DNA from: Naegleria gruberi
Taxonomy: Eukaryota
Length of the DNA: 64,000 nucleotides
Assembly (NCBI GenBank): GCA_000004985.1
Contig: GG738864.1
Reading direction: 5' to 3' (one strand)
Shown here piece after piece: positions 1 through 64,000 of this stretch. The notes below the pieces were generated by a model. The model was not told the origin of the DNA. It did no database searches and saw nothing but the letters and a program-made list of their open reading frames with translations. Positions within the stretch are counted from its first letter, which is position 1; the number at the start of each line of letters is the position of its first letter. Both the position numbers and the translations under genes were made by a program.

Positions 1-1
1 T

Positions 2-1681
2 GAAATTTTCCTCTATAATTCAATAGTTTCCAACGATTTTGTGCAGGCAAACTACTTAATTGATAATTTTAAATTGGATATCAATGCATTTTCTTATATT
101 TGGAACGTAGAATCCAATATTCTTACTGCAATTGACTACACATTCTTTACTAACATTGTACTTATATTGCACAATATTTACAAAAAGTATCCCTATTTTA
201 GAGTATTTAGGATTCCAATTGACTCTATAGATTGCTTGGAACTAGTCAAATCATTTCCGTTTGTGGACATTAATCCTTCTAAAAATATTACCAGAGCTTT
301 TTTAGAAACTATTACCCAAAATGATATTCCACTTATTTATAGAGATTACAATATTAATCTCTCTAAACTTGGAACGCTTAATTTCTCTGCTAATTGCTTT
401 CCTAATAATTTACAATTTGAAAATAGTAATAATAGTGATATTAATGGTGTATCTCCTTCAATGCTAACCAAGAAGCAACCTGATTTTAATGCAAGGGACA
501 AGTTTGGAAATAATATCCTACATTATTACTTTATCGCTGGTTATGGCCATCCTGAATTCTGGGAACAGTTACCAAAAGAAGAGTTTGAAAGATTATTAGA
601 GGAACCAAATAAGTTTGGTGTATCTTCTGCTGAGATTGGTTTGTTAAGAAAGAATAGATTAAATTTTGGACAATTTAAGAAGACGCTTAATTATGAGGGA
701 TTAGTTCAAACCTTTGGCATGCAACCCCCTAACCTATTATTTTTAGATGGATTAATAGTGGATGCAAGAATATTGCTTTCAGTTATTGGTGATGTGGACG
801 AAACTTACAACTATGAAGATTACAAAGATATTGAGTACAGAGATGAAAATGGGAAACATTTAGTGCATTACTCAAAAAATTGTTTTGGTGATTCTTTGCC
901 GAAACATTTGAAATTACCATTGCAAGATATAATTTTTTGTAAAGATAATAAGGGTACAATGCCTATTCAAACAAGCAATAATTATTATTACCATTCTTTA
1001 GACAATTTGGGATTGCTTGACAATATACCTAGAGTGAATTTTGTATCACACCAAGATGAATTTGGAATGCTTAGAATTTTATATCAAATGGTTGATTCAT
1101 ACTTAAATACGGACAAGATGGTTTGTGAGGCATTTTCTGTTGGATTTGATTACTCTTCTGGTCAACCAGAGTTACTATCATTATTTTCACATTATTCAGA
1201 TGGTCGATATCATTTTTCAATTGATAGAAGCATTATGAAACAACTTCGAGGTATTAACTGCTTTGGATCAGTTGATGGAGATGATATTTCACATTTTGTT
1301 TTGAGGTTTTATTTCAACTTTATCAAAACAAAAGAGGGATGGTATGTAGACAACTCAATTCTCAAGGTGCTGATATCTAAGGGCTTGAGATTTGATATTG
1401 TTCGAAACTCTAAGGGACAAACTGCATTCGATTTGTTTGATGAGTTCACTGGAACTCCAACCATGATGAGGAGTGTGGCTCAAGTAAAGAAGGCTTGTAG
1501 GAGAGGAGTAACCAAATCAAAAGCATTGGCCAAATTCACCATTCAACACTCTCCTAACCTTCCTCAAGAGTTGATTTTGGAAAAAAGTGAAACACACCTA
1601 GTTGTTAAATCCAACACTGTTTCTTCTTTCCGTATTCATATCAAAAGAAGCTTGTATTTTGAAAAGAAACCTAATCAATAA
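2..1681 (+). CDS. Hypothetical protein, 5'-truncated by the window edge, with ankyrin-like segments
   Basis: The reading frame is open from position 2, and the track's M at 41 is a GTG. The ORF runs to TAA at 1679-1681. Ankyrin-like motifs are present (ARDKFGNNILHYYF, RNSKGQTAFDLFDEF). Codon usage is AT-rich like the neighbouring genes. Confidence 0.45.
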   Translation, partial: EIFLYNSIVSNDFVQANYLIDNFKLDINAFSYIWNVESNILTAIDYTFFTNIVLILHNIYKKYPYFRVFRIPIDSIDCLELVKSFPFVDINPSKNITRAFLETITQNDIPLIYRDYNINLSKLGTLNFSANCFPNNLQFENSNNSDINGVSPSMLTKKQPDFNARDKFGNNILHYYFIAGYGHPEFWEQLPKEEFERLLEEPNKFGVSSAEIGLLRKNRLNFGQFKKTLNYEGLVQTFGMQPPNLLFLDGLIVDARILLSVIGDVDETYNYEDYKDIEYRDENGKHLVHYSKNCFGDSLPKHLKLPLQDIIFCKDNKGTMPIQTSNNYYYHSLDNLGLLDNIPRVNFVSHQDEFGMLRILYQMVDSYLNTDKMVCEAFSVGFDYSSGQPELLSLFSHYSDGRYHFSIDRSIMKQLRGINCFGSVDGDDISHFVLRFYFNFIKTKEGWYVDNSILKVLISKGLRFDIVRNSKGQTAFDLFDEFTGTPTMMRSVAQVKKACRRGVTKSKALAKFTIQHSPNLPQELILEKSETHLVVKSNTVSSFRIHIKRSLYFEKKPNQ

Positions 1682-1900
1682 GATTCTGATAAGGGTGTTA
1701 ACTAACAATTCTAAAGATAAAAAGAAATATTAATATCCTAGTATTAATAATATTGTTCGCCTAACCAACAGTGAACTCTGTTTCCTTGTAACTCCTTTGA
1801 AATCGTTGAACTTGGAACTCAAGAAACTTGAATTAATAGTAAAACACTATTGAACCAACAGCATAACACAAAAAAACAAGAACACAAACCACTAAACAAA

Positions 1901-3085
1901 ATGCCTTCTCTCTTTTCATCAGCCACAAAGAAGAAAAATACAGAAGGAGAAACACCCGAAGAAGTTTTTCCAACTTCCCTGAGATCATCATCAAGAAACG
2001 TTATTGAAAGGAAAGAAGTTAAAAGAATGAATGTTGTTAATGGATCAGGAACTGGAGCACTTATTCGTGCCAATCACAAAGAAGAAGAGGGATATGATCA
2101 AGAATTAGTTGACCACAGCGAAAATATTGTAGATTTAGTTATTGTAATGGATTGCACTGGATCCATGTCAGGTGAAATAGAAGCTGCCAAAACAACAGTA
2201 CTTACAATTTTAGATAGTTTAAAGGATCACTTCAAAACTGATTTGAGATTTTCTGCCATTAGTTACAGAGATCACACTGATGATTATGCTGTGAGAGAAT
2301 TCCCATTTACAAAGAATTTCGAGAAGGCCAAAGGATATATTGATACCATGTCAGCTCAAGGTGGAGGTGACCATCCGGAAGCTTTGGCTTCAGCTCTGAA
2401 AGTTGTCAATGAATTGCCATTTAATAAGAAGGGCAAAAAGATCTGTATTTGGATTGCTGATGCTCCACCCCATGGTATGAATAGCAGCGGTGACAGATAC
2501 CCAGAAGGATGCAAGGATGAGGAAGGAAATGTCATTGATTGGATTAGATTGGGATCTGATTTACAAGAAAAGGGTGTTGTTTTCTATACATTAATTTGTA
2601 AAAGAGCTCAAAATGATCAACAATTAGCTCTTTTCATGGATTTCTTGGCCACCAAAACCGATGGCAAATGCATGCTATTGACAAATGCCAACAAGTTACC
2701 AAACCTAATTATTAATGGCTCCATTGAAAATGATGAAATGGATCAACTTATTGCCCAAAAGATAGAAGAATTAGGAGAAGATAAGGTGAAACAAATGAAA
2801 GAAGATGAGCTAATTGAAAATATTCAAAAACTTTCTAAAGATGCCAAGATTAATCATGTTCAAACCTATGAAGTAGTCTCGTCGAATACTAAGAACCTTA
2901 TGGAATGTAAATCTTTATCAGCTGTAAATAGAAATCTGTATTCTACTGGCTCCAATAGAGTCGAAATGAAGGGTGCCGAATCAGAATCAAGTTTCGAATA
3001 CGGTGCTCAATCAAGACAAGCTCCAAAGCTTGAACAATACAAGAAAGCTTGCTCTAGAAAGATGAACTCAATGAATATGAAATAA
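1901..3085 (+). CDS. von Willebrand factor A (vWA) domain protein
   Basis: The track ORF begins at a TTG at 1850, and the first in-frame ATG is at 1901 in an A-rich context. The MIDAS motif VIVMDCTGSMSGE (DxSxS) sits at the start of a vWA fold, followed by an acidic coiled tail. The stop is TAA. Confidence 0.7.
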   Translation: MPSLFSSATKKKNTEGETPEEVFPTSLRSSSRNVIERKEVKRMNVVNGSGTGALIRANHKEEEGYDQELVDHSENIVDLVIVMDCTGSMSGEIEAAKTTVLTILDSLKDHFKTDLRFSAISYRDHTDDYAVREFPFTKNFEKAKGYIDTMSAQGGGDHPEALASALKVVNELPFNKKGKKICIWIADAPPHGMNSSGDRYPEGCKDEEGNVIDWIRLGSDLQEKGVVFYTLICKRAQNDQQLALFMDFLATKTDGKCMLLTNANKLPNLIINGSIENDEMDQLIAQKIEELGEDKVKQMKEDELIENIQKLSKDAKINHVQTYEVVSSNTKNLMECKSLSAVNRNLYSTGSNRVEMKGAESESSFEYGAQSRQAPKLEQYKKACSRKMNSMNMK

Positions 3086-3565
3086 ACCAAATGGAAATAT
3101 ATTTTTTTTAATGAAACAAAGCTAAACTTGATTGTGGAGTTGGAAAGGTATTATTCCAATTTAGTGTTTTAATGATGAATTGGATAGATATGGGAATACT
3201 CTATGTTCAATCATGCTTTGTAAGTGATTGAATTTGCTTTGTGAGTACTCCAAATGTTGCCGTATTAATAGTCCTCTAATTCATTTCCTTAAAGAAGATA
3301 GGAGTTACATCAATTGCCGAAGAATCATCACTAAAACATAAAAATAGATTTAAAAAAATACCGTATTCAGCTCCATTCCCACATAAACTTCTTTTGCCAC
3401 TTGTAAATATTTACATTACACCCTCTCGGACTCGTGACGAGTGTACATCACAGGATTGAATTGTGTTGCATAACCACGTGAAAATCCAAAAAATTGGGCA
3501 ACAAGTTAATTCCTTCATACAAAAGAGTACTCATTATCATTCATCACTCTCATCATCAAATAGGA

Positions 3566-5987
3566 ATGTTGGATATTACTCATCAATTACCTCCGGAAAT
3601 ATTGTCAAAAGTATTTTCATATGTAGCTAGGGAACCATTGTATTTGTATTGCTTTTCAAATTTACCACTCGTATGCAAGACTTTTAAGAAATTATTGGAA
3701 ATGGCAATTTGCGTTCATCATGATGAGGGATGTATTGATGATCAATTAGAGTTGTCATTTTCAACAAATATCAAATCAACCTTTCAACATAATTTAGTGG
3801 TTGATTTTCTGACTCTTCCAATGCTATCAAAGATTGTAAACTCAAAAAGATTGAGTGATGTTTTGAGTGGTGTTTCTCAAATTTCAATTTTGGACCTTTC
3901 TAATCAGAGATTAATGTTTCAAGCACTACTAAAACAAAACATCAATGAATTACTCAATATTTTAGAGAGTATCTATTTGAAAGGAAAGATAATTAGCAAG
4001 ATTTATTTGTGTGGATGCTTTTCAATCGGAGAATCAATTCAAATGACTAATTTTGTAAAAAGTTTAATAACCATGCATAGAAAATCCACTTCAAAGAATC
4101 TATACATTGACGTTTCTCCTCTCTTTTCTCACAATGAGGCATCTAATGAAGCAACAGAATATTTGAGCTATAATATGGCTGTCACAGAATTGCAAGCAGA
4201 ATTTGAAGATCAGGGTATTCAAATAGTAGATTGGTTTGATTTATTATTCAATCCTATTGAAAGTGACACTGAGTTTTTAGAAAGATTGACCTCTGTAGAT
4301 CCAATGAATATTCCACACGTAAATGTAAAAGGGTGGACTCTTCTACATTCCTCAATACTCAACAGCTATTTCAAAAGTACTCAATACCTCTTGAGTTTAC
4401 CACAAGTTAATGTAAATATTTTCAGTGTTGCAAGTTTCTCCAATGATGACACAATTCGAATTGAACATGATGAAGATGAAATTTCTCCAATTCTTCACAA
4501 AACTGTTCCTACTGTAGATTTCAAATTGAAATACAAAGGCACACCATTATTCTTTGCCTTATATAAGTTGACTTCTAACACTCAATCCTCCTCCTCTAAA
4601 GATGGTGAAGTTGTAGATATGCTTATCCAAAGAGGAGCATCTGTTAATATTGTAGATAATTATGGAAGATCATTCCTACTGATTGCTTTATCATATGGTT
4701 TTCCATTTGATTTTATTACTCATATTGTAGAGAATTTTGGTCAAGTGCACCAATGTGACAACAATAAGAATAGCATTTTCCATCAAATATTCTATTCTCC
4801 ATCTCTATTGAAAGATACAAGGAAAACCAAAAAGGTCTTGGACTTCCTCTTCACCAAAGATTCTCTATTGAGTAATCAAGCTAACGCACCTGGTTTATTA
4901 CCTATTCAAATTCCTTTCCTCTTTTCCAATATGAAAAACATTCTCAATAAGGACTGTGCTTCAGAGTTAGTAATTGCTATTGCACATTTCATCAAATGTG
5001 TAGATGTAAATTTAGGATTGGAAGCATCCACCATGTATATTAATATGGCTATTGATGACTGCCTAACTCTTATCAATGAGTCTAAATTTTCCAAAAAGAA
5101 AATGTTTGTCATTACAAACAAGATATTTATTGGGCTATTGAGAATTAAACTAGATATTTCCTATCATATTGACAAGACAGATATTAATCAAGTAAGAAAT
5201 GAATTTATGAGATTGGATGACGAGTTGGGTCATAATGTTCTTCATAGAATGAAAAAATTGGATTGTATCAAGTCATTCTTTAAATTTCTAGAGCTAGATA
5301 GAGTATCCTATTACTTTTATATTAATAATCCAGATGTTAATGGAAATACTATCCTCCACCATTTAATATCATCGAGTGAAAATGAACTTCAACTCTCGAA
5401 CGATGTCGACAGAATAGTTGAAGAATTATTTGGAGATGTAGGATATAGAAACAAGGAGGGAGAAACACCAACATCTCTTTCAGCTTTGAACGGATACTAT
5501 GCAACAGTTCAGTAAGTTTTTCGAATATTTTTGTAAACTATATAATTATTTCAGTTTTATGCTTTCCAATCAACAAACAGCTCACTACTCTGAGAGACAA
5601 ATCATTGCCCACAACGATAATATACTTCACATTCTAAGAAGTAACAGAGAAAGTGCTTCCAAGAGTTCTGACAATAAGAGACCCTGCCATTCCATCAATT
5701 CTTGTATCAAACTCATTGAACAACAAAACGAAATGCTCATTCAAAATTCCAGAAATCCAAAAACCAAATCCATTAATTTAGCACTCCTCGAGGAGGAATT
5801 AAGAGGAGACAGCTACTCTGATGATAGTAGCACCTCATCAAGAACTAGCTCTGCACCCTCACTCTCTCTCATGGATGTCATCAATCTCAGCAAGGAAAAG
5901 AAACAATCATCCAAGAAGAAAGCTCAAGCCAACAAGAGAAACAAGAAGAAGAAAAGCAAGGAAAAAGACTTTGCCCTCGTCAAGTAA
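3566..5987 (+). CDS. F-box-like / ankyrin-repeat protein with a basic C-terminal tail (2 exons)
   Basis: Exons are 3566..5511 and 5555..5987. The track ORF starts at a TTG at 3494, and the first ATG at 3566 immediately precedes an F-box-like motif (LPPEILSKVFSYV). A 43-nt intron (GTAAGT...TTTCAG, 5512..5554) joins in frame to ORF 5499..5987. ANK repeats are present (GTPLFFAL...VVDMLIQRGASVNIVDNYGRSFLLIAL; NGNTILHHL). The unspliced alternative would stop at 5515. Confidence 0.5.
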
Positions 5988-6158
5988 ATATTTTACCAAC
6001 ACACTTTTATCCCACTATTCGGATTAAACTAATAGTCGTCATCATGATGCAAATAATATTGGACAAGTATTCGGATAATTATTATTGTGAAGAGAAAATC
6101 TTTATCAAAAAAGCAATGAATACGAAGAACAAGAAGGAACAATAACAATAAGAAAAAA

Positions 6159-7650
6159 ATGTCCACAACATTCCTTGGTATTGTCATTCATTTTGCCAAT
6201 CCTTTGAATGGCGAGAATCAGAAATTACTTCTCGGAAAGAAAATCAACATTAACGATTATGATCACTTGATCACTCTGATAAAACAAAAGATTAATGAGA
6301 GTAATTCATCATCGAGTATTGAATATAATTTTTATAACGTCTTGTTGGAGGTGGAAGATGTAAATAGTAAAGGATCGTTTCATAGGCTAACGAATTTTGA
6401 TGAATTAATAACAAACAAAGACAAGGCTATACAAATTAAAGTTTCATCAGTTGAAATTGTTTCAAAGAGTAAAGAAGCTAAACCAACAGAAACTTCATCT
6501 CCTACCGATCAATCATTAACATTCCGATTGAGTCAATGTGCCAATGATGAATTTACTGATTATCAAGAGGATTTTGAAGATAAATTAATTTATGGAGATG
6601 ATTTATCGACAGTGGAAAATAATGCACAAGCACAGAGAACTGCCAGATGGAATGGAAGATACGAACCAACAACACTATTGGGATCTGGAACTTTTGGAAA
6701 AGTATTTCTTTGTGGAGAGTATGCATTTAATGGTACTCATAAAGGAACTGTTGCTGTGAAATTGATTAATTTATTAGGAACTGTTGAAGATTTCAATAGG
6801 AAAATTAAGGTTAGTTTTCTTTTTGAGATTTATAATGACTCTTTATTAGGAAGCCCTCTTCATGTTAAAATTGAAACACGATTCTATTATGCCATGTTTG
6901 GACTTGTTTGAAATTTATGATAAGGATACAACAGAACAATCGTTGGCAATTGTGTCTCCATATTATATTCATGGTGATTTGATGAAACAATTGCAAACAC
7001 AAAAGGAAAAGAAGGAACCACTTCCAGAGGAAATTATTTTTTCAATCACAAAAGATATACTCAGTGCTTTAACATATTTACATTCTAATGTTGGTGTGGC
7101 ACACAGAGATATTAAACCAAATAATATTTTCTTGGAAAAGATCAATTTGGGAAGGAAAACAGTCAAGATGGTTCTTGGAGATTTTGGAATAGCTCGAGAA
7201 ATGACAAGTGAAACAATGAAAAATGCCACAACTGCAGGTACACCACTCTATCTTGCTCCTGAAGTCAATTTTGGTAATTACAATTTCAAATGTGATATTT
7301 ATTCATTAGGTGTTACCCTATATCAAATGCTAAGCTTGGATTTGGAAACAAATTTGATTTCAAAATGTTTTTCAAACCATCCTTTAGATACATTACAACA
7401 ATCTTCCAATGCCAAGTACATTTCTGATTACACAGAACAAATGATTATGAGAAACTATCCAAAAGAAACCAAAACACTGAAGAAACTGAAAGGTAAGCAA
7501 TTCTCTTAATAATGAGATTTTTAATCTTTTCAAAAAGAAATGATGTTTTTAATGTTGACATACAACTACAAAAAGAGACCTAGTGCCAAATACTTCCTAG
7601 AGCAACTTGAAAAGAAAGGAATTAAGCAGTTATTTGGATTCAACAAATAA
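6159..7650 (+). CDS. Ser/Thr protein kinase with an N-terminal non-catalytic domain (3 exons)
   Basis: Exons are 6159..6809, 6850..7492 and 7538..7650. A 40-nt intron (GTTAGT...TTATTAG) splits subdomain II-III (VAVK...NRKIK | EALFMLKLKH). A 45-nt intron (GTAAGC...CAAAAAG) restores subdomain XI (KRPSAKYFLEQL). Kinase motifs are GSGTFGKV, VAVK, HRDIKPNN, DFG and GTPLYLAPE. The stop is TAA at 7648. Confidence 0.75.
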
Positions 7651-7691
7651 ATATCTATTTATCAATTTTAGTGATATTTATTTTAGTTGAA

Positions 7692-8657
7692 TTATGAAAT
7701 GCAACATGTTCTACTCTTTACAACTTTTCCTTTTGGCTCACTTTCAGTTTCACTCTTATCTTCTGCAGTGTAATTTATAATTGGAGCTACAATTACCTTA
7801 GTAGCACCTTCCAATTGTCCTTGAGGAAGTTGCACTCCAACCAACATGGCAGCAAGCTTGATAAATGATAAATTTACCATGTCACCAGTTTTAGCAGAAA
7901 CAAAGAAAGAAGATAATTTGTGATATCCTGCCCATTCATCGTGGGTTTCTCTTTTGACTTTTCTTTCGTGACTCAAATCACACTTGTTAGCAAATATACA
8001 AATAACTGGATCTTTAGATTTTTCAGAACTCTTTCTTCCTTCATAACTATCAGAGAAAATATGTTTCACGTATTTTAACCATTCTTCCAAGTTTTTAAAG
8101 CTTTCCAAATTTGTAATATCGTAAGTAAGGATAACAGCATCGGAACCATAAATATAACTAGACAATAATTTTGATCCCAAACTTTGACCCTCTATTATTT
8201 TGTGAGTTAGATCATTAAAATCAAAAACACGTACCAACATCCCAAATTTGAAAGCAAACTTCAATCTTTTTGGTTTTCTTTTGTGATCCCTCTTCAGATG
8301 ACTCGGTATGGGCTGCTTGTTGAGCAGGAATTTCGGCAACTATCGAAACATTCTTGATGAACCAATCAACACCAACAGTCCTTACATAGGATTGCTGGAA
8401 TTCGTCCTCAGTAAATCTTCTAATTGTTGATGTTTTACCAACAGTACCATCTTATCATCAACGGAACGTTACTAAAATATTTAAATTTGATATTACATAC
8501 CACCAACAATAATCACTTTGTATTGATATTTATTATCACCATCGTCATCACTATCATCTTGAACTTCTTCAACTTTTAAATCCTCAAACTCGGCTTCTAC
8601 ATTGCTCTCCAGAATTTTACTGCCCGACATTTGTTTAGTCAAGTTACTTTGGCTCAT
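7692..8657 (-). CDS. Rab-like small GTPase with an acidic N-terminal extension (3 exons)
   Basis: Exons on the minus strand are 8501..8657, 8235..8450 and 7692..8191. The introns are 50 nt (GTATGT..AG) and 43 nt (GTACGT..ATAG). Motifs are G1 GDGTVGKTS, switch-I YVRTVGVDWF, WDVEGQ, G4 ANKCD, G5 SAK, and a C-terminal CCIS (CCXX geranylgeranylation-type). A 24-aa insertion lies between switch I and II. Confidence 0.75.
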
Positions 8658-8861
8658 TTTTTTCTTATTTAAATGATGATATTTAAAATTCGTAAAATGA
8701 AGGCGGGAATCTCATCCAACACCTTTTGAGGTCGACAAATAAGGATCGACCCCTATATTGGTAAATTTGAGTGCTTTTGTTAGACCAAGAAGAGATTCCA
8801 CATTTTATATTTTCATGTAAACTTTATATTCCTGGATGTAGTACTAATGTAAAATCAACTT

Positions 8862-9613
8862 TTATTCATTATTTACCTTATTATTGATAACTGATTGGAG
8901 AACTTGATTAGTTAAATCCTTAACAACAACACTAGCTCTAGATCCAACCTTTCCAATAGTTTCATTAATTTCAGTTTCATGCTTGTTAAGCAATGGTTCA
9001 ACATATTGGTGATAGAGCATTGTGGCACCTCTTGTTTGTGGAGCAATCAACCAAAGAATAAAAGCAATTTTAATTTCCCAATAGAATGGAATGAAAGTAA
9101 CAATGATCAACAAGTAGTATTCAATAACATGAACAAAAGAATAAATAATCCAATAAGTTCTATTTTTCATATTAAATAAATATTCATATTATATGATATT
9201 GATCAGTACATCATCATTATCAATTAATTAAATACGAAAGTAAATTAAATATTCGGAAAAAGTATTAGAAACCTACAACCACTGTTTATCATCATCTCCA
9301 CCAGGTGATCTGATTGCCTTGAAAGAAGCATAAGCAGGTAAGAGGAATGCAATCAAATGGCAAATAAATTGAGAAATGGCAGAACTGTTTTTCATCAATT
9401 AATTGATCAGCAAAACATTTTAAATTTTGAAAATTCCTACCTGAACAAGTATTCGACACTATCGGAAGAAACAGCTCCATCTTTTTCAACATAAACTACT
9501 TTAACATTGGCCGATGATGATTTATCTTCAGCAGCAGCATTTACAAATTGGTGATTCAAATAAGCTAAACCACAACAGACAAGAGCAGTAGAAGCAAGAA
9601 TTGATGTTTTCAT
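8862..9613 (-). CDS. TB2/DP1/HVA22 (REEP/Yop1) family membrane protein (3 exons; N-terminal exon less certain)
   Basis: Exons are 9441..9613, 9277..9384 and 8862..9159. The introns are 56 nt (GTAGGA..AACAG) and 117 nt (GTAGGT..AAATAG). Family motifs are [26 protein letters not shown] and IPFYWEIKIAFILWLIAP. Exon 1 (MKTSILAS...) is the only frame-consistent upstream exon. Confidence 0.6.
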
Positions 9614-9893
9614 TTTTTTTTGATTGTTGATTGATGGTTAAACAGAGCATTGTAAAACACTTCAATTTACATGTATTCACTTCTTGGGATTCAGATAGAG
9701 TTTGGTCCTTTTAATTGGTGGACTTGTAATAAATTTCCTCTTGCAAATTGACCATTGAAAATTCAACAAAGTTTAAATTGAGAGTACACCATGAATTGAA
9801 TAAGAATCTAATGATTTCAATTCTGAACCATCTCATAAAAATGAATTGTTTTTGTTTGCGATTTCAATCAATTTCAATCATTGAATAACTAAT

Positions 9894-10925
9894 TTATTTC
9901 TTCAGTAATTGTTCTGCTTCTTCTTGAGTTATTTCTCTCAGAATATCTTTTGAAACTATTCCTCTTTTGAGTGTGAATAATCTATCCTGTCCAATTAACC
10001 AGAAATACCCTCTGTCATTGTATAATCTATACACATCTCCTTTCTTTACAGGGAGGTAAATATTTGACAAGTCTCTTCCAATACTATCCTCTTCAACAAT
10101 TACCCATTTCTTTGCCTTAGAGTCGTGCATAAACCCAACGTATTTGTTAGCTTCCTTTGGTTCTGGGTTTGCTGCTTTTTCAACACTTCTGAATAATTTA
10201 CACAATTCGAAAGGAATTTGAGACTTGTCCATAATGGAAATGGATTCTTTCATTTGAGAGAAATCAATGGCTATGGAAAAATCATTTCTGATATCTTCAG
10301 CTTGGTTTCTCTTGTATTCCTTTGCTTCTTCTTCAGTGATTTGAGTAAATTCGAATCCATGTTCTTGTAACAAACACATCTTTTCCTCATCAAGTATTGG
10401 GACATCACCATCTCTATTACAATTCATAACTATTTCATAACCTTGATTGACTGAATACTTGTTGGAGGAATCGTTGCTTCCTTCAACTTGATACTCAGCA
10501 AAAACAGGTTCAAGCAAAACACATTTCAACAAGTTCTGTAATCCATCAATGAATTCACTTCTATCAATTTTTTGGTCATTATTCAAATCCATAAATTGGA
10601 ACATCATGGCCAAAGCTTTGTTTCTCTTTTCTTGAGTTGGTGGTACGACAAATTCCATTGCAACATAATACGAAATATTTCCATTACTCACCAAACATGG
10701 TGCCATTCTCTTTGTTCCTGCCTTTTGCCACACAAAGTAAAATAAATCTTCGAGAAATTCGGCAATTTCCTCATTGGATAGTACCATATCTTTATCCTTA
10801 TCCAATTTTTCAAAGAACTTTGAGAGCTTATTGTTCTTTGGCAAATTACTTGCTTGGTATTGAATGCCCTTAGAGAGATCCTTGTGGAGTTCTTTAATCA
10901 GTGATGTAGCTGCTGAATTGCCCAT
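9894..10925 (-). CDS. N-myristoylated EF-hand protein
   Basis: A single ORF starts with ATG. MGNSAAT matches the MGxxxS myristoylation consensus. Two EF-hand loops are present (DKDKDMVLSNEE and DLNNDQKIDRSE). The C-terminal domain is uncharacterised. Confidence 0.6.
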   Translation of the reverse strand: MGNSAATSLIKELHKDLSKGIQYQASNLPKNNKLSKFFEKLDKDKDMVLSNEEIAEFLEDLFYFVWQKAGTKRMAPCLVSNGNISYYVAMEFVVPPTQEKRNKALAMMFQFMDLNNDQKIDRSEFIDGLQNLLKCVLLEPVFAEYQVEGSNDSSNKYSVNQGYEIVMNCNRDGDVPILDEEKMCLLQEHGFEFTQITEEEAKEYKRNQAEDIRNDFSIAIDFSQMKESISIMDKSQIPFELCKLFRSVEKAANPEPKEANKYVGFMHDSKAKKWVIVEEDSIGRDLSNIYLPVKKGDVYRLYNDRGYFWLIGQDRLFTLKRGIVSKDILREITQEEAEQLLKK

Positions 10926-11432
10926 GATTATTAAATGCTATTTGTTTTTGTTTATTAAGTGTGAATCATCAACGCTATTGCTTCTTTTCATCTTTGATAC
11001 ATCATCCTCAACCGCGGCAATCTTCCAAATGTGAGATTAAGGCGCAGGACTCCTTCCAGATTGGGTATGGACATTAAGAAATTATTGTGCTGACTTAATG
11101 AATCCATTCTAGAAAATCGTGCTCCATTCCTCATCAAGTTTCTGAATCAAGGCAATCACCGGTACACAATTTGAACAATTTAAAAAAAATATTAAAACAT
11201 CAAACAGTGCAATGAGGTGCGATGACCGCTTCCTAGATTAAAAACCAGTTCAAATATTGTCAAGTTTGAATTTGGCAAAAGTAATGAAAACTAAGAGCCG
11301 TTATTGGCATTGTAATAATGAGAATGGTGTCTTTTGCATAAATAACTCAACCACTATGGAAGGGACGTTTCAACAAAAATTGACATTTGTGTGAACAATG
11401 TTAACGGCAAAATCAAGAAAAAAACCACAACA

Positions 11433-13391
11433 ATGCAAGCAAGTTTATTGACAATTTATTGTCTGTTCTTTTTCATTGCCGTAAAAGTTGTGAATGCCCA
11501 AACGTGCACAGCCTCTTCTTTGATCTCCAATTTTACATCCAGTCAAGCTTTATCCGTACGATGCCAAGTTGGTTATGCTGCTGACACTCATCAATTACAA
11601 TGTAGACCTTACGATGTTGTCTTTAATGAAAATTATGGTAAGCCATGTAATTTCACAAGTGAATGTTTATTGTCATTTGTGTGTAGTGATCTATCAAAGA
11701 TTTGTGTTCCTTCCAAATCAAGAAAACTTGGGGAGCCATGTCTTGCAAGAGAAAGCTGTGTTGCTGACCTCGCTTGTGCCAATGGGATATGTGCACCACT
11801 TGTTGATAGTTATGAAAAGAAATTAGGAGAAAAATGTAGATACTCTGACTATACAACTAACAAGTATTACTACTGTGCAAGCCCAAATAAGTGTGACTAC
11901 ACAACCTATCCTAATTACTATTGTTTTGAGAATGTTTACAATGGTGTTGGAGGTTTTTGTGGTATCAATGAAACCTCTTTCCAATTTGTTCTTTGTAATC
12001 CTGGGTCTCTTTGCAATTCTAAAACTCAAAAGTGTGTCACAACCTATTACAATGCAACACTTGGTGATGCATGCAATACGTTCACAACAGATTCCTTCAT
12101 TGATTGTAAATCTCCATTCTATTGTGATGCTGGAAAATGCTTTGCTTCAGCATTTGTTGGAGCTGGTGAGTCATGCAATTACAAAAATACTACTTCATAT
12201 ATCATGAATTATTGCAATAGTAATTTCTTTTGTGGTCCAGGATCAAAGTGTGCAACATCAATTTCATCTCCGTTGGGTGGTTATTGTGGACTGAATGGTA
12301 CTGATTACTACTCTTGTGCTTCTGGTACTGCTTCTTGTTATATTGATAAGTGTGTTCCAAATGTTAAGTCGAACGTTGGTGGATTGTGTGAAATTGTAAA
12401 CTCTACAGGATCATTTTCTTGTAACTCTTCATTATATTGTTTCAATAATACTTGTATGGAAAAGGGTAATTTGGGTCAAAGTTGTGAACACAATACTAAT
12501 TCATGCAACTTGGGTTTAGTTTGTAGATCTGTGCTTCTTGGGAGTAGTCCAAGAACATGTGAAAATCCTGGCAAGAAATATGATAATTGTACATCAGTAT
12601 CTGATTGCCAAAGAGAATTATTTTGCAAAAGATCTAAGTGTACTAACCTGAATGGAGATCCTGTTGGATCGACATGTACTTTCCACTCTGATTGTGATTC
12701 TGGATTATGCTTGAATAACATCTGCTCATTGAATTACAATGAAACTACATGTTCAAGTGACACAATTTGTTCGAATTATGAGTCCAAGTGTTCGTGTGGT
12801 TCAGGGAAGTCAACATCAAACAGTTCAGGAAAATGTGCTAGTCTGAAGAGATGTAACGCTCTCCAAAGCAATATCAATGTCTGTCTTGGTAACAATGCAA
12901 GAGGTCCTCTTTTGACAACCATCTTTGACAAGTACAGTTCTGTTCACAAGGCATGCGCCAAAGAATTCTCTCAATATTATTCATGCTTAAGAATTGGATT
13001 GACCAATGCAGGAAATGTTCCTGCTTTACCCATTTCTGGTTTAGATATTAATGCAGATTTCGATATTGACCCAGCTCCTACCAAGTTTTACAAGTGTGGT
13101 GCTACCATTAGTTTAGGTACTAATACATGCTCAGGAAATGGTGATTGCGTTGCTGATGAAGTGTGTAAATGCTACTCTGGGTACTTTGGATCATATTGCC
13201 AAAGTAAAGTTATTCCAAAGCCATCAAATCCAATTGTACCAAACAAGTCCCTAGGTAATAATAATGGAGGAGGAAGTAATAGAAATGAAACTAATCCTAC
13301 TTCAGGATTTGCTGCAAATAATTCGAAAGAAAATCTATTGCTGCTTACCTTTAACATGATCATCTTGTTTCTGGGTATCAGTTTCCAATAA
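11433..13391 (+). CDS. Secreted cysteine-rich repeat protein, probably GPI-anchored
   Basis: The track start at 11391 is a GTG, and the first in-frame ATG at 11433 opens a signal peptide (MQASLLTIYCLFFFIAVKVVNAQ). The body has many Cys-rich modules with C-x-C and CxxxC spacing and numerous N-x-S/T sites. The C-terminus is hydrophobic (LLLLTFNMIILFLGISFQ) after small residues, consistent with a GPI signal. Confidence 0.65.
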   Translation: MQASLLTIYCLFFFIAVKVVNAQTCTASSLISNFTSSQALSVRCQVGYAADTHQLQCRPYDVVFNENYGKPCNFTSECLLSFVCSDLSKICVPSKSRKLGEPCLARESCVADLACANGICAPLVDSYEKKLGEKCRYSDYTTNKYYYCASPNKCDYTTYPNYYCFENVYNGVGGFCGINETSFQFVLCNPGSLCNSKTQKCVTTYYNATLGDACNTFTTDSFIDCKSPFYCDAGKCFASAFVGAGESCNYKNTTSYIMNYCNSNFFCGPGSKCATSISSPLGGYCGLNGTDYYSCASGTASCYIDKCVPNVKSNVGGLCEIVNSTGSFSCNSSLYCFNNTCMEKGNLGQSCEHNTNSCNLGLVCRSVLLGSSPRTCENPGKKYDNCTSVSDCQRELFCKRSKCTNLNGDPVGSTCTFHSDCDSGLCLNNICSLNYNETTCSSDTICSNYESKCSCGSGKSTSNSSGKCASLKRCNALQSNINVCLGNNARGPLLTTIFDKYSSVHKACAKEFSQYYSCLRIGLTNAGNVPALPISGLDINADFDIDPAPTKFYKCGATISLGTNTCSGNGDCVADEVCKCYSGYFGSYCQSKVIPKPSNPIVPNKSLGNNNGGGSNRNETNPTSGFAANNSKENLLLLTFNMIILFLGISFQ

Positions 13392-13776
13392 AACTTAAAA
13401 TAAATATCCTTATTAAACTTTCCATGTTACAAACAGCCAACCTTATATACAACGAGGAGTTTAAACATCCACTTTTTTAACGAATTAGTAATAGCGTGTT
13501 CAGGCAAGTTCGGTTCCTGCACTTTGCGTATTTTATACCACTCCGTATAAACGCCCAAATGTGGCAATGAGAATATCACTACAATCTATTCGCACCTAAA
13601 GCAAGGATTAGGAAACGATTCTTTTTGGCTTGCTTTTCTCGTCGCACATGTTTTTTGTTTCACACTAATTTTTTGTTTTAGCTCATTTCTTGCTTTAGTA
13701 TCTTTCTGAGGTGTGTAGTTTGTAGTGCCAACGACGTGACCAACAGTGTGTTAAGATTCTTCCCTCCAAAAAAAAA

Positions 13777-16700
13777 ATGAAAGCATGTTTTTTCGTTCTA
13801 CTCTTGCTCTGCATCTTTCTGTTCAGCCTTGCAAGTCAAATTGACTCACAAAGCCTTCAATATAATATCAGCACGGTTGCAGGTGGTGGTTCTATTGTGG
13901 GTGATGGTTTATTAGCTAATGAGGCTATAACAAGCTACCCGTGTCAATTGGCAATTAGTTCGATTAGTGGAGATTTGTTTTTTGGAGAGGTGGTATCCAA
14001 TAGGATTCGTAAAATTACATCCTCAACTGGTGTGATATCTACTATTGCTGGAACTGGAACTGGTGCATATGGTGGAGATGGCTCCATGGCTACTGCTGCT
14101 CAATTGTTTTATCCTTATGGTGTTGCTCTAAGTTTGGGTGGTGAAATTTATATAGCAGATTCGAATAATAATAGAATTCGTAAAATAGCTACAAATGGTA
14201 TTATTACAACAATAGCAGGAACTGGAACACGTGGATATGATGGAGATGGTGCTTTGGCCACAAGTGCCAAGTTGAATTTTCCTTCATCCATAGCAATTAG
14301 TGCAACCAATGAAATTTATTTCACAGACCAATTGCAATCATAGGATTCGAAAAATAGCAACTAATGGTAATATCTCAACAATTGCAGGAACTGGAACTGG
14401 CAGCTATGGTGGTGACAATGCAATTGCAACAGGTGCACAACTTTATGCACCTGCATGTATTGCAATAGATTCTAATGGTGAATTTTACATTTCCGATTCA
14501 ATGAACCATCGTATTCGAAAAATAGCTACTAATGGTATTATTACAACAATAGCAGGAACTGGAACACATGGATATGATGGAGATGGTGCTTTGGCAATTA
14601 ATGCACAATTATACAGCCCCACGGGGGTTGTTGTCAACTCAAATGGTGATGTTTATATTGCTGACTCAGGTAATAACAGAATTCGAAAAATCTCAAAAGG
14701 ATACATCTCAACAGTAGCAGGAAATGGAATAGCTGGATATAGTGGAGATGGTGGACTATCAACAAGTGCTCAATTAGCCACTCCCCAATCAGTTGCTATT
14801 AATTTAAATGGCGAGATTATAATTGCAGATTCTAATAATAATAGAATTCGTAAAATAGCAACTAATGGAAAAATTTCAACAATTGCTGGAACATCATCAT
14901 TTGGAAATAACATACCAGCTACTTCAGCATCCATCTCACCAGTTGGTGTTCCCACTCTCTACAATAATAAGATAATTTTCGCAGATGAATCTCAAATTAG
15001 ACAAGTAGACCTTGCAACTAATATCATTTCATTAATATCTGGAACTGATTATTTGGCAAGTCCTACAGCAGCTATGTATTTCAACAATGAATTATATATT
15101 CTCTATTCAAAACTCAATTTAGATAAGCCAAAGATTAATATTGTTTCAAGAGTTGTTGGTTCTGAGGGATATAATGGCGATGATATTGCAGCCACTAGTG
15201 CACTGTTGAATTATGCTCGCTCAATTGCTGTCAATTCAAATGGTGATGTTTATATTGCTGACACTTATAATAACAGAATTCGTAAGGTCTCATTTTCAAC
15301 TGGAATCATTTCAACAGTAGCAGGAACTGGAATTGCTGGACAAAATGGTGATGGTAATTTAGCTACAAGTGCACAACTAAATTTTCCTTCAGGAGTTGCT
15401 GTGAGTTCAAATGGTGATATTTATATTGCTGACACTGAAAATCATAGAATTCGTAAGATAGAAACTAATGGATACATTGCAACAGTTGCAGGATCTGGAG
15501 CATCTGGATATAGTGGAGATGGTGGGCTGCTAACTAGTGCTAAATTCCAACAACCTCAAGGAGTGGCTGTGAGTTCAAATGGTGAGATTTATATTGCTGA
15601 CACTGAAAACCATGTGGTTCGTAAAATTTCAACTTCGAATGTACTTTCTACAATTGCTGGAACTGGTTCTTATGGATACAATGGTGACGGTGGATTGGCA
15701 ATTACTGCAAAATTATTCTCTCCCATAGGAGTTGCAATAAGTTCGAGTGGTGAAGTTTTTATTGCTGATAATAACAATCACAGAATACGTAAAATTGCAA
15801 AAGATGGCTATATTTCAACAATTGTTGGCACTGGTTTGAATGGGTATGATGGAGATGGCGATTTGGCTACGAATGCTAAATTGGGTAATCCTCAAGGTGT
15901 GACTCTAAGTCCAACTGGTGAATTGTTTATTGCTGACCAAAACAATCATAGAATTCGTAAAGTAGCAAGTAATGGATATATTTCAACTGTTGCTGGTAAT
16001 GGTAACTTTGGATTTAGTGGAGATGGTGATTTGGCAACAAATGCTGAATTGAATAGTCCTTCAGGAATAGCATTCAGTTCCATTGGTACCATGTATATTG
16101 CTGATCGTTTAAATAGAGTAATTCGAAGAGTAATCTCTGGTAATATATCCACCATTGCTGGAGGTGTTGGTGATGGAGGACCAGCTACTGGAGGATACAT
16201 TCAAGCACAATCATTTGACATTTCTTCAACTGGTGAGATTTATATTGCTGACACTGAAAATCATAGAATTCGTAAAGTTTCAACATTGGGTAAAATTTCA
16301 ACTATTGCAGGAACTGGTGCAATGGGATACAGTGGTGATGGTGGATTGGCAATTACTGCAAAATTATCCTCTCCCGTAGGAGTTGCAGTTAGCTCAACTG
16401 GTGAAGTTTTTATTGCAGACCGAGACAACCATAGAATTCGTAAAGTAACACTTTCTGGTATCATTACAACCATTGCAGGAAATGGAACTAGTGGTTTTAA
16501 TAGTGATGGAATTGAAGCAAAATTTGCTCAATTGAATAGCCCTTCCTCAGTCACAATTTCAGGTGGTGAAATCTATATTGCTGACACAAACAATCATAGA
16601 ATTCGTCAAATATCCAATACTGGTATTATTAAAACAATTGCTGGAAATGGATTTGGTGGATATATTGGTGATGGTGTATTGCCACCTAATGCTCAATTGA

Positions 16701-19700
16701 ATAGTCCTTCAGGAGTTGCAATTTCTTCCACTGCTGAAATTTACATTGCAGAAAATAAGAGAATTAGAAAACTTACAGCGTTCTGTACAGAGAATGGTGT
16801 GTTGATTGATGGAAAGTGTGTATTTCAATGTTTTGGATATACGAATAGTAATTCCTCACTTGTTTGTTCTGGAAAGGGCAACTGTATTGGAAATGATAAG
16901 TGCAACTGTTCATGGCCATACTCTGGTTCCAAATGTGATGAGTTTTATTGCAATGGAGTGTTGAATACTAACAAAACATTTGTGTGTTCATCTCATGGTA
17001 CTTGCTCATCTCCAAACAATTGTTCTTGTGTCGATGGTTTTTATGGAAATATTTGTGAATTCTTTTATTGTAATGGCGTACAACAAAATAGTTTAAATGT
17101 ATGCTCAGGTCATGGACTCTGCTCTTCTTTGAATAATTGCACCTGTCAACAAGATTATTCAGGCATTGATTGTGAAAATTTCCATTGTTATGGACTGTCT
17201 AGAGTTGATCCTAAAGTTTGCTCATCTCATGGAATTTGCTCTTCCATAAATAATTGCTCATGTGCAACTGGATATGGTGGATCTAAATGCAACGAATATT
17301 CATGTTATGATGTGAATTCTACGAATAAGACAGTTTGTTCTGGAAGAGGAACTTGTTCTTCTCCCAATAATTGTACATGCGATCCAGGATACTATGGATC
17401 AAATTGTGAATTGTACGATTGTTATGGAATATCCAAAAACAATTCGAATGTCTGCTCAGGACATGGTACTTGCATTGCTATCAATAATTGTACATGTACA
17501 GATGGTTACTATGATACCAAATGTGATTCATTCAATTGTGCAGGAGAGAAATTCACTGGTCAATCACTGTGTCAGAATAATGGTACTTGTTCTAATCCTG
17601 GTAATTGTGATTGTCCTTATCAGTTTGGAGGTGCCAGATGTGAATATTACAAATGTTATACCTATACTTCTAATGAAGCAAAAGTATGTGGCGGGCATGG
17701 TACTTGTTTAAATTACAATAATTGTTCTTGCTCTGGCAAGTGGATTGGTGACGATTGTACACAGACTACTTGTTATGGTAAAAGTTCAAACTCTAGCTCA
17801 GTATGTGGTGGAAGAGGTAATTGCACAGACTTTAATCAATGCACATGTTATGATGGGTATAGAGGTGTCGAATGTCAACACATTGTCTGTTTTGATAAGA
17901 TTGAAAACGATACATCAGTTTGTTCAGGAAATGGCAAATGTCTAACATCAAACAATTGTACATGTCAAATTGGTTATGTTGGAAATGAATGTCAATATCA
18001 CGAAATTTATTTGAATACCTCATCTGCCATAATATTTTCATTCCAGGAAAGTTTAATGAAATTGTTGCCAAATGAGAGTGGAATATTTTCATGTTCTGAA
18101 ATTTTCACTGATTCTGAAATTGCCAAATTTGGAGAAAGTACTTCGATTTCTTGCCAATGGAGAAGAAATTCACTCCTAATTCATCTTGGATTTGATTATT
18201 CTATTCAACAATACTCAATTATTCAATCAAAATTCAACTTTTCAATGAGAGTTTCTAGCTTGTCCTCAGTTTCTAATAGTGATGCTCCATCTCCAACTTG
18301 TTCTTTCGGATATGTATTGAATGAAGCTTCTCCATTATTGGATGTAGTGATACGTTTGAATTGTGATGAGAATTTGCATGGTTTTAAAAAGAGTAGAACC
18401 AGTTGGATGTGTAGTCAATGTACAGGAGCAATTTCATCAATTTTAAGTAACTATTCGAATAGATCCAGTGTTTATATTCCAATTTCGTATATGAACGCTT
18501 TGAATCCTGTTCAAGGATACAAGACAATTAATTTGCAAGCTTCTTATTCATCATCTGTTTCTTCCACCATTTCCACTAGTAAGGAAGTAAAGGTTCAAAC
18601 CTATACGAAATCTTTACCTCCAAGTTATTACTGGCTAAGTGATAATTATGATGGAAAAACCTATTCATGTGTTGGCCATAATTGTATCATTGAAACTTCA
18701 TTGAATAGTTTAAACTCCTCAATTTCTTATTCATTCTCTGGTTTATTTAGTTTATTGAACACTGATTTATATTCGAAACAAATGGTGAGATTGATAAATG
18801 AATTTTCAGGAGGAATTGTCGACAGTGAATTCAGTTCTAACATGCAAGTTTTTGGAGTTCAACTCAAGACCTATGTTTACTTACCGTATAGTATTGATTC
18901 ATTCAAATATTCCACATTTACAAATTTGGATTATGTCATGACAGGCGTCAATAGAACCTACTCAATCAATGCAGATAACTTAATAACTATAGGTTTGACT
19001 ATTGATGATCCATACATTTCAAAATACACATTAAGTGATTACATGGTATTCTCCTGGAAATGTTTCCAAGTTTCTCCTTCTAATAGGTCTTTAATTTTGA
19101 CCGATAATTTGTGTTCCTCAATAACTGACAATGCCAAATCAAATATTGAATTGGATATCAGCAAAATGTCTTTGAAAGAAGGTTCATATTTAATATCTGC
19201 TTCAATTTCATCGACTAAATACTTTGTTACAACAGTTTACAATTATGAAGGATGGATTGACTTGTTGGGAATTTCACAGGATTCTCCTCAGATAACTACA
19301 GATTATGTACCTGCTATTACTCCTTCTCATCACAATATTTATTTAAGAAATGTGGTGAAATCTTCAACAAGTGTTTCATTCTATTGGAAACTCAAAAGTG
19401 GTGAATTGAATATTGACGAAACTGTTGAAGATTTCCTTCAAAGAAATACAGTTTCTAAATCTATCTTGGGTAACAATGTTGAAATTATCTTGAATATTGA
19501 CAATGATTATCTCATCCAAGGAGAATATTATGAATTTGAATTGTCAACCAAGAATTCTAACGGTGTTTCAAATATTTCCATTTCAACAAGAATGGATTTC
19601 ACTCCTCGATTGTCATGTAATGTGGAAAATGTGAAGAATGAAGCTAACTTGACCAGTTTTGAATCTTTAATATCTATTACATGTGTAAAATTGCCATACG

Positions 19701-22134
19701 AAAGTATATCAAGTTTCGTCATGGAATTCCATTCACAAAACGAAAGATTAGGAGTCATTTCGAATACTCCAAAGAAGGCTCTTATTACCAGAGTTCCTTA
19801 TGCAATGGATGGAACAGTTACCTTAATCGTGAAACTTCAAAATTTATATGGATCTATTGGAATTTATAGAACTACTATCAGCGCTCAATTACCAAATGCT
19901 TTGACAAGTGACAACTCTATTTCTTCAAGATTTACATATGTATCCAAACAATTCCAAATTCTCAAAAATGCTCAACCAGCCAAAATTGAAGTTTCCAACG
20001 AAGTCAACACCTTACTTTCTTTATTAATCCAAAACGAAACTCTTTCTAAAATTTCAGAGAAAATTTCAAAGGAATTGAAATCTGATCAATTAGTTTCCTT
20101 TAATACAATGCTCAAAGAAATGCTAACCCTCACCAAGAGTCTACAAGACATTACTTACAAAGTTGATGAAAGATTAATTCAATTAATTCTGCCAATTGTC
20201 AACAAAATTTCCACAATTCTCAAATTAACTCTTGACACATCGTCATTATCCAATTTTGCTTCAGAATTGGAAATTTGGTTGGACTGGATTTATTCAGGAA
20301 TGAATAAGGCACTCAATTACTATCCAACTTTCATTTACAAGGAATTATTAGATGAATTTCATTTACAAGAAATTGTTTCGTTACAAAATATACTTTCGAA
20401 TATATACCAAAATAATTTGGATCAACAATTTAAATACCACAAGTACAATTTACAATATATCAAGCTTACAGGAAGTAATAGTGATAATTCAAGCTTTGTG
20501 GAAGATGTTGAGTTTTCTGATTTATTGAATGACAAGTCAATTTCACTTTCTGTTTCTAATTTTAAAGTTGATATGAAATTACCAAGTGATTTTACCAATC
20601 AAATTTCATTGAAATCAAAATCAAAACTATACTATTCCATTACCTCATTCAGTGATAATCAAACTGGTTCAAAACTTTTACAAAACAAACCAATAATTGA
20701 CCTATCTCTGTACGATACATCTTACAATGCAATATCAGTTGACAACATTAATCCACCAATAGTTTTCAAGTTCCAAGGATTGTTTTCCACTAACAAGACT
20801 AATATTAACACAACTTGTGTCTATTACAATACCATACTAGGAAAATGGTCAACCAATGGATTGCAAACAATTACAAGCGTTACCAAACGAACTGAAGAGT
20901 ACATGTACTTTGATATGGAATGTCATTCAAGTCACTTGTCTGTATTCTCAGTTCAAGAGGTTGATTACAACACCCCAATTATACCAGCCATTTCATCTAA
21001 CAAAGCTTCAAACCAACAAGAAAATCTCACCATTATTTTAGCTACTGTTTTACCTGTTAGCTTTTTAATCCTTATTTTCATTATTATCCTCTTTGTGTTT
21101 ATCATTTTACTATTCAGATTTAAGCAAAAGAAAGCAAATGAATTTGCCATTGCAACCAAAACCAATCTTGAAATGGAAGGTTTCTCAAGCAGTGATTTCC
21201 CATCCTCAGAAGGAAGCATGTTTATTCATCCTCTTATGAGTATTTCCTCAAATGGAACAACTAGTGAAGCATTCAATCCATTGTCAAGATATTCTGATTT
21301 AGTAAGAATTGGCCAAGGAGCTTTTGGAAGTGTTTTTAAAGCATTTGATAGTAAGACGTCAACTGTTAAGGCGATTAAGGTAATTAAATATTCATCCATG
21401 GAGGAGTTGAATAATTTCATGAAAGAAGGAACGCAGTTGATGAATGTGACACATCCTTATATTTTGAGAGTGAATGATTTCTTTGTGAGTAAGGATCAAT
21501 TGCTATGTATAGATATGGATTTTTATGAATTAGGAGATTTGGTCAAATTGACCAATGTTGAATTTGATTGCTCGGAGAAGTTAATCAAACAAATTATTTA
21601 TCAAATGTGTCAAGCTTTGGATTATATTCACTGCAATATGAAAATCATTCACAGAGATATCAAACCATCTAATGTTTTTGTAAAGAGTATGGAAAATGAC
21701 GATATTCACATTATTGTTGCCGATTTCGGATTGGCTAAATCAAATATTGGTGGATCAATGAATAATTCCTATGCAGGTACACCTATATTTATGGTAAGTT
21801 TTCAAATATTTCTTTCGATTCGAATAATTTTTAGTCTCCTGAACTTGGCTTGGGTGGAAAATATTATTACAATACTGATATTTACAGTTTAGGTGTTACT
21901 GTATATCAAATAATGACCAAAGACACCTCTACTTCAATCAGTCAATTGTATCTTGGAAAGGAACAAAATGAAGTTACAACGCTATTGAGAAAAAAGCTTA
22001 AAGATGGTGGACATTATTCTGAACGAGTTGTGGAATTGGTTTTACAAATGTTAACAAAGGATAATTTAACTAGGCCACAAGCTCAAGATATTTTGGAAAA
22101 TTCCTATTTTGATGATTTGAGAATGAAACGATAA
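13777..22134 (+). CDS. Giant receptor Ser/Thr kinase with NHL beta-propeller repeats, EGF-like repeats, a TM segment and a kinase domain (single-base frame disruption near 14332; one 41-nt intron)
   Basis: The signal peptide is MKACFFVLLLLCIFLFSLA. About 28 NHL-type repeats (...YIADSxNNRIRKIxxNG.ISTIAGTG...) run through ORFs 13777..14343 and 14300..21892, which differ by one base. About 15 EGF-like modules (C..G.C...N.C.C..GY.G..C) follow, then about 1000 aa of unknown ectodomain, a TM helix (IILATVLPVSFLILIFIIILFVFIILLF) and a kinase (GQGAFGSV, AIK, HRDIKPSN, DFG, GTPIFM). A GTAAGT...TTTTAG intron at 21794..21834 leads to exon 21835..22134 (SPELGLGGKYYYNTDIYSLGV). The stop is TAA. Confidence 0.7.
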
Positions 22135-22252
22135 AGTTTCTACAATATTTTCTCAATCTAAAATGATTCCTGTCAGATTATTTCACTTCCAATAAATCAG
22201 TAAGTTCCAAGACAATCACAATGGAATAAATAGTGATGAATGATATCATTAT

Positions 22253-23599
22253 TTATTCTTCATCTGATTCGAAAGCCACATTCTTCTTTTTAGGGAATGT
22301 TTGCAGAGCTCTAGATTTTCCTACCGGGCTACTAACCAGTGGATTTGAGATTAATCTACTAAAACTTCCACTATTTGTAGAAAGGGACAGTTGTGCAAGG
22401 GATTGTTTCAAGGTTTCACAAATCTCTTCCCATTCAGGTCTTGCATTCATGTCTGCTGACCAGCATTTAGTAATGAGCTTGATTATCAAATTATTTACAA
22501 CGTTATACTCAATTCTAAAGTGCTCACCAAAGAACATTTCCCTGAGCTCTGTTTGGGTTGGTATCTTTGGACGCATTTCTTCATGAATCACTTTGTGTGT
22601 AATATCATAAATGTTGAGTCCTGGATACAACTCCTTTTCAAAAATTAACTCATATATACAAATGCCAAAACTGTAGATATCCGCTTTGAATGAATAATGA
22701 CCTTCTGCCAAAATCTCTGGAGCAGTAATTTCAACTGTACCACATTTAGTGTGCTTCTTTTGTTTGTTGTTAAATAGCCTAGCAATACCAAAATCTGAAA
22801 TCTTTAGAGTCCAGTCATTAGTTACAAGGCAGTTAGATACTTTCACATCAGAGTGAATAATATTTTTTGATTTGAGATAGTTCAGTCCGTTAGCAGCGTC
22901 CAATAGCAATTTACATTTCTTTTTCAGGGTGAGTCCAGATTTGAAAGAGCTCTTTTGTAATCTTCCTTGTAAGGTCTCATCATCGATTGAAAACCTGGAA
23001 ATGTGTTGTGTATTGAGCTTTATCAGGTTGGTGTCATCTAGCTCCGTTGTCGGTGGGTGATTAATAGGACTCATGGTCATGCCTGCACCAGAATAGGATG
23101 TTTTCAATAGTTTGTCTAAACTTCCTCTCGAGCAATATTCTGTGACAATATAAAAGAATGGAGGTTTGATAGATGCAGCAATGAACTGCACAATATTTGG
23201 ATGTCTGATTGTACTCATTATTTGAGTCTCCTTCATGTACTCTTTCAGTGGATCCTCCAACAAGTCACAAATTAAGCATTGCTTGACTGCAACAAGAACA
23301 TTGAGATATCGTGCCTTATAAACAACTCCACTACTACCAACACCAATTTGTTCCATCAATTCCAAATCATCAGATGAAATACTCATACTTCTCAATTGCG
23401 GAGAGACTCGAATGATCGCATCATTCAATTCCTTTGACAAATCATTGTATGGTAACTCTTCTGGATTTTCAACAGGTTTCAACTTGTTGAAATGTGCATT
23501 CAAATCTTCAGCAATATGAGAGCTAGTATTTAAATCCGTTAAACCACTATCATTCAAATCAATTACTATCGAATTTGAATTATCAACCCTTGATCCCAC
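22253..23599 (-). CDS. Protein kinase (TKL-like, non-RD catalytic loop HSDVKVSN); 5' end unresolved
   Basis: The ORF has GVGSSGVVYKA, AVK, IIHSDVKVSN, DFG and APE-like motifs, and stops at TGA at 22253. The track's M at 23599 is a GTG, and no in-frame ATG precedes the kinase domain, so an upstream exon is likely. The overlapping TM-containing ORF 23566..23925 is a candidate (see findings). Confidence 0.55.
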   Translation of the reverse strand: MGSRVDNSNSIVIDLNDSGLTDLNTSSHIAEDLNAHFNKLKPVENPEELPYNDLSKELNDAIIRVSPQLRSMSISSDDLELMEQIGVGSSGVVYKARYLNVLVAVKQCLICDLLEDPLKEYMKETQIMSTIRHPNIVQFIAASIKPPFFYIVTEYCSRGSLDKLLKTSYSGAGMTMSPINHPPTTELDDTNLIKLNTQHISRFSIDDETLQGRLQKSSFKSGLTLKKKCKLLLDAANGLNYLKSKNIIHSDVKVSNCLVTNDWTLKISDFGIARLFNNKQKKHTKCGTVEITAPEILAEGHYSFKADIYSFGICIYELIFEKELYPGLNIYDITHKVIHEEMRPKIPTQTELREMFFGEHFRIEYNVVNNLIIKLITKCWSADMNARPEWEEICETLKQSLAQLSLSTNSGSFSRLISNPLVSSPVGKSRALQTFPKKKNVAFESDEE

Positions 23600-24686
23600 A
23601 TTGGTGATTTAATTTGCATACTCTTAAAATCCATCTCATCATTCATTCCATAATATTCACCACTATCCCTCTTTTTCATGAGTGGTTTCGTTTTCTCCGA
23701 ATTTTTACAACAATAATTACAAGTTAGTGTATTTACAAGTGTTCTACATAATCCTCTCCTTCCCAATCGACTCTTTATCATACATAGCAAACAACCACTC
23801 ATCATGATATTGACCAATAACATGGCAGAACTTAGCACTATCAATGACCACTGAATCACAGGAGAATCATTCAGTGGTAAAAGCAAGATATTGTTCTCAA
23901 CACTCATCGGAAAATAATAACACAATCACGTTTATTGGTGAAGTTAGAGTAAAGGAAAGCCACAGACAATAGCAGGTAGCAAAAATCTGTGTGGTGTAAT
24001 GATGAGGAGGTTCGTTGTTGTATTTTTTCTTCTAATTGGAAAGGAAAAATCATCACGTAACTAGAGAACAGCTTTGATCTGCACCATAGGACCAATTAGG
24101 GAGTGATAGATAACGATTGTTAGTATATAGGTTTGATATTTGTTGCATTCTAATTATTATTGAAAGAACACTAAGGTAACATGTTGAATCGAGATTGAAA
24201 TATAAATTAAAAAAAATAATGGCAATATCTTGACTTCTCTTAATAAAGGCTATGAATAGGATTGGTTCAAACCTCCTTATTGTTGTTGTTATTGAGAATC
24301 TTTCATCATGGATGGTAACAAGGGGTTATGCTCACAATCAAATTAAAGCATTCATTTCGCTCATAATTATGTTAATAATACCAACATTGGATAGAGAATC
24401 TCATCCATGTTCAATACTTTACTCGAGCTTTCCATCTACTTACTATTATTTTGCAGCCATACCAATATTTCCAAGGATTGCCAATTAAATCATCACTATT
24501 ATCCAAGATGGACCCTCTTTAACAAATATGTAATGATGCTTCTCGATATCATGAGCAAAAACCTTCTCCCATCGTACAAATCCTAATAGTCACATTGAAA
24601 GAAATAACACCCTATCCTTTCGGGAAGCTAGAGATCATTGAATATCAACCACCACTTCATCACCACAATATCGGACCAGTTAAAAG

Positions 24687-26729
24687 ATGAGTGGTGCTGA
24701 TTTTGTGTTGTCTGCCACTACTACCAATAATAACAATGGTGATGATACTATTCATCAAAAGATACAATTATTTACTCAAGCTATTGGTGAGGTAGACCAA
24801 GAAGGAAAGTCAACAACTAATGCAAGTAGTGCTCGTAGGTGGAGTTTTTCATCAGATTCTTCATCCTCCTCTTCTCATTCGTCAAATTCATCATCGGGTG
24901 CAGATGATACTGCTGATGATGAAGATGAAGAAATAACAATGGTTTGGAATAATGCAACTGACAGTAATGTTGATAATAATATTGAAACTAGTGTTACAAC
25001 TCCTTTGAATAATAAGATTGTTATTATTACGAATGAGGAGGACATTGGAGAGGAAGAAAATACATTATCAGACTCATCAGATATTATTTCGAATACTTAT
25101 AATTCAATAGAACAGAAGGAAGAAGATAAACCAGTCGTACCTTCTTATGAAAAGTTTAGTTTGAAAGAACAGTTGAAACTCAAGCTTCCTTCTTCAATAC
25201 TTCATCTCACTTCTCCTAATAACACAACTAGTAATAATAACAGTTCAACACAATTTACAACAACAACACTAACAGACAATAGTTCAAAATCAAGCTCTCC
25301 ACAAACACCAACCGAGAAACCAACAACAAATGGTGATGAATCACTGCAAATCATGGAATTAAATATTGAAAGTCCAAATGAAGAGTTAGACGATACATCG
25401 AGGAGATTTACATTCAATTCTACCGATATTATCAAGGCAGTTTTTGAAGGAAAACACGATGAGGAAGTTGGAAAACTGTTACAAACAGATGTTTCTGATT
25501 ATTTAACACAACTAGTCAAGAGGAAAAATCAAATTACCAATCCAGTGGTGATGCCGAGTCCCTCTCCTATCAAGAGGATGAACTCTACCTTCCTCACTCC
25601 TTCTACACCTTTAGGGATGACAAAGTCTGGCTCATCTAGTGATATATCCAGTCCTTGTTCATCACCAAATTTGGACAAATTGAATACAATTATTGAAAAG
25701 AAAAAACTTTCCAGGTCTAATACTACTGTTCACAATTATACACTCTCCCCAGAATTAAAGCAGAGAAGAAAAATTACAGCAATTGGATCCGGAATGATTC
25801 CAAATGATTTTAATATGGTACAATCTCCATTGAGTGATTATGGAATTGATTTTTCACAATCTGATAGCAAAATAACTGCTTCCAAAAGGTCGATGAGCAT
25901 TGGGCCAAATCTTCAATCCTACTATTCTTCATCTACAAATGCAATGAAGAGTGATCCTAACTCTGTTTCAACAGACGATATTTACAGAGTTACAATTCTA
26001 GGATCTGTTGGTGTTGGAAAATCATCATTAATTAACAAATTTATTAAGGGAACATTCTCCAATGAGTATAATTCTACAGTTTTCGAGGATATTTATCACA
26101 AGCCACTCATGTTTTTGAAATATCAGGAAATTAAGCTTTTGGAAATATTGGACACAAGTGCCCTACACATCAAACATTACAAAAATAAGGCAAATCAAGA
26201 GGATGAATCACCATCCATGGAGATACCTTCAAGTTTTCTTAGTGATTATATTATTAACTGTGATGCATACATACTAGTGTACAGTGTGGATGACATTCAA
26301 AGTTATAAATATTGTAAGGATATTTACAAATCAATTGTCGGTCAGAAAAAGATGGCTGGTCTTAAAAGAACTAGATCAAACTTGAGAGCTAGTGGAAACA
26401 GTCTCATAGCAACGCCAAGAACAGTTGCTCGATCTGATGTTCCTCTTGTCCTTGTTGGAAACAAGTCAGATGTTGGAATTGAGGAAAAATTTATTGATTC
26501 AAAAGTAGTTTGGGAAGATGTACATACAGAGCTAGCATTTGGTTCAAATTGTTCTTTTGTGGAAACTAGCGCCAAGAAGGAAGATGTTGATTGTATTTTC
26601 CAAGCACTTGTAAATAGAATTTGTTTGAGGGAAGAACCAAAGACTTCTTCCAAAATACAAATATCCTCTTCACTTCCAACCAAAAAGACAGGTCAACACG
26701 ATTCAAATAAAAAGTGTGTCATTCTGTAG
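24687..26729 (+). CDS. Ras-family small GTPase with a long Ser/Thr-rich N-terminal extension and a C-terminal CAAX box
   Basis: The ATG at 24687 is in a good context. The C-terminal GTPase domain has G1 GSVGVGKSS, G4 GNKSD and G5 ETSAKK, and ends KKCVIL (a CaaL-type prenylation motif) before TAG. The gene is intronless. Confidence 0.7.
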   Translation: MSGADFVLSATTTNNNNGDDTIHQKIQLFTQAIGEVDQEGKSTTNASSARRWSFSSDSSSSSSHSSNSSSGADDTADDEDEEITMVWNNATDSNVDNNIETSVTTPLNNKIVIITNEEDIGEEENTLSDSSDIISNTYNSIEQKEEDKPVVPSYEKFSLKEQLKLKLPSSILHLTSPNNTTSNNNSSTQFTTTTLTDNSSKSSSPQTPTEKPTTNGDESLQIMELNIESPNEELDDTSRRFTFNSTDIIKAVFEGKHDEEVGKLLQTDVSDYLTQLVKRKNQITNPVVMPSPSPIKRMNSTFLTPSTPLGMTKSGSSSDISSPCSSPNLDKLNTIIEKKKLSRSNTTVHNYTLSPELKQRRKITAIGSGMIPNDFNMVQSPLSDYGIDFSQSDSKITASKRSMSIGPNLQSYYSSSTNAMKSDPNSVSTDDIYRVTILGSVGVGKSSLINKFIKGTFSNEYNSTVFEDIYHKPLMFLKYQEIKLLEILDTSALHIKHYKNKANQEDESPSMEIPSSFLSDYIINCDAYILVYSVDDIQSYKYCKDIYKSIVGQKKMAGLKRTRSNLRASGNSLIATPRTVARSDVPLVLVGNKSDVGIEEKFIDSKVVWEDVHTELAFGSNCSFVETSAKKEDVDCIFQALVNRICLREEPKTSSKIQISSSLPTKKTGQHDSNKKCVIL

Positions 26730-27014
26730 AGTCAAATAGCAACAATCAAATTATTATTATTATTTGATTTCTTATTTATTGATTTAATCCATGTCATTCA
26801 AAATGCCCAAATTCTTCATTACAAACTCCTATTCGTTATTTAATATCCAGTTTTGACTCATTCCATTAATACACTTTGCCCCTTCCTCACCAATCATATT
26901 ATTGGAAATATTGAGAATGGTCAACTGTTTCATACCACTAATTGATTTAGCTCCTGCTTCACCAACAAAGTTGTATTTGACAACAAGACTTTTTAAATTA
27001 GACATTCCACTAAT

Positions 27015-28142
27015 TTAGGCTGCCCCCTCCGGTCCAATATTATTGCTGGAAATATCTAGTATTACCAAGTTGGGCAATCTACTTATTGCTCTAGCACCTT
27101 CCACACCAAAATGATTATAAGAAATATCTAGTTCAGTCAATTGTGTCATTTCACCAATGTAATTAGCTCCTGTTGCATTCATCTTTGTTGCACTAACATT
27201 CAAAATCTTTAAATTCTTCAATTTCTTAATGAATCTAGCACCCTCAGATTCTATTATATTTGATTGAACATCGAGGAGAGTGAGATTTCTTAGTTGAGAT
27301 ATAAATTTAATTCCTCCCAATTCAACAATATTGAAGGTAGCTCTCAATTCTATTAAATTCTTCATTTCTCCCAAATATTTAGCTCCTTCTGGATTAATTT
27401 CATTCCGACTCACATCTAAACTTGTCAAATTCACTAATCCACTAGAAAGAAGTCTCATGCCCTCTGGACCGTTATAATATCCACTAATCTTTAAGTATTT
27501 TAAATTATTCATCCTTGCAATAGCTTCAAACCCTTCCAAATCAATCATATTCCAGCAAATAACAAGTGAAGTCAACTGTTTCATCTTGCTAATTGAAATA
27601 GCTCCGTTAGGTCCTATGTTATTCAAAGGTATTTGCAATGTTTTCAAATTCTTCATTTTACTAATATATTTGGCTCCTTTACGCCCAACAGAATTTTTCC
27701 CAATATCCAAATAGGTCAATTCTTTCAGTTTGCTGATTAGTTTTGCCTCCTTTTCTTTTAATCCATTTTCATTAATCGAAAGACAAGTTAAATTTTTCAT
27801 TAATGACAAAACTGTTAAAAATTGTTTGTCTCTAATAAGATTCGCATAATTGACCTTAACATTTCGAATAGAGTTAAGCACTTGACTATTTCTCAAGTGT
27901 TGAACTCTTTCCTCTTGAATAATTTGATGAAAATCCAAACAAAGTTTAGAATATTGGTTGATCAAGAAGTAGGTCCATTGTTTGGAAATTAAAGGACAAT
28001 ATTTTAAAATTTCCCAACCTGTTAGAAAGCTCATAATTTCATGTATAATATCATCAGGAAGGAAATTATCTGAAAAGTTTCTAATAGAAACCTCGTGTGG
28101 TGTCGTTAATTTGGAGTTTCGCATTTTTTTTATTGTAAACAT
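27015..28142 (-). CDS. F-box / LRR (ribonuclease-inhibitor type) protein ending at an in-frame TAA inside the repeat array
   Basis: The first ATG is at 28142..28140, and the track start at 28157 is a GTG. An F-box motif (LPDDIIHEIMSFLTGWEILKYCPLISKQW) is followed by about 12 LRR_RI repeats. The TAA at 27017..27015 falls mid-repeat (IGPEGAA*). The same frame then continues with two more LRR units (ISGMSNLKSL...GAKSISGMKQLTILNISNN...) down to a TAG at 26829. Confidence 0.6.
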   Translation of the reverse strand: MFTIKKMRNSKLTTPHEVSIRNFSDNFLPDDIIHEIMSFLTGWEILKYCPLISKQWTYFLINQYSKLCLDFHQIIQEERVQHLRNSQVLNSIRNVKVNYANLIRDKQFLTVLSLMKNLTCLSINENGLKEKEAKLISKLKELTYLDIGKNSVGRKGAKYISKMKNLKTLQIPLNNIGPNGAISISKMKQLTSLVICWNMIDLEGFEAIARMNNLKYLKISGYYNGPEGMRLLSSGLVNLTSLDVSRNEINPEGAKYLGEMKNLIELRATFNIVELGGIKFISQLRNLTLLDVQSNIIESEGARFIKKLKNLKILNVSATKMNATGANYIGEMTQLTELDISYNHFGVEGARAISRLPNLVILDISSNNIGPEGAA

Positions 28143-28268
28143 TTCAATATGGAACACTCTTGGAACTTTTTCGAATAGTATGTCAAGTTGTATCCACTGA
28201 TTAATTGTAAACTATTCCACAACCTCTTAAATTTCCCTTAATTATGAAACAAAACTTTACAAAAAAAA

Positions 28269-29314
28269 ATGAGTCAAAATGATCAAGGTTCACCACTATC
28301 ATCAAATTTTGTATTTTCGGAACAGCGCTGTGATGATGAAGAAAATTCCTTCCCTTTGGAAACAGCGATATTAAAAATGAACATCATGATGATAACGGTA
28401 TTAATTTTAGAGATCAATTTCCTGATGAAATGTGTTATGAAGTATTGTCCTTCCTTTCGCATAGATTTATTTTGAGGACGTGTACGCTGATTTCGTCTCA
28501 GTGGTATAATGTTATTAAGGAACGTTGTTTGTTTTCGACTATGTTCAATTCACCCGTTACTAAAGAAAGAGCTCAATTGATGATTAATAGCCCCTTTCTG
28601 GAACGAATAATCTCTGTAAGTTGTACACAAGCAGCAACTACATGTAAACAATATTGGAAAGCCATTGGAATGATGAAACGATTGACTTATATTAACACAG
28701 TTAGTAACCAAATAACCTCGAATGTACTGTACATTATTAAGAATATTACAAAATTGAAATCGCTCCAGACATTATATATTGGATTTAATCCATTAGGAGA
28801 CGAGGGAGTTAAATTATTGGGTGGAATACCCAGTTTAACAAGTCTTAGTATTTGTGCAACCTCCTCAACTTTTGAATCAATGGGAGCTATTAGTCAATTG
28901 AAGAATCTCAATTATCTTGATGTTGCTTATTGTGACATTGGCGTGGAAGGGTCTAAAATAATTAGTGGAATGACCCATTTAACTGAACTTGATATTTCTC
29001 AGTCAAATATTGGGTCGGACGGAGTTAAATATATTTCTCAAATGTCAAATTTGAAAAATTTATTTATACCTGCAAATGAAATATTGGACGAAGGGGCTTT
29101 ATTTATTAGTAGTGGATTGAAAAATCTCACATTTCTCGAAATCAGTTGTAATGCACTGACGGATATAGGAATCTCAAGTATAGCTAAAATGAATCAATTG
29201 GAAGGTTTAGCCATCAACAAGAATAACATTGGTGAGGAAGGTAGAAAAGCTCTCACTCAAATGAAGGCATCCAGAACTAAATTTTATTTAGAATGTGATG
29301 ATTTGGTCCAATGA
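28269..29314 (+). CDS. F-box / LRR (RI-type) protein, apparently frameshifted between ORF 28269.. and ORF 28430..
   Basis: ORF 28430..29314 starts one residue into an F-box (FPDE|MCYEVLSFLSHRFILRTCTLISSQWYNV) and carries LRR_RI repeats. The upstream ORF 28269..28475 (MSQNDQGSPL...) overlaps it in another frame. One extra A in the A5 run at 28373-28377 would fuse them into a single protein. The two genes sit head-to-head about 130 bp apart, and the partner is the F-box/LRR gene at 27015..28142. Confidence 0.5.
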
Positions 29315-29396
29315 AGGTTTGAGTCCTCGCAACCAAAGACATTTAGATTATTAAAGGTGTCATCAAGTTTTAGTCAAACTGTTGCTGTAGCATGAT

Positions 29397-30902
29397 TTAT
29401 TTTTCTTTTGAAAATTTGAATCTATTTCCAAGGGCTAGTTGGAACAATGAGGAAGATAGAGAAATACCCTTCTTCAAACCAATTGCTTGATTCGAAGATC
29501 CTCCAACAGTTACAGACAAATCAGAGGCACTGTGTACATCTGGAATGTTCACTTTTTGTTTAGCATTCAGTTCTGGAGCTGAATTGCCACATACTCTTGC
29601 CTTAATGTTTGTCTTCCTAGAAAATATTGACCTCTTATTATTGCTGGCGTCGGATGTTGTGGTTTTAGATCTCTTTCTCGTTAAAAAGGCCTTATGTTCT
29701 GAGGAGGCCAGAGATTCTTCCTCTCCTTCTGAACAATCTGTGATATCACTTTCTGTATCACTACTCGTTTCATTGTTTCTATAGTAAAATAATGAGTCTG
29801 TGCTGCTGCATAGAGACTCACTTCGTGGTGTGGATGTTGAGGTTGGAGTTCCAGATTTGACTTTTCTTGGTGTTGTTACGAAACCAAAGTCAGTTCCTTC
29901 TTGTTGCAAGTTATAGATGCAATTCCAGGAATCAGTGAGCATGAGAACCTTTTTGAATACCTTATCAACGTGGTATCGTTGTTTGGCACTAACTTCAATA
30001 TAGGAGGAGAGATTGTGTTTCAATTTCATTTCTCTCATTGCTTGTCTGACTTGTTTCTTTGAAACAACCCTTGAACACATCATATCAATCTTATTGGCAA
30101 TTATTATTATTGGGAAATGTTCAATTTTGGATAATTGAAACTTTTTCTCTTGGACTTCTGCAACAAGTTGCTTCATTTTCTCAAAACTCGATTCGTTGGT
30201 AACGTCAAATACAAACACAAAAACTAAACTTTCTCTGATATAAGAGTCTTTCAAGTCTGCGTATTGATCTGAACCAGAAGTGTCTGTTATGTATAATTCG
30301 AAAGTTTCCAACTCTGTCTTTCTCACAATTTTGCTGTAAGATTCTTGAATGGTTGGATCATGGAAATTAGGGAAGGATTTTTGAACATATTGGGAAATGA
30401 TTGAGGTCTTGCCACATGCTTCATCTCCAACTAGGCACATTCTGACCTTTCTATTGTAATGTATCGAATAGTTATTCGATACATAATCGTCTTCTTCGTC
30501 CATTGTAGTGGACACTGTATCAAGAAAATCGCTTTGCATGGTGGCAACATCAAGTGATTGACTATGCAATCTATCAAAATGTTGTTTACATGGTGTTCTT
30601 GGAGTGATATCAGATTCACTCTTTGTAGCAGATGAAAGATTTGAAACAGTTCTCTTCAAAACTTGATCTGTTATAACATTAGACCTTTGAGTCAATCCAT
30701 CAGAGTTGGTAATAAAGCATGATCTCAATGAATATGGAGAACAATTACAAAAGATTGAATTATCATCTACAAAGAGTGTGTCCATCCCACTGCAATAACT
30801 TATCGAGCCACTCAATCCACACAAATCACTACTCGATGAATAAGTGGTCGTCATCCCAAAATTGACACAATTACTACTACTTGTCTTTTTATAAGCTGAC
30901 AT
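29397..30902 (-). CDS. Ras-like small GTPase with N- and C-terminal Ser-rich extensions
   Basis: ATG at 30902. The central GTPase domain has G1 GDEACGKTS, effector TIQESY, DTSGSDQY, G4 ANKID and G5 SAK. There is no CAAX, and the gene is intronless. Confidence 0.7.
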   Translation of the reverse strand: MSAYKKTSSSNCVNFGMTTTYSSSSDLCGLSGSISYCSGMDTLFVDDNSIFCNCSPYSLRSCFITNSDGLTQRSNVITDQVLKRTVSNLSSATKSESDITPRTPCKQHFDRLHSQSLDVATMQSDFLDTVSTTMDEEDDYVSNNYSIHYNRKVRMCLVGDEACGKTSIISQYVQKSFPNFHDPTIQESYSKIVRKTELETFELYITDTSGSDQYADLKDSYIRESLVFVFVFDVTNESSFEKMKQLVAEVQEKKFQLSKIEHFPIIIIANKIDMMCSRVVSKKQVRQAMREMKLKHNLSSYIEVSAKQRYHVDKVFKKVLMLTDSWNCIYNLQQEGTDFGFVTTPRKVKSGTPTSTSTPRSESLCSSTDSLFYYRNNETSSDTESDITDCSEGEEESLASSEHKAFLTRKRSKTTTSDASNNKRSIFSRKTNIKARVCGNSAPELNAKQKVNIPDVHSASDLSVTVGGSSNQAIGLKKGISLSSSLFQLALGNRFKFSKEK

Positions 30903-31846
30903 TCTTGTTAATTCTACTATTACTACTACTCTATTATCATATCCAAAAGGAAACCTTGCAATTTATTGGCTTGAAAGAGTTCTTTGCGCGAAAAATTAGA
31001 GAAGCCTTTGTGCGTTACAAGCTTATTGTTGTTCTGTTTTTTTTTGAGCGGTTCGTTGGGATACAAAGGTTTTTTGACTCGCAACGCACGAGCTTGTGGT
31101 TCAACTCACACACACGTGAGAGAAAAAGGCTTTTTGATTATCGGTGGAGTTCATCACTGCAAACACATGCAAAAGTTTCAAATGTCGTATTTATAGCATG
31201 CAAGTTTACGCAAGTGGTAAGGAACTTTATCTTCACTTTCCGAAATGAACATATACTTGTCAGAAATCTAAAATTCGCCAAAATACTGGATTGGTAGCTT
31301 CCTTCTTCAAGATAATAGTTGCATTTTGATAGCGCGGGAATGATTTACAATATCAATGAATTTGTCTTTATGGGGAAATTTTTTTTTGACTCGTTTCATG
31401 ATTTTCACTGATTTACAATCAACCAGAGGATTTCGGTATTTATTGACTTTAATTTTGCTTTATTTGAAGAAATTTACTGTGAATGTCAGGTGGTTTTTGC
31501 GATTTTGTTTGGCTGTTTGGGTTGCTGAGTTACATTTTAGAATTCTTCTAACCTATTCGAAAGTAAGAACTATGGCAGGTCAAAGTACTTTAAAGGAGTG
31601 ACCCATACCAAATAATATTAGTAATGTGTTTGTAGTAATTCATTAGTTTTTTTCTTTCAAAATAAAAAAGTGGGATGATACGTGAATCGAACACGTGACC
31701 GTAGGAGTGTGCAAGGTTCCATGACCTTTTTCAATATACCATTTATCCAAGATGTCGTTCTTTCCAATGCACTCCCGTCAACCAGTACCTTTAATAAAGA
31801 TAGTTTAATATAAGTTTGAGTATGAGAAGGTGAACCAAAAAGGGAA

Positions 31847-32887
31847 ATGTCAATTCCTCTTTTCAAAGATAAAAAAAAAATGTTTAAACTTGCAGTTCTG
31901 CGACCGACACACTTTAAATTGATCATAATTTTCATCATCATTTCCATCTCTTTAGTATTCATCGTTTTCACACTTTACAAAACAAATCGGAAATTACCCA
32001 ATAATGATGAAAAAAAACAAATTTTACATCATGAATGGAAAGATGGATTTTCTTATATTCCCTATCCGATGGGAAATAATCAGATCATTCCACGAATTAT
32101 TCATCAAACCTTTAAAAGTCAAACTAGAAATGAAATGACAAGTGGCATGAGGAATGCAACTTTATCCTTTGCATCCAATTTAAATTTTAAATATATTTAT
32201 TATAACAATGATGCAGTTTTACAATTTTTAATTGACAATTATGGGGAAAATTCTGATGAATTTCACACGTTTAACAATATTATTCCATTTGCATATAAAA
32301 TTGATTTTTGGAGATTGGCACTTTTATATAAAATTGGAGGTTACTATTCAGATGTTGATTCAGTTTTACTAAAAAAGGAATTGAATAGTTTAATTGAAAA
32401 TAATGCAACAATGATTCTACCAGTTGGATATGCCACAGAATTTGTTTGGTTTGGATTTGATTTTGCCTTTATTGGAAGTGTACCTCAACATCCATTATTA
32501 AGAATTGCCATGGACATGATTATTTATAATGTGAAAAATAAGTTCATTCCACAAGTTCCACAACGATTGAATGAAATTTGGTTTTTCAAATATTTCACAA
32601 TTACAGGACCTGTTCTAATGGGAAAAGCATTTAATAGATTTATGAATGAACCTGATGAAGCTCCACATAATATTGTAAAGGGAAGAAGTTTGGGAATTCA
32701 ATTTCTTGGATTTTGTGAAGTGAATGGCAGAAAGTATTTTACCACCATTCCACATCAGAGAAATATCAGGGAATGTAGAGGTGAAACTGTGATACAGTTT
32801 GCCTATGATGAATATTGGGAGGAGAGATGGAAAACAAGTAAGCCATATTGGCGAAATGTTATTGAGGGAAAGATTTTTAATTCTTGA
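31847..32887 (+). CDS. Glycosyltransferase family 32-type (DXD sugar-binding region), type II membrane protein
   Basis: An N-terminal TM anchor (LIIIFIIISISLVFIVFTLY) is followed by IPRIIHQTFK and PFAYKIDFWRLALLYKIGGYYSDVD (the Gly_transf_sug / OCH1-like motif). The stop is TGA. An alternative start ATG lies at 31880. Confidence 0.7.
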   Translation: MSIPLFKDKKKMFKLAVLRPTHFKLIIIFIIISISLVFIVFTLYKTNRKLPNNDEKKQILHHEWKDGFSYIPYPMGNNQIIPRIIHQTFKSQTRNEMTSGMRNATLSFASNLNFKYIYYNNDAVLQFLIDNYGENSDEFHTFNNIIPFAYKIDFWRLALLYKIGGYYSDVDSVLLKKELNSLIENNATMILPVGYATEFVWFGFDFAFIGSVPQHPLLRIAMDMIIYNVKNKFIPQVPQRLNEIWFFKYFTITGPVLMGKAFNRFMNEPDEAPHNIVKGRSLGIQFLGFCEVNGRKYFTTIPHQRNIRECRGETVIQFAYDEYWEERWKTSKPYWRNVIEGKIFNS

Positions 32888-33104
32888 TATTAAATGTTTA
32901 TTTTCAATGTTAATATATTGAAATATTCTAGAAATATGTGGTGATGGTATGCTTTCAAAGATGAGAAAATCTTTCAATTTATTAGTTAATTCACAGATCT
33001 TTAAAAAATGGCACAATATGCATATCTGCAAAACAATTTCACAGAGATTAAAGATTTTATTATTCAACTAGCTGGTAAAACACCATGAGAATTTCTCCAA
33101 TTTA

Positions 33105-33981
33105 TTGAAACTATACGATTTGAATCCGAAAGAATTTATTTGTCATGACGAAAGCAAACTATTCGAGAAATTTGAAATTGATATTAGTCATCATGATGAT
33201 CAACAAAATTATGAAGTTAAAACCATGTTGATGATTTACTTTTTTGGATTGTCAGAATTAGACAAGTATTCTCAACCAAACTTCCAAACAAAGTTTCGTA
33301 ATTTTATTAACAATATAATTCATGACAAATCACTCGCAGGAGAAGTAAATCTATTCGATACTGGAATTGAAACTTTGGAGAAACATCAACAGTTGATACT
33401 TCATTTGTACATTCGTTTGGCAATTGACATTAATAATTCTAAATGTGATTTAGGATTTGGTGGAGTCACTTCAATTCCACCAAGATGTCTTCTACTCACT
33501 CTCTCACAAAGTACTTTTGTGAAAAGAAATAAAAATTCTTGAGTGAAAATTCTGGTCAATTGTGGCAATTTACTGAGAGCGAAAGTTTTCTTTTTACAGA
33601 TATGATCAAATTTTCACATTTTGAATATGAAGCATGTGATCCAGTTGACGATCAAAAGGAACAATACGATCTGTCTGTTGCCAATATTTCACAAATTTCC
33701 ATTGAATGTTTGTATGACAAAATATGAAAATTGTGAAATTTCAAAGGAGATATTGGATGGATTATGTTACATTTCAGAGAAACACATTCCATTTCTTCAT
33801 TCATTGCTTCAATAATTACTTATTAGTGATTATTCAACAAAGAATAGTTGGAAAATATGTTTGGCTAATCAAACACAAGATATTACGAGTCATTGGTGCT
33901 TTATTTTCCAATGATGACCTCTTTATTGGAAAAGTTGACAATCATACACTTTCAATTGATGCAACCCAAAAAGACTGGTAA
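33105..33981 (+). CDS. Probable protein-coding region of unknown function; model unresolved
   Basis: Consecutive ORFs 33105..33542, 33539..33727 and 33724..33981 tile this region in three different frames with no recognised domain. A possible 90-nt intron (GTACTT...CTTTTTACAG, about 33513..33602) would link the first two, but the third junction cannot be explained by GT-AG splicing. This may be another frameshifted gene. Confidence 0.25.
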
Positions 33982-34111
33982 TTACAAAGAGAGTTTTACA
34001 AAAAATTCAAATTGAAATCGACGATGAATCAGAAGGATCACAACAAGAACATGATTCTGCGGATTCTGAAGATTATGAAGATGGAACTGATATATCAGAA
34101 GATGATATTTA

Positions 34112-36196
34112 TTACACTGATACTGAAACTTGTTGAGTTTCTTCTTCTGATTTCACAGCAGAAGTTGCTTCTGGAAGAGTTTCTTCTTTTTGAGATTTAA
34201 GTGCTTCCTTTTGTTCATGGAGTGATGGTTTGAACTTGGCAACAACCAAGTAAATGACACAAATCACTAATGAAACAACTGACATGAAGATACAAATTGT
34301 CATGAAACCAAATTCTGGTTGACCATTTTCCTTAAAACGATCAATAGCTTGAGAAAGTCCAAAGGCAATCAAAGTTGTCAAGATAATGTAACATGAGTAT
34401 AAGAAACTCATGACAGCTGCCAGCTCATTAACACCAGTCTTTTCGTTTGGTTCTTCAGACAGAGTTGATTGCAAATAAGCAACTTGAGAAATATCACCAG
34501 CAGCCCAAGAACCTGAAATTAACATCATGGCAGGAACCATACAAATAGCAAATATCAAGTTGTCATCAGTCTTTTCATTAAATGTCAAGAATGGGAAAAT
34601 CCACATCAAATTCAAAAACAAGCAATCCAAAACAATCCAAACTGTTGGAAGTTTCACCTTCTTGGCAAATATTAAGAGCATTCCAGCTCCACACAATTCA
34701 CCAAAGTTACTTCCACCCAACAGAATTCCAGAATAAGATCCCTTCTTGAGGATGTTCTTACTGTAAGCAGGGAGGAAGATATTTTCAATCAATCTATGGA
34801 GAACTTGTGGAATGACAAAGCATGGAATCAACCAAATGTAATATCTGTTGGTGAGGACTAATTTGGCACCAATGTACATGCTCTTGAAATAATTCTTGAT
34901 GACAGTTCCAATCTTTTTCAAAATTCTTAAAACTTTGTTGTTTGGTTGAGGAGTTGTTTCTTGAGCTGAGGTTGTAGGAGCAGATTCAGTTGAAGGAACA
35001 TTAACTTGTTCTTTGGTTTCAGAATCTTCAAAGATTTCAACTTCCTTCACAGTAATGAAGAAGAGGAAAATGGAAGCAGCAATGAAAAATACTGGAATGT
35101 GGAAGAGAGCAAAAATAGTTCCCATCTTTTCAATGAAAACACTTGATAAGAAGGCACCAACTGTACCTGCCAATTCATACGTTATGTGAACACCTGCATT
35201 AATTCTCTTCAGCACTGACGATTCATTATTACCTAAAATGGAAGCTGGTATAATCTTTCTCAAAACTTCCATCACACCAACGCTGAATCCAATGAAAATG
35301 TAAATAGGGAAGATAATCCAAGGAGTCCACCAACCAGCAGTGGTCAAAGTGCCACCTGTCGAAGCTTCCAAAATAATCATGACCACCACCAAAAGGGCAA
35401 AGAAAACCAAAGAAAGACAATACAATCTGGTAGCTCTAATAATTTTCAAGAGACCTTCAACAGTTGATGAAGAAATGGATTGAGCCAAACCAAATGAAAT
35501 TGTTAACAAGCTCAAAATTGTGGTAGCTCCCAAAGCATTTCCATCCAATCTATTCAAAATGGTCAACCCAATAGCTCCTGATAATGTTTCATATGAAAAT
35601 TTGAAACACATTGTACCTAGTAAGAATAATATCAGATTGGCAACTCTTCTCTTGAATCCCTTTGGCCTTTTCTTTTCAGTAGTTTGATCTTGTGTTTTGT
35701 GTGATTTGTGGTGGGTTTGATGTTGAAAATGATGAATTTGATTATCAGTGTGAACCATAGTTGGTAAAACGTTCTCGTTAAAGCAATCAAGCACATCATC
35801 AATATTATTGGCAACATTTTCTGAAGTATCCGAAACTGATGAACTCGATGTGATGGTATTAGTAGTAGTATTAGTTAATGTTACAGTGTGATTGTGATTA
35901 TGTTGGTGAATTAAATTCAATTGAGATGGAATTGTACAAAGTTTCAGATCTAAATCTGAAATATCATTTACATTGGTTTCTGGTGGAATATCTACATTTT
36001 CTGCTTCAAAAACAGCCCGTTCTTTAACTTGTTTAGATTCTGATTTGCCTAAATCAACAGCACGATGATTATCAGCAGTTGATTCTTCTGTTTGAGAATG
36101 CAAGTGAGGACTAGTCGATTCTTCAACGACAATAACTTGAATTGTTACTTCTTCTTCTTCTCTGTGTTGAGTACTATTTTCATTCGAAACAGTCAT
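34112..36196 (-). CDS. Polytopic membrane transporter (MFS-like, about 12 TM) with long hydrophilic N-terminus and loop
   Basis: A single 694-aa ORF starts with ATG and ends with TAA. It has multiple hydrophobic helices (LILFLLGTMCFKF..., LVFFALLVVVMIILEAS...) and Gly/Ala-rich helices typical of major-facilitator permeases. No specific family signature is recognised. Confidence 0.55.
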   Translation of the reverse strand: MTVSNENSTQHREEEEVTIQVIVVEESTSPHLHSQTEESTADNHRAVDLGKSESKQVKERAVFEAENVDIPPETNVNDISDLDLKLCTIPSQLNLIHQHNHNHTVTLTNTTTNTITSSSSVSDTSENVANNIDDVLDCFNENVLPTMVHTDNQIHHFQHQTHHKSHKTQDQTTEKKRPKGFKRRVANLILFLLGTMCFKFSYETLSGAIGLTILNRLDGNALGATTILSLLTISFGLAQSISSSTVEGLLKIIRATRLYCLSLVFFALLVVVMIILEASTGGTLTTAGWWTPWIIFPIYIFIGFSVGVMEVLRKIIPASILGNNESSVLKRINAGVHITYELAGTVGAFLSSVFIEKMGTIFALFHIPVFFIAASIFLFFITVKEVEIFEDSETKEQVNVPSTESAPTTSAQETTPQPNNKVLRILKKIGTVIKNYFKSMYIGAKLVLTNRYYIWLIPCFVIPQVLHRLIENIFLPAYSKNILKKGSYSGILLGGSNFGELCGAGMLLIFAKKVKLPTVWIVLDCLFLNLMWIFPFLTFNEKTDDNLIFAICMVPAMMLISGSWAAGDISQVAYLQSTLSEEPNEKTGVNELAAVMSFLYSCYIILTTLIAFGLSQAIDRFKENGQPEFGFMTICIFMSVVSLVICVIYLVVAKFKPSLHEQKEALKSQKEETLPEATSAVKSEEETQQVSVSV

Positions 36197-36753
36197 CTTG
36201 AATATAACTGATAATGCGCTCTATCACTTCTTTGTTCTTTGAAAACAAGTGGTGTTTCGATTTCAAGTTGTTTTTTTAGATATTGTTAATATTTTCATAA
36301 GATCTCAATTAAGATTTTCAACTTATCCATTGGTGCTCAATATGATCATCATCATCACCAGGTTTTTTATTAAAATAACGGACCGAGTATGGACCTCATT
36401 GTTGATGCAACAAAAACATGCGAATTACTATTCTAACAAGTTATTTTCCTCAATCGTGCCTGATGATGCGATAAAGCTGAAGATATATGACATATGTTGA
36501 GGTGCATACTAATGGTTGGTACCTGTTTTATTTTGTCTATTTCTCAATGGATAGAAATTTTCCTCAATAGTGCGCGATATGTTTTTTTGCTGTTTGATGG
36601 TTTCTATTTTTGTAATGGCGGTGTGACTTTAGAATTTGGCGCCATACTAACAAAATTTCAGTTTAATGCTGTAGTTGCGGACTTGGAAATCGAATGAAAC
36701 TTTTACAAAGTATCAAGTTTTTGAAAGTTTAGAATAAGAAGATATTGAGATTT

Positions 36754-37707
36754 TTATTGATTCTTTGAATGTTTCCAACATTGATAGCACAATTGACCAT
36801 TTTCCAAGAAATTCAAATGCTTTGGTCTCCATCCCAAAACTTCCATTGCCTTTCTTGGGTTTACAATAACTGAATTTTCACACATTTCAGCTAACAAATC
36901 ATTTTGTGGAATTGGCTCAACTTGGAGGGAATCTTCTTCTCTGTGTGGTGAGCTTGGTTTCCATCCAGTTAGTTTGGCTAATTCAATTCTGAGATGACCA
37001 AATTCTGGATGATCGTTCAATGCAGTCACATTGAAAACTTGACCTGAAATTAAGTTTCTGCCAACTGTCAAGACTTTGACGTATGCTTCACTGAGATCAT
37101 CAACGTGTACCCAACTCCATTTCTTGTGTGGAGAACCAATTACGATAAGCTTATTGTCAGAAGTGATTTTAGGTTTGAAATAATCTTCGAATATACCTCC
37201 ACCACTTTTGCCATATACGAAACCGGGACGAATCACAACATTATCCAAATGCTTGTATTGCTCATTAAGCAATTTGAATTCTACCTCTCTTCTCTTATCC
37301 AGAGCAGGATGATTAGGTCTTTGAGGAAAAGTTTCGTCTACAATCGTATCATTTGTTCCATACGTCAAGATTCCACTCGTAAAAAGAAACAATAATTTAG
37401 GATGTTGTTTCTTAAACCGTTCAGCAGCATGTTCTTGAATTAACTGAATCATTTTCTCAGTATCATTGCTCAATCCAACACAATCAAGAATTGCACTTGT
37501 TCTCCACAATAAATTCTCATACTTCTCATCAGTGAATAATTGAGTAACGTTGGGCAAGATGAGTGGAGTAATTTCATTCGACCACATGAGATGTTCATGT
37601 TTATCTGAACGAACGGCTCCATGAACTGTAAAACCATTTCTTTGAAGTGCCTGAGCAACTCCCAATCCAATGTAACCATTGGCGCCAAGGACAATAACGG
37701 TGGACAT
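36754..37707 (-). CDS. NAD-dependent epimerase/dehydratase (extended SDR) family protein
   Basis: The Rossmann motif VIVLGANGYIGLGVAQAL sits right after the ATG at 37707 in an A-rich context. The track start at 37797 is a TTG, and an alternative ATG lies at 37791. The stop is TAA. Confidence 0.65.
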   Translation of the reverse strand: MSTVIVLGANGYIGLGVAQALQRNGFTVHGAVRSDKHEHLMWSNEITPLILPNVTQLFTDEKYENLLWRTSAILDCVGLSNDTEKMIQLIQEHAAERFKKQHPKLLFLFTSGILTYGTNDTIVDETFPQRPNHPALDKRREVEFKLLNEQYKHLDNVVIRPGFVYGKSGGGIFEDYFKPKITSDNKLIVIGSPHKKWSWVHVDDLSEAYVKVLTVGRNLISGQVFNVTALNDHPEFGHLRIELAKLTGWKPSSPHREEDSLQVEPIPQNDLLAEMCENSVIVNPRKAMEVLGWRPKHLNFLENGQLCYQCWKHSKNQ

Positions 37708-37943
37708 TTTGTTTGGTTTTCGAAATTTGTTTTGAAAATTCAGAGATTCTTTAAATAGTTCATTTGTGTCCCAGGAATGTACAATTTCCATTCCCAAATT
37801 CTTTTAAACTCCATAAAAAGAACTTGCCAAAATCAAATTCTGAATTTTTACAATTTTTTTTCAAACACACAAAAATTTGTTCGAGCGATCACTAAACTTT
37901 TTTGGTGGCAAAAAACGAAACTCTGAAAAATCCACACAAAAAA

Positions 37944-39164
37944 ATGTCTGAATATCCTACCATGACATCGTCCTCAGTGGCATTGCCTCGCCACCAATCC
38001 AACAATAATTCGGCCAACAAACGAACCATCCATCAAGTAGTGGTCGAAACCAGACCACCTCAAACTCCATCACTGGACGAAATTAGTGATGGTGTTGAAG
38101 ATGAGCTTAATACCACAATTAATACTCATCCACAAACACAACCAATGAAAAAGTATAAATTTGATTTGGAAATTAATAGAATTGATGATGAAGATAATCA
38201 AGATGATGAAATTGGTTGTTCCGAAAAGATTGAAGATGAAGATGAAGAAGAACAAGAATTGAAACCAAGACAAAGTTTTACTCAAGAAAATACGACACCA
38301 AATGTTGATGATATTGAGATGGAGGTAGATAATGAAGAAGATCCATCGATCAGTGAAAAGAATGATGGAGGAAATAATCAAGATTTAAACAATGATGTTG
38401 CTGCAGGACAGGAACAGGAAACACAAGGTAATGATGATGGAAATGGTTTGGAAATTCCTCAACCAATCGAAACTGGCCATACTAACCATGGAATGTTGAA
38501 TTATTTTGAAGATTTTGCATTAGAGATGGATAGCTCTGGACGAGTTTATTTTGAAGTGGAGATTTGTCATCAGACACCTTTGGTTGAGGATGAAGTTTCA
38601 TTCGAGATTGGAATTTGTAATAGTAATGAAGAATTGATAGCTATGAATAATTGTGGAAAAGTTCAATTGAATATGGAAAGTGTCATGGATATGGGAGTTG
38701 GATTGTTGAAAGAGAATGATGTAGTTGGTGTGCTTTTCAGTTTTGGAAAGATTTACTTTGTGCACAATGGAAAGAGAATTGCTCATGGTTTTGATTGGAA
38801 AGATATTCAGAATAGTTCTGGAAAGATTGTTTGTAGAAATAACTCTCAAAAGTTCTGTATTAAGAATAATAATTTTCTCTATTCTGGATATAGGAAAGTA
38901 TCAGGAAAGGATGATGCTCTTTCTGCTGCCATTAAAACTCCATTCACTGAGGTGATTCAGAAAATTACTCAACTCGAGATGGATTATTTAGTGAAAGAGA
39001 AGGAGAATAGAGAAATGAAATTATTCCACAATAATTTGAGTGCTAGAATGACGTTGAGTGAAGAGGAAGTTTCTCAACTTTCTGATATTAATATTTTCAA
39101 TTTGCAAAGCGTTATTCTTCAATCAATGACCTTGTTAAATGATGAGCTGAAAAATCGTAAATAA
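37944..39164 (+). CDS. SPRY (B30.2-like) domain protein with an acidic N-terminus
   Basis: The track start at 37902 is a TTG, and the first ATG is at 37944. An acidic region is followed by a SPRY core (RVYFEVEI...FEIGICN...GDVVGVLFSFGKIYFVHNGK). Confidence 0.6.
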   Translation: MSEYPTMTSSSVALPRHQSNNNSANKRTIHQVVVETRPPQTPSLDEISDGVEDELNTTINTHPQTQPMKKYKFDLEINRIDDEDNQDDEIGCSEKIEDEDEEEQELKPRQSFTQENTTPNVDDIEMEVDNEEDPSISEKNDGGNNQDLNNDVAAGQEQETQGNDDGNGLEIPQPIETGHTNHGMLNYFEDFALEMDSSGRVYFEVEICHQTPLVEDEVSFEIGICNSNEELIAMNNCGKVQLNMESVMDMGVGLLKENDVVGVLFSFGKIYFVHNGKRIAHGFDWKDIQNSSGKIVCRNNSQKFCIKNNNFLYSGYRKVSGKDDALSAAIKTPFTEVIQKITQLEMDYLVKEKENREMKLFHNNLSARMTLSEEEVSQLSDINIFNLQSVILQSMTLLNDELKNRK

Positions 39165-39241
39165 GCAGAGCTCTCTACATTATAGAGTTTCAATAATCAG
39201 TTTGAAAATGAATTTCAATTTATAATATACAATACACCTTC

Positions 39242-41095
39242 TTATTCTGAAACAGAAGCTCCTTTTCTTCTCATTACCAAATTACCAATCATGTACTTGG
39301 TAGTCAGAGTTTGAGCAATAGTTCCAATACCATCCACACCAATCTTTTCATTGTTACCAATATCGACACGTTTGAGAGTTTTGTGATCGATAAGAGCCTT
39401 GACTAAACTCTTGGCACCTGCATTATCGAATGGATTTCCGTGTAAACTCAAATCCTTGAGTCCTCTATTGTAAAGGATACCGTCATTACATAAACGAATA
39501 AGACCCTCTGATCCAATAGCATTGAATGACAAGTCCAAAGTTGCCAATGTCTTATTGGCCTTCAATCCTTCAGCGAGAGCTGAGCAACCTTCATCTCCAA
39601 TATTATTATGACCCAAATCCAAACGTTTGAGAAGTGAATTTGAGCATAGAGCTTTGGAAATTGATTTGGCACCATCTGAACCGACTCTATTATAGGAAAT
39701 ATCAAGTCTTTTGAGTGAAACATTGCCTAGTAAGAGATCGCTCAAATAAACACAACCAACATTTCCAATATTATTATGTGAAAGAGTTAATCTCTTCAAT
39801 GTAATGTTAATAAATAGACCGTCTATTAAATCACAAATACCAAAATCAGAAATCAAGTTAAATGACATATCAAGTGAAGTAATAGTTTGATTATCAGCCA
39901 AACCATGGGCCAATAACTTTAAATGTTCATCACCAACATTACAATTGACAATGGATAAACTCTTGAGTGAAACTCTAGAACTTTGAATACAGGTTGTAGT
40001 AAGAGCTTTCAAATCTGAAATTGTGAAAGGATCTTCACCTTCCAAAACTAATTTTTCAATATTAGATTCACGTTTAGCATCATTTTCCTTGTCTTCATCT
40101 GAAGAAGTATCAATAGCAGCAACTGCAGTCAATAACATAACAACAGACAAGAGTGGTCTCTCAACTCCACAAATTTTACAATCGACAAAGTAATCCTCAA
40201 CGAAAATACAAGCTCTAATTCTCTTAACCCAATCCTTGGCATCTTGCATACTTGGAGCAGCCATAAACAGTTCACGATCAGCTGCAATAACACAAAACTT
40301 GTACTTGTAGGCATTGCTTTCGAGTTTTCTTTGAATTTTTGATTGATCACCTCCACCTGCTGAGCTTTCATTATTTGCAGATGATGAATTGGATCCCTTA
40401 GTATTGGTTTCTTCATCTTCATCATCACTATCTAAATCTTCATTATCTAAAACTGTATTAATTCTAATAGTTTGAAAGAAACTATCATAATTTTGAATAT
40501 CTCCCAAATAATAAACTTGAGCTCCCTTCAAATCCATTCTACCTTTGACATCATTTTCATTCTTTTTAGCATTTTTGAAATAGGTCAACACTGAACCTTT
40601 AATTTGGAAATAACGCTATTTACACATTCATCACAAATTTCACATAAATTTCACATAAATTGTTATTCGAAATACATTATTAAAATAAATTTTCATCAAA
40701 TTCAATTTAAATTTCATCACCAATCATCATTATAACCACAATACAAATTACACATTTCATACGAAACTCAACTAAACACTTACCTTCTTCCAACTCTTCA
40801 CCACACGTCCTTCCTTTATCAAAAACCCTTCCTTCCACACTTTTTCATTATATTCCGTATAAATATCGAATCCCTGTGATCCAGGTGTACCAACAGGACT
40901 CGAAGGAGAAGACAAATCATGATTTGAATTTGTTCTGGAAATTGTTTGCAAAGTTGTTGGAGTAATTTGTGAAGTTCCACCGAGGTAGGAAAATCCGCTG
41001 CCACTTCCTTGTTTTTGTAGAGGTGAAGTGGTAGTTGGTGATCCTGTTGGTGTAGAGCTGCCTGAATCCTTCTTCTTGTTGAAGATGCTACGCAT
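39242..41095 (-). CDS. PH-domain + LRR (RI-type) protein (2 exons)
   Basis: Exons are 40784..41095 and 39242..40615. Exon 1 ends ...VWKEGFLIKEGRVVKSWKK followed by GTAAGT. A 168-nt intron (40616..40783, acceptor AATAG) leads to RYFQIKGSVLTYFKN..., which completes the PH fold. The downstream part has about 8 LRR_RI repeats. The track's M at 40591 is a non-ATG start. Confidence 0.65.
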
Positions 41096-41340
41096 TTTTT
41101 TTTAAATGGTTTGATGACACGTGACAGTTTGTTAAGTGGATGAACAGATATGAGTGAAAGGCAAGATTGAGGATGATGATCTGGTGACACACTAGTAGGG
41201 TAAATGAAACGAATCGTTTTTTAACATTGTTTACAATTATAAATATTTTTGTAACATGTTAAATATGTTTAAATATGTTTAACATATATTTAATTGCCTT
41301 TTATCAAGTATTTAACAAATATTTAAATATTTTAAAAAAA

Positions 41341-42219
41341 ATGAACAAAAGCCAACCACAAGAATTTATTCATCAAAATAGCAACAAAGAATTTAAAGAT
41401 GATAATGATGAAAAAGTAAAAACAATTAAAACTCAAGTCGGAGTGGATAATATTGCAATTTCAAAGAGTTCGGAATATTCTCTTTTTGATTGGTTTAATT
41501 ATTGGTTTAGGGGAATTACCTTGTCTGTTTCAACATTTGGAGCAGTGAGTAATCCTCATAAATATATTGAAAAACAAGGAGATTTATTACCTGATAGGCT
41601 GTCTCATGATTTCTATTCGAGAATTTATCGATTTAATAAGGAGGAGTATGTGGATGCTATTGTAAATGCAAAAGATGATGTACATGCCCCACTCACTCAC
41701 AACTATGAAGATTGCATGCAAGCAAGGAGAGGAATGACAATATTTGGAGTCGTCTCGGGTGGAATTTTTGGATCTGCCTTTGCCTATGCAAAGAATTTTG
41801 GTACAATTACCAATAGAAAGAGATATTTGCCTTATACATTGAGTGGAGTGTTGATTGGATTTACAATGTTTAGATTTGTGATTGCTCCAAGAACTGAGAG
41901 TTGTTTTGAGCAAATTATAAATCAAGCTCTTTCAGAGAGAATTATTACAAAGGGATACAATAACATGATGGAATACTATAAACAAAACGAGAAACCAAAG
42001 ATGGTGAATTGGAGTGACTATGAACTCGATAAGGAGCAACAGGACTATCTCAATACCAAAATGAGAGAACACATGCTCAATGCAATGAAGAAGGCTGGAT
42101 GTAATAAGGAAAGTATTGAATCTTTCACTGATGGTAATGAACTGGTGTGGAAGCAACATTTGGATGTCAATTTTAAAAGAAAATATCCATCTCATAGAAA
42201 GTATTTCGAGTTTTTATAA
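41341..42219 (+). CDS. Hypothetical protein (possible membrane-associated, glycine-zipper segment)
   Basis: The ATG at 41341 has an A-rich Kozak context. The upstream ATG at 41275 lies inside a repetitive AT-rich promoter-like stretch. GMTIFGVVSGGIFGSAFAYAKNFG is a hydrophobic/glycine-zipper segment. The stop is TAA at 42219. Confidence 0.45.
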   Translation: MNKSQPQEFIHQNSNKEFKDDNDEKVKTIKTQVGVDNIAISKSSEYSLFDWFNYWFRGITLSVSTFGAVSNPHKYIEKQGDLLPDRLSHDFYSRIYRFNKEEYVDAIVNAKDDVHAPLTHNYEDCMQARRGMTIFGVVSGGIFGSAFAYAKNFGTITNRKRYLPYTLSGVLIGFTMFRFVIAPRTESCFEQIINQALSERIITKGYNNMMEYYKQNEKPKMVNWSDYELDKEQQDYLNTKMREHMLNAMKKAGCNKESIESFTDGNELVWKQHLDVNFKRKYPSHRKYFEFL

Positions 42220-42231
42220 ACATTAATTATT

Positions 42232-43449
42232 TTACACTTCTTGTGATTTCTTTTCCTCACTTGTTGATGAAACAGGAGTGGAATCTTCTGTTTCTCTTAC
42301 TTGCAAGGAAGTATCCTCGATCGTTGATTCAAGATCTTTAGATCTCACATCATCATTAGTTGCCACTGGTAAATACATTTCCTTCTTTAATTTTTCCATT
42401 TCCTCCTTATATTTAAAGTAAGAGTAAGCAATAGTTCCTAATACAGCAACAGCTATTCCAACAATATGATTAACATTCATTGGTTTATCATTTCCAAAGA
42501 ATAAATATCCTCCAATAAGAATAGAAATAGTTTTAGCATGTCCTAAAACTTGGAAGCTAATAAAAGTTAAATCCAACTGTTGTAATAATATCAAAATACA
42601 TACGTAAGTGGTGATAATTTACCAATTACCAAGTAACCAGCAATATTCACAACAAAAGCAGCAAAGCATGAAATGATTACAGAAATCTGATTTGATTAGT
42701 TGGAGATTTGAAATGAAAAACTTACGAAAAATGATGGATCTTGGATGAATCTCATAAAGCTATATGAAATTGAATCAACACCATCAATTGGAACTGCCAA
42801 AGAACCAACTAGAATTGATGAATACAATGAATGGTTCAATAATAATTCAAAACCATTGAGTTCATATTCTTTACAAAAGTAATTGATGGCCTTTAAGAAA
42901 TTAGAATGAATAATCTTTTTAAATACTCACAATCTGAGATGATGCTCCAAAAATGATTGCCAACAATGCAATGATCGATCCGAAAAAGTTTAAATAGAAA
43001 TCTCCTCCAATAACTAAAGCCATTCCTAAAACAATTAACATTAAACAGGCCAAAATCTTTGGTTCTACAACAGTACGGAACCAAACATAATTAATAGCAA
43101 GAATACATGGAATTACCATCAATTTAGCCAGCTGATAAACAGTGATGGAATTGTGAATTAAACTCAAGTTTCCTACGAGAATGGCCGAACCAATATTCAA
43201 TGCAAAGATTATTCCTGTCCTCACTGGTAATATTTTAGCTTTAAACAATTGAATGATCGGGTTGGATGAAACTCTTGTTAACAAAGTCAACAAGATGGAA
43301 ATTATATAGCATGATAAAAAGTGCAAAGCCATGAGCATTGTACCAGCCACTCGTTTATCCGTATAAATATACTTGTTCAGAAATATAATAGCCACACTAC
43401 TCGCATAGGAAAATAGCAAATAGCCAGCTTCTTGATATATTTTCGACAT
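42232..43449 (-). CDS. TPT / nucleotide-sugar transporter (DMT superfamily, SLC35-like), 4 exons
   Basis: Exons are 42931..43449, 42726..42890, 42604..42686 and 42232..42556. The introns are 40 nt (GTGAGT..TTAAAG), 39 nt (GTAAGT..AATCAG) and 47 nt (GTATGT..TATTAG). Splicing restores the family motif NIAGYLVIGKLSPLTFQVLGHAKT. The C-terminal tail is hydrophilic. Confidence 0.7.
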
Positions 43450-43851
43450 TTTAAAGTATTTACAAAAATAATCCTAGATAAATTATGATATATCGTAATG
43501 ATGATGATGATGATATTTAATAAATTAAAATTTAAATCCAATGAAAGCCACAAAAAGTACCCAATGATCGCTGTCCTTTGTGTGGCTTCTTTTTTTTAAA
43601 AAGTTTAAAACTCTTCCAATGTCATTTCCCGCCCTAGAAAATAATGACAGTATCAAAATTTGAACAGCACACGTAACTTACCACATCATCATCACCAGAA
43701 GAAAGTGTTGTTGGGGCTGCTGATTATTGCATCTAGTGTATTGAAAGCAATTTGATTGCTGAGTTTTCATTCGGACTCCAATGATCTACTGTATTAAGGG
43801 CATTCATTGTACAATGATGAAGGAGATGGCAATTATGAAATTTCCAGAAAT

Positions 43852-44843
43852 TTACTTCTTTTCAGACTTTTTCTTCAAATTGGTAATAGTTTCCTTAAGA
43901 ATCGGATCAGCATAGGCTTGAGCTTGAGCATCAGCTTCTCTGGTGATCATTTGTTCAAGACCTTGAATTTGTTGCATTCTCAAATTCTTTAAACATAATT
44001 TGGTTGCAATTGGAGGATTTCTTGCAATACGAGCTGCATAGTCCAATGCCTTTTCTCTGAGTTTATCTTCACCTTCGACAACTTCATAGACCATTCCAAT
44101 TTCGAGAGCTTTTTGAGCAGAAATCAAGTCACCAGTCAATAATAAAACACTGGCATTTTGATGACCAAGTAAATAAGGGAGGAATATGTAGAGGCCATAC
44201 CTGGTGATAAACCAATATTTACAAAGTTGACACCAAGTTTGGCACTTGTTTCAGCAAATCTGACATCTGTGGCCAAACTGATGGCCAAACCAGCACCTAC
44301 AGCATGTCCATTCAAAGCAGAAATGGTTGGAACTGGAGAGAATTTCAAAAGTGGTTCCAAGAATGAATTATAAAATTGAATCATTCTTCCAGAATTATTA
44401 TATGGTTGATCATTACAACGTTCCAATAAGAAATCAAAATCACCACCTGCACTGAAAGCAGATTTAACACCAGGAGTTTTAGATGGAGCACCTGTCAAGA
44501 CAATACATCCCAAATTCTTGTTTTTCATAATTTTATCACTTGTGAAAAGATCTCTAAATTGTTGAGCAGTTTTAACACAGAGTGCATTCATCTTTTCTGG
44601 CTTGTTAATAGTAACAATTCCGATGGTGGTTTCTTGATTGAATGGAGTGGTGAATTTTGGAGCAATTTGTGAGAGTGGAACTTCTTCAAAGACAATAAAT
44701 TGTTCTTGATCCGATGATGATGATGAACGATTCATGGACATGGTAGAGAAGGATCTTGATGAAGGCATCTTCATCATTGAAAAGCGAGAGGAAGAAGTGG
44801 CTCCAACAAGGGAGAGGACACGTCTTGAAGTGTTTTTGATCAT
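43852..44843 (-). CDS. Enoyl-CoA hydratase/isomerase (crotonase) family, mitochondrial-type; single-base frame disruption near 44188-44193
   Basis: ORFs 44136..44843 (ALNGHAVGAGLAISLATDVRFAE...NIGLSPG) and 43852..44139 (..FLPYLLGHQNASVLLLTGDLISAQKA..) align continuously to the crotonase fold (GLIPGAGGTQRLPRLVG...LTGD). They are offset by one nucleotide, and no GT-AG intron fits. The N-terminus is rich in R, S and M, like a mitochondrial presequence. Confidence 0.6.
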
Positions 44844-45143
44844 TTTTTTTGATTGGTGTGAAAAGAGGTTAAATTTTGAATGGGTGATTGATTTCTATTG
44901 GATAGTAATTTTTGTTTGTAATCTTTCAATTTATAATGTTTGAGAAATCAAATTGAGGTTGTAAAGTTCATGTTTTATTCAATTGAATCATTGAAAAACA
45001 AATGAAATCCAAAATCACTTGAAAATATATTTCCATTTTCTAATAAATATACGATTCTTTACACTAGTTTATTGAAGATTTTTACAAACCTTCCTAATTA
45101 ATATTTCAATTACCTTCCAATTCAAGGTAAATAGATAATTTAT

Positions 45144-46013
45144 TTAATCGAGGGATTGAGATGCAAAACGTCCAGTATAAACAGCTCTACCTTCAAGCTT
45201 CATAAAGACGAATTGACACAAGTGAGTGCCTGGATACAATGCAAGAGAATTAGGACTAATGGAGTGTCAAAATGCAAAATTCATTTCAATAAACTTACCT
45301 AGCATTGAAAATTTCCAAGACTTGCTTGTTGTTAATACCTGGTTGCATGAAACCAGCAGTGATGTGAATAGCAAGACCCATACGAGCGAATCTAGATCTA
45401 CCTTCCAACAAACCACAGAAACTTGGTGAAATACTGACAGTTTCTTCAGTGATGCCCAAAACAGTTTGACCTGGTTTGAGAACAAAGCATTCACCCTTTG
45501 GAACCTTAACAACCTTTGAGTATTGCTTATAGTCAACGTCATCAGTAATTGGAATAACATCTTCGGAAACTGTCATTTCTCTGAATTCATCTCCAAGAGT
45601 TCTGTATAAGCATTATAAAATTGCATCATATTCAATATTGCATTTTGTATCATCATTTTGTGGTCAATAACATTTTCATTGCATTTTGATGAAATTTTTC
45701 ATGAATTTAAAAACACAAAGATTTTAAAAAGACACCTACAAGTCATAAGAAGCAGGACCCAAGTGAGACAAGTTGAATGGAGTGATGGTAATTTGTCTAT
45801 AGAGTTGCATCATTAAAAAGGTTCATATCAAACGTTACATTGATCATCACAATGACACACAACAATACATTCAAACATGGTCATCATTCCGAGTAATAAT
45901 ATCAAACAAAAGAGTAGCAGATTTATTGTTGGCACCCTGATGTGTGTCCAACCTTCTTCAACTTACTTGGCTTGAATAGCTTTCAAAATCGAGTCGCGGG
46001 AGAGAACAGACAT
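45144..46013 (-). CDS. dCTP deaminase-like (dUTPase-fold, bacterial/archaeal dcd type), 4 exons
   Basis: Exons are 45967..46013, 45740..45796, 45299..45601 and 45144..45255. The introns are 170, 138 and 43 nt (donors GTAAGT, GTAGGT, GTAAGT). The spliced protein is MSVLSRDSILKAIQAKQITITPFNLSHLGPASYDLTLGDEFR...GRSRFARMGLAIHITAGFMQPG...LEIFNASPNSLALYPGTHLCQFVFMKL... These motifs match the dcd N-terminus (M.L.DRDI), the substrate loop (PASYDLRLG) and the GRSSLARLG / TAGFIDPG signatures. Confidence 0.7.
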
Positions 46014-46549
46014 TTTTTTATATTAATTTATATATTAAATAATACAAATGATATTATTAGAGTATCTTTGTCTTGATTACTTTTTTGGGTGCATCAAGAA
46101 TTTTCTGCTCCATGCAACTTTCCAGGCGGCGGAATATATGTGAGGATTTATTTGACTGTGTATTACTTCATGAAATTAATATTAAACACTGTTTGGTACT
46201 ACAGATTTTACACTTGGAAGATAACGGGTAAAATTTCATACTGCTTTCATTCATCTGGGTAATGTCAATCAGCTTATTAAGGTTCTAATGGTTTCGTATT
46301 GTTACACCATCACTTGGCTGGGATAAATGGAAAAAAAAAGAGTCAACTAGTTCAATATTTGCTTTCAATTAGTTGGTTGAGCATAGTGGTATTTTAACCA
46401 TGAACCGTTCTCATTACTTTTCTAAAGTTTAAAAAATAGCAAAATGAAACTTATCAATTTTCTAAGTCTTCTTGATAGCTGTTGGTGCACTGTCTTCTAA
46501 CTTGGTTTCGTCACAAGAAGTTAGGGATGTTTCTTTGAAAGTATGTTAA

Positions 46550-47877
46550 AAATCTCTAGATTTAGTCAATTACAAGCTTTTAAGATACACTGGCTTCTCT
46601 ATCGACCTAATTCAATTTCTTGTTTCCAAAATGACAAACGTGTCCATTGAATTTTATGAAGCTCCAGATGGTACCTTTGGTAGTCCAACTGCTGCGAATG
46701 TGAATGGAAACTGGTCAGGAACCATCGGTGAAATAATATCTGGTCGTGCTGATGTCATGATTGGCCCTTTAACAATTACTCAAAGTAGACATCAAGTCAT
46801 GGATTTTACAACAAGTTTCTTTGATGTTGGACTTTCTATTCTAACTCTTAAACAAGGAGAGGAATCTAATTTATTTTCATTCTTATTACCATTCTCGTGG
46901 GAGGTTTGGATTTTGATTTTCGTGAGTGCATTAATAGTTGCCTTGCTAACATGGGTTTTTGACCATGTTTCGCCTTATGGACATTCGAAACAATCAGACG
47001 AATCAAAGAATGAATTTGATTTTAGTGGTTCGTTAATCAATGTATGACAATATCTGGTCAAGACGGAAATCCAGGTAAAAGCTGGTCAACCAGAATCATG
47101 TTGTTAGGTTATTTCCTCTTTGTCATGATTATTCTCTCAACTTATACAGCTAATTTGGCAGCCGTCCTGACAACAAAGGTTCAATCCACAAGAGTTACTG
47201 GACTATCTGATATCAGAACCTACGGATTCAAGTTTGGTGTGGCTAAAAACTCTGCTCCTGCTTCTTACATTTCCAGCAGTGAAGACATGGCAGATATCAA
47301 AAAGAATATGGTTGTATTCGATTCCCTCGATGATTGTTTACAAGCTCTGAGAGATGGAAAGGTGGATGCTTTGATTTGGGCAAGTGCCATTCTCGAATAT
47401 ATGGCCAATCAACCACCATGTGATACTTTGGTCGTTGGTGATTTGTTTAGTCCTGGAAATTATGGTTTACCTTTTGCTAAGGGAAATTGGATGATTGGTC
47501 ATTTCACTTCGGTGTTGTTGTCGATGAGAGAAAGTGGACTTGTTGAGAAACTCAAAAGGAAGTGGTGGATTGATAAGGGAAGCTGTTCATTGGTTGAATT
47601 GACACAAACAGCAACAGGTGTAAAGATTCAAGACTTGGGAGGTATCTTTTTGATTTTGGCAGGTTTTGTAGTTGTTGGTGGTGTGGTTTTGATATTCGAA
47701 TTAGTATATAGGGCTGTATATGACAAGACAAAACACAAAACTAAACATCTGAAATATCTGAATAGATTCTTGGGAGGTGAAAAGCACCTAGTTCAACGTG
47801 AGAAAGATGTACAGGAATTGAACACCACGAATATTGCAACTCCAACACTCGAAAAAGATGGGAATATGAACCAGTAA
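46550..47877 (+). CDS. Ionotropic glutamate receptor-like channel (S1-M1-pore-M2-S2-M3, no amino-terminal domain); 5' exon unresolved; single-base frame disruption near 47024-47026
   Basis: Features are S1 (YTGFSIDLIQFL...NGNWSGTIGEIISGRADVMIGPLTITQSR), M1 (FLLPFSWEVWILIFVSALIV), a pore loop with the SYTANLAAV(LTT) signature, S2 (KVDALIWASAILEY...GLPFAKGN) and M3. ORF 46631..47047 and ORF 47044..47877 are offset by one nucleotide across the M1-pore linker (NEFDFS|WFVNQCMTISGQDGNP). The frame is open upstream to 46550, and a candidate first exon with ATG lies at 46444. Confidence 0.6.
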
Positions 47878-48055
47878 ATATATTTTAAAAGGGATATGTA
47901 GATATTGATATTTCGTAAATTAAGGTGTTTGGTGGCTTTCTTTCCAAAACTCTACAAGGCAAAACTAGTTAAATTTTCAGCCTCCAAAGACATTGAAATT
48001 GATAATGGGAATTAAGGCAGAATATATTTAATTACCTCGGGTTGAGATTGTCAAT

Positions 48056-48173
48056 GGCTACGGCCATATCACGATGAATGCACCTCATCCCGTCCGATTT
48101 GAGAAGTTAAGCATCGTCGAGCCACATCAGTACTGAGGTTGGAGACAACTTGGGAACCTGTGGTGCTGTAGTC
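48056..48173 (+). rRNA. 5S ribosomal RNA
   Basis: GGCTACGGCCATATCACGATGAATGCACCTCATCCCGTCCGATTTGAGAAGTTAAGCATCGTCGAGCCACATCAGTACTGAGGTTGGAGACAACTTGGGAACCTGTGGTGCTGTAGTC matches the eukaryotic 5S consensus, and its terminal helix pairs GGCTAC with GTAGTC. A T6 run follows. The 5' boundary is accurate to about 3 nt. Confidence 0.85.
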
Positions 48174-48179
48174 TTTTTT
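48174..48179 (+). terminator. RNA polymerase III T-run terminator of the 5S gene
   Basis: TTTTTT lies immediately after the 5S 3' end. Confidence 0.6.
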
Positions 48180-48321
48180 ATTTAACATTTTTTTATTCTG
48201 CCTTAATAAACTGTATTGTCTAGACTTTCTTTGAAACTGAATTTACGTGAATTTATTCGGCTGGAACTTGATTTTTACCACCTTATTAATAATACTGAAT
48301 TTAAATTTCCATAAGTCCATG

Positions 48322-49278
48322 TTACACCATCAAACAGCCTTTCTTTTTTTTATGTAGAGATAATACCTCTTCCAGCACTTTTTTTGGATCATCAATACGT
48401 ACTCGAAACTTTCTAACACATTCTTCCACTAATTTATCAATATTTTCATTTGTTTTTGCACTTGTTTTCAAAATTGTACAATTAGTCAATTCAAATTCTT
48501 TTACAACTTCTTGTACCATTTCCAAATTAATTTCATACCTATCAGGGAGATCACATTTGTTCATGGCAATCATACAGGGAGCATTCTTTCCCTTCCTATC
48601 TACAAATTTACTTATCAATATTTTCAATTCTTCCAAACTTTTCTGGTCTATCATTGAGCAAACAAGAATCAAAACATCGAACATGCAATTTTTCCAATAA
48701 TAATCAGTTTCTTCCTCACTACACGTATCCAAAAAGTTTACAGTTTCCTCTTCATCATCCACAGAGATTGTTCGTTTGTACGAATCATAACCGGTAGGGT
48801 CATATTCTAGGAAGAATTGCCCATATATAAATCTTGTTATGATTGAGGATTTTCCACTGCCTCCCCTTCCAATCACTAACAGCTCAATAATTGGTGTATC
48901 AAATTTTTTTCTAAATATTTTCCCTTGTTTTTCTCTTGTTCGAATCAAATGAATAAAGTAACCTAAACTTTTAACAACTCCAATCTTGGCGAATTTATCA
49001 AAAACATGCAAAGATTCCATTTCTTTTGATTCTACTGATATCGAATACTGATCAAATATCACACCAACAAAAATCCAACAAAATTCATCAATGTATTTTG
49101 CAATAAATTTCGAATAATTTGGATGAATCAATCGGAAACTTAATACATTCGGAATGGAGTTTTTTAATTGATGGAAATATTGTTCATGCAATTTTCTTTC
49201 AGCTAACTCATAAAACGGAGACAAGTATGAAATAATTTCTGTATGAATCTCTTGGGGAAGTTGAAGAAATTTGGACAT
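48322..49278 (-). CDS. F-box-like N-terminus fused to a Ras-family GTPase with a polybasic-CAAX tail
   Basis: ATG at 49278. The N-terminus has LQLPQEIHTEIISYLSP (F-box-like). The GTPase core has G1 GRGGSGKSS, G4 MNKCD and G5 TSAK. The C-terminus HKKKKGCLMV is a polybasic stretch plus CAAX before TAA. The gene is intronless. Confidence 0.65.
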   Translation of the reverse strand: MSKFLQLPQEIHTEIISYLSPFYELAERKLHEQYFHQLKNSIPNVLSFRLIHPNYSKFIAKYIDEFCWIFVGVIFDQYSISVESKEMESLHVFDKFAKIGVVKSLGYFIHLIRTREKQGKIFRKKFDTPIIELLVIGRGGSGKSSIITRFIYGQFFLEYDPTGYDSYKRTISVDDEEETVNFLDTCSEEETDYYWKNCMFDVLILVCSMIDQKSLEELKILISKFVDRKGKNAPCMIAMNKCDLPDRYEINLEMVQEVVKEFELTNCTILKTSAKTNENIDKLVEECVRKFRVRIDDPKKVLEEVLSLHKKKKGCLMV

Positions 49279-49393
49279 TTTTTAATGATAAGAAACCTCC
49301 TAAGTTGCTCCTTCAAACAACAACTCACTTGCCAAGGAATAAACATGGATTTAATTAGAAACATTGGGAGTAATATTTTGATGAGATCAAGAA

Positions 49394-49466
49394 GCCGACA
49401 TAGCTCAGTTGGGAGAGCGTAAGACTGAAGATCTTAAGGTCCCTGGTTCGATCCCTGGTGTCGGCA
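49394..49466 (+). tRNA. tRNA-Phe (anticodon GAA)
   Basis: The sequence is GCCGACATAGCTCAGTTGGGAGAGCGTAAGACTGAAGATCTTAAGGTCCCTGGTTCGATCCCTGGTGTCGGCA. It has a 7-bp acceptor stem (GCCGACA/TGTCGGC), a D-loop AGCTCAGTTGGGAGAGC, an anticodon loop ACTGAAGAT, a T-arm GGTTCGATCC and discriminator A. There is no intron, and it is followed by a T5 run. Confidence 0.9.
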
Positions 49467-49468
49467 AA

Positions 49469-49473
49469 TTTTT
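49469..49473 (+). terminator. Pol III T-run downstream of tRNA-Phe
   Basis: TTTTT lies 3 nt after the tRNA 3' end. Confidence 0.5.
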
Positions 49474-49864
49474 ATTCCGATAATAACTAATAAGGTGGTA
49501 AGAAAGAAGGGGTACAGAGCAAGACCTAGAAATAGAAGAAATTCTTCATCTAACTTCAAAGAAAGTTTATTAAGGTGGAATAAGAAGGAAAAAACGACAA
49601 CACAGGTTCCAAGTTGTCTCTAACCTCAGTACTGATTGGAAAATTCCATTCCTTTTAAACAATTTAAAACTTGGAAATCGTCTAATACATTCAAATTCCA
49701 CTGTTTCAATAATTCAATCATAAATTCCTTATCATTTCTTAGAGAAGGTGGTTATTTTGAAATGAAAATATTTCAAACCCATTTCCTTATCATTTCCAAT
49801 TTGGAAATGAATAAATTGTAGCAAATCTTAAAGCACATTGAATTATTGTAATTGTTGGATTATT

Positions 49865-50881
49865 TCAAATAACACCAATATCAAGTGATGTTAATTGTTT
49901 CATTTCACTTATGAATTTGGATCCTTCTACACCAATTTGATTGTAAGTAATGTCAAGTGATGTTAATTGTTTCATTTCACTTATGAATTTGGCTCCTTCT
50001 ACACCAATTTGATTGCCAGTAATATTAAGTGTTAATTGTTTCATTTCACTTATAAATTTGGATCCTTCTACACCAATTTGATTGTAACCAATATTAAGTG
50101 ATGTTAATTGTTTCATTTCACTTATATATTTGGATCCCTCTACACCAATCCCATTATAATATATATCAAGTGATGTTAATTGTTTCATTTCACTTATGTA
50201 TTTGGCTCCTTCTACACCAATTTGATTGTAACCAATATTAAGTGATGTTAATTGTTTCATTTCACTTATATATTTGGTTCCCTCTACACCAATTCCATTA
50301 TAATATATATTAAGTGATGTTAACTGTTTCATTTCACTTATGTATTTGGATCCTTCTACACCAATTTGATTGTAAGTAATGTCAAGTGATGTTAATTGTT
50401 TCATTTCACTTATGTATTTGGCTCCTTCTACACCAATTTGATTATCAGAAATATAAAGTGATGTTAATTGTTTCATTTCACTTATGAATTTAACTTTATC
50501 TGGAGAGTTACGCAACCTATAACAAAACTTAACATTTACAATACTATTCTTGAATTGGCTTTTCATAAACAATTCAATTCTATTTTCTGTAAATTGTTTT
50601 TTAAATTGAATAACAAGTCTTGAACGTTCCCGGATCACATTAAAGAATTGTTTTGAAATTAAAGAACAATTATTCAAAATAAACCACGAATCATCAATCA
50701 TGGAAATTATGTCAAAACAAACATCATCTGAAAATATATCTTGTTGGAGTTTCACAACTTTTTTTGCTTTCTCTTTCATCGAATAATTATCATTAATCAA
50801 TAGCTCCTCCGAAATTAATTGATTTGCAAAATCTTGGCTGATTCGTTTGCTCATTTTTTTATTACTAATAGTTTTCTTCAT
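49865..50881 (-). CDS. F-box-like / LRR (RI-type) protein with about 11 near-identical 24-aa repeats
   Basis: ATG at 50881. The N-terminus (FDIISMIDDSWFILNNCSLISKQFFNVI) is F-box-like. It is followed by tandem LTSL(N/D)I.YNQIGVEGAKYISEMKQ repeats. The stop is TGA at 49865. Confidence 0.7.
   Translation of the reverse strand: MKKTISNKKMSKRISQDFANQLISEELLINDNYSMKEKAKKVVKLQQDIFSDDVCFDIISMIDDSWFILNNCSLISKQFFNVIRERSRLVIQFKKQFTENRIELFMKSQFKNSIVNVKFCYRLRNSPDKVKFISEMKQLTSLYISDNQIGVEGAKYISEMKQLTSLDITYNQIGVEGSKYISEMKQLTSLNIYYNGIGVEGTKYISEMKQLTSLNIGYNQIGVEGAKYISEMKQLTSLDIYYNGIGVEGSKYISEMKQLTSLNIGYNQIGVEGSKFISEMKQLTLNITGNQIGVEGAKFISEMKQLTSLDITYNQIGVEGSKFISEMKQLTSLDIGVI
49871..50495. repeat. Tandem array of about 8.5 copies of a 72-bp unit (one 69-bp copy) inside the LRR gene
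   Basis: The unit tcaagtgatgttaattgtttcatttcacttatgaatttggatccttctacaccaatttgattgtaagtaatg recurs with more than 90 percent identity, and the differences cluster at a few positions. It encodes the 24-aa LRR repeat. Confidence 0.8.
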
Positions 50882-51715
50882 ATATCAATTATGCCAGCCA
50901 TTTCATTGAACTAATGTCTATTCGATTGGTCAATCAAGAAGAACAACCAACACAAACGAATGTAAGAGAAAAGCTAATGCAGTTACTCAACCAAGAAAAA
51001 GAAGGAATGCTCATTTCCCTATGGCATCGTTCTGCAAATTGACGATGGCGTATTTACTCTTTGAGCTCAAGTTCACTTTAAAATATAAATACTTGTACAG
51101 TAAGTTAATATTGACAAGTTGCTAGATAACCAATCTGAACCTTCGAATAAACCATTGCCATTTATTTCACTACATGGTTGGATGTATCAATCTTGTTTGA
51201 TCGAATTTAAGTGCAATATCTTTGCAAGGTCTGTAACTTTGGCGGCCCTTGGTAAATCTTGCTTATTAGCCCAAATTAAAAATTTGGCATTTGATGGATC
51301 TTCCATAACTTTACAGGATGAGGTGCATTCATCGTGATATGACTGTAGCCCTCACTTAATCGAATTCTTAATATAAAAACAATAATATATCAAATCCTAA
51401 GAAAATAAACTTAATTAAATTATGAAAATTACAATGTATTAATTATTTGGTCTTTTATCAAATATTGGAACTTTTCAATTTGTGGTCAGTCTAACCTTGA
51501 AGTTCGTTCATTCTGTTCCTTTTTCTTTATTATTCCAAAGAGATGGTTAATGAAAGACCAAATGAATAATATCCAAAACCCATGGCTACTCCTTCTTTGG
51601 AAACTCGTTAATCATATTTCTTTCCAAAATTATTAATTGACTGAGCAAGTACAAGTTTTGAAATCTATAAATTGTGGAAAGTAAAAAATTAAAAACAGAA
51701 TACAAAGAAAACAAA

Positions 51716-52114
51716 ATGAAAAGATTTATTTCAATTCTATTAATTGCATTGACGTTAACAGTTCTTGCTCTTTCATTCACATCAGGAGTTAGTGCCACCA
51801 CTGAAGAACAAGCATCAACTCTCTCCTTGTATATTAGAAAGTATGGAAATAAGAAGAGAAATCTCAAGAAATACAGATTAAAGAAGAGAAAGAACAACAG
51901 AAAGCTCAACAAGTACATTGATACCTATGGAAGAAAGAGAAGAGGATCAAAGAGATTAGGAAAGAGGAGAATTATCAGAAAGAAGGTTGATGTTTATGGA
52001 AAGAAGAGAAGATTGAATAAGAAGAGAAGAATTGATACCTATAGAAAGAAGAATAGAAAGAATAAAAGAGGAGGAAAGAGAAATAAGAAGGTTGATATCT
52101 ATAAGCGTAAATAG
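51716..52114 (+). CDS. Secreted, extremely basic (about 50 percent K/R) repeat protein
   Basis: The track start at 51674 is a GTG, and the first ATG at 51716 follows an A-rich leader. The signal peptide is MKRFISILLIALTLTVLALSFTSGVSA. The mature part is about 105 aa of K/R-rich sequence with 4-5 repeats of (I/V)D(T/V/I)YG(R/K)KRR, ending KRK before TAA. Confidence 0.55.
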   Translation: MKRFISILLIALTLTVLALSFTSGVSATTEEQASTLSLYIRKYGNKKRNLKKYRLKKRKNNRKLNKYIDTYGRKRRGSKRLGKRRIIRKKVDVYGKKRRLNKKRRIDTYRKKNRKNKRGGKRNKKVDIYKRK

Positions 52115-52486
52115 AATTTCCTTAAATTTTGTAATTATGAGTAATAAACGTGTGATTCCATTCAATCTTGTTTAACATGAGGCCTTAGAGTCTGAAAACT
52201 TGAATAAATGTTTGGAAGTTTGAATCATGTATAAAAATTCCTTTGGAATGTTTGCACTCCTCAAGCATGGAATAACAAAGAATGTATGTCCATGCACTCT
52301 TAGTCACTCCCGACGGTCTGTCTTAGGGCGTACAAATTTTTCCTCACTAACTGCGTACTATCTCTCTATTTTTATTTAAAAGGCCATTAATCGAAAACCT
52401 CAAATGAAACCAATAACAAAAAAAACTAATCAATTGATTAACTGTTAATAATAGTCATCTATTTAGCTCAAAATATTGAAAAAATC

Positions 52487-53410
52487 ATGTCCGCCTCATC
52501 AAATTCTAATAATTATTCATCTGTTGTAATTGCAGGAGCAAGTGGTAATCTTGGTAACCAAATTGTTAAAGCTTTTCTCAATCAACCAAATGTTAGAACT
52601 CATATTCTTGTTAGAAATGAAAGCAAACACAAGGTTGAAGAATTGATCAAGTTGGGAGCTCACATTATTGAGGGAGATGTAACAACCTCAAGTGTTGAAG
52701 AGTTGGCTCAATCATTCAAAGGAATTGAAGTTATTGTTAGTGCACTTTCTGGTGATCATTCAGTTGTTTTTGATGGTCAACTGAAATTATTGAATGCTGC
52801 CAAGTTGAGTGGGGTTAAAAAGTTTGTTCCTTCAAGTTACGGTTTCAATTTCCAAGATTATTTGCAATTAGGTGATAGTTTACTCATTGATCCAAAGAAG
52901 AAATTGATTAATGATTTGCAATCTCAAAACCAAGTTGACTATCTATTGATTCACAATGGTTTATTCTATAGTTATGCTTTCTTTCCAGGTTTCCTATTCC
53001 AAAAGGAAAATGACACTATTAAATACTATGGAGATTTGAATGTCAAAATCCAATTGACTGACACTTTAGATATTGCCAAGTATGTTGTCGAAGCATCTTT
53101 GAATCCACAATTAAAGAACAAATCCATCAACGTTGCTGGTGATGAAAAGACCTTGGAAGAATTAGCTCACTTGAGTTTCCCTCAAACTCAACTCAAATTT
53201 GAAAAGTTGGGATCCGCCCAAGATTTGAAGAATCTCATCCAGAAAGAAATTCAACAAGGATTGAAACCAGAACAAATTGGTCCAATTATTTATCAACAAT
53301 TACAATGGATTGCAATTTCAGGAGTTGCACATCCACCAAAAACTGATAACGATCTCTTCAATGTTAAACCACTTTCATTGAATGATTATGTAAAAAATCA
53401 AAAACAATAA
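52487..53410 (+). CDS. NmrA-like / isoflavone-reductase-like NAD(P)-binding protein
   Basis: ATG at 52487. The Rossmann motif VVIAGASGNLGNQIVKAFL is present, and the length and motif order (SALSGDH...KKFVPSSYGFN) are typical of the NmrA family. The gene is intronless. Confidence 0.7.
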   Translation: MSASSNSNNYSSVVIAGASGNLGNQIVKAFLNQPNVRTHILVRNESKHKVEELIKLGAHIIEGDVTTSSVEELAQSFKGIEVIVSALSGDHSVVFDGQLKLLNAAKLSGVKKFVPSSYGFNFQDYLQLGDSLLIDPKKKLINDLQSQNQVDYLLIHNGLFYSYAFFPGFLFQKENDTIKYYGDLNVKIQLTDTLDIAKYVVEASLNPQLKNKSINVAGDEKTLEELAHLSFPQTQLKFEKLGSAQDLKNLIQKEIQQGLKPEQIGPIIYQQLQWIAISGVAHPPKTDNDLFNVKPLSLNDYVKNQKQ

Positions 53411-53745
53411 ACCCTATCCTGTACTATAGTAACGTTAATATTAAATCACCTACAAATTCTCAATTTTTAACAAGCTTCTTCATTGCGCTTATCATTGATG
53501 GCAAAGAAAAACGAATAATTAATCAATTTAAAAAAAACAAACAACAACGCGTCGCAGCGAAAAGCGAGGAAAACTCTGTGTTTTTTAATAATAGGACCAC
53601 ACAACAACAGCAAGTTACTTGCCGACTACAATAGTACACGTGGTGGATCATCAGAAAGAGAGGATTATTTTAGATCGGCTCGTTTTTTATATTGTGTTAT
53701 ATTCTTCTGTATTATATATTTAGTTGTAAATAGTTTCGGAAGGAA

Positions 53746-56493
53746 ATGAACATTCTCTTCTTGGTTGATACATCTTCATCGATGAATCAACTCACAACCA
53801 ATGGGATGAAATTGATTGATATTTCCAAGCATTGTATTGAACATTTCATCAAGAATAGACAAAAACATTTAATGCACCAACAAAAAAGGGATAATTATCT
53901 ATTGGTAACATCTGGACAAAAGGTAGTTGTTGGATGGAAAGATGCCACGGAATCATCATGTTTCCTTCAAAGATTGAAATCCCTAAAGGCTAATGATTTG
54001 ACTGAAATTGGGCCATCTTTGAAAAAGTCTTTTGATGTTTTAAATCAACATCGGCTTCAAAAAGGAGTGGACCATTATGGCATGGGAAGACATGCAAGTG
54101 CTGTAGAAAATTCTGCTATTGTTTTAATTACGGATGGTGAAAGATTAACTCAATCTGTTAATCCATTCGACCAAAGAGTATTTGTAAATCAATTTTTGGA
54201 TGCCAACAAATTGACACTCCCTAATCCACATTCATATTCTACAAAATTGACAGAGGAACCATTTAGATGGGATCAAAGAGTGTTCAGTATTATTTTACAA
54301 TTTCAAGCTGTTGGTACTTCTTTGACAACTGTTTCTCCATCAGCTTCACTTAATCCCTCATTGGCCAATCAACAACAACAACAAGCCAATTTGACAAATC
54401 AAACACCAACTATTACAGATAATCCAATAGCTCCAATAAGTGAAGTTACAGGTGGCTTATCGAGAACTTTCTCAAATATGGTTTCTCTCCTAAAATTTAT
54501 GGATGATTTATCTGGTGTTCAGCTTGCTAGACCTTCAGTGGTTGTAAATTTTGACATTGTAAAAACATTGAATAATAAGCAATCCAGTGTTTTCCCTCCA
54601 ACAAATAATGAGGGTCTAGGAAAAACTGTACTACAATATATTACTCAACCTCAGCAAAGAGAATCCTTTTGGCCAATACCAGAGAACTATCTTCCAGGTG
54701 CTAACATGACAGAACTGCCAACAAGAAGAGCTCAACCATCTATTTCTTTACTATATACTGAAAAGAATGATATTCTTTTGACAATGGCTCTTAACAAATT
54801 CCCAATTTATGATATTTTTGAAATCAGTACTCAAAGTCCAATTGGAAAATATGTTATTCAACAGTCAAGCAGAGAAGGATGCTATAAAGCCTTTGTAACA
54901 AACAGTACTCCGAGTAATTATGGATTTGGAGAAAGTTTTGGATTTTTAAAGAAGATTGCTGTCCAAAATAGTACTGGAGAAGTTGAAAATAAGATTTATT
55001 TCTACCTTCTGCCATATAACTTTTTGAGATTATTTTATTTGATGAATGAGTTTGTTGTAACCCACAAGTCTCAACCCTCAGCTGCTTGGATCCAACAGTT
55101 CCATAAATTTGTACAGAATCTCCCTGCCTACTATATCAAACCACTTAAATCAGCGATGAACAAATGGTTTGGAGCATTTGCCCATTTCCCTGATGTACCT
55201 TACGAACTACCAAGCTCATTACAACTCTATTACAAGCAACTAGTTGATGAGGAGAAACGATTTAACAAAGATATGGAATTAGAGGAAAGTGGATCATCTA
55301 CCAATGTAAATTTACCAAATGACTCACTTCCAAAAAATGACGACCAAATGCAAGATCCTCCATCCTTCCCAATAATCAGTTTCACAAATCCATATGTTGC
55401 CAAAAAGGAAACCAATAATTTAATTAGAAATCCATTCGATATCGACAAAACATCACTCCTGAAACAAATGAAAATGATGAGCCAGTACCTTTTCCATTCA
55501 GTTGTTGTAGAAGTTCCAGAAGATGCTGACCATTCTAAAATACCTTTGGATCAACATTTAAGAGATTTATCAAAAGAAGAAATTAAGAAACACTCCACTC
55601 CAATATCTCAAATGGGTAACTTTGATAAGGTATTATTGTCTAAGGAGGTTTTGAGAGACCCATTCGAGCCTCAAAAGCAGAAACAAGTCAACTTTGGAAG
55701 CCCATATCAGAAAAAGAAAAAGAGATTGAGATCAATTCATATGAACGCCCCATTACTTCTCGATAAATTAGTTGATGAATCTGAGATGGATCTGAAACAA
55801 AAGGAGGAGGAAGAATCATCAGAATTTGATGCAAAGGTGGAATCAATGCTCTTATTAGAACCAAACATTGCCGATTCAAATGTATCATCAATACCAGTTG
55901 AACCTAGTTCAGCTCCACTTGAAACACACGAACCTTTTGAAACAGAGTTAGAAAAGATTGAACCAGTTCCACCAATTATTGAAGATGCTGTTCCAATTAT
56001 TGTAGATGATGTAATACCTGACCAATATGCAGCCCTAACACAAAGTAGTACTAAGCCACAATCCCCTACCTCAAATCTTCCTGGTAAAGCGGCCAATTTT
56101 AGACCTCCATCAACCAATAGAAAATCTAAAGCTAATCCTCAAAAAGAACATGCTCAATTATTTGTTGATAGTTTCCAAAACAACCATGAATGTTTACAAT
56201 TTGTTTCTCAACTTCCTGACCCTTTACTTTCAGCTGTTGTGACGAGAGTAATGCAACAAGAATTAACAGATGGCAAAAAGAAACAACAACTAGATGCCAT
56301 TAGATCAAAGATAAGAAAAAGAAAACGTAAAGACATGGAAGAATTGGAAGAAGCAAAAGATATTACTTCTGATATTAATAAGGTTCATTTCCCAACTAGA
56401 GAAAGTAGGACAGTCTTTGTTAGAGAAATAATCGCTATAGCCGCTTTATTTAAAAAAACCAAACTAGCTCAATTATTGACAGAAGAGCTCTAA
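53746..56493 (+). CDS. Integrator complex subunit 6 (INTS6/DICE1)-like protein
   Basis: The N-terminal vWA domain has the INTS6-type signature (ILFLVDTSSSMNQ...YLLVTSGQKVVVGWKD...TEIGPSLKKSFDVLNQHRLQKGVDHYGMGRHA...VLITDGERLT...LTEEPFRWDQRVFSIIL). It is followed by a long low-complexity middle and a conserved C-terminal helix region. The single 915-aa exon starts at ATG 53746. Confidence 0.7.
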   Translation: MNILFLVDTSSSMNQLTTNGMKLIDISKHCIEHFIKNRQKHLMHQQKRDNYLLVTSGQKVVVGWKDATESSCFLQRLKSLKANDLTEIGPSLKKSFDVLNQHRLQKGVDHYGMGRHASAVENSAIVLITDGERLTQSVNPFDQRVFVNQFLDANKLTLPNPHSYSTKLTEEPFRWDQRVFSIILQFQAVGTSLTTVSPSASLNPSLANQQQQQANLTNQTPTITDNPIAPISEVTGGLSRTFSNMVSLLKFMDDLSGVQLARPSVVVNFDIVKTLNNKQSSVFPPTNNEGLGKTVLQYITQPQQRESFWPIPENYLPGANMTELPTRRAQPSISLLYTEKNDILLTMALNKFPIYDIFEISTQSPIGKYVIQQSSREGCYKAFVTNSTPSNYGFGESFGFLKKIAVQNSTGEVENKIYFYLLPYNFLRLFYLMNEFVVTHKSQPSAAWIQQFHKFVQNLPAYYIKPLKSAMNKWFGAFAHFPDVPYELPSSLQLYYKQLVDEEKRFNKDMELEESGSSTNVNLPNDSLPKNDDQMQDPPSFPIISFTNPYVAKKETNNLIRNPFDIDKTSLLKQMKMMSQYLFHSVVVEVPEDADHSKIPLDQHLRDLSKEEIKKHSTPISQMGNFDKVLLSKEVLRDPFEPQKQKQVNFGSPYQKKKKRLRSIHMNAPLLLDKLVDESEMDLKQKEEEESSEFDAKVESMLLLEPNIADSNVSSIPVEPSSAPLETHEPFETELEKIEPVPPIIEDAVPIIVDDVIPDQYAALTQSSTKPQSPTSNLPGKAANFRPPSTNRKSKANPQKEHAQLFVDSFQNNHECLQFVSQLPDPLLSAVVTRVMQQELTDGKKKQQLDAIRSKIRKRKRKDMEELEEAKDITSDINKVHFPTRESRTVFVREIIAIAALFKKTKLAQLLTEEL

Positions 56494-56508
56494 TTATAAT
56501 GTACAGCT

Positions 56509-59500
56509 TTATTCATTCAAAAATTCAAAACTTGACTCTTCTTGATTCTCAGTTTTTTCTTCCTCCTCATTTCCAGCAATGAAATCAAACGATGATTTTT
56601 CTTCGCTAACTGGTTCTGATTCAGTTGGTTCTATAGTTGATTCAATAATTGGGACTTGTTCAGTTGGTTCTTCATCTCCTGATGCGATAAAATCAAAGGA
56701 CGATTCCTCTTGTTTTGGTTCTTCTTCATTTTGAGACTCTTCAGAAATAAAATTGAAGGATGATGGTTCAGTTGTCTCTTCAGTTGGTTCTTCAACTTGC
56801 TTAGCTTCTTCAACAACTTCTTCAACTGGTTCTTCTTCAGTTTTAATAAAATCGAAAGAGGTTGATTCCTCAACTGCTTCATTATCGTTACTGTCATTGA
56901 AGGTTTGATATTCTTCAACATGTTGCTCTTCTTCTTGTGGAGCCTCACTAACAGTAGTAGTGGCAACGGCTTCTGTTGATTCTTCTACTTTTTCTTCCTT
57001 TTCAGTAACCTTTTCTTCTACCAACTCTTCTTCCACCTTTTCTTCCTTTGGTTCTTCAGGAGGAATTTGAGATTTCAATTCTTCAATTTTAGTTTTGACT
57101 TCTGCAATCTTAACCTTTGTTTCTTCCAATTGTTGGTCCAAAACTTCACATAAATCAAATTGCTCCTTTTCTAAAGCATCATTGATATTGTCATTAATCT
57201 TACTTTCTGATTTCTTCAATTCTTCAAGATTAGATTCTAATTTTACAAGCTTATCCTTTGGAGATAAATTTTCCTCAACAACTTTGACTTCATTAACTTG
57301 GACTTGTTGTTGTTGATTTGGAGATTGCTCTTCAACCTTTTCAATAACTGGAGTTTTAGGTTTTGGTACCTCTGGACTATTGATTGACTTTTTCATTTCG
57401 AGCAATTCCTCATCTGATAGTGAAATAATTGACTTAAGCTGTCTAACTTGATAATTGAAAAGAGCAATTAATTCATCAATAACATCAAATCTCAACTTGA
57501 GTTGTTCAGGTGCTTCAACTTCTAAAAGCTTTACGCGATTTTTTTCCAAGAAATCTATTCTCTTCAAACACAATCTAATGAATCGTTTAGAATCCACCTT
57601 ATCAACTTGTTCAAGTCTGTTGTGGGTAGCATCAAGTTCTTGGGTCAATCCTAGCTTTTGTTCCTCCAATTGTGTTTGTTCTTGCTTTAAGCTTGGGATA
57701 CTTGATTCAAGTTCCTGAATCAATTTGGTTAATTTATCGCTTTCTTCTTTACATTGAGCAGCTTCCTTAAATTTACGTGCTTTAGCATATTCAAGCTTGT
57801 CTGCCTGTACTTTTGGCAATCTATCATTTGCTCTTTGAAGTTGTTGAGTTGAGTTATCCAATTCCATTGAAACAGATGAGAGATGAGATTTGAGGGTAGA
57901 CAATTGTTGACTGAGAGCTCCTAATTCCTTAATTATTTGAGGTCTACTGTCATTAGGTGAACCTGGACATTCTTCCAGTTTATCCAATTTTTCAACCATG
58001 TCAATTATTTGTGAAACTCTTACTTGTTGGGTTTGTAGGTAGTCCTTGTATTGTCTCTTATCCATCATGGCATCATATTTCTTGGTTTCTTTGGTTTCAA
58101 TATTGGTCAAGTCCTTATTAAGAGTTGCAGAAAGTTTTTCAAACGAATCAACATCATCCAAATAATTTTGCTTTCTCTTTTGGAATTGTTCCTCATCATA
58201 AGATATCAACTTGAGTTGTTCATTAAAATCTTCCTCATACTTCTTGATTTTGTCTGTAACATCACTAAGTAAAGAAAGAACAGTCTTTTGTTCTGCTCTC
58301 TTTTCTTTCAACTTTCTTTCAAGTTCAGCAATTTCTCTAGAGATTTCTTCATTTTGATCTCTTAAATTATCTTCTTGAATTCTCAAATCCTTTGTAGAAT
58401 AATCAATTTGGTCAGTAATTCTTGTCTTTCTCTTTTGGAATTCATTCTCTTCCAATTTAATGCTTTCACCCATTCTCTTGATACGATTAGTTTCTGATTC
58501 TAATCTTTCACGACGTAATTCCTTCAATGGATTATTTTTCTTTAAAAAGTCATCATAATCCTTCTTTGTTGTTGTAAATGAGAAATCAACTCTTGAGTAA
58601 ACAAGATTGATTTCCTTCTTCATTTCAGTCAAAGTCTTAGAAATTGCAGAAATATAAGAATCGTTATTTTTCTCGGTCACTTGAATTTCTTCAATTTTTG
58701 TTCTCAACTCTGTTAATTCTTGTTCAATTTGTTCAGCCTTCTCGAATTCTTCCTGTTCAGTATATTCATCAAGTAATTGTTCGAGAGATTGAATTTTTTC
58801 TTGAAGAAGAGAGAATTGGTTCTCCTTCTTTTCATCAATCTTCTTTTGTTCTTCATCAAGCAATTTTGAAATTCTAGTTGAATATTTTGTAAGAGATGAA
58901 TTAATTGTAGACTTGATGTTTATCCAATCATTATCTACTGTTTCCTTTTCCTCCTCAATAGTTTCCGATTTGAAGGAATCTCTTCTTGTTGGTTTTTCCT
59001 CCTTGATTGATGTAACAACTGGACTTTCAATATGCTTTACAGGAGTAGAAGCTACAGGAGTTGAAGCAGAACCAACTTCAGAACTTGAACTACCTCTATC
59101 AAGTCTTCTTGGCTTGACTTGTAAAGAAGCAAAATCAATATCATCAGAAGGGCTTGAGGATTTTCTTGGTTCTGCAACTACTGGTGATGGTTTTAATTTT
59201 GGTTCCTCATCCTCAGTAGTCTTCAGAAATGATGAAATTGTAGAATCATCTTGTTCCTCATCCTCATTAGTATTACTATTGTTATTTGATTGAATGTGTG
59301 TTGTTAATTGAGAGCTGTGATTCAACTTAATATTATTTTCAATGTTTGAAAATGTTTTTTGAGCCATTGAATATTCTCTATCCAATTCATCACTTGTTTG
59401 ATCCAATTGTTTTAATTCTTCATCAACCTTGCTATTTTTTGCATTCTTTCTTCTTCCTTTTCCTACAGATCGATTGATTTTAATTTGACCAGGAATTGGT

Positions 59501-59908
59501 TGAATATTTTCAGGTTCATCTTGAGGTGTTGTTGCAGAGGTTGTTGTATCATCATCGTTAATAAAAGAAAAAGAAGATCCAGTATCGTGAGTTGAAACTG
59601 TTGGTGTGACTTCTCTGTGGCTACTGAGTCTAGAAGAACTTCCGGATGATGTACTGTTTTGAAAATAATGTTGTTTTTAAATATTACTACTTTGTTTTTA
59701 AAACCTACGAGTAAGTAGAAGTATTTCCGTAGTTGCTTGAATGTACTGTCATTCCTCCAAACAATTCATCTCCTTGATTTTGTTGATTTATAGAAGAAGG
59801 TGACGAAGAAGCAGCTGTTCCCAAAGGTGGTTCATACTCGGCAGTGCTCTTAGTTGGAGCATTATTCCGTTGTTTTGAATTATTACCTCTACCGAAGAAG
59901 CCAAACAT
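56509..59908 (-). CDS. Large acidic coiled-coil protein with six S-S-F-[DNES]-F-[IL] motifs (2 exons)
   Basis: Exons are 59709..59908 and 56509..59653. Exon 1 (MFGFFGRGNNSK...NTSTY) ends GTAGGT. A 55-nt intron (59654..59708, acceptor AAACAG) joins in frame to the long ORF, whose track start (M at 59406) is a TTG. The middle has heptad-rich coiled-coil segments. SSFSFI, TSFDFI, SSFNFI, SSFDFI, SSFDFI and SSFEFL motifs sit in acidic tracts, and the protein ends ...SSFEFLNE. Confidence 0.65.
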
Positions 59909-60123
59909 GCTTTACTTTCAAGATTTTTTTTATTGATGATGTAATTACTCATAGTACCCAGCAATTACTCATAATGAAACACAGTAAAGATTATTTATCA
60001 TCAAAATATGATTTAGATAATAGAGAACATTTTACAATCCTAATGAAACTACCCAAGAAGAAAAATTATACAAGGAAATTATAATTTAGAGTTTTGCTAG
60101 TTGATGTATTATTAATAATTAAA

Positions 60124-60638
60124 TTATTCAATCTTTGGGTTAACTGGTGGACGGAATTCAACACCCAAAACGTGGTGAGCGCATGATTCAAAAGCACTTC
60201 TTTGTGGATAACAATCTAATATAAATTATATTATTATGTTTAAACATTCCGATTCATTAATTAATTCCTTACCTTTGTAGTCATATTCACGCTTTCTCAG
60301 ACATTCAACGAGAGTAGAGAACTTTGGTTGACAAGGAGAGTTCATAAATTCAGAAGCAAGACTGAAGACACATTTACGACAGTTAATGCTTTCCTTCAAA
60401 CAATCTACAATATTATAATATTAATTCGACAATTAATGTTGTGTGATGAAAAATAAAATAATAATTTTGATGATCGTCAAATTAAAACACTATTGCGAAA
60501 TTTACCTTCTGGATTTTCGCTCTTTGATTTACATTTCATATATTCAGTATTTTCAGTTGAACACTTGGTCAAGAGAGCAGGAGCCAAGGCAGCAATGACA
60601 GCGGAAGAGTCAATAGAGTATTGTTCGGTGGTAGACAT
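60124..60638 (-). CDS. Twin-Cx9C (CHCH) protein, NDUFA8-like candidate (3 exons)
   Basis: Exons are 60506..60638, 60273..60404 and 60124..60215. The introns are 101 nt (GTAAAT..TTGTAG) and 57 nt (GTAAGG..TATTAG). The protein has Cx9C pairs CSTENTEYMKC, CQPKFSTLVEC and CYPQRSAFESC, plus CLKESINCRKC. It is 118 aa. Confidence 0.65.
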
Positions 60639-61082
60639 TTTTTTCGTGTAATTACAACATCGCAACAATAAGAGAAGGCTTTAAAGTATTGCAGTCTACT
60701 GATTGAATTCTCCTACATGATGGTTTGGAATGAAGAAAAGAATAGAATAATGTACAATCAGTTGCATCATACATGTTTTCTTCTTAGTAATCTTCAGCTC
60801 AGTCACAATGAATAAAATTATTGTCTATTAAAATATTTGAAAGGCCAATAAAAAACTGCAAAATTTTATGAAAAACTAACTTGTTAAGGTAAAGAATTAG
60901 CATTAATAAACACTAATTTTACAAAGTTACAAAAATTGTGTATGTGAAAATTGTACATCAACACTATTCCTTGTTCATTGACTGTGGTTATTCCGTTGAT
61001 GCTTTGTGTTCAATAACAAAAAGGAAAAACAATAAAAAAGAAATTGAGGAGGGAAATACAAAGCCAAAAATAACTCAAAAAA

Positions 61083-62435
61083 ATGGCAGACGATCTATTA
61101 ATGAGTTTTATGTCTATCACAGACGAAAACAACGTTGAAACTGCTCAACATTACTTGGAAGCAGCTGGATTTGATTTGGAGACTGCTGTAGAATTATTCT
61201 TCTCTAATCAACCTGCAAGTAAATCCAATTCAAGTGCTACTACTACTACAAGTAACAAGCCTACAATACCCTCCGATTATGAAGATATTAGATCACCTAT
61301 TCCGCAACAAGCCTCCAGACTGTATGACTCATTTCAAGGAAATGATTATTCCTATGATAATTCTCAATCCTATTCTGTACCATCTTTTGTAACTTCAAAT
61401 CAATACAACAATAGAGCAAACCAACAATTCCAATCATCAAGATTAACAAAACACGGTGATGAATTTTCGGAAATGTTTAAAAAGCCAGATATTGTATTTA
61501 AGGGAAGTTTTGATGCTGCCAAACAAGAGGCTGAAACATCAGGAAGATGGCTTATTGTAGAAATTCAAAAGGATGATATTTTTGACTGTCACAGAATGAA
61601 TAGAGATACTTGGAATCACGAAGTTGTGAAAACAATTGTGGATACATTCTTTGTTCTTTGGCAAGCTGATGATGGAACTAATCAGGCTGAATTATTTAAA
61701 ACAAGATATCGTATTCGTTCCTATCCTTTCGTTTGTATTATTGACCCAAGAACTGGAGAAAATATGAAGACTTGGGAAGGTAAATATATCGATGCCAGCA
61801 CAATGGTAGATTCTCTTCAAAACTTTGCCGATAGTCACTCACTTATGGATCACCTTCCTTCACCATCTCCAAATACTTTACATACTCCAAATCCATTCGA
61901 TAATATTCCAGTTCAACACCTTCCTTCAACAACGGCAACAACAACAACTAGTCACCATACTGATATGTCAACAGGTGATGAAACAGAGGAAGAAATGATT
62001 AGAGCTGCTATTGAGGCTTCACTCCAAGAATCTAATGCCATGCAGGACGATGACGTGCAAATTTTAGATAGTTTCCCAATTGCTCAACCAACAACAGCCA
62101 CTAATACTATATCGACACCAGTTGTTCAAGAACCACCAAAACCTCAAGAAACACCTGACAAGCAAGTTAATGTTTCCGATTTTGTCGTTGAACAAGGAGA
62201 TACAACCAGAATTCAAGTTAAATTACCAGACGGAAAGAAGGAAGTTATTAAGATTTTGAAGAGTGCTCCATTGGCAGCTGTTTATGCTGTCTGTAGACAA
62301 AAATTAGGAGACAGTGTACCATCATTTACCATTACTTATTTTGACAAGACTCAAAAGACTTTGGAAAATACCTTAGAAAAAACTTTAGGAGGAGAAGGAA
62401 TTTTAGGAGCTGCTTTATCAGTTGTTCCTGAATAA
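61083..62435 (+). CDS. UBX domain protein 7-like p97/VCP cofactor (UBA - UAS - UIM - UBX)
   Basis: The N-terminal UBA-like region is LLMSFMSITDENNVETAQHYLEAAGFDLETAVELFF. It is followed by a thioredoxin-like UAS domain (GRWLIVEIQKDDIFDCHRMNRDTWNHEVV), a UIM (EEEMIRAAIEASLQES) and a C-terminal UBX domain (TRIQVKLPDGKKEVIKILKSAPLAAVYAVCRQ...FTITYFDK). The gene is intronless and stops at TAA. Confidence 0.75.
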   Translation: MADDLLMSFMSITDENNVETAQHYLEAAGFDLETAVELFFSNQPASKSNSSATTTTSNKPTIPSDYEDIRSPIPQQASRLYDSFQGNDYSYDNSQSYSVPSFVTSNQYNNRANQQFQSSRLTKHGDEFSEMFKKPDIVFKGSFDAAKQEAETSGRWLIVEIQKDDIFDCHRMNRDTWNHEVVKTIVDTFFVLWQADDGTNQAELFKTRYRIRSYPFVCIIDPRTGENMKTWEGKYIDASTMVDSLQNFADSHSLMDHLPSPSPNTLHTPNPFDNIPVQHLPSTTATTTTSHHTDMSTGDETEEEMIRAAIEASLQESNAMQDDDVQILDSFPIAQPTTATNTISTPVVQEPPKPQETPDKQVNVSDFVVEQGDTTRIQVKLPDGKKEVIKILKSAPLAAVYAVCRQKLGDSVPSFTITYFDKTQKTLENTLEKTLGGEGILGAALSVVPE

Positions 62436-62570
62436 ATGACAAATCCATTACTTTAAAGAAAGTGTATAGCGTAAATACCATTTAAATCATCAAGAAGCAA
62501 AAAACAAATTAGCTCACGATCGTAGGTGACAATAATAAACAAGTAAAATGTCAAAAAACTAAACACAAAT

Positions 62571-62928
62571 TTATTGGTGCTTGGCGAGCAATTCCTTGAC
62601 GAGAGCAACGTATTGTTCCATGGCATCTTCCTTGGTCATACCTTCCTTACCCTTCCAGGCGTCCCTATTTTAATATTGTTGTTATTAATAAAATATCATT
62701 TTAAAACAACTTACCATTTAGCTCTATCCTTCATGTAGAAGATAGATGGTTGATCAGTGTTGCAATCACCAACAGTAGCTTGCTTGTACTATAAAATTAT
62801 TAGTTGATGACATGATGAATATTTAAACATACCAAAGAGTACAACAAAAGGAGATCATCATTGGTTGGTCCAGAGGTCAACTTCTTGATGTCTTCAGCAG
62901 CTTGAGTGAAATCTTCTTGCAAACCCAT
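62571..62928 (-). CDS. Acyl-CoA-binding protein (ACBP), 3 exons
   Basis: Exons are 62833..62928, 62715..62788 and 62571..62664. The introns are 44 nt (GTATGT..TTATAG) and 50 nt (GTAAGT..AAATAG). The 87-aa product MGLQEDFTQAAEDIKKLTSGPTNDDLLLLYSLYKQATVGDCNTDQPSIFYMKDRAKWDAWKGKEGMTKEDAMEQYVALVKELLAKHQ matches ACBP throughout. Confidence 0.8.
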
Positions 62929-63185
62929 TTTTATGTGTTGTTGATTTTTTGTTTTTTGAAAATTTATTTTCCTTCTTCCGAAGGCCATTTAATTCGGCCC
63001 AAGACAAGTCATCAAATTTTTAGTCCGTTGTTGATTGTCGACGTTGTAAAGTTGCTTTCAGTTTATTGGTTTGAATTATCAATTAACAGCTTTGGCACGT
63101 CAAGAGTTGAGGATGGCCATTAATTGCATGAAAAGTTTCTTAATTGTTAAATTGTCTAATTTGCAATATTTTCAAATATTAAAAA

Positions 63186-64000
63186 ATGTCAAAGTATGAT
63201 CCATACGTTGTCGATGACAATGAAAGTAGTTGTGAGGAAGTTGATGATGAAGAAAATGAAGATGATGATGATGATGACGATGAGGACATTAATACATTAG
63301 AAACAAAACCAGCCTTGGGATCCTTATTTTCTAGTGTTGTTGAGATGGGTGGAGGTAATTTTACTTGTGGAGGTGCATTGCAAAGTAATTTTGGCTTACC
63401 TGGATTGGAAATTATCATTCCGAAGTCATCATCGGATCAATCATCAAGTAATGTTTCTTCATCAAGTGAACAATTTGAATATAAACCAATTGCCTTACCA
63501 ATTGTTTCAAAAGAACAAGCTAATGAATTAATTTCTCAATGCTCTAAAGCTCCTTTTGGAAAAGGAGAAGAAACAATTTATGATGATAAGGTTAGAAATT
63601 CATGGCAATTGTCACCTTCACAATTTAGAATTTCTAATAAGAATTGGAATGTTATGTTAAATGAATTAATGAATGGTGAATTGAAACGTGGATTGGGAAT
63701 TAATGAAAATGTTAAAATTAAGTGTTCACTATACAAATTATTATTATATGAGGAAGGTGGACATTTTGAATTTCACAGAGATACTGAAAAGGAAGATCAA
63801 ATGTTTGCTACTTTAGTGATTCAACTTCCATCAGTTTATAAAGGAGGTAATATTATTGTAAAACATTGATCTAATGAGGAAGTTTATGATTTATCAAACG
63901 AATCATCATATACTCCATTCTATTTCAGTTTCTATTGTGATTGTAAACACAAAGTAGACGTAGTTACAAGTGGTTATAGAACTTGCTTGATTTATAATGT
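63186..64000 (+). CDS. 2OG-Fe(II) oxygenase-like protein with a poly-Asp N-terminus; in-frame TGA at 63867; runs off the window end
   Basis: ATG at 63186. An acidic tract is encoded by a GAT repeat. The oxygenase core has the motif LLLYEEGGHFEFHRDTEKEDQMFATLVIQLPSVYKGG (H-x-D). After TGA (63867..63869) the same frame stays open to the window end and encodes FYCDCKHKVDVVTSGYRTCLIYN, which fits the H...R second-His strand. Confidence 0.5.
63261..63285. repeat. GAT trinucleotide repeat encoding poly-Asp
   Basis: gatgatgatgatgatgacgatgaggac lies within the CDS at 63186. Confidence 0.6.

Follow-up and report, generated by a model that had tools for sequence, protein, structure and literature searches.

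The reading-frame lesions described here have their closest known counterparts in draft-genome frameshift artefacts hidden by spurious introns, in non-processed pseudogenes of lineage-specific families, in polymorphic or allele-specific loss-of-function variants of heterozygous clonal microbial eukaryotes and in programmed ribosomal frameshifting, whether of the Euplotes +1 type or of the viral/antizyme type. Our lesions resemble programmed frameshifting only in that a one-base offset joins family-collinear ORFs. The likeness to allele-specific variants lies in single, apparently recent lesions within otherwise constrained genes, and in a genus reported to be heterozygous with variable ploidy: Naegleria are described as mainly heterozygous diploids that vary in ploidy in culture, and N. 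gruberi likewise as heterozygous (PMC9928731). The likeness to a duplicated-gene relic (multiple lesions, truncation and non-triplet indels between strains) holds for the 33.0–34.0 kb locus only, which has no reference annotation. We consider it probable that the lesions are an ordinary mix of an old decayed gene copy, turnover in a fast-changing family and a few isolated single-base lesions, each of them an error or a strain- or allele-specific mutation.

The window, that is, the whole stretch of 64,000 nucleotides that was analysed, encodes five proteins identical to RefSeq proteins of N. gruberi NEG-M, all on one 441,990-bp scaffold, and it is therefore a stretch of the public NEG-M reference draft genome, which we take to be an unfinished ~8x Sanger draft. 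An error every 10 kb or so is nothing unusual in a draft of that kind. The original prediction had listed eight coordinates, and a true frame break or in-frame stop was found ~0–30 nt from every one of them (Table 1). As had been proposed, these sites are frame lesions, not normal ends of genes, and three of them are flanked on either side by sequence that aligns to a single family. Chance does not explain them, since the flanking frames are open for 113–283 codons (P 8e-4 to 2e-8, given the window's stop density, 1 in 16) and the two sides of the breaks are collinear with one and the same family. Judged by homology, single-base offsets are proven in three genes, encoding an NHL/EGF receptor kinase, a crotonase and an ionotropic glutamate receptor (iGluR)-like protein. 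The list was incomplete, missing two further frame changes at 33 kb and a probable one near the start of the iGluR-like gene. In all, 7 of the ~29 genes in the window bear lesions, which is high for the usual draft error rate and likewise for a natural loss-of-function load, so that either the error class or the mutation class could exceed the size we assume. The fallback suggestion of a pseudogene-rich accessory region is only partly right, as ~22 genes look intact with short canonical introns modelled. An exact look-up of nine of the truncated ORFs in other assemblies returned no match.

Table 1. Lesion-bearing genes of the window and their lesions
Feature	Coordinates	Strand	Evidence
Receptor-kinase gene	13777..22134	+	Pfam NHL, TEN_NHL, EGF_2, Pkinase
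Single extra base (+1), third NHL repeat	14328..14334	+	Repeat spacing and codon pattern
F-box/LRR (RNI-like) family gene	26829..28142	-	Pfam LRR_6/LRR_8 before and after the stop; F-box-like N-terminus
In-frame TAA, substitution-type, in the LRR array	27015..27017	-	Paralogous LRR units
Second F-box/LRR gene	28269..29314	+	ATG-bearing 5' ORF and F-box/LRR ORF in different frames
One-base deletion or equivalent	28340..28417	+	Frame mismatch; placement no finer than the interval
Decayed, 3'-truncated copy of an N. gruberi-specific ~800–880 aa family	33008..33981	+	phmmer, tblastn, family HMM
Crotonase (enoyl-CoA hydratase) gene, broken into two ORFs of 235 and 95 aa	43852..44843	-	Pfam ECH_1
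Loss of one T (-1) in a T3 run, crotonase	44183..44184	-	Comparison with contig L001
iGluR-like gene	46444..47877	+	Pfam Lig_chan-Glu_bd and Lig_chan in both ORFs; tblastn of 24 homologues
Probable second offset (+1), iGluR signal peptide (MKLINFLS / FLIAVGALSSNLVSSQ)	46459..46470	+	Inferred only
One base missing (-1) in the pore-loop coding region, iGluR-like	47026..47044	+	Frame positions of homologues
Probable 2OG-Fe(II) oxygenase-like gene, continuing past the window end	63186..64000	+	Pfam match of the read-through product
In-frame TGA, after the HxD motif (HRD) and before the distal His/Arg	63865..63867	+	Read-through match

The 33.0–34.0 kb locus has four paralogues by phmmer (XP_002669465, XP_002681847, XP_002669778 and XP_002677673; 788–883 aa; the first three represent the lineage-specific family named above), relative to which it is truncated by ~520 residues, and there was no match past position 338 of the ~800–880-residue family profile. 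Tblastn and family-HMM matches run collinearly across three frames, which change at ~33065–33093, at ~33507–33533 (with an in-frame TAA at 33530–33532) and at 33718–33832, where ~60 profile positions are lost. The offsets that had been placed at 33540 and 33725 are thus real frame changes, but not isolated ones, as they fall within a multi-lesion relic. A separate metagenome assembly of a related strain (contig L004) has the same frame and stop as the relic at 33960–33993, and elsewhere differs from it by 1-, 2-, 5- and ~54-nt indels at ~96–97% identity. Between the window and the related strain, aligned intact coding sequences differ by 3n indels only, with one exception at 29093 in a lesion-bearing F-box/LRR gene, and wherever other intact genes were aligned, non-3n indels were confined to noncoding sequence. 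As the relic's frame structure recurs in an independent strain (~97% identical), from which the window is separated by non-triplet indels, the locus is a genuine pseudogene, and its state is one of neutral decay and not a NEG-M base-calling artefact. Judged by at least two disabling lesions plus truncation, the relic counts as a pseudogene (at least three frame changes, the TAA and an internal deletion), and it does so again by its lesions in independent sequence and its neutral non-3n indels; the crotonase and receptor-kinase genes, with a single lesion each, do not count under the two-lesion rule. The locus would then be an old pseudogene, the 5' fragment of a family member, that acquired frameshifts, a stop and deletions while decaying neutrally in two strains.

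These results bear directly on the reading preferred in the original prediction, namely that the lesions are, with few exceptions at most, base-calling or consensus errors in the draft sequence and that the organism's own genes are intact. At the 33-kb locus it is effectively refuted by L004, and as a blanket reading it fails because this locus is a multiply disabled paralogue decaying in a related strain and because two other lesions are nonsense substitutions, not indels; nor do any Ns or gaps mark poor assembly in the window. At the remaining sites it is partly supported: several offsets lie in or beside short homopolymers (T3 at 44183, A5 at 28370, AA/TT at 14330), the frames of the crotonase, receptor kinase and iGluR-like genes are otherwise fully open and family-collinear, and a ~98% identical strain has an unbroken crotonase. 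As an account of the whole set, we consider it improbable.

Comparison with a second strain, which had been proposed as a check, split the sites, since the frame structure at 33 kb is common to both strains and the crotonase is intact in the other. The two crotonase ORFs match ECH_1 profile positions 3–137 and 154–239, and the alignment to orthologues from N. fowleri and Willaertia runs collinearly through the break. At the break, the window reads ACATATTCCTCCC (TATTCC), whereas contig L001 of the related strain reads ACATATTTCCTCCC (TATTTCC) and encodes an intact 330-aa crotonase, to which the frame-corrected window protein is 97–98% identical and from which the rest of the coding sequence differs by 3n indels only and 7 substitutions. 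No frame offset occurs in the gene of the related strain or in those of N. fowleri, Willaertia and a metagenomic Naegleria, and the frame-corrected product has the ECH_1 fold as a single polypeptide. No near-identical second copy was present among the crotonase search matches. Because the related strain's crotonase is intact, the lesion is in all likelihood recent, allele-specific or a base-calling error.

The receptor-kinase gene encodes a signal peptide, more than 20 NHL repeats, EGF repeats, a transmembrane segment and a protein kinase, contains one canonical 41-nt intron (21794–21834, GTAAGT...TTTTTAG, joining GTPIFM|SPELG) and is broken in frame once, near its 5' end. At the break, GAC (D) is followed by 7 nt (CAATTGC) and then by AAT (N), whereas in all 11 of the other matched NHL repeats two codons intervene, in the pattern D-x-x-N[HN]R/V. 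Deleting one base here regains the 56-residue repeat spacing; as assembled, the extra base sets the ~2,600 codons that follow in a different frame from the signal peptide and the initial 185 codons.

In the iGluR-like gene, a signal-peptide start is followed by S1-M1-pore-M3-S2-M4 without an amino-terminal domain, and once the frame is corrected the ionotropic glutamate receptor layout is present in one chain, including YTANLAA (a SYTANLAA-like M3 motif); no counterpart of the initial ~43 profile positions of S1 was found, and a possible 36-nt intron lies at 46541–46576. In tblastn, all 24 homologues leave frame +2 no later than 47044 and enter frame +1 no earlier than 47026, and in several the query residues are contiguous across the break (P0124 at 304/305; P0121 overlapping at 167–169). 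Frame +2 '...DFSGSLINV*' and frame +1 'VNQCMTISGQDGNPGK...' together match 'DFSNAVINAGMSFVGQSGDPGR' of P0121, itself a single ORF, without a gap (* denotes a stop). Further, the ATG frame stops after 18 codons, and the hydrophobic frame that continues it has no ATG. No identical or near-identical protein was found in the protein database, and no N. gruberi or other Naegleria homologue was among the matches. Because of the probable second offset, and with no Naegleria homologue found in that database, the gene may belong with the real pseudogenes.

The remaining lesions lie in two F-box/LRR genes and at the end of the window. In the minus-strand F-box/LRR gene, the TAA lies 61 codons ahead of the natural stop, with two more LRR units beyond it; its context 'GPEGAA*ISGM' compares with 'EGAKYISEM' in paralogous units, and the position is Y in 7 of 18 LRR units, so the stop probably arose from TAY (Tyr). 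In the second gene, no in-frame ATG lies upstream of the F-box sequence 'FPDEM...', the ATG-started ORF being in the neighbouring frame; the A5 run at 28370–28374 is the likeliest shift site, and the frame-corrected product has an F-box-like Pfam match at residues 52–93. The offset flagged at 28373 is probably real, although the evidence falls short of proof. In contig L002 of the related strain, this gene differs by a 1-nt indel at 29093 and lacks 29140–29369 (230 bp). Both genes belong to a rapidly turning-over repeat family, in which the late nonsense, the 5' offset and the strain-specific 3' indels probably represent ordinary birth-and-death variation. The 2OG-like gene probably encodes an oxygenase of this type, resting on a Pfam match just under threshold: the read-through product alone matches 2OG-FeII_Oxy_3 (PF13640) positions 2–93 of 98 across the stop ('...GGNIIVKH*SNEEVYDL...CKHKVDVVTSGYR'; E 3.6e-5; 25.1 bits, just below the curated cut-off of 27), the truncated ORF has no Pfam match, and the frame beyond the stop runs on for another 44 open codons until the window ends.

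The host is a eukaryote with very short introns, and several unflagged ORF junctions are indeed introns (6810–6849, 7493–7537, 8192–8234, 8451–8500, 21794–21834 and ~23563–23618), which raises the reading that the offsets are spliceosomal introns mistaken for frameshifts when the DNA is read as if it were prokaryotic. The nine canonical introns of the window are 39–50 nt long with GT[AT][AC]G[TC] donors and YAG/AAG acceptors, and no donor/acceptor pair of this local type spans any flagged site. At 47026–47044 there is no frame-compatible GT-AG pair; at 28340–28417 only weak-donor alternatives exist (GTCAAA, GTTCAC, GTGATG); and at 14328–14334 every GT-AG option has a non-consensus donor and would remove repeat sequence. 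The donors available in the receptor-kinase and F-box genes are of the GTGCCA and GTTCAC type only, and splicing there would take out conserved sequence. Homologous protein is, moreover, continuous across the breaks, as seen in P0124, in the NHL spacing and in the single T of L001. The flagged sites are not misread introns, and we give that reading almost no weight.

Equally far-fetched, in our judgement, is programmed recoding, by which -1/+1 frameshifting, selenocysteine insertion or stop read-through would restore the full-length proteins. A zero-frame CCCTTTG heptamer does lie at 28352, upstream of the -1 shift required in the F-box gene, and the stop at 63865 is TGA, the Sec codon. Heptamers with Z = G are, however, poor shifters, and no X XXY YYZ heptamer occurs at the crotonase or iGluR site. 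In the receptor kinase, the zero-frame stop lies four codons beyond the latest possible shift point of the +1 site. No close homologue of the 2OG-like gene was recovered, and none with Cys or Sec at the TGA position was found. Since this gene continues past the end of the window, its 3' UTR, where a SECIS element would lie, falls outside the sequence. Unlike programmed frameshifts, the offsets are not conserved in orthologues, the crotonase being plainly in frame in the related strain and N. fowleri and the iGluR homologue P0121 a single ORF.

This leaves the isolated lesions of the crotonase, receptor kinase, iGluR-like and 2OG-like genes, one each (possibly two in the iGluR-like gene). Because the frames are otherwise long, open and family-collinear, these lesions are presumably very recent or not biological. 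They may be residual base-calling or consensus errors of the unfinished draft, or loss-of-function mutations specific to NEG-M and possibly to a single allele; we infer the ages of the lesions and their division between the two, which site by site is about even, leaning towards error for the crotonase and receptor kinase. What is shown is the identity of the sequence, where each lesion lies and of what type it is, that introns and recoding signals are absent, and the decay that both strains have in common at the relic. That all lesions are real, as an unusually high loss-of-function load in a clonal laboratory strain that is heterozygous (diploid or higher), with some lesions on a single homologue and a collapsed reference that happens to display the broken allele, we regard as unlikely. 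The heterozygosity and ploidy variation of Naegleria (PMC9928731), the true frameshift and deletion polymorphism in the related strain's LRR gene, the one demonstrated pseudogene, the substitution-type stops and the iGluR-like gene, with its possible second lesion and no homologue detected in other Naegleria proteomes, argue for it. It would, however, require three or four separate and very recent disabling events among conserved genes in a span of 64 kb, far more than the usual natural load, and, unlike in described allele-specific variants, a second allele was not directly seen at any site.

Returning to the mixed origin that we favour, the crotonase illustrates its practical consequence. 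The RefSeq model XP_002678006 is 100% identical to the window but drops exactly 31 codons at the frameshift, which it conceals behind a fake intron. Together with the intact 330-aa protein of the ~98% identical strain, this resembles the draft-genome frameshift artefacts hidden by spurious introns, and it is compatible with either an error or a NEG-M mutation at the window's base. The advice that annotation from this contig be frame-corrected is thus borne out.

The window belongs to the public NEG-M reference draft, since five of its ORFs, each read from ATG to stop, match RefSeq NEG-M proteins at 100% (XP_002677916, XP_002677914, XP_002677998, XP_002678001 and XP_002678008), all from a single 441,990-bp scaffold. 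Its sequence contains no Ns, has a G+C content of 30–37% and carries eukaryotic families (UBA/UBX, Ras/Roc, F-box/LRR, NHL-EGF receptor kinase, iGluR and INTS6). A prokaryotic operon reading, in which the 4-nt ATGA overlaps would join adjacent genes, was rejected because the Pfam families are eukaryotic and the halves belong to one protein. The original prediction was right about its frame breaks and stops, and there are more of them than it listed, as the iGluR-like gene below illustrates.

We considered whether introns or recoding could account for the flagged sites. The nine window introns (see the table) are 39–50 nt long, with donors GTAAGT, GTTAGT, GTACGT, GTATGT or GTAAGC and ends TAG, CAG or AAG, and each connects two parts of one domain (e.g. 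GTPIFM/SPELG in the receptor kinase and WDV/EGQ in the Ras GTPase). No intron of this local type was found at the flagged sites. Exhaustive enumeration yielded no frame-compatible GT-AG pair at the iGluR site, and the GT-AG options at the receptor-kinase and F-box sites have only non-consensus donors and would remove conserved sequence; the intron explanation was rejected on these grounds. A suspected extra lesion in a TM-kinase gene (22.2–23.9 kb) was discarded, its junction at ∼23563–23618 being a 56-nt intron of the local type (GTATGC...GATAG), and the kinase gene at 6.1–7.6 kb is intact with two introns. Recoding is likewise unsupported and was rejected: neither the crotonase site nor the iGluR site has a slippery heptamer, the frame is unbroken in orthologues and, at the +1 site, the latest possible shift point is followed four codons on by a zero-frame stop. 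One zero-frame heptamer of the X XXY YYZ form, CCCTTTG at 28352–28358 (+), lies directly upstream of the −1 shift needed by an F-box/LRR gene and is most likely a chance occurrence in AT-rich, run-rich sequence.

Features of the window by position (f0, f1 and f2 are reading frames in the mapping of the relic family profile)
Feature	Position	Strand	Remark
Intron	6810-6849
Intron	7493-7537
Intron	8192-8234
Intron	8451-8500
Intron	21794-21834
Relic, profile 11-26	33017-33064	+	f2
Relic, profile 41-185	33093-33533	+	f0
Relic, profile 174-183	33500-33529	+	f2, then in-frame TAA 33530-33532
Relic, profile 185-247	33533-33718	+	f2
Relic, profile 311-338	33832-33921	+	f1
Intron	42557-42603
Intron	42687-42725
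Crotonase	43852-44843	-	intact form 330 aa, RefSeq model 265 aa
Intron	45256-45298
iGluR-like gene	46444-47877	+	without amino-terminal domain
tRNA-Phe (GAA) gene	49394-49466	+	flanked by Ras GTPase gene and LRR gene
Intron	62789-62832

At the crotonase site (44190), two minus-strand ORFs cover ECH_1 positions 3–137 and 154–239, and the best matches of the frame-corrected query were Naegleria proteins. A metagenome contig from a related strain (L001, ENA assembly ERZ929261), 97.9% identical to window 45019–41295, encodes an intact crotonase of 330 aa; within the coding sequence, a single difference is not a multiple of three, L001 reading TATTTCC and the window TATTCC (44183–44184). Because the RefSeq model XP_002678006 (265 aa, beginning at a downstream Met) equals the window translation minus 31 core residues at the frameshift, the annotators spanned the break with a spurious intron.

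In the NHL/EGF receptor kinase (14332), an ORF of 188 codons, starting at 13777 and closed by a stop, holds a signal peptide together with NHL repeats, and a 2,530-codon ORF from 14300 carries the repeats on in a different frame. The 11 other NHL repeats that were matched all read [IF]Y[IF]xD-x-x-N[HN]R/V...; in the broken repeat, GAC and AAT are separated by seven nucleotides (CAATTGC), and deletion of one base brings back the motif as well as the spacing of 56 residues. The lesion is a one-base insertion at 14328–14334, and it severs a 2,700-residue receptor kinase from its own signal peptide in the annotated or derivable protein. The matches to a query combining the NHL junction with the LRR stop were dominated by NHL-repeat proteins of bacteria and eukaryotes. 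Those from bacteria (Spirosoma and many metagenomic Bacteroidota-like proteins, 45–53% identity) also score equal to N. gruberi and N. lovaniensis paralogues against the NHL ectodomain (13777–15000, +), which could reflect either convergence on the repeat consensus or an old transfer.

For the iGluR-like gene (47025), comparison with all 24 recovered homologues placed the end of the frame +2 alignment at 47044 at the latest and the start of frame +1 at 47026 at the earliest, and several homologues cross the break with an ungapped query. The pore-loop region is interrupted here (DFSGSLINV-stop plus VNQCMTISGQDGNPGK versus DFSNAVINAGMSFVGQSGDPGR in P0121, a homologue with a single ORF), and the gene is short of one base at 47026–47044. 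A second offset probably lies in the signal peptide, with MKLINFLS in the ATG frame and FLIAVGALSSNLVSSQ in the next, and S1 is missing its first ∼43 profile positions. The closest match, at 48% identity, comes from EukProt; the matches to the segment included none from N. gruberi, N. fowleri or N. lovaniensis, and the gene thus appears to be missing from the N. gruberi proteins and may be one under loss in the genus. No relatives were found in the JGI metagenome contigs scanned, and a chimeric query for related-strain versions of four lesion genes recovered distant iGluRs only.

In the 2OG-like gene, the stop at 63867 is a TGA in frame, with HFEFHRD before it and CKHKVDVVTSGYR after it. Pfam gave no match for the truncated ORF; the read-through product matched positions 2–93 of 98 of 2OG-FeII_Oxy_3 (E-value 3.6e-5) with a score of 25.1 bits, just below the cut-off of 27. 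No relatives of the gene were found in the JGI metagenome contigs scanned, and a PDB sequence search returned only noise.

Next we turned to the F-box/LRR genes. At 28373, the F-box (FPDEMCYEVLSFL...) has no upstream in-frame ATG, paralogues begin 30–60 residues ahead of their own F-box, and the neighboring frame holds an ATG-started ORF; the frame-corrected product has an F-box-like match at residues 52–93. A frame offset near 28373 is probable, not proven, and is placeable only to 28340–28417, with the A5 run at 28370–28374 a plausible site. The related strain's version differs by a 1-nt indel at 29093 in the LRR coding sequence, 46 nt upstream of a stretch of 230 bp (29140–29369; contig L002 2043/2044) that spans the 3′ end and intergenic spacer and is missing from that strain, indicating that the gene is variable in nature. 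At 27015, an RNI-type LRR unit has an in-frame TAA in place of the residue that follows EGA[KR]; two more LRR units and the natural stop come after it. Because Tyr stands at the equivalent position in 7 of 18 units across the four LRR genes of the window, TAY to TAA is the simplest change.

The sites at 33540 and 33725 proved to be of a different kind. When the stitched product was searched exhaustively with HMMER, the matches were four N. gruberi paralogues on other scaffolds (788–883 aa, plus a 197-aa fragment) and, in the related strain, an ORF of 74 aa. A codon-usage profile at 20 codons was too noisy for the frame changes, and the family HMM was used instead. The paralogue profile maps onto the window in collinear order in three frames, with no matches in the locus past position 338 of the ∼800–880-residue profile, and the locus is a truncated copy with multiple disabling lesions. 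The related-strain contig L004 covers 33773–34238 at 96% identity and agrees with the window base for base, stop included, at 33960–33993; the differences are indels of 1, 2 and 5 nt and an extra ∼54-nt segment in L004. Elsewhere, non-triplet indels between the two strains lie outside coding sequence only, except at the crotonase site and F-box/LRR position 29093. Because neutral decay is common to the two lineages, the relic cannot be an NEG-M assembly artefact; it is a real pseudogene. The ∼54-nt segment, present in L004 44–129 and missing at window 33814–33829, encodes ...KNDEDSTIFSTELIFKLPEIVNSG, and an imperfect direct repeat (ATTACTTATTAGTGA/ATAGTTAATAGTGGA) flanks its breakpoint, which suggests loss from the window copy by slippage or microhomology deletion. 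Downstream of the last homologous segment, an acidic ORF (…DDESEGSQQEHDSADSEDYEDGTDISEDD…; 33960–34133, +; L004 353–412) with a high codon-usage score, broken in the related strain by a 5-nt insertion, may be either a coding tail or chance.

The original prediction took the lesions to be most likely uncorrected indel errors. This holds as a partial account but fails as a blanket one, since the 33-kb relic is truly dead, and polishing throughout would be the wrong remedy for part of the list. The lesions fall into three classes: the relic, which is a real pseudogene; the LRR-family lesions, probably ordinary variation of a fast-evolving repeat family; and the isolated lesions in the crotonase, receptor-kinase, iGluR-like and 2OG-like genes. 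Because the frames of the third class are otherwise open for 113–283 codons (chance 8e-4 to 2e-8 at the local stop density of 1 in 16) and collinear with their families, these lesions would be very young or not biological. They may be either residual draft errors or NEG-M-specific or single-allele mutations, which sequence alone does not separate. Exact look-ups of the truncated ORFs gave no record of the same lesions in independent assemblies, and the literature searched, which did not include the genome paper (10.1016/j.cell.2010.01.032), gave no statement on frameshift errors in the NEG-M assembly. Naegleria has been described as a heterozygous genus whose ploidy varies in culture (PMC9928731). 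We consider it unlikely that the isolated lesions are real and allele-specific. NEG-M, a clonal amoeba kept in culture for a long time and having several copies of its genome, would in that case have sheltered loss-of-function alleles in ∼1 gene in ten, of which the collapsed reference shows the broken copy. If true, clonal propagation in a free-living protist would leave a signature of mutational load that can be measured directly. In a smaller and likewise unlikely variant, the unannotated iGluR-like gene would be the genus's last ionotropic glutamate receptor, now decaying.

Overall, the phenomenon is of an ordinary kind, pseudogenes together with lesions in a public reference that are strain-specific or stem from draft quality, and its value lies mainly in annotation correction rather than in a new biological mechanism. 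At least seven genes in the window, a part of the much-used N. gruberi NEG-M reference, have annotated or derivable proteins that are wrong or missing, including the crotonase without its 31 core residues, the iGluR-like gene without a database protein match and the unrecognized pseudogene, and comparisons of gene presence/absence or domain content drawn from the N. gruberi NEG-M proteome carry over these faults. The uniformly tiny introns with donors of the types given above offer a handy local rule for telling intron from frameshift in this genome.

What the first reader, a model, noticed from the sequence alone, without database searches (positions are those of the whole stretch)
13777..22134. 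Giant NHL-propeller / EGF / transmembrane Ser-Thr kinase receptor
About 28 NHL repeats (enough for 4-5 six-bladed propellers), about 15 EGF modules, a roughly 1000-aa orphan ectodomain and a TM helix are fused to an eukaryotic protein kinase with an HRDIKPSN catalytic loop. That is a teneurin-like ectodomain logic on a receptor kinase, and I do not know this architecture from characterised families. A soluble kinase with a closely related catalytic domain lies nearby at 6159..7650, and a secreted Cys-rich GPI protein is the immediate upstream neighbour (11433..13391). Homology is inferred from motifs.
Basis: partly seen in the sequence, partly recalled or inferred. Interest (0 to 1): 0.6.

Follow-up and report, generated by a model that had tools for sequence, protein, structure and literature searches.

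The report
Naegleria giant GAIN-domain receptor kinase
This Naegleria gruberi gene encodes a 2,771-residue cell-surface protein that joins adhesion-type outer domains and a self-cleaving GAIN module, best known from animal adhesion GPCRs and polycystin-1-type proteins, to a single membrane helix and an intracellular Ser/Thr kinase, a combination I could not find described in the literature.

Summary
The window is Naegleria gruberi DNA. Positions 13777..22134 (+) hold one gene of 2,771 codons. It is interrupted by a 1-nt insertion near 14328 and by a confirmed 41-nt intron (21794..21834).

From N- to C-terminus the protein has:
- a signal peptide
- about 18 NHL blades, enough for three propellers (not 28 blades)
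- 10 EGF modules of 39 aa (not 15)
- about 310 aa that remain unassigned
- about three Ig-like beta-sandwiches
- a GAIN domain with a conserved GPS site, H-L|S, about 30 aa before the only TM helix
- a complete STE20/NEK-like Ser/Thr kinase

So the "orphan ectodomain" is largely explained. At least three N. gruberi paralogues and an N. fowleri homologue carry the same layout in one reading frame, so it is one gene. Beyond unnamed metagenome fragments, the family appears only in Naegleria, and the public entries are uncharacterised.

My best reading is an adhesion or mechanosensing receptor kinase whose GAIN domain self-cleaves. Cleavage and signalling are inferred, not shown.

The teneurin likeness is limited to domain types. 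The neighbouring kinase is only 31% identical. Whether this copy is intact depends on whether the 1-nt insertion is real.

The parts
13777..22134 (+). Whole CDS of the giant receptor kinase. It runs 13777..14327, then one extra base near 14328, then 14329..21793, then the intron 21794..21834, then 21835..22134. The product is 2,771 aa once the extra base is removed.
   Evidence: Paralogues with the same layout.
13777..13839 (+). Signal peptide (MKACFFVLLLLCIFLFSLASQ). The N-terminus aligns with that of paralogue P0055.
   Evidence: Hydropathy analysis finds only two hydrophobic segments in the protein. P0055 N-terminus.
13861..16777 (+). NHL repeat region, aa ~29-1000. It has 17 RIRK-type motifs at a 56-aa period plus one degenerate blade, about 18 blades in all (three six-bladed propellers inferred).
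   Evidence: Pfam NHL 5.5e-98 and TEN_NHL 1.2e-79. Motif count. TRF period 168/169.
14327..14334 (+). 1-nt insertion (frameshift) inside an NHL blade. It brings TAG at 14332..14334 into frame. Deleting any one base in 14318..14333 restores a 2,771-codon ORF.
   Evidence: DNA alignment of repeat copies shows one extra base. TRF period is 169 here against 168 elsewhere.
16784..17995 (+). Ten tandem teneurin/tenascin-type EGF modules (39-aa period, 62 Cys), aa 1003-1406.
   Evidence: Pfam EGF_2 9e-33, EGF_TEN 1.7e-26, EGF_Teneurin 1.7e-22. Module count.
18002..18931 (+). Unassigned ectodomain segment (aa 1409-1718). It is conserved within the family (for example the CQWRRN motif), has no Pfam match, and its AF2 model has low confidence.
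18932..19882 (+). About three Ig/FN3-like beta-sandwich domains (aa ~1719-2035). The model confidence is moderate.
19859..20446 (+). GAIN subdomain A-like helical bundle (aa ~2028-2223).
20492..20959 (+). GAIN subdomain B beta-sandwich (aa ~2239-2394), which includes the GPS motif.
20813..20953 (+). GPS motif (aa 2346-2392): C2347 ... W2357 ... G2361 ... C2382-HSS-H2386-L2387|S2388-VFSV. The predicted scissile bond L2387|S2388 lies within 20933..20941.
   Evidence: Pfam GPS 21.6 bits, E 3.2e-4, just below the gathering cut-off of 22.5; 4 of 5 family members match. C, W, G, C, H, L and F are invariant in 10 sequences. In the model the site sits in the turn between the last two strands.
21029..21115 (+). 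The single transmembrane helix (aa 2418-2446), followed by RFKQKK (positive-inside).
   Evidence: Kyte-Doolittle maximum 3.65; the only internal hydrophobic segment.
21290..22110 (+). Ser/Thr protein kinase domain (aa 2505-2764), split by the intron. It has GQGAFG, AIK, HRDIKPSN, DFG and SPE. The closest solved kinases are STE20-family (MST3/STK24, STK25, SLK) and NEK1.
   Evidence: Pfam Pkinase 1-263/263, 176.8 bits. Motifs. PDB search.
21794..21834 (+). 41-nt spliceosomal intron (GTAAGT...TTTTTAG) between kinase subdomains VII and VIII.
   Evidence: The spliced product aligns over 287 aa with intact N. fowleri P0057 and completes the Pkinase profile (compared).

Best explanation
The locus is one gene of Naegleria gruberi. 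It is a further member of a small family that, apart from unnamed metagenome contigs, was found only in Naegleria. It encodes a giant type-I 'adhesion receptor kinase'.

Shown:
- a signal peptide
- about 18 NHL blades
- 10 EGF modules
- a family-specific segment of about 310 aa
- Ig-like beta-sandwiches
- a GAIN domain whose GPS motif keeps the catalytic H-L|S triad, the first and third GPS cysteines and the tryptophan, about 30 residues before the only TM helix
- a cytoplasmic STE20/NEK-like Ser/Thr kinase with every catalytic motif intact

Inferred mechanism:
1. The NHL propellers and the EGF stalk bind an external partner such as prey, substratum or another cell.
2. The GAIN domain cleaves itself at L2387|S2388 in the secretory pathway. 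The protein then sits at the surface as a non-covalent N-terminal-fragment/C-terminal-fragment (NTF/CTF) pair, as adhesion GPCRs (aGPCRs) and polycystin-1 do.
3. Ligand binding or pulling force on the ~2,370-aa N-terminal fragment changes the state of the C-terminal fragment (stub, TM helix and kinase), for example by shedding and clustering.
4. That switches on Ser/Thr phosphorylation inside the cell.

The copy in this window carries a 1-nt insertion in the fourth NHL blade. Either this is an assembly error in an otherwise intact gene, or it is a very recent or allelic inactivation. Every other codon is open.
For: Organism: a neighbouring gene is 100% identical to an N. gruberi protein.

Domains: Pfam NHL 5.5e-98, EGF_2 9e-33, Pkinase 7.4e-52 after splicing. 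Only two hydrophobic segments exist, and there are 37 N-glycosylation sequons outside against 4 inside.

One gene:
- The ORF is open for 2,530 codons in 33% GC DNA.
- The paralogues P0055, P0056 and P0070/P0001 and the N. fowleri protein P0057/P0067 have the same order of domains in single models.
- The P0055 N-terminus aligns with 13777 onwards.

GAIN domain:
- Pfam GPS matches 4 of 5 family members at 21.6 bits, just under the cut-off.
- The family profile finds GPS-positive Naegleria proteins, one of which UniProt calls 'GAIN-B domain-containing'.
- A 10-sequence profile of the beta subdomain hits solved aGPCR GAIN domains, and 9 of its 10 hits with E up to 10 are aGPCR chains: ADGRG1 2.8e-5, ADGRL3 3.9e-5 over 111 positions, ADGRG3, ADGRF1.
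- The AF2 model shows a helical subdomain of about 190 aa plus a beta subdomain of about 160 aa. Five strands cover the GPS, and HLS sits in the last turn.
- The retained C1-C3 pair and the joint absence of C2 and C4 fit the disulphide map of latrophilin CL1: C801-C832 and C820-C834, with cleavage after L837 (PMC3321182).

Kinase: GQGAFG, AIK, HRDIKPSN, DFG and SPE are all present.
Against: - No experiment or transcript data were available. Cleavage, surface localisation, ligand and kinase activity are all inferred.
- The window protein's own GPS score is below Pfam's gathering threshold.
- The 5-sequence GAIN profile found nothing in PDB sequences.
- Foldseek against the PDB gave no significant match.
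- The second GPS disulphide (C2-C4) is missing, and some true GAIN domains do not cleave (BAI3; PMC3321182).
- The tethered-agonist mechanism of aGPCRs has no obvious receiver in a single-pass protein, so the coupling step is speculative.
- The in-frame stop created by the 1-nt insertion would, if real, truncate this copy after 185 codons.
Confidence: 0.6

Rival explanations
1. This copy is a dead gene. The 1-nt insertion at ~14328 is real, translation stops at 14332..14334 after 185 codons, and the locus is a recent pseudogene of a functional family.
For: The frame break sits inside a conserved NHL blade and is not in a homopolymer run. No convincing intron can bypass it: none of the 161 frame-restoring GT-AG pairs found between donors at 13900-14334 and acceptors at 14320-14800 has the GTAAGT/GTTAGT-type donor seen in the three verified introns of the window. 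I could not find an annotated product of this locus.
Against: The remaining 2,586 codons are open in AT-rich DNA. Every catalytic and structural motif is intact. The segment upstream of the break is still conserved with P0055. One base error in 8.3 kb of a draft Sanger assembly is plausible (my own knowledge of such assemblies, not tested). The failure to find an annotated product is not informative, because the same searches also missed the 72-86% identical paralogue P0055.
Confidence: 0.3
2. The GPS-like region is a structural remnant. The protein is an uncleaved adhesion receptor kinase, or simply an adhesin with a kinase tail, and the GAIN-like fold serves only as a rigid stalk.
For: The window protein's Pfam GPS score is sub-threshold. 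The C2-C4 disulphide that helps hold the scissile turn in latrophilin is absent. Uncleaved GAIN domains are known (BAI3; PMC3321182). Foldseek gave no significant match.
Against: H, L, S/T and the following F are invariant across 10 sequences that are otherwise only 19-37% identical to the window protein, except for the close paralogue P0055 at 74%. That is hard to explain without selection on the cleavage chemistry. The kinase-less relatives keep HLT as well.
Confidence: 0.25
3. Two genes were wrongly merged: a secreted NHL/EGF protein and a separate membrane kinase.
Against: The frame break lies inside the NHL array, not between the ectodomain and the kinase. One ORF runs without a stop from NHL through EGF, GAIN and TM into the kinase. 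Four independent homologues show the same fusion.
Confidence: 0.03

Closest known systems
Adhesion GPCRs (latrophilin/ADGRL, ADGRG1/GPR56, ADGRE5/CD97, CELSR)
   Different: The protein has one TM helix instead of seven. The output module is a Ser/Thr kinase, not a G-protein-coupling 7TM, so there is no pocket for a tethered agonist. It has only one of the two GPS disulphides, and subdomain A is larger. It comes from Discoba, whereas the GAIN-7TM module is reported to have arisen in stem holozoans (PMC12716839).
Polycystin-1 / sea-urchin REJ family (PKD1-like GAIN proteins)
   Same: This is the non-GPCR use of a GAIN/GPS module, placed after a long run of beta-sandwich domains in a giant ectodomain.
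   Different: There is no Pfam REJ, PKD or PLAT match, no 11-TM or channel-like region, and a kinase output instead.
Receptor Ser/Thr kinases of other eukaryotes (plant RLK/Pelle, TGF-beta receptors, Entamoeba TMKs)
   Same: Type-I topology: a signal peptide, an ectodomain, one TM helix and a cytoplasmic Ser/Thr kinase.
   Different: The closest solved kinase domains are STE20 and NEK kinases, not IRAK/Pelle or TGF-beta receptor kinases. To my knowledge none of those families has a GAIN domain or NHL propellers.
Teneurins
   Same: Pfam's teneurin-derived NHL and EGF models match (TEN_NHL 1.2e-79, EGF_TEN 1.7e-26).
   Different: The topology is type I rather than type II. NHL precedes EGF, the opposite order. 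There is no YD shell, no toxin-like C-terminus and no teneurin intracellular domain.
Kinase-less Naegleria NHL-EGF-GPS-TM proteins (P0061/P0071, P0062, P0063, P0064)
   Same: They come from the same genus, have the same NHL/EGF/GPS vocabulary, and are homologous over the last ~170 ectodomain residues (E 3.8e-11 to 9e-5).
   Different: They are about 1,000-1,400 aa long, have short cytoplasmic tails without a kinase, and lack the family-specific ~600-aa middle region.

Membership tests
GAIN-domain proteins | GPS motif with conserved Cys/Trp and the H-L-T/S cleavage triad | tested here: met
   C2347, W2357, G2361, C2382 and H2386-L2387-S2388-x-F are invariant in a 10-sequence alignment. Pfam GPS scores 21.6 bits, E 3.2e-4, slightly below the gathering score of 22.5. 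The profile hits aGPCR GPS regions in the PDB at 2.8e-5. C2 and C4 of the canonical four cysteines are absent.
GAIN-domain proteins | Fold of about 320 aa: helical subdomain A plus beta-sandwich subdomain B, with the GPS forming the last five strands | tested here: inconclusive
GAIN-domain proteins | Autoproteolysis at the GPS | not testable with these tools
   This needs expression with western blotting, or a neo-N-terminal peptide from proteomics.
GAIN-domain proteins | Position immediately N-terminal to the first TM helix | tested here: met
   S2388 lies 30 residues before the TM helix at 2418-2446.
Adhesion GPCR | Seven-transmembrane domain after the GAIN domain | tested here: not met
   There is only one internal hydrophobic segment and no 7tm Pfam match.
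Polycystin-1/REJ family | REJ module, PLAT domain and a multi-pass (11-TM) region | tested here: not met
   No REJ, PKD or PLAT match appeared even at E up to 10. There is a single TM helix.
Teneurin | Type-II topology with EGF, then NHL, then a YD-repeat shell and a toxin-like C-terminus | tested here: not met
   The protein has a signal peptide and a C-terminal TM helix and kinase, which is type I. NHL comes before EGF. There is no RHS/YD match.
Eukaryotic protein kinase (active Ser/Thr type) | Gly-loop, VAIK Lys, HRDxKxxN, DFG and APE motifs, with a full-length Pkinase match | tested here: met
   GQGAFG, AIK, HRDIKPSN, DFG and SPE are present. Pkinase matches 1-263/263 at 176.8 bits.
Plant RLK/Pelle-IRAK receptor kinases | Kinase domain of the IRAK/Pelle clade | tested here: not met
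   The best 60 solved relatives are nearly all STE20-family, NEK1, ULK3, CDPK/CaMK, MAP4K1, CHK2 and RSK kinases, plus one EGFR chain. No IRAK, BRI1 or BAK1 kinase is among them. No formal phylogeny was built.
Type-I receptor kinase (architectural class) | Signal peptide, ectodomain, a single TM helix and a cytoplasmic kinase in one polypeptide | tested here: met
   The same arrangement is present in four homologues. It depends on the 1-nt insertion being an error or being allelic.

The most novel reading that the evidence does not exclude
In Naegleria (Discoba) a self-cleaving GAIN domain gates a single-pass Ser/Thr kinase. This would be an 'adhesion receptor kinase' that senses adhesion or force in the way adhesion GPCRs do, but signals by phosphorylation. 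It would mean the GAIN module was an ancient, portable adhesion-to-signal coupler that different eukaryotic lineages wired to different transducers (7TM in holozoans, channel-like proteins in the PKD1 family, kinases in heteroloboseans). It would also mean that GAIN signalling does not need a 7TM receiver for the tethered peptide.
Probability: 0.3. Interest if true: 0.75.

Novelty: new variant of a known kind. Interest (0 to 1): 0.58.

Why it matters
GAIN domains are known as the hallmark of adhesion GPCRs and polycystin-1-type proteins. How the domain was used before the holozoan GAIN-7TM fusion is an open question: PMC12716839 states only that the domain predates Holozoa.

A Naegleria family that places a GAIN/GPS module in front of one TM helix and an active-looking kinase is a concrete non-opisthokont example of a different output. 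It is testable with a cleavage assay, a kinase assay and Naegleria genetics or proteomics.

It also bears on Naegleria biology. The human pathogen N. fowleri has a homologue (FDP41_013523), and giant adhesion-type receptors are candidates for contact sensing during feeding or host-cell attack.

On the practical side, the public models of two paralogues lack the kinase C-lobe because a ~41-nt intron was not spliced. The kinome annotation of this organism therefore needs correcting.

Tried and rejected
- The search for homologous proteins returned only one true relative when queried with the middle region plus kinase, and nothing when queried with the middle region alone. It missed the 72-86% identical paralogue P0055 that the exhaustive HMMER search found. 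I therefore do not claim that the window gene is unannotated.
- Six of the seven exact look-ups found nothing on record: five neighbouring window ORFs and P0055. I could not view the public gene calls at this locus. The seventh look-up, P0001, worked.
It was repeated with plain letters.
- A profile of the whole ~400-aa GAIN region built from 5 sequences found nothing in PDB sequences. Only the 10-sequence profile of subdomain B did.
- Foldseek of the GAIN model against the PDB gave no hit at E <= 0.001. The afdb50 library was unavailable.
- An intron that bypasses the frameshift: 161 formal GT-AG pairs restore the frame, but none has a GTAAGT/GTTAGT-type donor like the window's three verified introns. 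I rejected this as unsupported.
- Assembly collapse between NHL repeats as the cause of the frameshift: the DNA repeats are only 71-77% alike, so this is unlikely.
- Literature searches for Naegleria with GAIN, NHL, receptor kinase or teneurin, and for GAIN in non-GPCR or protist kinases, found no description of this family.


Full report
**Source and setting**

The window has about 33% GC. It is gene-dense and contains short GT..AG introns. One of its genes (61083..62435, a UBX protein) is 100% identical to a Naegleria gruberi protein on a 441,990-nt contig. The next best matches are N. lovaniensis, N. fowleri and Willaertia at 50-60%. The window is therefore N. gruberi nuclear DNA. Its other ORFs fit that assignment: VWA, ankyrin, Ras/Roc, RNI-type LRR, EF-hand and kinase genes.

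**Gene model**

Frame 1 is open from the ATG at 13777 to a TAG at 14332..14334. A second frame is open from 14300 to 21892, which is 2,530 codons.

The two frames overlap inside one NHL blade. Deleting any single base between 14318 and 14333 joins them into a 2,771-codon reading frame, and the blade then has exactly the length of its neighbours...EIYFTDNCNHRIRKIA... against ...EIYIADSNNNRIRKIA.... A DNA alignment of four repeat copies shows one extra base in this copy. Tandem Repeats Finder gives a period of 169 here and 168 in another part of the array.

The repeats are only 71-77% identical at the DNA level, so a collapsed assembly is unlikely. Among donors at 13900-14334 and acceptors at 14320-14800, 161 GT-AG pairs would formally restore the frame. 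None has the GTAAGT/GTTAGT-type donor seen in the three verified introns of this window. The break is therefore either a base-calling error or a true, very recent or allelic frameshift. I cannot decide between these.

At the 3' end, GTAAGT...TTTTTAG (21794..21834, 41 nt) interrupts the kinase after GTPIFM. Splicing gives GTPIFM|SPELGLGGKYYYNTDIYSLGV. It extends the Pfam Pkinase match from positions 1-164 (118 bits) to 1-263 of 263 (176.8 bits). The spliced C-terminus aligns over 287 residues at 66% identity with an intact N. fowleri homologue. The intron is confirmed, and the CDS ends at 22134.

**Domain content**

- Pfam supports NHL (E 5.5e-98), TEN_NHL (1.2e-79), EGF_2 (9e-33), EGF_TEN (1.7e-26), EGF_Teneurin (1.7e-22) and Pkinase.
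- Counting the blade signature gives 17 RIRK-type motifs with a spacing of 49-57 aa, plus one 94-aa interval that holds a degenerate blade. That makes about 18 blades, enough for three six-bladed propellers.
- The EGF array has 10 modules with a strict 39-aa period and 62 cysteines.
- Hydropathy finds only two hydrophobic segments in 2,771 residues: the N-terminal signal peptide and one TM helix at aa 2418-2446, which is followed by RFKQKK.
- There are 37 N-x-S/T sequons before the TM helix and 4 after it. The topology is type I.
- The kinase has GQGAFG, AIK, HRDIKPSN, DFG and SPE. Its closest solved relatives are STE20-family kinases (MST3/STK24 at 1.2e-27, STK25, STK10, SLK, MST4) and NEK1, not IRAK/Pelle or TGF-beta receptor kinases.

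**The 'orphan' ectodomain (aa 1409-2417)**

Read by eye, the residues just before the TM helix, TCVYYNTILGKWSTNG...MECHSSHLSVFSV, look like a GPCR proteolysis site. Six lines of evidence were then collected.

1. Pfam GPS matches this stretch at E 3.2e-4 to 8.7e-4 and 20.2-21.6 bits. That is just below the gathering score of 22.5. It also matches 4 of 5 family members.
2. A profile of the whole region was searched by HMMER against 1.84 billion representative proteins and found only 13 proteins.
   - Four are full-length relatives.
   - Five match only the last ~170 profile positions. Four of these (P0061-P0064) are shorter NHL and/or EGF proteins of Naegleria or metagenomes with one TM helix. 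The fifth (P0066) is a metagenome protein with a canonical GPS.
   - Two of those five pass Pfam's GPS threshold: P0063 at 23.2 bits and P0066 at 34.0 bits.
   - UniProt names P0063 a 'GAIN-B domain-containing protein'.
3. In a 10-sequence alignment of the ~190 residues up to the cleavage site, the invariant columns are S, P, I, C, W, G, C, H, L and F. These include the GPS positions.
4. A profile of that alignment was searched against all PDB chain sequences and returned ten hits with E up to 10. Nine of them are adhesion GPCR (aGPCR) chains: ADGRG1 at 2.8e-5, ADGRL3 at 3.9e-5 over 111 profile positions, then ADGRG3, ADGRF1 and BAI3. The C, W, G, C, HLT and FAV positions are in register.
5. 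An AlphaFold2 model of aa 2020-2415 has only moderate confidence (pLDDT 60.5, pTM 0.45). It shows a helical subdomain of about 190 residues followed by a beta subdomain of about 160 residues. Five strands span the GPS, and H-L-S sits in the turn between the last two strands. This is the layout described for latrophilin and BAI3 GAIN domains (PMC3321182).

Against this, Foldseek found nothing significant, and a 5-sequence profile of the whole ~400-aa region found nothing in PDB sequences.

The GAIN region contains exactly two cysteines. They correspond to C1 and C3 of the canonical GPS. C2 and C4 are both absent. This fits the reported disulphide map of latrophilin CL1, C801-C832 and C820-C834, with cleavage after L837. 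It means one of the two disulphides that brace the scissile turn is missing. I take the GAIN assignment as well supported (about 0.8). Cleavage itself is untested.

**Family and 'one gene or two'**

The full-length relatives are listed below. Identities to the window protein are given for the GAIN region and the kinase.

| Protein | Source | Length (aa) | Identity: GAIN region / kinase |
|---|---|---|---|
| P0055 | N. gruberi NAEGRDRAFT_70916 | 2,807 | 72% / 86% |
| P0056 | N. gruberi NAEGRDRAFT_70317 | 2,271 | 39% / 67% |
| P0001 / P0070 | Metagenome contig (P0001); P0070, N. gruberi NAEGRDRAFT_49308, is in its 90%-identity cluster | 2,166 / 2,167 | 39% / 51% |
| P0057 / P0067 | N. fowleri, FDP41_013523 | 2,142 / 2,266 | 27% / 66% |

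The three named N. gruberi paralogues lie on contigs of 508, 371 and 418 kb. The window's contig is 442 kb, so the window gene is a fourth paralogue in N. gruberi.

All of these carry NHL, EGF, the same middle region, HL[ST], a TM helix and Pkinase in one model. P0055 starts with a homologous signal peptide and first blade. The 'two genes' alternative is therefore rejected.

Nothing outside Naegleria and unnamed metagenome contigs was found. As far as HMMER can see, the family is lineage-restricted.

**Neighbours**

The gene at 6159..7650 is a kinase with two short introns (40 and 45 nt). It is only 31% identical to the giant's kinase. The kinase on the minus strand at 22253..23599 is 25% identical. 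Neither is a close relative, whereas the true paralogues are 51-86% identical.

The upstream ORF (11433..13391) does look like a secreted Cys-rich protein. It has a hydrophobic N-terminus and a hydrophobic C-terminal tail, and it gives weak EGF_2 and DUF7107 matches. I did not examine it further.

**Mechanism**

What is shown is the architecture. The rest is inference from established behaviour of the domain families:
- NHL propellers and EGF arrays act as protein-interaction and spacer modules.
- GAIN domains self-cleave at HL|T/S and hold the two fragments together non-covalently, so that force or ligand binding can be transmitted to the membrane-embedded fragment (PMC3321182, PMC12716839).
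- HRDxKxxN kinases are Ser/Thr-specific.

I propose that the protein is an adhesion or mechanosensing receptor kinase. Engagement of its ~2,370-residue N-terminal fragment alters the clustering or conformation of the C-terminal fragment (stub, TM helix and kinase). Because there is no 7TM pocket, the tethered-agonist step of aGPCRs cannot apply as such. This coupling step is the weakest part of the proposal.

**Novelty**

Searches of open-access literature found no paper linking Naegleria with GAIN, NHL or receptor kinases, and no report of a GAIN domain on a kinase. Araç et al. reported GAIN domains in Dictyostelium and Tetrahymena. A 2025 study concludes that the GAIN domain predates Holozoa and that the GAIN-7TM module arose in stem holozoans.

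A Discoba family that couples GAIN to one TM helix and a kinase is a new variant of known kinds (GAIN proteins and receptor Ser/Thr kinases), not a new category. The paralogues already sit in public databases as uncharacterised predicted proteins.

**Verdict**

The finding is real and more interesting than described, because of the GAIN module. It rests entirely on sequence and modelling, and it carries an unresolved frameshift in this particular copy.

Noticed in passing
Paralogues P0055 (NAEGRDRAFT_70916) and P0056 (NAEGRDRAFT_70317); equivalent position in the window is 21794..21834: Both public N. gruberi models run into the unspliced short intron (they end ...GTPIFMVSFF... and ...GTPLFMVCYL...). 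Their Pkinase match stops at 164/263. The deposited proteins therefore lack the kinase C-lobe, which looks like an annotation error.
   Followed up: partly
P0001 (metagenome contig; locus L001 634..7134); its 90%-identity cluster also holds N. gruberi NAEGRDRAFT_49308 (P0070): In P0001 the catalytic loop reads HGNIKTSN instead of HRDIKPSN, and the Gly-loop is GSGRTF. It keeps DFG and the GPS HLS. It is probably a pseudokinase member of the family. P0070's own sequence was not read.
   Followed up: partly
P0061/P0071, P0062 (N. gruberi) and P0063, P0064 (N. lovaniensis): Naegleria also has proteins of ~1,000-1,400 aa with NHL and/or EGF domains (P0061 EGF only, P0063 NHL only, P0062 and P0064 both), a canonical HLT GPS-type motif, one TM helix, a short tail and no kinase. 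Pfam GPS matches P0062 (20.6 bits, below the cut-off) and P0063 (23.2 bits), but not P0061 or P0064. The GAIN-type stalk seems to be a common module of Naegleria surface proteins.
   Followed up: partly
window 6159..7650 (+): A soluble Ser/Thr kinase gene with two very short introns (6810..6849, 40 nt; 7493..7537, 45 nt). It shows that ~40-nt introns are typical here. It is 31% identical to the giant's kinase.
   Followed up: yes
window 22253..23599 (-): A convergently oriented kinase gene that lies immediately 3' of the giant gene. It matches PK_Tyr_Ser-Thr at 3.2e-51 and has an insert in the kinase domain. It is only 25% identical to the giant's kinase.
   Followed up: partly
window 11433..13391 (+): A Cys-rich ORF with a signal-peptide-like start, a hydrophobic C-terminal tail preceded by small residues (GPI-like), and weak EGF_2/DUF7107 matches.
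   Followed up: partly
window 27015..30902, 39242..40591, 48322..50881: A cluster of RNI-type LRR (LRR_6) ORFs interleaved with Ras/Roc GTPase ORFs. It suggests a local expansion of signalling genes.
   Followed up: no
window 47044..47877 (+): An ORF that matches the ligand-gated ion channel domain (Lig_chan, 7.7e-16). It is probably one exon of an iGluR-like gene.
   Followed up: no
searches compared: The word-indexed homology search missed the paralogue P0055 (72-86% identical). With the middle region as query it scored nothing, whereas the exhaustive HMMER search found the family. Negative results from the word-indexed tool on this low-complexity, N/S-rich sequence are unreliable.
   Followed up: yes

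Follow-up and report, generated by a model that had tools for sequence, protein, structure and literature searches.

The question raised by this locus is whether an intron-bearing gene of bacterial affinity, read as encoding a dCTP deaminase (dcd), is a true resident of the nuclear genome of Naegleria gruberi, to which family its product belongs, how the gene was acquired and which reaction its product would catalyse. The gene lies in a stretch of 64,000 nucleotides of N. gruberi DNA, which is referred to here as the window. Our analysis assigns the locus, with a probability of about 0.9, as the nuclear gene dcd1, encoding a dCTP deaminase of the trimeric dUTPase superfamily that belongs to an early-acquired eukaryotic Dcd1 clade. 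The annotation of the gene, its bacterial affinity, its introns and its ancient acquisition are already known, from the genome annotation and from the study of Liang, Mower and Chia (Mol Biol Evol 2023, PMC10733785).

Gene structure and residence in the nuclear genome

dcd1 occupies positions 46013-45144 on the minus strand and comprises four exons separated by three GT-AG introns, which are arranged as follows.

Exon 1, 45967..46013, minus strand: ATG at 46013; 47 nt coding, codons 1-15 plus 2 nt of codon 16; a GTAAGT donor comes next
Intron 1, 45797..45966, minus strand: 170 nt, GTAAGT...TAG, phase 2, within codon 16
Exon 2, 45740..45796, minus strand: residues 16-35, with the GPASYDL motif inside
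Intron 2, 45602..45739, minus strand: 138 nt, GTAGGT...CAG, phase 2, within codon 35
Exon 3, 45299..45601, minus strand: residues 35-136, with the catalytic core Ser104, Arg108, His114, Phe119, Gln121 and Glu131
Intron 3, 45256..45298, minus strand: 43 nt, GTAAGT...TAG, phase 2, within codon 136
Exon 4, 45144..45255, minus strand: residues 136-172 and the TAA stop at 45146-45144

The spliced open reading frame is 519 nt long including the stop codon and encodes a protein of 172 aa, whose N-terminus (MSVLSRDSILK) aligns from residue 1 onward with bacterial and eukaryotic homologues. Each of the introns would bring in-frame stops if it were left unspliced; splicing gives back a single open reading frame, and it is only with splicing that a full-length alignment of the product to its homologues is obtained. 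An earlier reading of the locus, made from the sequence alone, had proposed three GT-AG introns of these sizes and a 172-aa product, and when the model was rebuilt from the sequence the sizes and coordinates proved exact, as did the product. An exact-sequence look-up found the translation to be identical, residue for residue, to XP_002678007.1 (EFC45263.1, UniProt D2VD40), which is annotated as "dCTP deaminase [Naegleria gruberi]" on a scaffold of 441,990 bp. The four-exon model is the existing N. gruberi annotation.

Comparison with Naegleria lovaniensis supports the same structure. The dcd gene of that species also has three introns, each matching its N. gruberi counterpart in position and phase, with lengths of 176, 110 and 53 nt. 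Between the two species the exons show 74-81% nucleotide identity, while the introns and flanks show 39-47%. Third codon positions account for 86 of the 123 exonic differences, and the codons that differ comprise 70 synonymous and 27 non-synonymous changes. The contrast between exons and introns, together with the bias towards third positions, indicates a spliced gene under purifying selection.

The sequence-only reading had also held that the gene is integrated nuclear DNA of host-like composition and not contamination. The dcd coding sequence has a GC content of 0.40 and a GC3 of 0.33, close to the values of 0.34±0.03 and 0.27±0.04 for the 30 long open reading frames of the window, and its gene context agrees with residence in the nucleus. 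An enoyl-CoA hydratase gene (44843-43876) lies directly downstream of dcd, as it does in N. lovaniensis, and in Willaertia magna dcd is flanked by counterparts of the INTS6-like gene (53734-56490), the TPT transporter gene (43443-42253) and the gene next to the latter (41446-42216). The other long open reading frames of the window with Pfam matches encode eukaryotic-type kinases, Ras GTPases, LRR proteins, an iGluR-like channel and a UBX protein. The microsynteny with both N. lovaniensis and Willaertia, alongside these eukaryotic neighbours, leads us to regard dcd as resident nuclear DNA, as had been claimed.

The opposite case would be that the locus stems from bacterial contamination or from a recent insertion that has not been processed, or that it is a pseudogene in decay, with the "introns" being artefacts of a forced gene model. 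The slight excess of GC in the coding sequence over that of its neighbours is a weak hint in this direction and the only one. Everything else speaks against it: the product is identical to a protein annotated on a 442-kb scaffold, eukaryotic genes stand on both flanks, the position and introns are orthologous in N. lovaniensis with synteny that reaches as far as Willaertia, the substitution bias reflects purifying selection, and the stops within the introns mean that splicing alone restores the alignment to homologues. We therefore consider contamination or pseudogenisation to be ruled out by the identity to the annotated protein, the synteny, the common introns and the pattern of substitution, and we give it a negligible chance.

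The region upstream of dcd has been rearranged between species (positions 4256-5326 of the N. lovaniensis locus, L001, against 46014-56500 of the window). In N. lovaniensis a DDE_3 transposase gene lies upstream of dcd, and it is about 2.9 kb to the orthologue of the window gene at 59676-56512. The counterpart interval in N. gruberi is about 10.5 kb long and holds an iGluR-like gene, a 5S rRNA gene, a Ras gene, a tRNA-Phe gene, an LRR gene, an NmrA-like gene and INTS6, which in Willaertia adjoins dcd directly. The iGluR-like, or ligand-gated channel, gene (46631-47874, plus strand; Pfam Lig_chan, 3.8e-17) is directly upstream of dcd on the opposite strand, and its first open reading frame has typical ligand-binding and transmembrane sequence; in N. 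lovaniensis and in Willaertia the 6 kb upstream of dcd contain no such gene. The 5S rRNA gene is complete (48056-48174, plus strand; Rfam RF00001, 105 bits) and is situated about 2 kb upstream of dcd with the iGluR-like and Ras-family genes on either side, and the tRNA-Phe(GAA) gene (49394-49466, plus strand) is called in agreement by ARAGORN and Rfam. Elsewhere in the window an uninterrupted open reading frame of 2,532 aa (14294-21889, plus strand), taken together with 13726-14340, contains many NHL and teneurin-like NHL repeats together with EGF repeats of the teneurin-like type, and has a protein kinase domain at its C-terminus; from these domains its product looks like a giant receptor-kinase-like protein.

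Protein family and distribution of homologues

The spliced product matches Pfam PF22769 (DCD, dCTP deaminase-like) over residues 3-155 (3.2e-43, 147.9 bits, cut-off 27) and passes the NCBIfam equivalog model TIGR02274 (dCTP_deam) with 125 bits against a cut-off of 92.8. The models for dUTPases all score below their cut-offs, these being PF00692 with 16.4 bits (cut-off 22), TIGR00576 with 14.2 (102.55) and NF002598 with 28.1 (130). The call of dcd rather than dUTPase that had been made from the sequence is borne out by these scores.

Among proteins of solved structure, the closest by sequence is the DCD:DUT of Bacillus halodurans (4xjc, 6e-20), followed by those of Mycobacterium tuberculosis (Mtb, 2qlp), Escherichia coli (1xs1) and Methanocaldococcus jannaschii (1ogh). 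An AlphaFold (AF2) model of the monomer, built on an alignment of 42 sequences, has a mean pLDDT of 92.2, and Foldseek comparison of this model with 2qlp, 2j4h, 1xs1 and 4xjc gave TM-scores of 0.80-0.85, with 2qlp as the top match. Across the 42 homologues Arg103, Ser104, Arg108, His114 and Glu131 are invariant, and in alignments Ser104, Arg108, His114 and Glu131 correspond to Ser111, Arg115, His121 and Glu138 of E. coli Dcd. The E. coli Dcd sequence used for this numbering has 193 aa, and this length and its S111, R115, H121, R126, D128 and E138 match the numbering in the PDB and the literature. The two proteins have in common the fold (TM about 0.83) and the four catalytic residues Ser, Arg, His and Glu, while identity is only about 29% and the Naegleria protein, at 172 aa, has a shorter C-terminus.

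The product could alternatively be a dUTPase of the archaeal, Dcd-like type, with no deaminase activity. It shares a superfamily with the dUTPases, it has the weak matches to NF002598 and PF00692 given above (28 and 16 bits), and Thermococcus dUTPase structures appear at lower rank among both the sequence and the Foldseek matches. The dUTPase models, however, fall far short of their cut-offs while TIGR02274 exceeds its own, no variation is seen at the deaminase residues Ser104, Arg108 and Glu131, and the aspartate required for hydrolysis is missing. A dUTPase in place of a dCTP deaminase is thus ruled out by the curated HMM cut-offs, and we regard it as very improbable.

To see how widely this dCTP deaminase is distributed, homologues were sought in a collection of 5.8 billion proteins. 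The best were those of N. lovaniensis (84% identity) and Willaertia magna (76%), and Naegleria fowleri has a close orthologue that falls in the 90%-identity cluster of the N. lovaniensis protein. Homologues with 54-61% identity came from dictyostelids, Acrasis kona, Paratrimastix, Andalucia, Arcella, Barthelona and the eukaryote isolates TZLM1-RC, TZLM3-RCL and GEM-RC1, and bacterial homologues resembling Eremiobacterota/Xenobia showed 54-56%. The eukaryotic Dcd1 clade spans Discoba, Amoebozoa, Metamonada, fungi and others. In longer homologues (for example P0123, 383 aa), which could have been domain fusions, no extra Pfam domain was found.

The closest functional reference within the eukaryotic clade is the Dcd1 of Dictyostelium discoideum (Dcd1Dicty), the only member whose function has been tested. 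The Naegleria protein is 56-61% identical to dictyostelid Dcd1 and of equal length, and shares with the clade the RSRFAR and F-M-(Q/N)-P-G-I-x-N-x-Q motifs. A bacterial group of LEGRSRFAR-type Dcd proteins, found in picocyanobacteria, Eremiobacterota/Xenobia, Myxococcota, Nitrospirota and others, is also similar over the full length of about 170 aa (44-56% identity) and has the active-site motifs of the Naegleria protein, including Gln or Asn in place of the superfamily Asp, but its genes are intronless and stand in a prokaryotic context, with no phylum clearly closest. Of the species genomes of GTDB at least 591 encode a protein of this subtype, with 44-53% identity; they are spread over many phyla, picocyanobacteria, Myxococcota, Nitrospirota, Chloroflexota and Planctomycetota among them, and no single bacterial donor stands out there.

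Shared introns and the origin of the Dcd1 clade

The position of intron 1, in phase 2 after nucleotide 47, is common to N. gruberi, N. lovaniensis, Willaertia magna, Acrasis kona and the dictyostelid Tieghemostelium lacteum, and in Willaertia it is the only intron in dcd. It is the i1 of Liang et al., which they reported as common to Amoebozoa, fungi and Naegleria (PMC10733785), and is therefore old and widely shared. The two further introns of Naegleria were seen in none of the other loci examined. Intron 2 occurs in N. gruberi and N. lovaniensis, and there is no intron at its site in Willaertia, Acrasis, Tieghemostelium or Paratrimastix. Intron 3, which is in phase 2, lies 4 nt upstream of a phase-0 intron found after residue 137 in Acrasis (Heterolobosea), Tieghemostelium (Amoebozoa) and Paratrimastix (Metamonada), at L003 3448/3487, L004 3486/3561 and L005 3634/4000 respectively against 45298-45256 in N. 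gruberi. The offset could reflect intron sliding or an independent gain.

Because the Dcd1 clade extends across supergroups with intron positions in common, the gene is no peculiarity of Naegleria and any transfer must be older than the Heterolobosea. Liang et al. defined the eukaryotic "Dcd1" clade from Amoebozoa, Obazoa, Metamonada and Discoba, and named among its members N. fowleri, N. lovaniensis and the N. gruberi protein itself (XP002678007, listed in a supplementary table as a credible eukaryotic homologue). In their maximum likelihood (ML) tree the clade is monophyletic with a bootstrap support (BS) of 92% and is nested within bacteria/prokaryotes with a BS of 100%, and they favoured an ancient transfer of Dcd1 from a prokaryote to a eukaryote followed by some transfers between eukaryotes. 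An approximately unbiased (AU) test in the same study did not reject an alphaproteobacterial grouping, and with it a mitochondrial origin (P = 0.073; PMC10733785). The sequence-only reading had suggested dcd as a candidate for a gene acquired horizontally long ago and since domesticated, and this is accordingly the published conclusion for this very protein, with the proviso that a mitochondrial (EGT) origin was not rejected there.

We also computed neighbour-joining (NJ) trees from 121 and then 53 sequences over about 170 columns, with 100 bootstrap replicates. The point tree separates the named eukaryotes from the named bacteria, groups the Heterolobosea and places the N. gruberi protein with the named eukaryotes. 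Bootstrap values were low for the monophyly of the eukaryotes (9-41 of 100) and for Heterolobosea (12), while Vahlkampfiidae reached 100. The NJ tree does not contradict the published analysis, nor does it extend it, and with some 170 columns, the NJ method and weak bootstrap values the scenario for the origin rests on the published ML tree and AU tests.

In the scenario that we infer, the Dcd1 clade would have been acquired once, from a bacterium or from the mitochondrial ancestor, very early in the history of eukaryotes. Intron 1 would already have been in place when the dcd copies of Discoba and Amoebozoa split from one another or were exchanged; introns 2 and 3 would be later gains of the Naegleria lineage. 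There is a substantial though minority chance that the origin was other than a dedicated early transfer from prokaryote to eukaryote, either by vertical descent from LECA or EGT with many losses, or by transfer of an intron-bearing gene between eukaryotes. The sharing of intron 1 by Heterolobosea and a dictyostelid, and of the phase-0 intron after residue 137 by members of three supergroups, would fit such histories, as would the AU result and the lack of a single donor when relatives of 44-53% identity are scattered over many phyla. Against them, in the published ML tree the eukaryotic clade falls within bacteria and not with alphaproteobacteria (PMC10733785), and the distribution of the gene among eukaryotes is patchy. 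We continue to favour the early acquisition from a prokaryote.

Predicted catalysis and the supply of thymidylate

By analogy with its relatives the Naegleria protein would form a homotrimer with active sites at the interfaces between subunits. dCTP would be deaminated hydrolytically and without zinc by Glu131 (Glu138 in E. coli) together with Ser104, Arg108 and His114. The dUTP so formed would pass to a separate dUTPase and the resulting dUMP would be methylated to dTMP, giving this AT-rich amoeba a route from dCTP to dTTP alongside, or instead of, dCMP deaminase. Deaminase activity is suggested by the Dictyostelium orthologue, Dcd1Dicty, which fully rescues an E. coli Δdcd strain (PMC10733785). 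This complementation does not separate an enzyme that forms dUTP from one that forms dUMP.

In the dUTPase superfamily an aspartate (Asp119 in Mtb Dcd:dut, Asp128 in E. coli Dcd) binds the 3'-OH and also coordinates the water molecule for attack on the alpha-phosphate; this Asp is said to be conserved throughout the superfamily, and the Mtb residue is called "indispensable for dUTP hydrolysis" (PMC3360063). In monofunctional Dcd of the E. coli type this Asp is neutralised by Arg126, while bifunctional enzymes have Phe or Trp at the position of the arginine (PMC3360063). In the dUTPase of Mtb the equivalent Asp to Asn change, D83N, brings the catalytic efficiency down to 0.0002 (PMC5519681).

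Alignments of the Naegleria protein with 2qlp, 4xjc and E. coli Dcd place Phe119 in the Arg126 column and Gln121, whose codon is in exon 3 at about 45345-45343, in the column of Asp128 and Mtb Asp119. The Arg126-Asp128 salt bridge of the monofunctional E. coli type is therefore missing from the Naegleria protein. All of the 42 aligned sequences have Phe at position 119. In the best 120 homologues the column of the hydrolytic Asp is filled by Q 86 times, by N 29 times and by H and A twice each. A set of 149 representatives at 50% identity splits cleanly into proteins with "RSRFAR ... F-[MI]-[QNH]-P-G-[IV]-x-N-x-Q" and those with the classical "[KR]SSLGR ... G-F-I-D-P-G-F", and the Gln/Asn variant thus characterises a large subfamily rather than the Naegleria locus. 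The dictyostelid Dcd1 examined, from D. purpureum, has Asn in the Asp column; taken with the complementation of Δdcd by the D. discoideum protein, this suggests that the Gln/Asn subtype is probably an active deaminase.

The presence of Gln121 in place of the hydrolytic Asp makes it most likely that the Naegleria enzyme is monofunctional, releasing dUTP and depending on a separate dUTPase; within the functional model we would put this at somewhat better than even odds. Monofunctionality would then come from loss of the Asp and not from a plug of the Arg126 type seen in E. coli. Phe119, an aromatic residue as in the bifunctional enzymes, points the other way.

If the enzyme were instead a bifunctional dCTP deaminase:dUTPase (dUMP-forming, EC 3.5.4.30), of the kind found in M. 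jannaschii, M. tuberculosis and B. halodurans, dUMP would be made directly with no release of dUTP. These bifunctional proteins (2qlp, 4xjc and 1ogh) include the best matches of the Naegleria protein among solved structures, both by sequence (4xjc) and by Foldseek (2qlp), they share with it an aromatic residue at the Arg126 position, and B. halodurans DCD:DUT is similarly short at 177 aa. They differ from it in the residue that matters for hydrolysis, since the Asp that coordinates water is theirs while Naegleria has Gln121 and its subfamily Q, N or H, and the equivalent Asp to Asn replacement nearly abolishes dUTPase activity (PMC5519681). We regard a bifunctional enzyme as unlikely and prefer the monofunctional, dUTP-forming one.

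The replacement of the Asp by Gln or Asn, with the monofunctionality that it suggests, goes beyond the study of Liang et al., in which it is not discussed (PMC10733785). Our searches found no published enzymology of the RSRFAR / F-M-(Q/N)-P-G subfamily, and no solved structure of it among the PDB matches. Tentatively, and at slightly less than even odds, this subfamily, comprising the eukaryotic Dcd1 and the proteins of picocyanobacteria, Myxococcota, Nitrospirota, Eremiobacterota and others, may represent a mechanistically distinct class of dCTP deaminases that is monofunctional through loss of the Asp and possibly altered in recognition of the sugar (3'-OH) or in regulation.

No dCMP deaminase was found among the long open reading frames scanned within the 64-kb window, and for Naegleria Liang et al. 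reported no more than a weak candidate (BLASTp 5e-11; PMC10733785).

For N. gruberi dcd these results are a confirmation and not a discovery, and the remaining interest of the gene lies in the uncharacterised Gln/Asn variant of its active site. Mammals are not known to have an enzyme with the dUTPase-fold architecture of Dcd, and for this reason Dcd could in theory be targeted selectively in the pathogenic N. fowleri. More generally, the route from dCTP through dUTP to dUMP, usually taught as bacterial, is present in free-living amoebae and other protists, where it is relevant to the supply of dTTP in AT-rich genomes, and dcd has been eukaryotic for long enough to have introns in common across supergroups.

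What the first reader, a model, noticed from the sequence alone, without database searches (positions are those of the whole stretch)
46444..47877. iGluR-like channel without an amino-terminal domain, with SYTANLAAV pore signature
S1-M1-P-M2-S2-M3 are all recognisable. That includes the near-canonical SYTANLAAF gating motif in a protist-type genome. The available upstream space (the gene 5' of it starts at 46013) is too small for an ATD, so the gene is GluR0-like in size. The 5' exon and signal peptide are unresolved (candidate ATG at 46444). A one-base offset near 47024..47026 splits the M1-pore linker; a 38-nt GT-AG alternative would delete the conserved WF...QG.D linker, so it is less likely.
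Basis: partly seen in the sequence, partly recalled or inferred. Interest (0 to 1): 0.5.

Follow-up and report, generated by a model that had tools for sequence, protein, structure and literature searches.

The report
Broken Naegleria glutamate-receptor-like channel gene
This is a real glutamate-receptor-type ion channel gene of the amoeba Naegleria gruberi that naturally lacks the large N-terminal domain. It is already in public databases and in a published phylogeny, and this copy has a broken reading frame that the public gene model hides with a false intron.

Summary
Window 46444-47877 (+) encodes an iGluR-superfamily subunit: S1, M1, pore loop, M3 with TYTANLAAV, S2, M4 and a short tail, with no room for an ATD. 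Pfam, PDB sequence search (GluN1, E 3.5e-55) and an AlphaFold/Foldseek match to AMPA/NMDA LBD-TMD all agree.

The locus is N. gruberi NAEGRDRAFT_66900 (XP_002677912.1). Its 380-aa public model is exactly window 46631-46921 + 47026-47874. That model splices out a 104-nt "intron" that is really M1. The accession is already in the dataset of Commun Biol 2025;8:994, which describes an Amoebozoa/Discoba iGluR clade.

New points:
- The frame break is at 47041/42 (4 nt missing relative to the paralogue), not at 47024-26.
- The 5' part has two more defects, a +1 offset after ATG 46444 and an in-frame TAA at 46547-49, and the conserved PPF strand of S1 is missing.
- The clade (17 sequences, 84% bootstrap) is uniformly ATD-less and keeps M4.
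- The Naegleria subclade has lost the acidic alpha-amino-binding residue (Asp to Ala).

The most likely reading is a recently disabled paralogue. Assembly error is not excluded.

The parts
46444..46500 (+). Candidate start ATG and short frame-A ORF MKLINFLSLLDSCWCTVF*. It is hydrophobic, is probably the start of the original signal peptide, and is out of frame (+1) with what follows.
46466..46546 (+). Frame-B signal-peptide-like core and first S1 strand (VFLIAVGALSSNLVSSQEVRDVSLKVC). It is collinear with full-length relatives but has no ATG in frame.
46547..46549 (+). In-frame TAA inside collinear S1 coding sequence, at the place of the conserved (Q/E)PPF strand.
46583..46897 (+). S1 half of the ligand-binding domain, from RYTGFSIDL on. 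It includes DGTFG, and PLTITQSR with Thr at 46772-74 and Arg at 46787-89. The Met used by the public model is at 46631.
46898..46960 (+). M1 transmembrane helix (WEVWILIFVSALIVALLTWVF).
46922..47025 (+). The 104-nt 'intron' (GTGAGT...TTTTAG) of public model XP_002677912.1. It is really coding sequence for M1 and the M1-pore linker, highly similar to the paralogue's coding sequence there.
47039..47047 (+). Frame break: AAT GTA TGA. Frame B ends at TGA 47045-47 and the coding frame continues in frame A from TGT 47041-43. Relative to the paralogue's LIN-A-CMT, 4 nt are missing.
47041..47082 (+). Pore (re-entrant M2) loop CMTISGQDGNPGKS. There is no TXVGYG K+ filter.
47083..47175 (+). M3 helix with the gate motif TYTANLAAV (47140-47166).
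47176..47634 (+). S2 half of the ligand-binding domain. The Trp equivalent to GluN1 W731 is at 47377-79. Ala replaces the alpha-amino-binding Asp732 at 47380-82. The disulfide cysteines are at 47419-21 and 47584-86.
47635..47709 (+). M4 transmembrane helix, aligned to GluN1 M4.
47710..47877 (+). Short cytoplasmic tail and TAA stop (47875-77).
47025..47062 (+). It restores the frame but deletes SGSLINCMTISGQD, the pore-helix region. Rejected.

Best explanation
The locus is Naegleria gruberi NAEGRDRAFT_66900. It belongs to a small clade of ionotropic-glutamate-receptor-type subunits found in Heterolobosea and Amoebozoa. The clade's built-in architecture is signal peptide, S1, M1, pore loop, M3, S2, M4 and a short tail, about 450-500 aa, with no amino-terminal domain.

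Inferred from homology with solved iGluRs: intact members should form tetrameric ligand-gated cation channels. A small ligand closes the S1/S2 clamshell, and that movement pulls open the M3 bundle crossing at TYTANLAAV.

Shown: in the Naegleria subclade the carboxylate-binding Arg and Thr are kept, but the acidic residue that binds the ligand's alpha-amino group is Ala/Val/Asn/Thr. Inferred: the agonist is probably not a standard alpha-amino acid and may be another carboxylate.

This particular copy cannot be translated into a full-length subunit from the sequence given. It has a +1 offset between ATG 46444 and the signal-peptide core, an in-frame TAA at 46547-49 where the conserved PPF strand should be, and a 4-nt gap (a -1 shift) at 47041/42 between M1 and the pore loop. 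It is most likely a recently inactivated paralogue of NAEGRDRAFT_46318. The public 380-aa model restores an ORF only by splicing out M1 and is an annotation artefact.
For: Family identity:
- Pfam hits.
- GluN1 at E 3.5e-55 and GluA2 at about 1e-48, aligned S1 to M4.
- AF2 model plus Foldseek match to LBD-TMD chains.

Identity of the locus:
- P0001 is the exact translation of 46631-46921 + 47026-47874.
- Accession numbers.

The public intron is false:
- The 'intron' aligns as coding sequence for M1 and the linker with paralogue P0002. That frame-B HSP is 85% identical overall (116/137).

The three lesions:
- tblastn switches frame at 47041 with P0002, L001, P0004, P0005 and NAEGRDRAFT_58252.
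- All relatives have N(A/S)x at the point where the window lacks 4 nt.
- The alignment with P0005 runs collinearly through the TAA.
- The distance from signal-peptide cleavage to YxGF is the same as in relatives, 29 aa.
- A profile of 16 full-length N-termini matches only from RYTGF onward.
- Of 642 models (0-2 GT-AG introns) that keep an open frame, none restores a normal N-terminus.

Family and sequence quality:
- Relatives in L001 and L002 are intronless continuous ORFs.
- The surrounding assembly is clean, for example an uninterrupted 2530-aa ORF, so three defects within 600 nt are unlikely to be random sequencing errors.

Clade:
- The top hits of an exhaustive HMM search are 407-592 aa and ATD-less.
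- The clade is monophyletic in 84% of NJ bootstraps.
- Ligand-binding residues are tabulated.
- The clade is published in Commun Biol 2025;8:994.
Against: - No transcript or read-level data could be obtained.
- A relative-rate test shows no acceleration of this copy: 18 unique changes against 12 for the paralogue, not significant. Any inactivation must therefore be recent.
- The body of the gene has no internal stop in 415 codons.
- The paralogue's public model starts at the same internal Met, and the third N. gruberi model also lacks a signal peptide. The 5' problem may therefore be shared or an annotation limit rather than decay of this copy.
- The in-frame TAA directly follows a good GTATGT donor. 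A 36-nt in-frame intron (46541-46576) would remove it, and introns of 41-43 nt seem to occur in this genome.
Confidence: 0.6

Rival explanations
1. The gene is intact and functional in the organism. The frame break at 47041/42, and possibly the 5' offset and the TAA, are errors of the draft Sanger assembly.
For: - The coding body is otherwise clean and evolves no faster than the intact paralogue.
- All functional motifs are retained: Arg/Thr, both cysteines, the gate motif and M4.
Against: - Three independent defects lie within 600 nt, in a window whose other genes have long uninterrupted ORFs.
- None of the three sits in a homopolymer.
- The break at 47041 is most simply a 4-nt gap, not a 1-nt miscall.
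- The PPF strand is replaced by unrelated residues, which base-calling errors cannot explain.
Confidence: 0.2
2. The gene is functional with an unconventional 5' structure. Examples are a real 36-nt intron at 46541-46576 that removes the TAA, an unrecognised first exon, or translation from Met 46631. This structure would be shared with paralogue NAEGRDRAFT_46318, and only the 47041 break would be an error or a recent lesion.
For: - Public models of both paralogues start at the same Met, and no N. gruberi model has a signal peptide.
- A GTATGT donor lies right before the TAA.
- Short introns are plausible in this genome.
- The paralogues differ by only about 17% with few indels. That suggests purifying selection on the body after duplication (inference).
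Against: - The 36-nt intron would delete a core beta-strand of S1, and its acceptor is a weak AAG.
- It still leaves no in-frame ATG, because frame B has none upstream.
- A protein starting at Met 46631 would lack a signal peptide and helix A of S1, although that helix is clearly encoded just upstream.
Confidence: 0.15
3. The public model is right: a 104-nt intron (46922-47025) is spliced out and yields a 380-aa protein. Alternatively, the reader's 38-nt intron (47025-47062) is real.
For: Both candidates have GT...AG ends and restore an open frame.
Against: - Both remove sequence that is coding and conserved in the paralogue and in all relatives: M1 and its linker, or the pore helix.
- An M1-less subunit would put S1 on the wrong side of the membrane (inference from iGluR topology).
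- The public model also reads five codons (WFVNQ) in the wrong frame.
Confidence: 0.03

Closest known systems
Amoebozoa/Discoba iGluR clade (Commun Biol 2025;8:994, PMC12226733)
   Same: This locus (XP_002677912.1), its paralogue XP_002681313.1 and a third N. gruberi gene, XP_002676467.1, are in that paper's sequence set. [quoted passage not shown] That matches my GluN1 best hit and my NJ clade with Pyxidicula and Pelomyxa.
   Different: As far as the main text could be searched, the paper does not describe the missing ATD, the altered binding pocket or the state of this gene. It used the M1-less model as it stands.
Animal NMDA-receptor subunit GluN1 (for example PDB 7yfg)
   Same: It is the best solved relative, at E 3.5e-55. 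The following are conserved: Phe484, Pro516, Thr518 and Arg523, Trp731, both S2 disulfide cysteines, 7 of 9 residues of SYTANLAAF, and M4.
   Different: There is no ATD. Asp732 is Ala and Ser688 is Ala. The start of the pore helix is 3 residues shorter, and Ile lies at the aligned N-site. The C-tail is much shorter. Identity is about 30%.
Prokaryotic GluR0 (Synechocystis)
   Same: There is no ATD and the size is similar. The arrangement is an S1/S2 domain of the periplasmic-binding-protein type interrupted by a pore.
   Different: GluR0 has no M4 and has a TXVGYG K+ filter (my own knowledge; also stated in PMC3483616). This gene has M4 and no GYG. Bacterial relatives score far lower, 72-87 bits against 190-275 bits for animal ones.
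Insect ionotropic receptors (IRs)
   Same: They are ATD-less subunits with M4 in which one or more of the Arg/Thr/Asp ligand-binding residues is lost, and they serve as chemosensors (my own knowledge of Benton et al. 2009). The Naegleria subclade shows the same pattern: Arg and Thr kept, Asp lost.
   Different: IRs are a protostome offshoot of animal iGluRs. The similarity to sandfly IRs here is weak (52 bits), and they fall elsewhere in the tree. Any functional parallel would be convergent.
Plant GLRs
   Same: They share the superfamily, the M1-P-M3-S2-M4 layout and an SYTANL-type gate.
   Different: GLRs carry an ATD. Similarity is low: Juncus GLR scores 68 bits and is 20% identical.

Membership tests
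iGluR superfamily (Pfam Lig_chan + Lig_chan-Glu_bd) | Two-lobed ligand-binding domain made of S1 and S2, split by the channel segments | tested here: met
   Pfam PF10613 at 4.8e-23 and PF00497 spanning S1 and S2. The AF2 model matches LBD-TMD chains. However, the first S1 strands are not detectable.
iGluR superfamily (Pfam Lig_chan + Lig_chan-Glu_bd) | M1, re-entrant pore loop and M3 with an SYTANLAAF-type gate | tested here: met
   PF00060 at 1.3e-26 over profile positions 1-143. TYTANLAAV lies at 47140-66.
iGluR superfamily (Pfam Lig_chan + Lig_chan-Glu_bd) | Uninterrupted reading frame that encodes the whole subunit | tested here: not met
   There is a +1 offset after ATG 46444, a TAA at 46547-49 and a -1 break at 47041/42.
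Eukaryotic-type iGluR/GLR | Fourth transmembrane helix (M4) after S2 | tested here: met
   47635-47709, aligned to GluN1 M4.
Eukaryotic-type iGluR/GLR | Conserved disulfide pair in S2 | tested here: met
   Cys at 47419-21 and 47584-86 align with the GluN1 cysteines in KCDLV and QECDS. Both are present in all clade members. Formation of the bond itself was not tested.
Eukaryotic-type iGluR/GLR | Amino-terminal domain (ANF_receptor/LIVBP-like) | tested here: not met
   There is no PF01094 hit. Only 430 nt lie upstream before the next gene. Full-length relatives start S1 directly after the signal peptide.
Amino-acid-gated iGluRs (AMPA/kainate/NMDA/delta) | Arg, Thr and Asp/Glu triad that binds the alpha-carboxyl and alpha-amino groups | tested here: not met
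   Thr and Arg are present (PLTITQSR). The residue equivalent to Asp732 is Ala here and Val/Ala/Asn/Thr in the subclade.
Prokaryotic GluR0-type | No M4, and a K+ channel filter TXVGYG | tested here: not met
   M4 is present and the pore loop CMTISGQDG has no GYG.
Amoebozoa/Discoba iGluR clade | Groups with Naegleria, Pyxidicula and Pelomyxa sequences to the exclusion of animal, plant and bacterial iGluRs | tested here: met
   The 17 ATD-less sequences are monophyletic in 84% of 200 NJ bootstraps. The accession is listed under Discoba in the published dataset.
Functional ligand-gated channel | Ligand-evoked current from the expressed protein | not testable with these tools
   This needs heterologous expression and electrophysiology.

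The most novel reading that the evidence does not exclude
The ATD-less, M4-bearing subunits of amoeboid protists preserve the ancestral eukaryotic iGluR architecture, from before the ATD was acquired. The Naegleria subclade has kept Arg and Thr but lost the amino-binding Asp. It would then be a set of chemoreceptors for non-amino-acid carboxylates, convergent with insect IRs. On this reading the N. gruberi pair, including this locus, is expressed through a 5' structure that current models miss.
Probability: 0.2. Interest if true: 0.6.

Novelty: already known. Interest (0 to 1): 0.3.

Why it matters
The practical value is a correction. The public protein for this locus (XP_002677912.1 / D2VD41) lacks M1 because of a false intron, and that faulty sequence has already entered a published iGluR phylogeny.

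There is also a modest biological point. The Amoebozoa/Discoba iGluR clade has uniformly no ATD yet has M4 and the eukaryotic disulfide cysteines. That bears on when the ATD was added during iGluR evolution. The loss of the amino-binding acidic residue in the Naegleria subclade suggests a change of ligand that could be tested on the intact paralogue.

Tried and rejected
- **Ciliate-style explanations for the frame breaks.** I considered reassigned stop codons, Stentor-like 13-16-nt introns and Euplotes-like +1 frameshifting at stops. The neighbouring gene has ordinary GTAAGT/GTAGGT introns of roughly 150-190 nt. Long ORFs are open in the standard code. The organism is Naegleria.
- **Programmed -1 frameshifting at 47041.** There is no X_XXY_YYZ slippery site in TTAATCAATGTATGA.
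- **Exhaustive splice search.** I enumerated models with 0-2 GT-AG introns from every ATG in 46014-46620; 642 keep an open frame. None gives a signal peptide plus a normal S1 start. The 44-nt and 25-nt introns from GTATGT 46541 hit stop codons in the required exon-1 frame.
- **A displaced 5' exon or second copy in the window.** A profile search and tblastn found none.
- **DNA of the paralogue, or independent N. gruberi reads or transcripts.** Nothing is on record, and two metagenome scans were empty.
- **The Papaver protein P0044.** It ranked high in the exhaustive search, but it is an ordinary plant GLR whose model repeats the LBD-TMD five times. It is not a clade member.
- **Literature.** Searches for Naegleria/Heterolobosea/Excavata combined with iGluR terms found no dedicated study.

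Full report
**What the window is.** GC content is about 33%. Genes are dense, with long ORFs in the standard code. There is a dispersed 5S rRNA gene at 48056-48174 and a tRNA-Phe at 49394-49466. The upstream minus-strand gene has ordinary GTAAGT/GTAGGT introns. A protein search with the stitched translation returned two Naegleria gruberi proteins at 92% and 83% identity. They are XP_002677912.1 / D2VD41 / NAEGRDRAFT_66900 and XP_002681313.1 / D2V345 / NAEGRDRAFT_46318. The 380-aa XP_002677912.1 is exactly the translation of window 46631-46921 joined to 47026-47874. The window is therefore the N. gruberi reference assembly, and the finding is an annotated gene.

**Check of the observation.**
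- Pfam finds Lig_chan-Glu_bd (4.8e-23), Lig_chan (1.3e-26 on the stitched protein) and SBP_bac_3. The Lig_chan profile is covered at positions 1-47 by the upstream frame and 48-143 by the downstream frame, so nothing is missing at the junction.
- phmmer against the PDB gives GluN1 at E 3.5e-55 and GluA2 at about 1e-48, aligned from S1 to M4.
- An AlphaFold2 model of the repaired protein was built from 18 aligned sequences (pLDDT 71, pTM 0.49). By Foldseek it matches the LBD-TMD parts of GluA2, GluA3, GluA4 and GluN1 at E about 1e-24, TM 0.55-0.6, over about 400 columns.
- The upstream dCTP-deaminase-like gene starts at 46013 on the minus strand. That leaves 430 nt, far too little for an ATD.
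- Full-length relatives go directly from a signal peptide into S1.
- The hydrophobic segment after S2 (47635-47709) aligns with GluN1 M4. The layout is therefore the eukaryotic 3+1 type and not that of GluR0.

**The frame break.** tblastn with the paralogue, with a metagenomic relative (L001), with P0004 and P0005, and with NAEGRDRAFT_58252 always gives one HSP in frame B ending at 47041 and one in frame A starting at 47029-47035. The paralogue reads ...NELDFSGSLINACMTISGQDG continuously, and every relative has N(A/S)x at this point. The window has AAT|GTATG. The simplest reading is a 4-nt gap, which gives a -1 shift at 47041/42. In this family that position is S(L/M)xN, so the WF is an out-of-frame coincidence.

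Two intron proposals restore the frame only by deleting conserved coding sequence:
- The 104-nt intron of the public model (46922-47025) deletes M1 and its linker. That stretch aligns as coding sequence with the paralogue, and the frame-B HSP is 85% identical overall.

Both are artefacts.

**The 5' end.**
- ATG 46444 opens a frame-A peptide, MKLINFLSLLDSCWCTVF, which then stops.
- One base out of register, frame B reads VFLIAVGALSSNLVSSQEVRDVSLKVC, then TAA (46547-49), then KSLDLVNYKLLRYTGFSIDL....
- tblastn with P0005 aligns collinearly from 46505 through the TAA.
- The spacing from the predicted signal-peptide cleavage site to YxGF is 29 aa, the same as in relatives.
- The conserved (Q/E)PPF strand is replaced by VC*KSLDL. 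A profile of 16 full-length N-termini matches the window only from RYTGF (46583) on.
- I enumerated every ATG with 0-2 GT-AG introns; 642 models keep an open frame. None gives a normal N-terminus.
- The only tidy option is a 36-nt in-frame intron from GTATGT 46541. It removes the TAA, but it also deletes a core strand and still leaves no in-frame ATG.
- Relatives in L001 and L002 are intronless continuous ORFs of 477-496 aa.

**Pseudogene or error?** The locus has three ORF-disrupting features within 600 nt. None is in a homopolymer, and the window has ORFs up to 2530 aa without interruption. That favours real lesions.

Several points weigh against long-standing decay:
- The body of the gene has no internal stop.
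- A relative-rate test against the paralogue is not significant: 18 unique changes against 12.
- The paralogue's public model starts at the same internal Met, and the third N. gruberi model also lacks a signal peptide. The 5' problem may therefore be shared or an annotation limit.

I could not obtain the paralogue's DNA, reads or transcripts. My estimates are about 0.6 for a recently disabled copy, 0.2 for assembly error, 0.15 for an unconventional but functional 5' structure and 0.03 for either proposed intron.

**The family.** An exhaustive profile search finds 22,167 superfamily representatives. The top group is 407-592 aa and ATD-less. Below about 300 bits the hits become 850-950 aa proteins in which the match starts near residue 430. 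The named members of the top group are:
- Pyxidicula operculata (EukProt).
- Pelomyxa schiedti KAH3765443.1.
- The rest are metagenomic and mostly auto-labelled as ABC-transporter binding proteins.

Seventeen ATD-less sequences form a clade in 84% of NJ bootstraps. Animal iGluRs are the nearest outside group by score, at 228-275 bits, against 68-87 bits for plant and bacterial proteins.

All members keep both S2 cysteines and a YTANL-type gate. About half keep the Arg/Thr/Asp triad. The Naegleria subclade keeps Arg and Thr, but has Ala/Val/Asn/Thr at the position of Asp732. Trp731 is kept.

**Mechanism.** By homology with solved iGluRs, intact members should be tetrameric ligand-gated cation channels. 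Clamshell closure would open the M3 gate. This is inference. Loss of the alpha-amino-binding acid suggests a ligand other than a standard amino acid, as in many insect IRs. This too is inference, and it rests on my own knowledge of IRs.

[quoted passage not shown] Its supplementary sequence file contains XP_002677912.1, XP_002681313.1 and XP_002676467.1. The gene and its family are therefore already known. What this analysis adds is the following:
- The public model is wrong, and the M1-less protein has entered that dataset.
- The true position of the frame break.
- The two further 5' defects.
- The explicit ATD-less, M4-bearing architecture of the clade.
- The altered binding pocket of the Naegleria subclade.

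Noticed in passing
window 48056-48174 (+) and 49394-49466 (+): A stand-alone 5S rRNA gene (Rfam 105 bits) lies 178 nt downstream of the channel gene's stop codon. A tRNA-Phe(GAA) lies 1.2 kb further on. Both are dispersed among protein-coding genes.
   Followed up: no
window about 45267-46013 (-): A dCTP-deaminase-like gene (Pfam DCD, 4.1e-22), a mostly prokaryotic enzyme type. It has two introns with GTAAGT and GTAGGT donors, and its start codon at 46013 bounds the intergenic space.
   Followed up: partly
window 14300-21892 (+): An uninterrupted 2530-aa ORF that combines many NHL repeats, teneurin-type EGF domains and a C-terminal protein kinase. This receptor-kinase-like architecture is unusual for a protist.
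   Followed up: no
window 5512-5554 (+) and 21794-21834 (+): Candidate very short introns of 43 and 41 nt, with a GTAAGTTT donor and a TTTCAG or TTTTAG acceptor. They join long open frames, which suggests the lower limit of intron size in this genome is about 40 nt.
   Followed up: partly
window 48322-49278 (-): A Ras-family GTPase with an N-terminal extension of about 130 aa that has no Pfam match. LRR_6-rich proteins lie at 49865-50881 (-) and 39242-40591 (-).
   Followed up: no
L002:10001-13177: A 13.5-kb metagenomic eukaryote-like contig carries two tandem, intronless, full-length ATD-less iGluR genes (P0004 and P0015). Both were auto-annotated as ABC-type amino-acid-transport binding proteins.
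   Followed up: partly
L001:965-2443: The prokaryotic gene caller started P0003 at an internal Met (1181). The real ORF begins at 965 with a signal peptide and the full S1. A spurious 75-aa minus-strand gene (853-1080) was called over the true 5' end.
   Followed up: yes
P0044 (Papaver somniferum RZC75549.1): This 2362-aa plant GLR model contains the LBD-TMD unit repeated five times almost identically. It is probably an assembly or annotation artefact, and its summed score made it rank among the protist clade.
   Followed up: yes
supplementary file 4 of PMC12226733: A third N. gruberi iGluR, XP_002676467.1 (NAEGRDRAFT_58252), keeps the HQPPF strand and the Trp-Asp pair. Neither of the two word-indexed protein searches returned it, so absences in those searches are not reliable.
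   Followed up: partly

Follow-up and report, generated by a model that had tools for sequence, protein, structure and literature searches.

The window analysed here is a 64,000-nucleotide stretch of the Naegleria gruberi nuclear genome (contig GG738864.1). On its minus strand, positions 48322..49278 form a single uninterrupted open reading frame (ORF) whose 318-amino-acid product is identical, end to end and at 100%, to XP_002678008.1 (EFC45264.1; UniProt D2VD42), a protein named by NCBI 'ras family small GTPase [Naegleria gruberi]'. Because this identity covers the full length of the product, the public gene model consists of the same single exon. The following features were distinguished along it:

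48322..49278, minus strand: coding sequence of XP_002678008.1, complete, single exon, 318 codons plus stop
49219..49269, minus strand: F-box helix-1-like motif, residues 4-20, FLQLPQEIHTEIISYLS (Pfam, hhalign)
49159..49218, minus strand: variable insert, residues 21-40, between the helix-1-like and helix-2/3-like blocks
49054..49158, minus strand: family block (v)xNFQSLxK...FNEFWW, residues 41-75, SIPNVLSFRLIHPNYSKFIAKYIDEFCWIFVGVIF, weakly colinear with F-box helices 2-3
48892..49053, minus strand: linker, residues 76-129, predicted helical at low confidence (paralogue alignment, AF2)
48397..48891, minus strand: Ras-family G domain, residues 130-294 (Pfam, AF2, comparison with solved sequences)
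48847..48870, minus strand: G1 (P-loop), GRGGSGKS
48790..48804, minus strand: G2 (switch I), YDPTG, with the Thr35 equivalent present
48718..48729, minus strand: G3 (switch II), degenerate, DTCS for DTAG
48550..48561, minus strand: G4, NKCD
48454..48462, minus strand: G5, SAK
48352..48387, minus strand: C-terminal helix, residues 298-309, PKKVLEEVLSLH, conserved in paralogues as LLKxVxxxD
48325..48351, minus strand: polybasic KKKK, Gly and CaaX box CLMV, residues 310-318

The Ras gene is flanked by two Pol III genes. Downstream, ~150 bp from its stop codon, is a 5S rRNA gene (48056-48174, plus strand; Rfam, 105 bits); upstream, ~115 bp from its ATG, is a tRNA-Phe(GAA) gene (49394-49466, plus strand), and the 5' intergenic region is therefore very short. 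A gene of the ionotropic glutamate-receptor-like type lies at 46631-47877 (plus strand; Pfam Lig_chan-Glu_bd, 65 bits, and Lig_chan, 59 bits; motif YTANLAAVLT). It is broken into two ORFs that share an ATGA (47044-47047), an overlap that implies either an intron or a frameshift. Elsewhere, the window holds a 2530-amino-acid ORF (14300-21892, plus strand) whose product appears by eye to consist of NHL-type repeats, followed by numerous EGF-like, Cys-rich repeats, one transmembrane segment and a protein kinase at the C-terminus, and two genes of housekeeping type recognized by Pfam, one for a UBA, thioredoxin-like, UIM and UBX protein (61083-62435, plus strand) and one for an INTS6-like protein with VWA and INTS6 beta-barrel domains (53746-56493, plus strand).

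The N-terminal extension of the Ras gene looks to be coding. An in-frame TAA stands two codons 5' of the ATG, and the second methionine of the protein is residue 87. The extension belongs to the coding sequence because the frame is continuous from that upstream stop, because a run of 129 stop-free codons has a chance of only ~5e-5 at this base composition (GC is ~33% in the window and 32% in the genome, where ~7% of random codons are stops), and because the codon-usage log-odds are positive in frame 0 only, for the extension and the G domain alike. The original prediction, of an F-box-like domain fused to a CaaX-tailed Ras GTPase, had considered that the N-terminal region might turn out to be a separate upstream ORF; the continuous frame and the stop two codons before Met1 rule out a separate ORF or exon for the head.

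Sequence and predicted structure place the G domain in the Ras family. Pfam Ras (PF00071) matched residues 133-291 with 89.2 bits (E=2.8e-25; cut-off 21.6), the nearest solved sequences were those of RalA, Rap1, Ras, Di-Ras and KRas (E ~1e-21), and AF2 modelled residues 130-295 with pLDDT 65-92 in the Ras order of strands and helices (beta1-alpha1-beta2-beta3-alpha2-beta4-alpha3-beta5-alpha4-beta6-alpha5). The domain had been described as complete: this is borne out for G1, G2, G4, G5 and the PF00071 match, but G3 reads DTCS and Gln61 is lacking. In the alignment to RalA, DTCSE falls on DTAGQ (Rap1 also has DTAG), which puts a Glu at the Ras Q61 position and leaves the target's G3 with neither a Gly60 nor a Gln61 equivalent. 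Because G1, G4 and G5 are intact, we infer that the domain still binds guanine nucleotide; because the Gly60/Gln61 equivalents are absent, established Ras biochemistry suggests that GTP hydrolysis is probably poor and switch-II behaviour impaired, the properties of an atypical, largely non-cycling GTPase. The polybasic-CLMV end claimed for the protein was found as a KKKK-G-CLMV tail (the C-terminus reads HKKKKGCLMV), in which the final Val is unusual, most paralogues having Met there. The CaaX cysteine would be expected to be prenylated and, together with KKKK, to anchor the protein in a membrane.

Ras-family domains were likewise confirmed in the three other extended Ras/Rab genes that had been pointed out in the window (at 7692, 24687 and 29397), and a Pfam F-box match was found in none of these ORFs. 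The gene at 24687-26729 (plus strand) has a Ser/Thr/Asn-rich N-terminal extension of ~430 amino acids and a CVIL tail, and that at 29397-30902 (minus strand) carries its G domain at residues 155-320 between long flanks and has no CaaX; the F-box-like motif is absent from both products. The ORF at 7692-8339 (minus strand) comprises the C-terminal two-thirds of a G domain only (Pfam columns 57-158) and ends in CCIS. Upstream of it, a short ORF (8493-8657, minus strand) that ends KVIIVGG resembles a G-domain start exon (no Pfam match), and the two together appear to make up an intron-containing Rab-like gene.

At the N-terminus, the LxLPxEIxxxIxSYL head that had been claimed is present at residues 5-19 (LQLPQEIHTEIISYL, i.e. 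L-Q-L-P-Q-E-I-H-T-E-I-I-S-Y-L), and its LPQEIHTEIISYL conforms to the F-box helix-1 signature L-P-x-E-(I/L)-x-x-x-I-(L/F)-S-(Y/F)-L. Against the two Pfam F-box models named with the original prediction, the target nevertheless stayed under both cut-offs: PF00646 gave 12.9-15.1 bits (E=0.07-0.11 at 12.9-13.6 bits; cut-off 20.5) and PF12937 gave 11.3-15.2 bits (E=0.05-0.32; cut-off 24.3), and the matches covered helix 1 only (residues 4-25, approximately the first 20 profile columns). Within the head, residues 4-20 alone are picked up by the Pfam F-box models, and hhalign at default settings likewise aligns no other part. After a 20-amino-acid insert, the target's block VLSFRLIHPNYSKF...EFCW keeps the hydrophobic register of an F-box and not its K-R-W, in that the Cys/Ser-Lys-Arg-Trp of F-box helix 3 becomes H-P-N-Y, with Pro-Asn-Tyr replacing Lys-Arg-Trp. 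A first, ad hoc deletion of residues 22-43 left the Pfam match no longer than before, and a deletion guided by the family alignment described below extended it a little, to 15.7 bits over columns 1-30 of 43. A search of PDB sequences with the N-terminus alone returned no matches, and AF2 (two runs on alignments of 3-4 sequences) assigned residues 1-129 a pLDDT of 30-50.

Four other genes in the window begin with F-box-like heads, the head being joined to LRR_6 repeats in three of them and to ankyrin repeats in the fourth (49865-50881, minus strand; 27015-28157, minus strand; 28430-29314, plus strand; 3494-5515, plus strand). The heads of these LRR and ankyrin genes are also weak: three of the four score 11-19 bits, under the Pfam F-box cut-offs, and that of 49865-50881, for which a Pfam F-box match was not found, was recognized by eye only. 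Sub-threshold F-box heads may be the rule in the N. gruberi genome. Because the neighbouring heads also score low, and because the head of the Ras gene belongs to a family, its failure to reach the Pfam cut-offs is not decisive.

Paralogue sequences for this family were taken from Herman et al. (2021, BMC Biol 19:142; PMC8296547, Table S8), who give corrected 'Ras' protein models for N. gruberi; the source is a supplementary table and not a sequence database. The N-terminal module of the target (residues 2-75) is common to at least 13 N. gruberi Ras paralogues, and many of the corrected models align with the target over its whole length. Their shared layout begins with LPxEILxxILSF, an insert whose length varies from 0 to ~30 amino acids, (v)xNFQSLxK and FNEFWWnlF, and continues through a linker, helical and marked by L(K/R)RK(I/V)LL, and a G domain of divergent sequence to the LLKxVxxxD helix, basic residues and, in most of the complete models, a CaaX end. 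The target's linker (residues 76-129) aligns loosely, at low confidence, to the paralogues' L(K/R)RK(I/V)LL helix. An HMM of the N-termini built without the target matched target residues 2-75 with 33.9 bits (E=2.5e-8 in a 15,727-protein proteome), whereas none of 2000 shuffles exceeded 11.6 bits; judged by this profile, residues 2-75 are homologous to the N-terminal module of the paralogues. The degenerate switch II recurs in the same set. DxxGQ has been lost from most of the extended Ras paralogues, which read DTIES, DTDAA, DCSTD, EEPSI, EMKGN or NDDIH at this position, and a few retain DTAGP or DTYGQ. Since it is common to most members, degeneration of G3 is a trait of the family and not decay of the target copy, and the extended Ras subfamily as a whole may consist of atypical, poorly hydrolysing GTPases.

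Searches of public databases recovered little of this family. The N-terminal 129 amino acids found nothing in a word-indexed set of 5.8 billion proteins and only the target itself in an exhaustive phmmer search of 1.84 billion, the full-length target retrieved itself and one weak G-domain match, and a profile search for further members yielded two proteins only, P0003 (153 amino acids) and P0004 (N. gruberi, 281 amino acids), which were compared with the corrected models of Table S8. Several paralogues have public gene models that begin at an internal Met (e.g. MPEMERYF...) and do not include the LPxEIL head. The N-terminal searches were nearly empty because the public models of most paralogues lack the N-terminus, and for the same reason the AF2 alignments held only 3-4 sequences and the N-terminal structure models were unusable. 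A search for orthologues with the same fusion, suggested at the outset, had a divided outcome: at least 13 paralogues in N. gruberi share the module, but the N. fowleri Ras set contains no 1:1 orthologue of the target or of the family members used. By its G domain, the target is most closely related to a model on ACER01000199.1, which is marked as a putative pseudogene. Together, the missing 1:1 N. fowleri orthologue and a pseudogene as closest paralogue fit weak constraint.

The relationship of the family module to F-boxes was assessed against nine reference F-boxes, six of them entered by hand and all nine admitted only after passing Pfam thresholds. In hhalign comparisons, the family profile matched these nine with a probability of 84-94% (P=1e-7 to 8e-6) over a stretch restricted to 17-18 columns of helix 1, and on this evidence the module's first helix is significantly similar to F-box helix 1. 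The block that follows the insert was not significant by itself (P=0.19). When the insert was removed, a choice made post hoc, the family profile aligned over 45 columns and three helices and the score rose from 28.2 to 33.9, a value attained in 16 of 1000 trials in which the columns of the second block were permuted (p=0.016); in this register, for example, family SIPNVLSFRLIHPNY pairs with Skp2 CLPELLKVSGVCKRW. The alignment positions the variable insert at the H1-H2 loop of an F-box.

Individual family members point in the same direction. XP_002668120, the sole paralogue that is naturally free of the insert (LPYEIHCHLLSYWRHLNIILNFQSICKKINDFFNEFYWNLF), matched PF12937 over columns 2-38 of 47 (E=0.009), and XP_002673837 with its insert removed gave the best family score, 23.3 bits (E=5.6e-5; cut-off 24.3); the Pfam F-box gathering threshold was reached by no member of the family. 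The insert-removed family HMM also matched two Naegleria GTPases with Pfam-positive F-boxes, the Rac-like XP_002676320 and the Rab-like XP_002677491, with 20.3-20.6 bits (E ~3e-4) and over helices 1 to 3; when the insert was retained, the scores were 15.5 and 7.5 bits, respectively. Among PDB sequences, the family profile found FBXO42 (E=0.58, helix 1) as the sole F-box amid unrelated helical proteins. We therefore regard it as probable, from these sequence comparisons, that the N-terminal module is F-box-derived and carries an insertion in the H1-H2 loop. The F-box-like head originally predicted is partly supported: it misses the Pfam cut-offs, but it has a helix-1 match, belongs to a family module and becomes weakly colinear with F-box helices 2-3 once the insert is removed. 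Genomic context helps this reading as well, since the F-box is the commonest additional domain on Naegleria GTPases (PMC8296547).

Taking these results together, we read the gene, with somewhat more confidence than doubt, as a member of a lineage-specific, fast-evolving N. gruberi Ras subfamily in which an F-box-derived module and a linker precede a divergent G domain, and a short C-terminal helix leads through a basic patch to the CaaX box. The alternative that best withstands the evidence, and which we consider a serious if rather unlikely one, is that the module represents a helical domain specific to this family, with a regulatory, autoinhibitory or oligomerizing role and no part in SCF function, whether as an F-box descendant that does not bind Skp1 or as a convergent LPxEIxxxILSF helix; the protein would then be an N-terminally extended, prenylated, atypical Ras. 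It would account well for an F-box likeness that is significant in helix 1 only, for Pfam F-box scores that all lie under threshold, for a post-insert block that is not significant alone (P=0.19), for the 0-30 amino acids inserted at what would be the H1-H2 loop, for H-P-N-Y where helix 3 should have Cys/Ser-Lys-Arg-Trp, and for an extension predicted, at low confidence, to be all-helical. It sits less easily with the similarity of helix 1 to validated F-boxes (P ~1e-6), with an insert-free paralogue that is colinear over 37 of 47 F-box-like columns, with the match of the insert-removed profile to helices 1-3 of bona fide Naegleria F-box GTPases (E ~3e-4), and with the frequency of F-box-headed GTPases in the Naegleria genome.

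An improbable alternative is that the gene is a recently duplicated, decaying product of birth-and-death evolution with no maintained function, in which case the degenerate F-box and G3 would reflect relaxed selection. Birth-and-death dynamics have been described in divergent Naegleria GTPase clades (Herman et al., PMC8296547), neither an orthologue nor a close paralogue was found among ~5.8 billion proteins, N. fowleri lacks a 1:1 partner, the nearest relative (ACER01000199.1) is annotated as a putative pseudogene and G3 is degenerate. However, the ORF runs intact over 318 codons in a genome of 32% GC in which ~7% of random codons are stops; its codon usage is frame-specific; G1, G2, G4 and G5 have all been kept, as have the polybasic patch and the CaaX box; and the degeneration of G3 is shared with most of the family. 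Finally, it is very improbable that translation starts at Met87 and not at the annotated Met1, giving an ordinary small Ras behind 86 untranslated codons: a methionine does stand there, ~45 residues ahead of the G domain, but residues 2-75 fit a protein-level family profile (E=2.5e-8), the frame is open from the stop two codons upstream of Met1, and codon usage of the coding type is confined to frame 0.

The proposed fusion had been put forward as an undescribed architecture, and in this respect it was anticipated: F-box domains joined to Ras-superfamily GTPases are already known from Naegleria (PMC8296547, Supplementary Material 4 and Table S8) and from trypanosomes (PMC3593210). Herman et al. 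reported Naegleria proteins in which an F-box accompanies a GTPase of the Rab-like, Rho, Ran or G-alpha kind, among them three divergent Rab-like subgroups that have a conserved N-terminal extension in which an F-box is recognizable in some members; a CaaX motif occurs in one of the three subgroups and in many Rho-family members (PMC8296547). They resemble the target in layout: an F-box or a conserved extension stands at the N-terminus and is followed by a linker and a small GTPase domain, with a CaaX behind it in some. None of these published Naegleria cases is a Ras, whereas the target's head belongs to the Ras subfamily, contains a variable insert and scores below threshold; Table S8 enters the target and its extended paralogues simply as 'Ras', flags no F-box for them and gives the target no additional domain (PMC8296547). 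The F-box-GTPase architecture is thus already documented in Naegleria and the target extends a known theme, which makes the claim an incremental one. What seems to have gone unreported is a Ras-family subfamily, target included, with a split, sub-threshold head of the F-box type.

In trypanosomes and euglenids, a separate discoban lineage, TbFRP combines a FYVE domain with an F-box and a Ras-like GTPase domain, and a link to ubiquitination or turnover has been proposed for it (Field 2005; Adung'a and Field 2013, PMC3593210). TbFRP resembles the target in having its F-box N-terminal to the GTPase domain and differs in its N-terminal FYVE, which serves PI3P-dependent membrane binding, and in a GTPase domain that is closest to Rab18. 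Its authors found no N. gruberi orthologue (PMC3593210), and Pfam finds no FYVE domain in the target. With the FYVE missing and the published N. gruberi search negative, we rejected orthology between the two proteins.

Rab40, which is prenylated, is the best mechanistic analogue of the target. In the Rab40-Cullin5 CRL5 complex, a small GTPase with its own cullin-RING-ligase docking motif serves as substrate receptor (PMC8129794, PMC9070665). Its docking element differs from the target's, being a C-terminal SOCS box that engages Elongin BC and Cul5 in place of an N-terminal F-box for Skp1 and Cul1, and Rab40 is a metazoan member of the Rab family whereas the target belongs to the Ras family. 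RhoBTB, a Cul3 adaptor with poor hydrolysis, parallels the target in the fusion of an atypical GTPase domain to a cullin-adaptor domain (tandem BTB). It differs from the target in using BTB and Cul3 instead of F-box and Cul1 and in placing its adaptor domains C-terminally, and it is not known to have a CaaX anchor. RhoBTB is also present in Naegleria (PMC8296547). In FBXL2 and FBXO10, an F-box and a C-terminal CaaX give SCF activity that is specific to a membrane compartment (PMC9988375, PMC11042265), but the substrate-binding domains of these proteins are not GTPase domains.

If the favoured reading, of an F-box-derived module on a membrane-bound Ras, is correct, anchorage in a membrane would come from the CaaX box and KKKK, the G domain would bind GTP and cycle poorly, and the F-box-like head would dock onto Skp1-Cul1 (SCF). 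The G domain could then act as a membrane-bound substrate receptor whose binding partners are ubiquitinated locally, in parallel with Rab40-Cul5 and with the prenylated receptors FBXL2 and FBXO10, or the head might govern the turnover of the protein itself, as was earlier proposed for TbFRP. Extended to the whole subfamily (at least 13 loci, target included), the idea of membrane-anchored, hydrolysis-impaired SCF substrate receptors that act through an insert-bearing F-box is a tentative one, about which our doubts outweigh our confidence. If true, a protist would have independently evolved a counterpart to Rab40/CRL5 within the Ras family, and Naegleria would command an extensive repertoire of ubiquitination that is directed by GTPases and localized to membranes.

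For the annotation of this group, the variable insert has a practical consequence: by splitting the motif, it causes domain-database thresholds to miss a whole subfamily of F-box-like heads. The published count of Naegleria F-box GTPases is probably too low, because such split heads fall under those thresholds. Should the head bind Skp1, Ras G domains would take their place as membrane SCF receptors beside the Rab-like, Rho, Ran and G-alpha cases. The 'GTPase-dependent ubiquitination' that Herman et al. proposed for Naegleria (PMC8296547) would then extend to the Ras family, as an independent parallel to Rab40-Cul5 and RhoBTB-Cul3.
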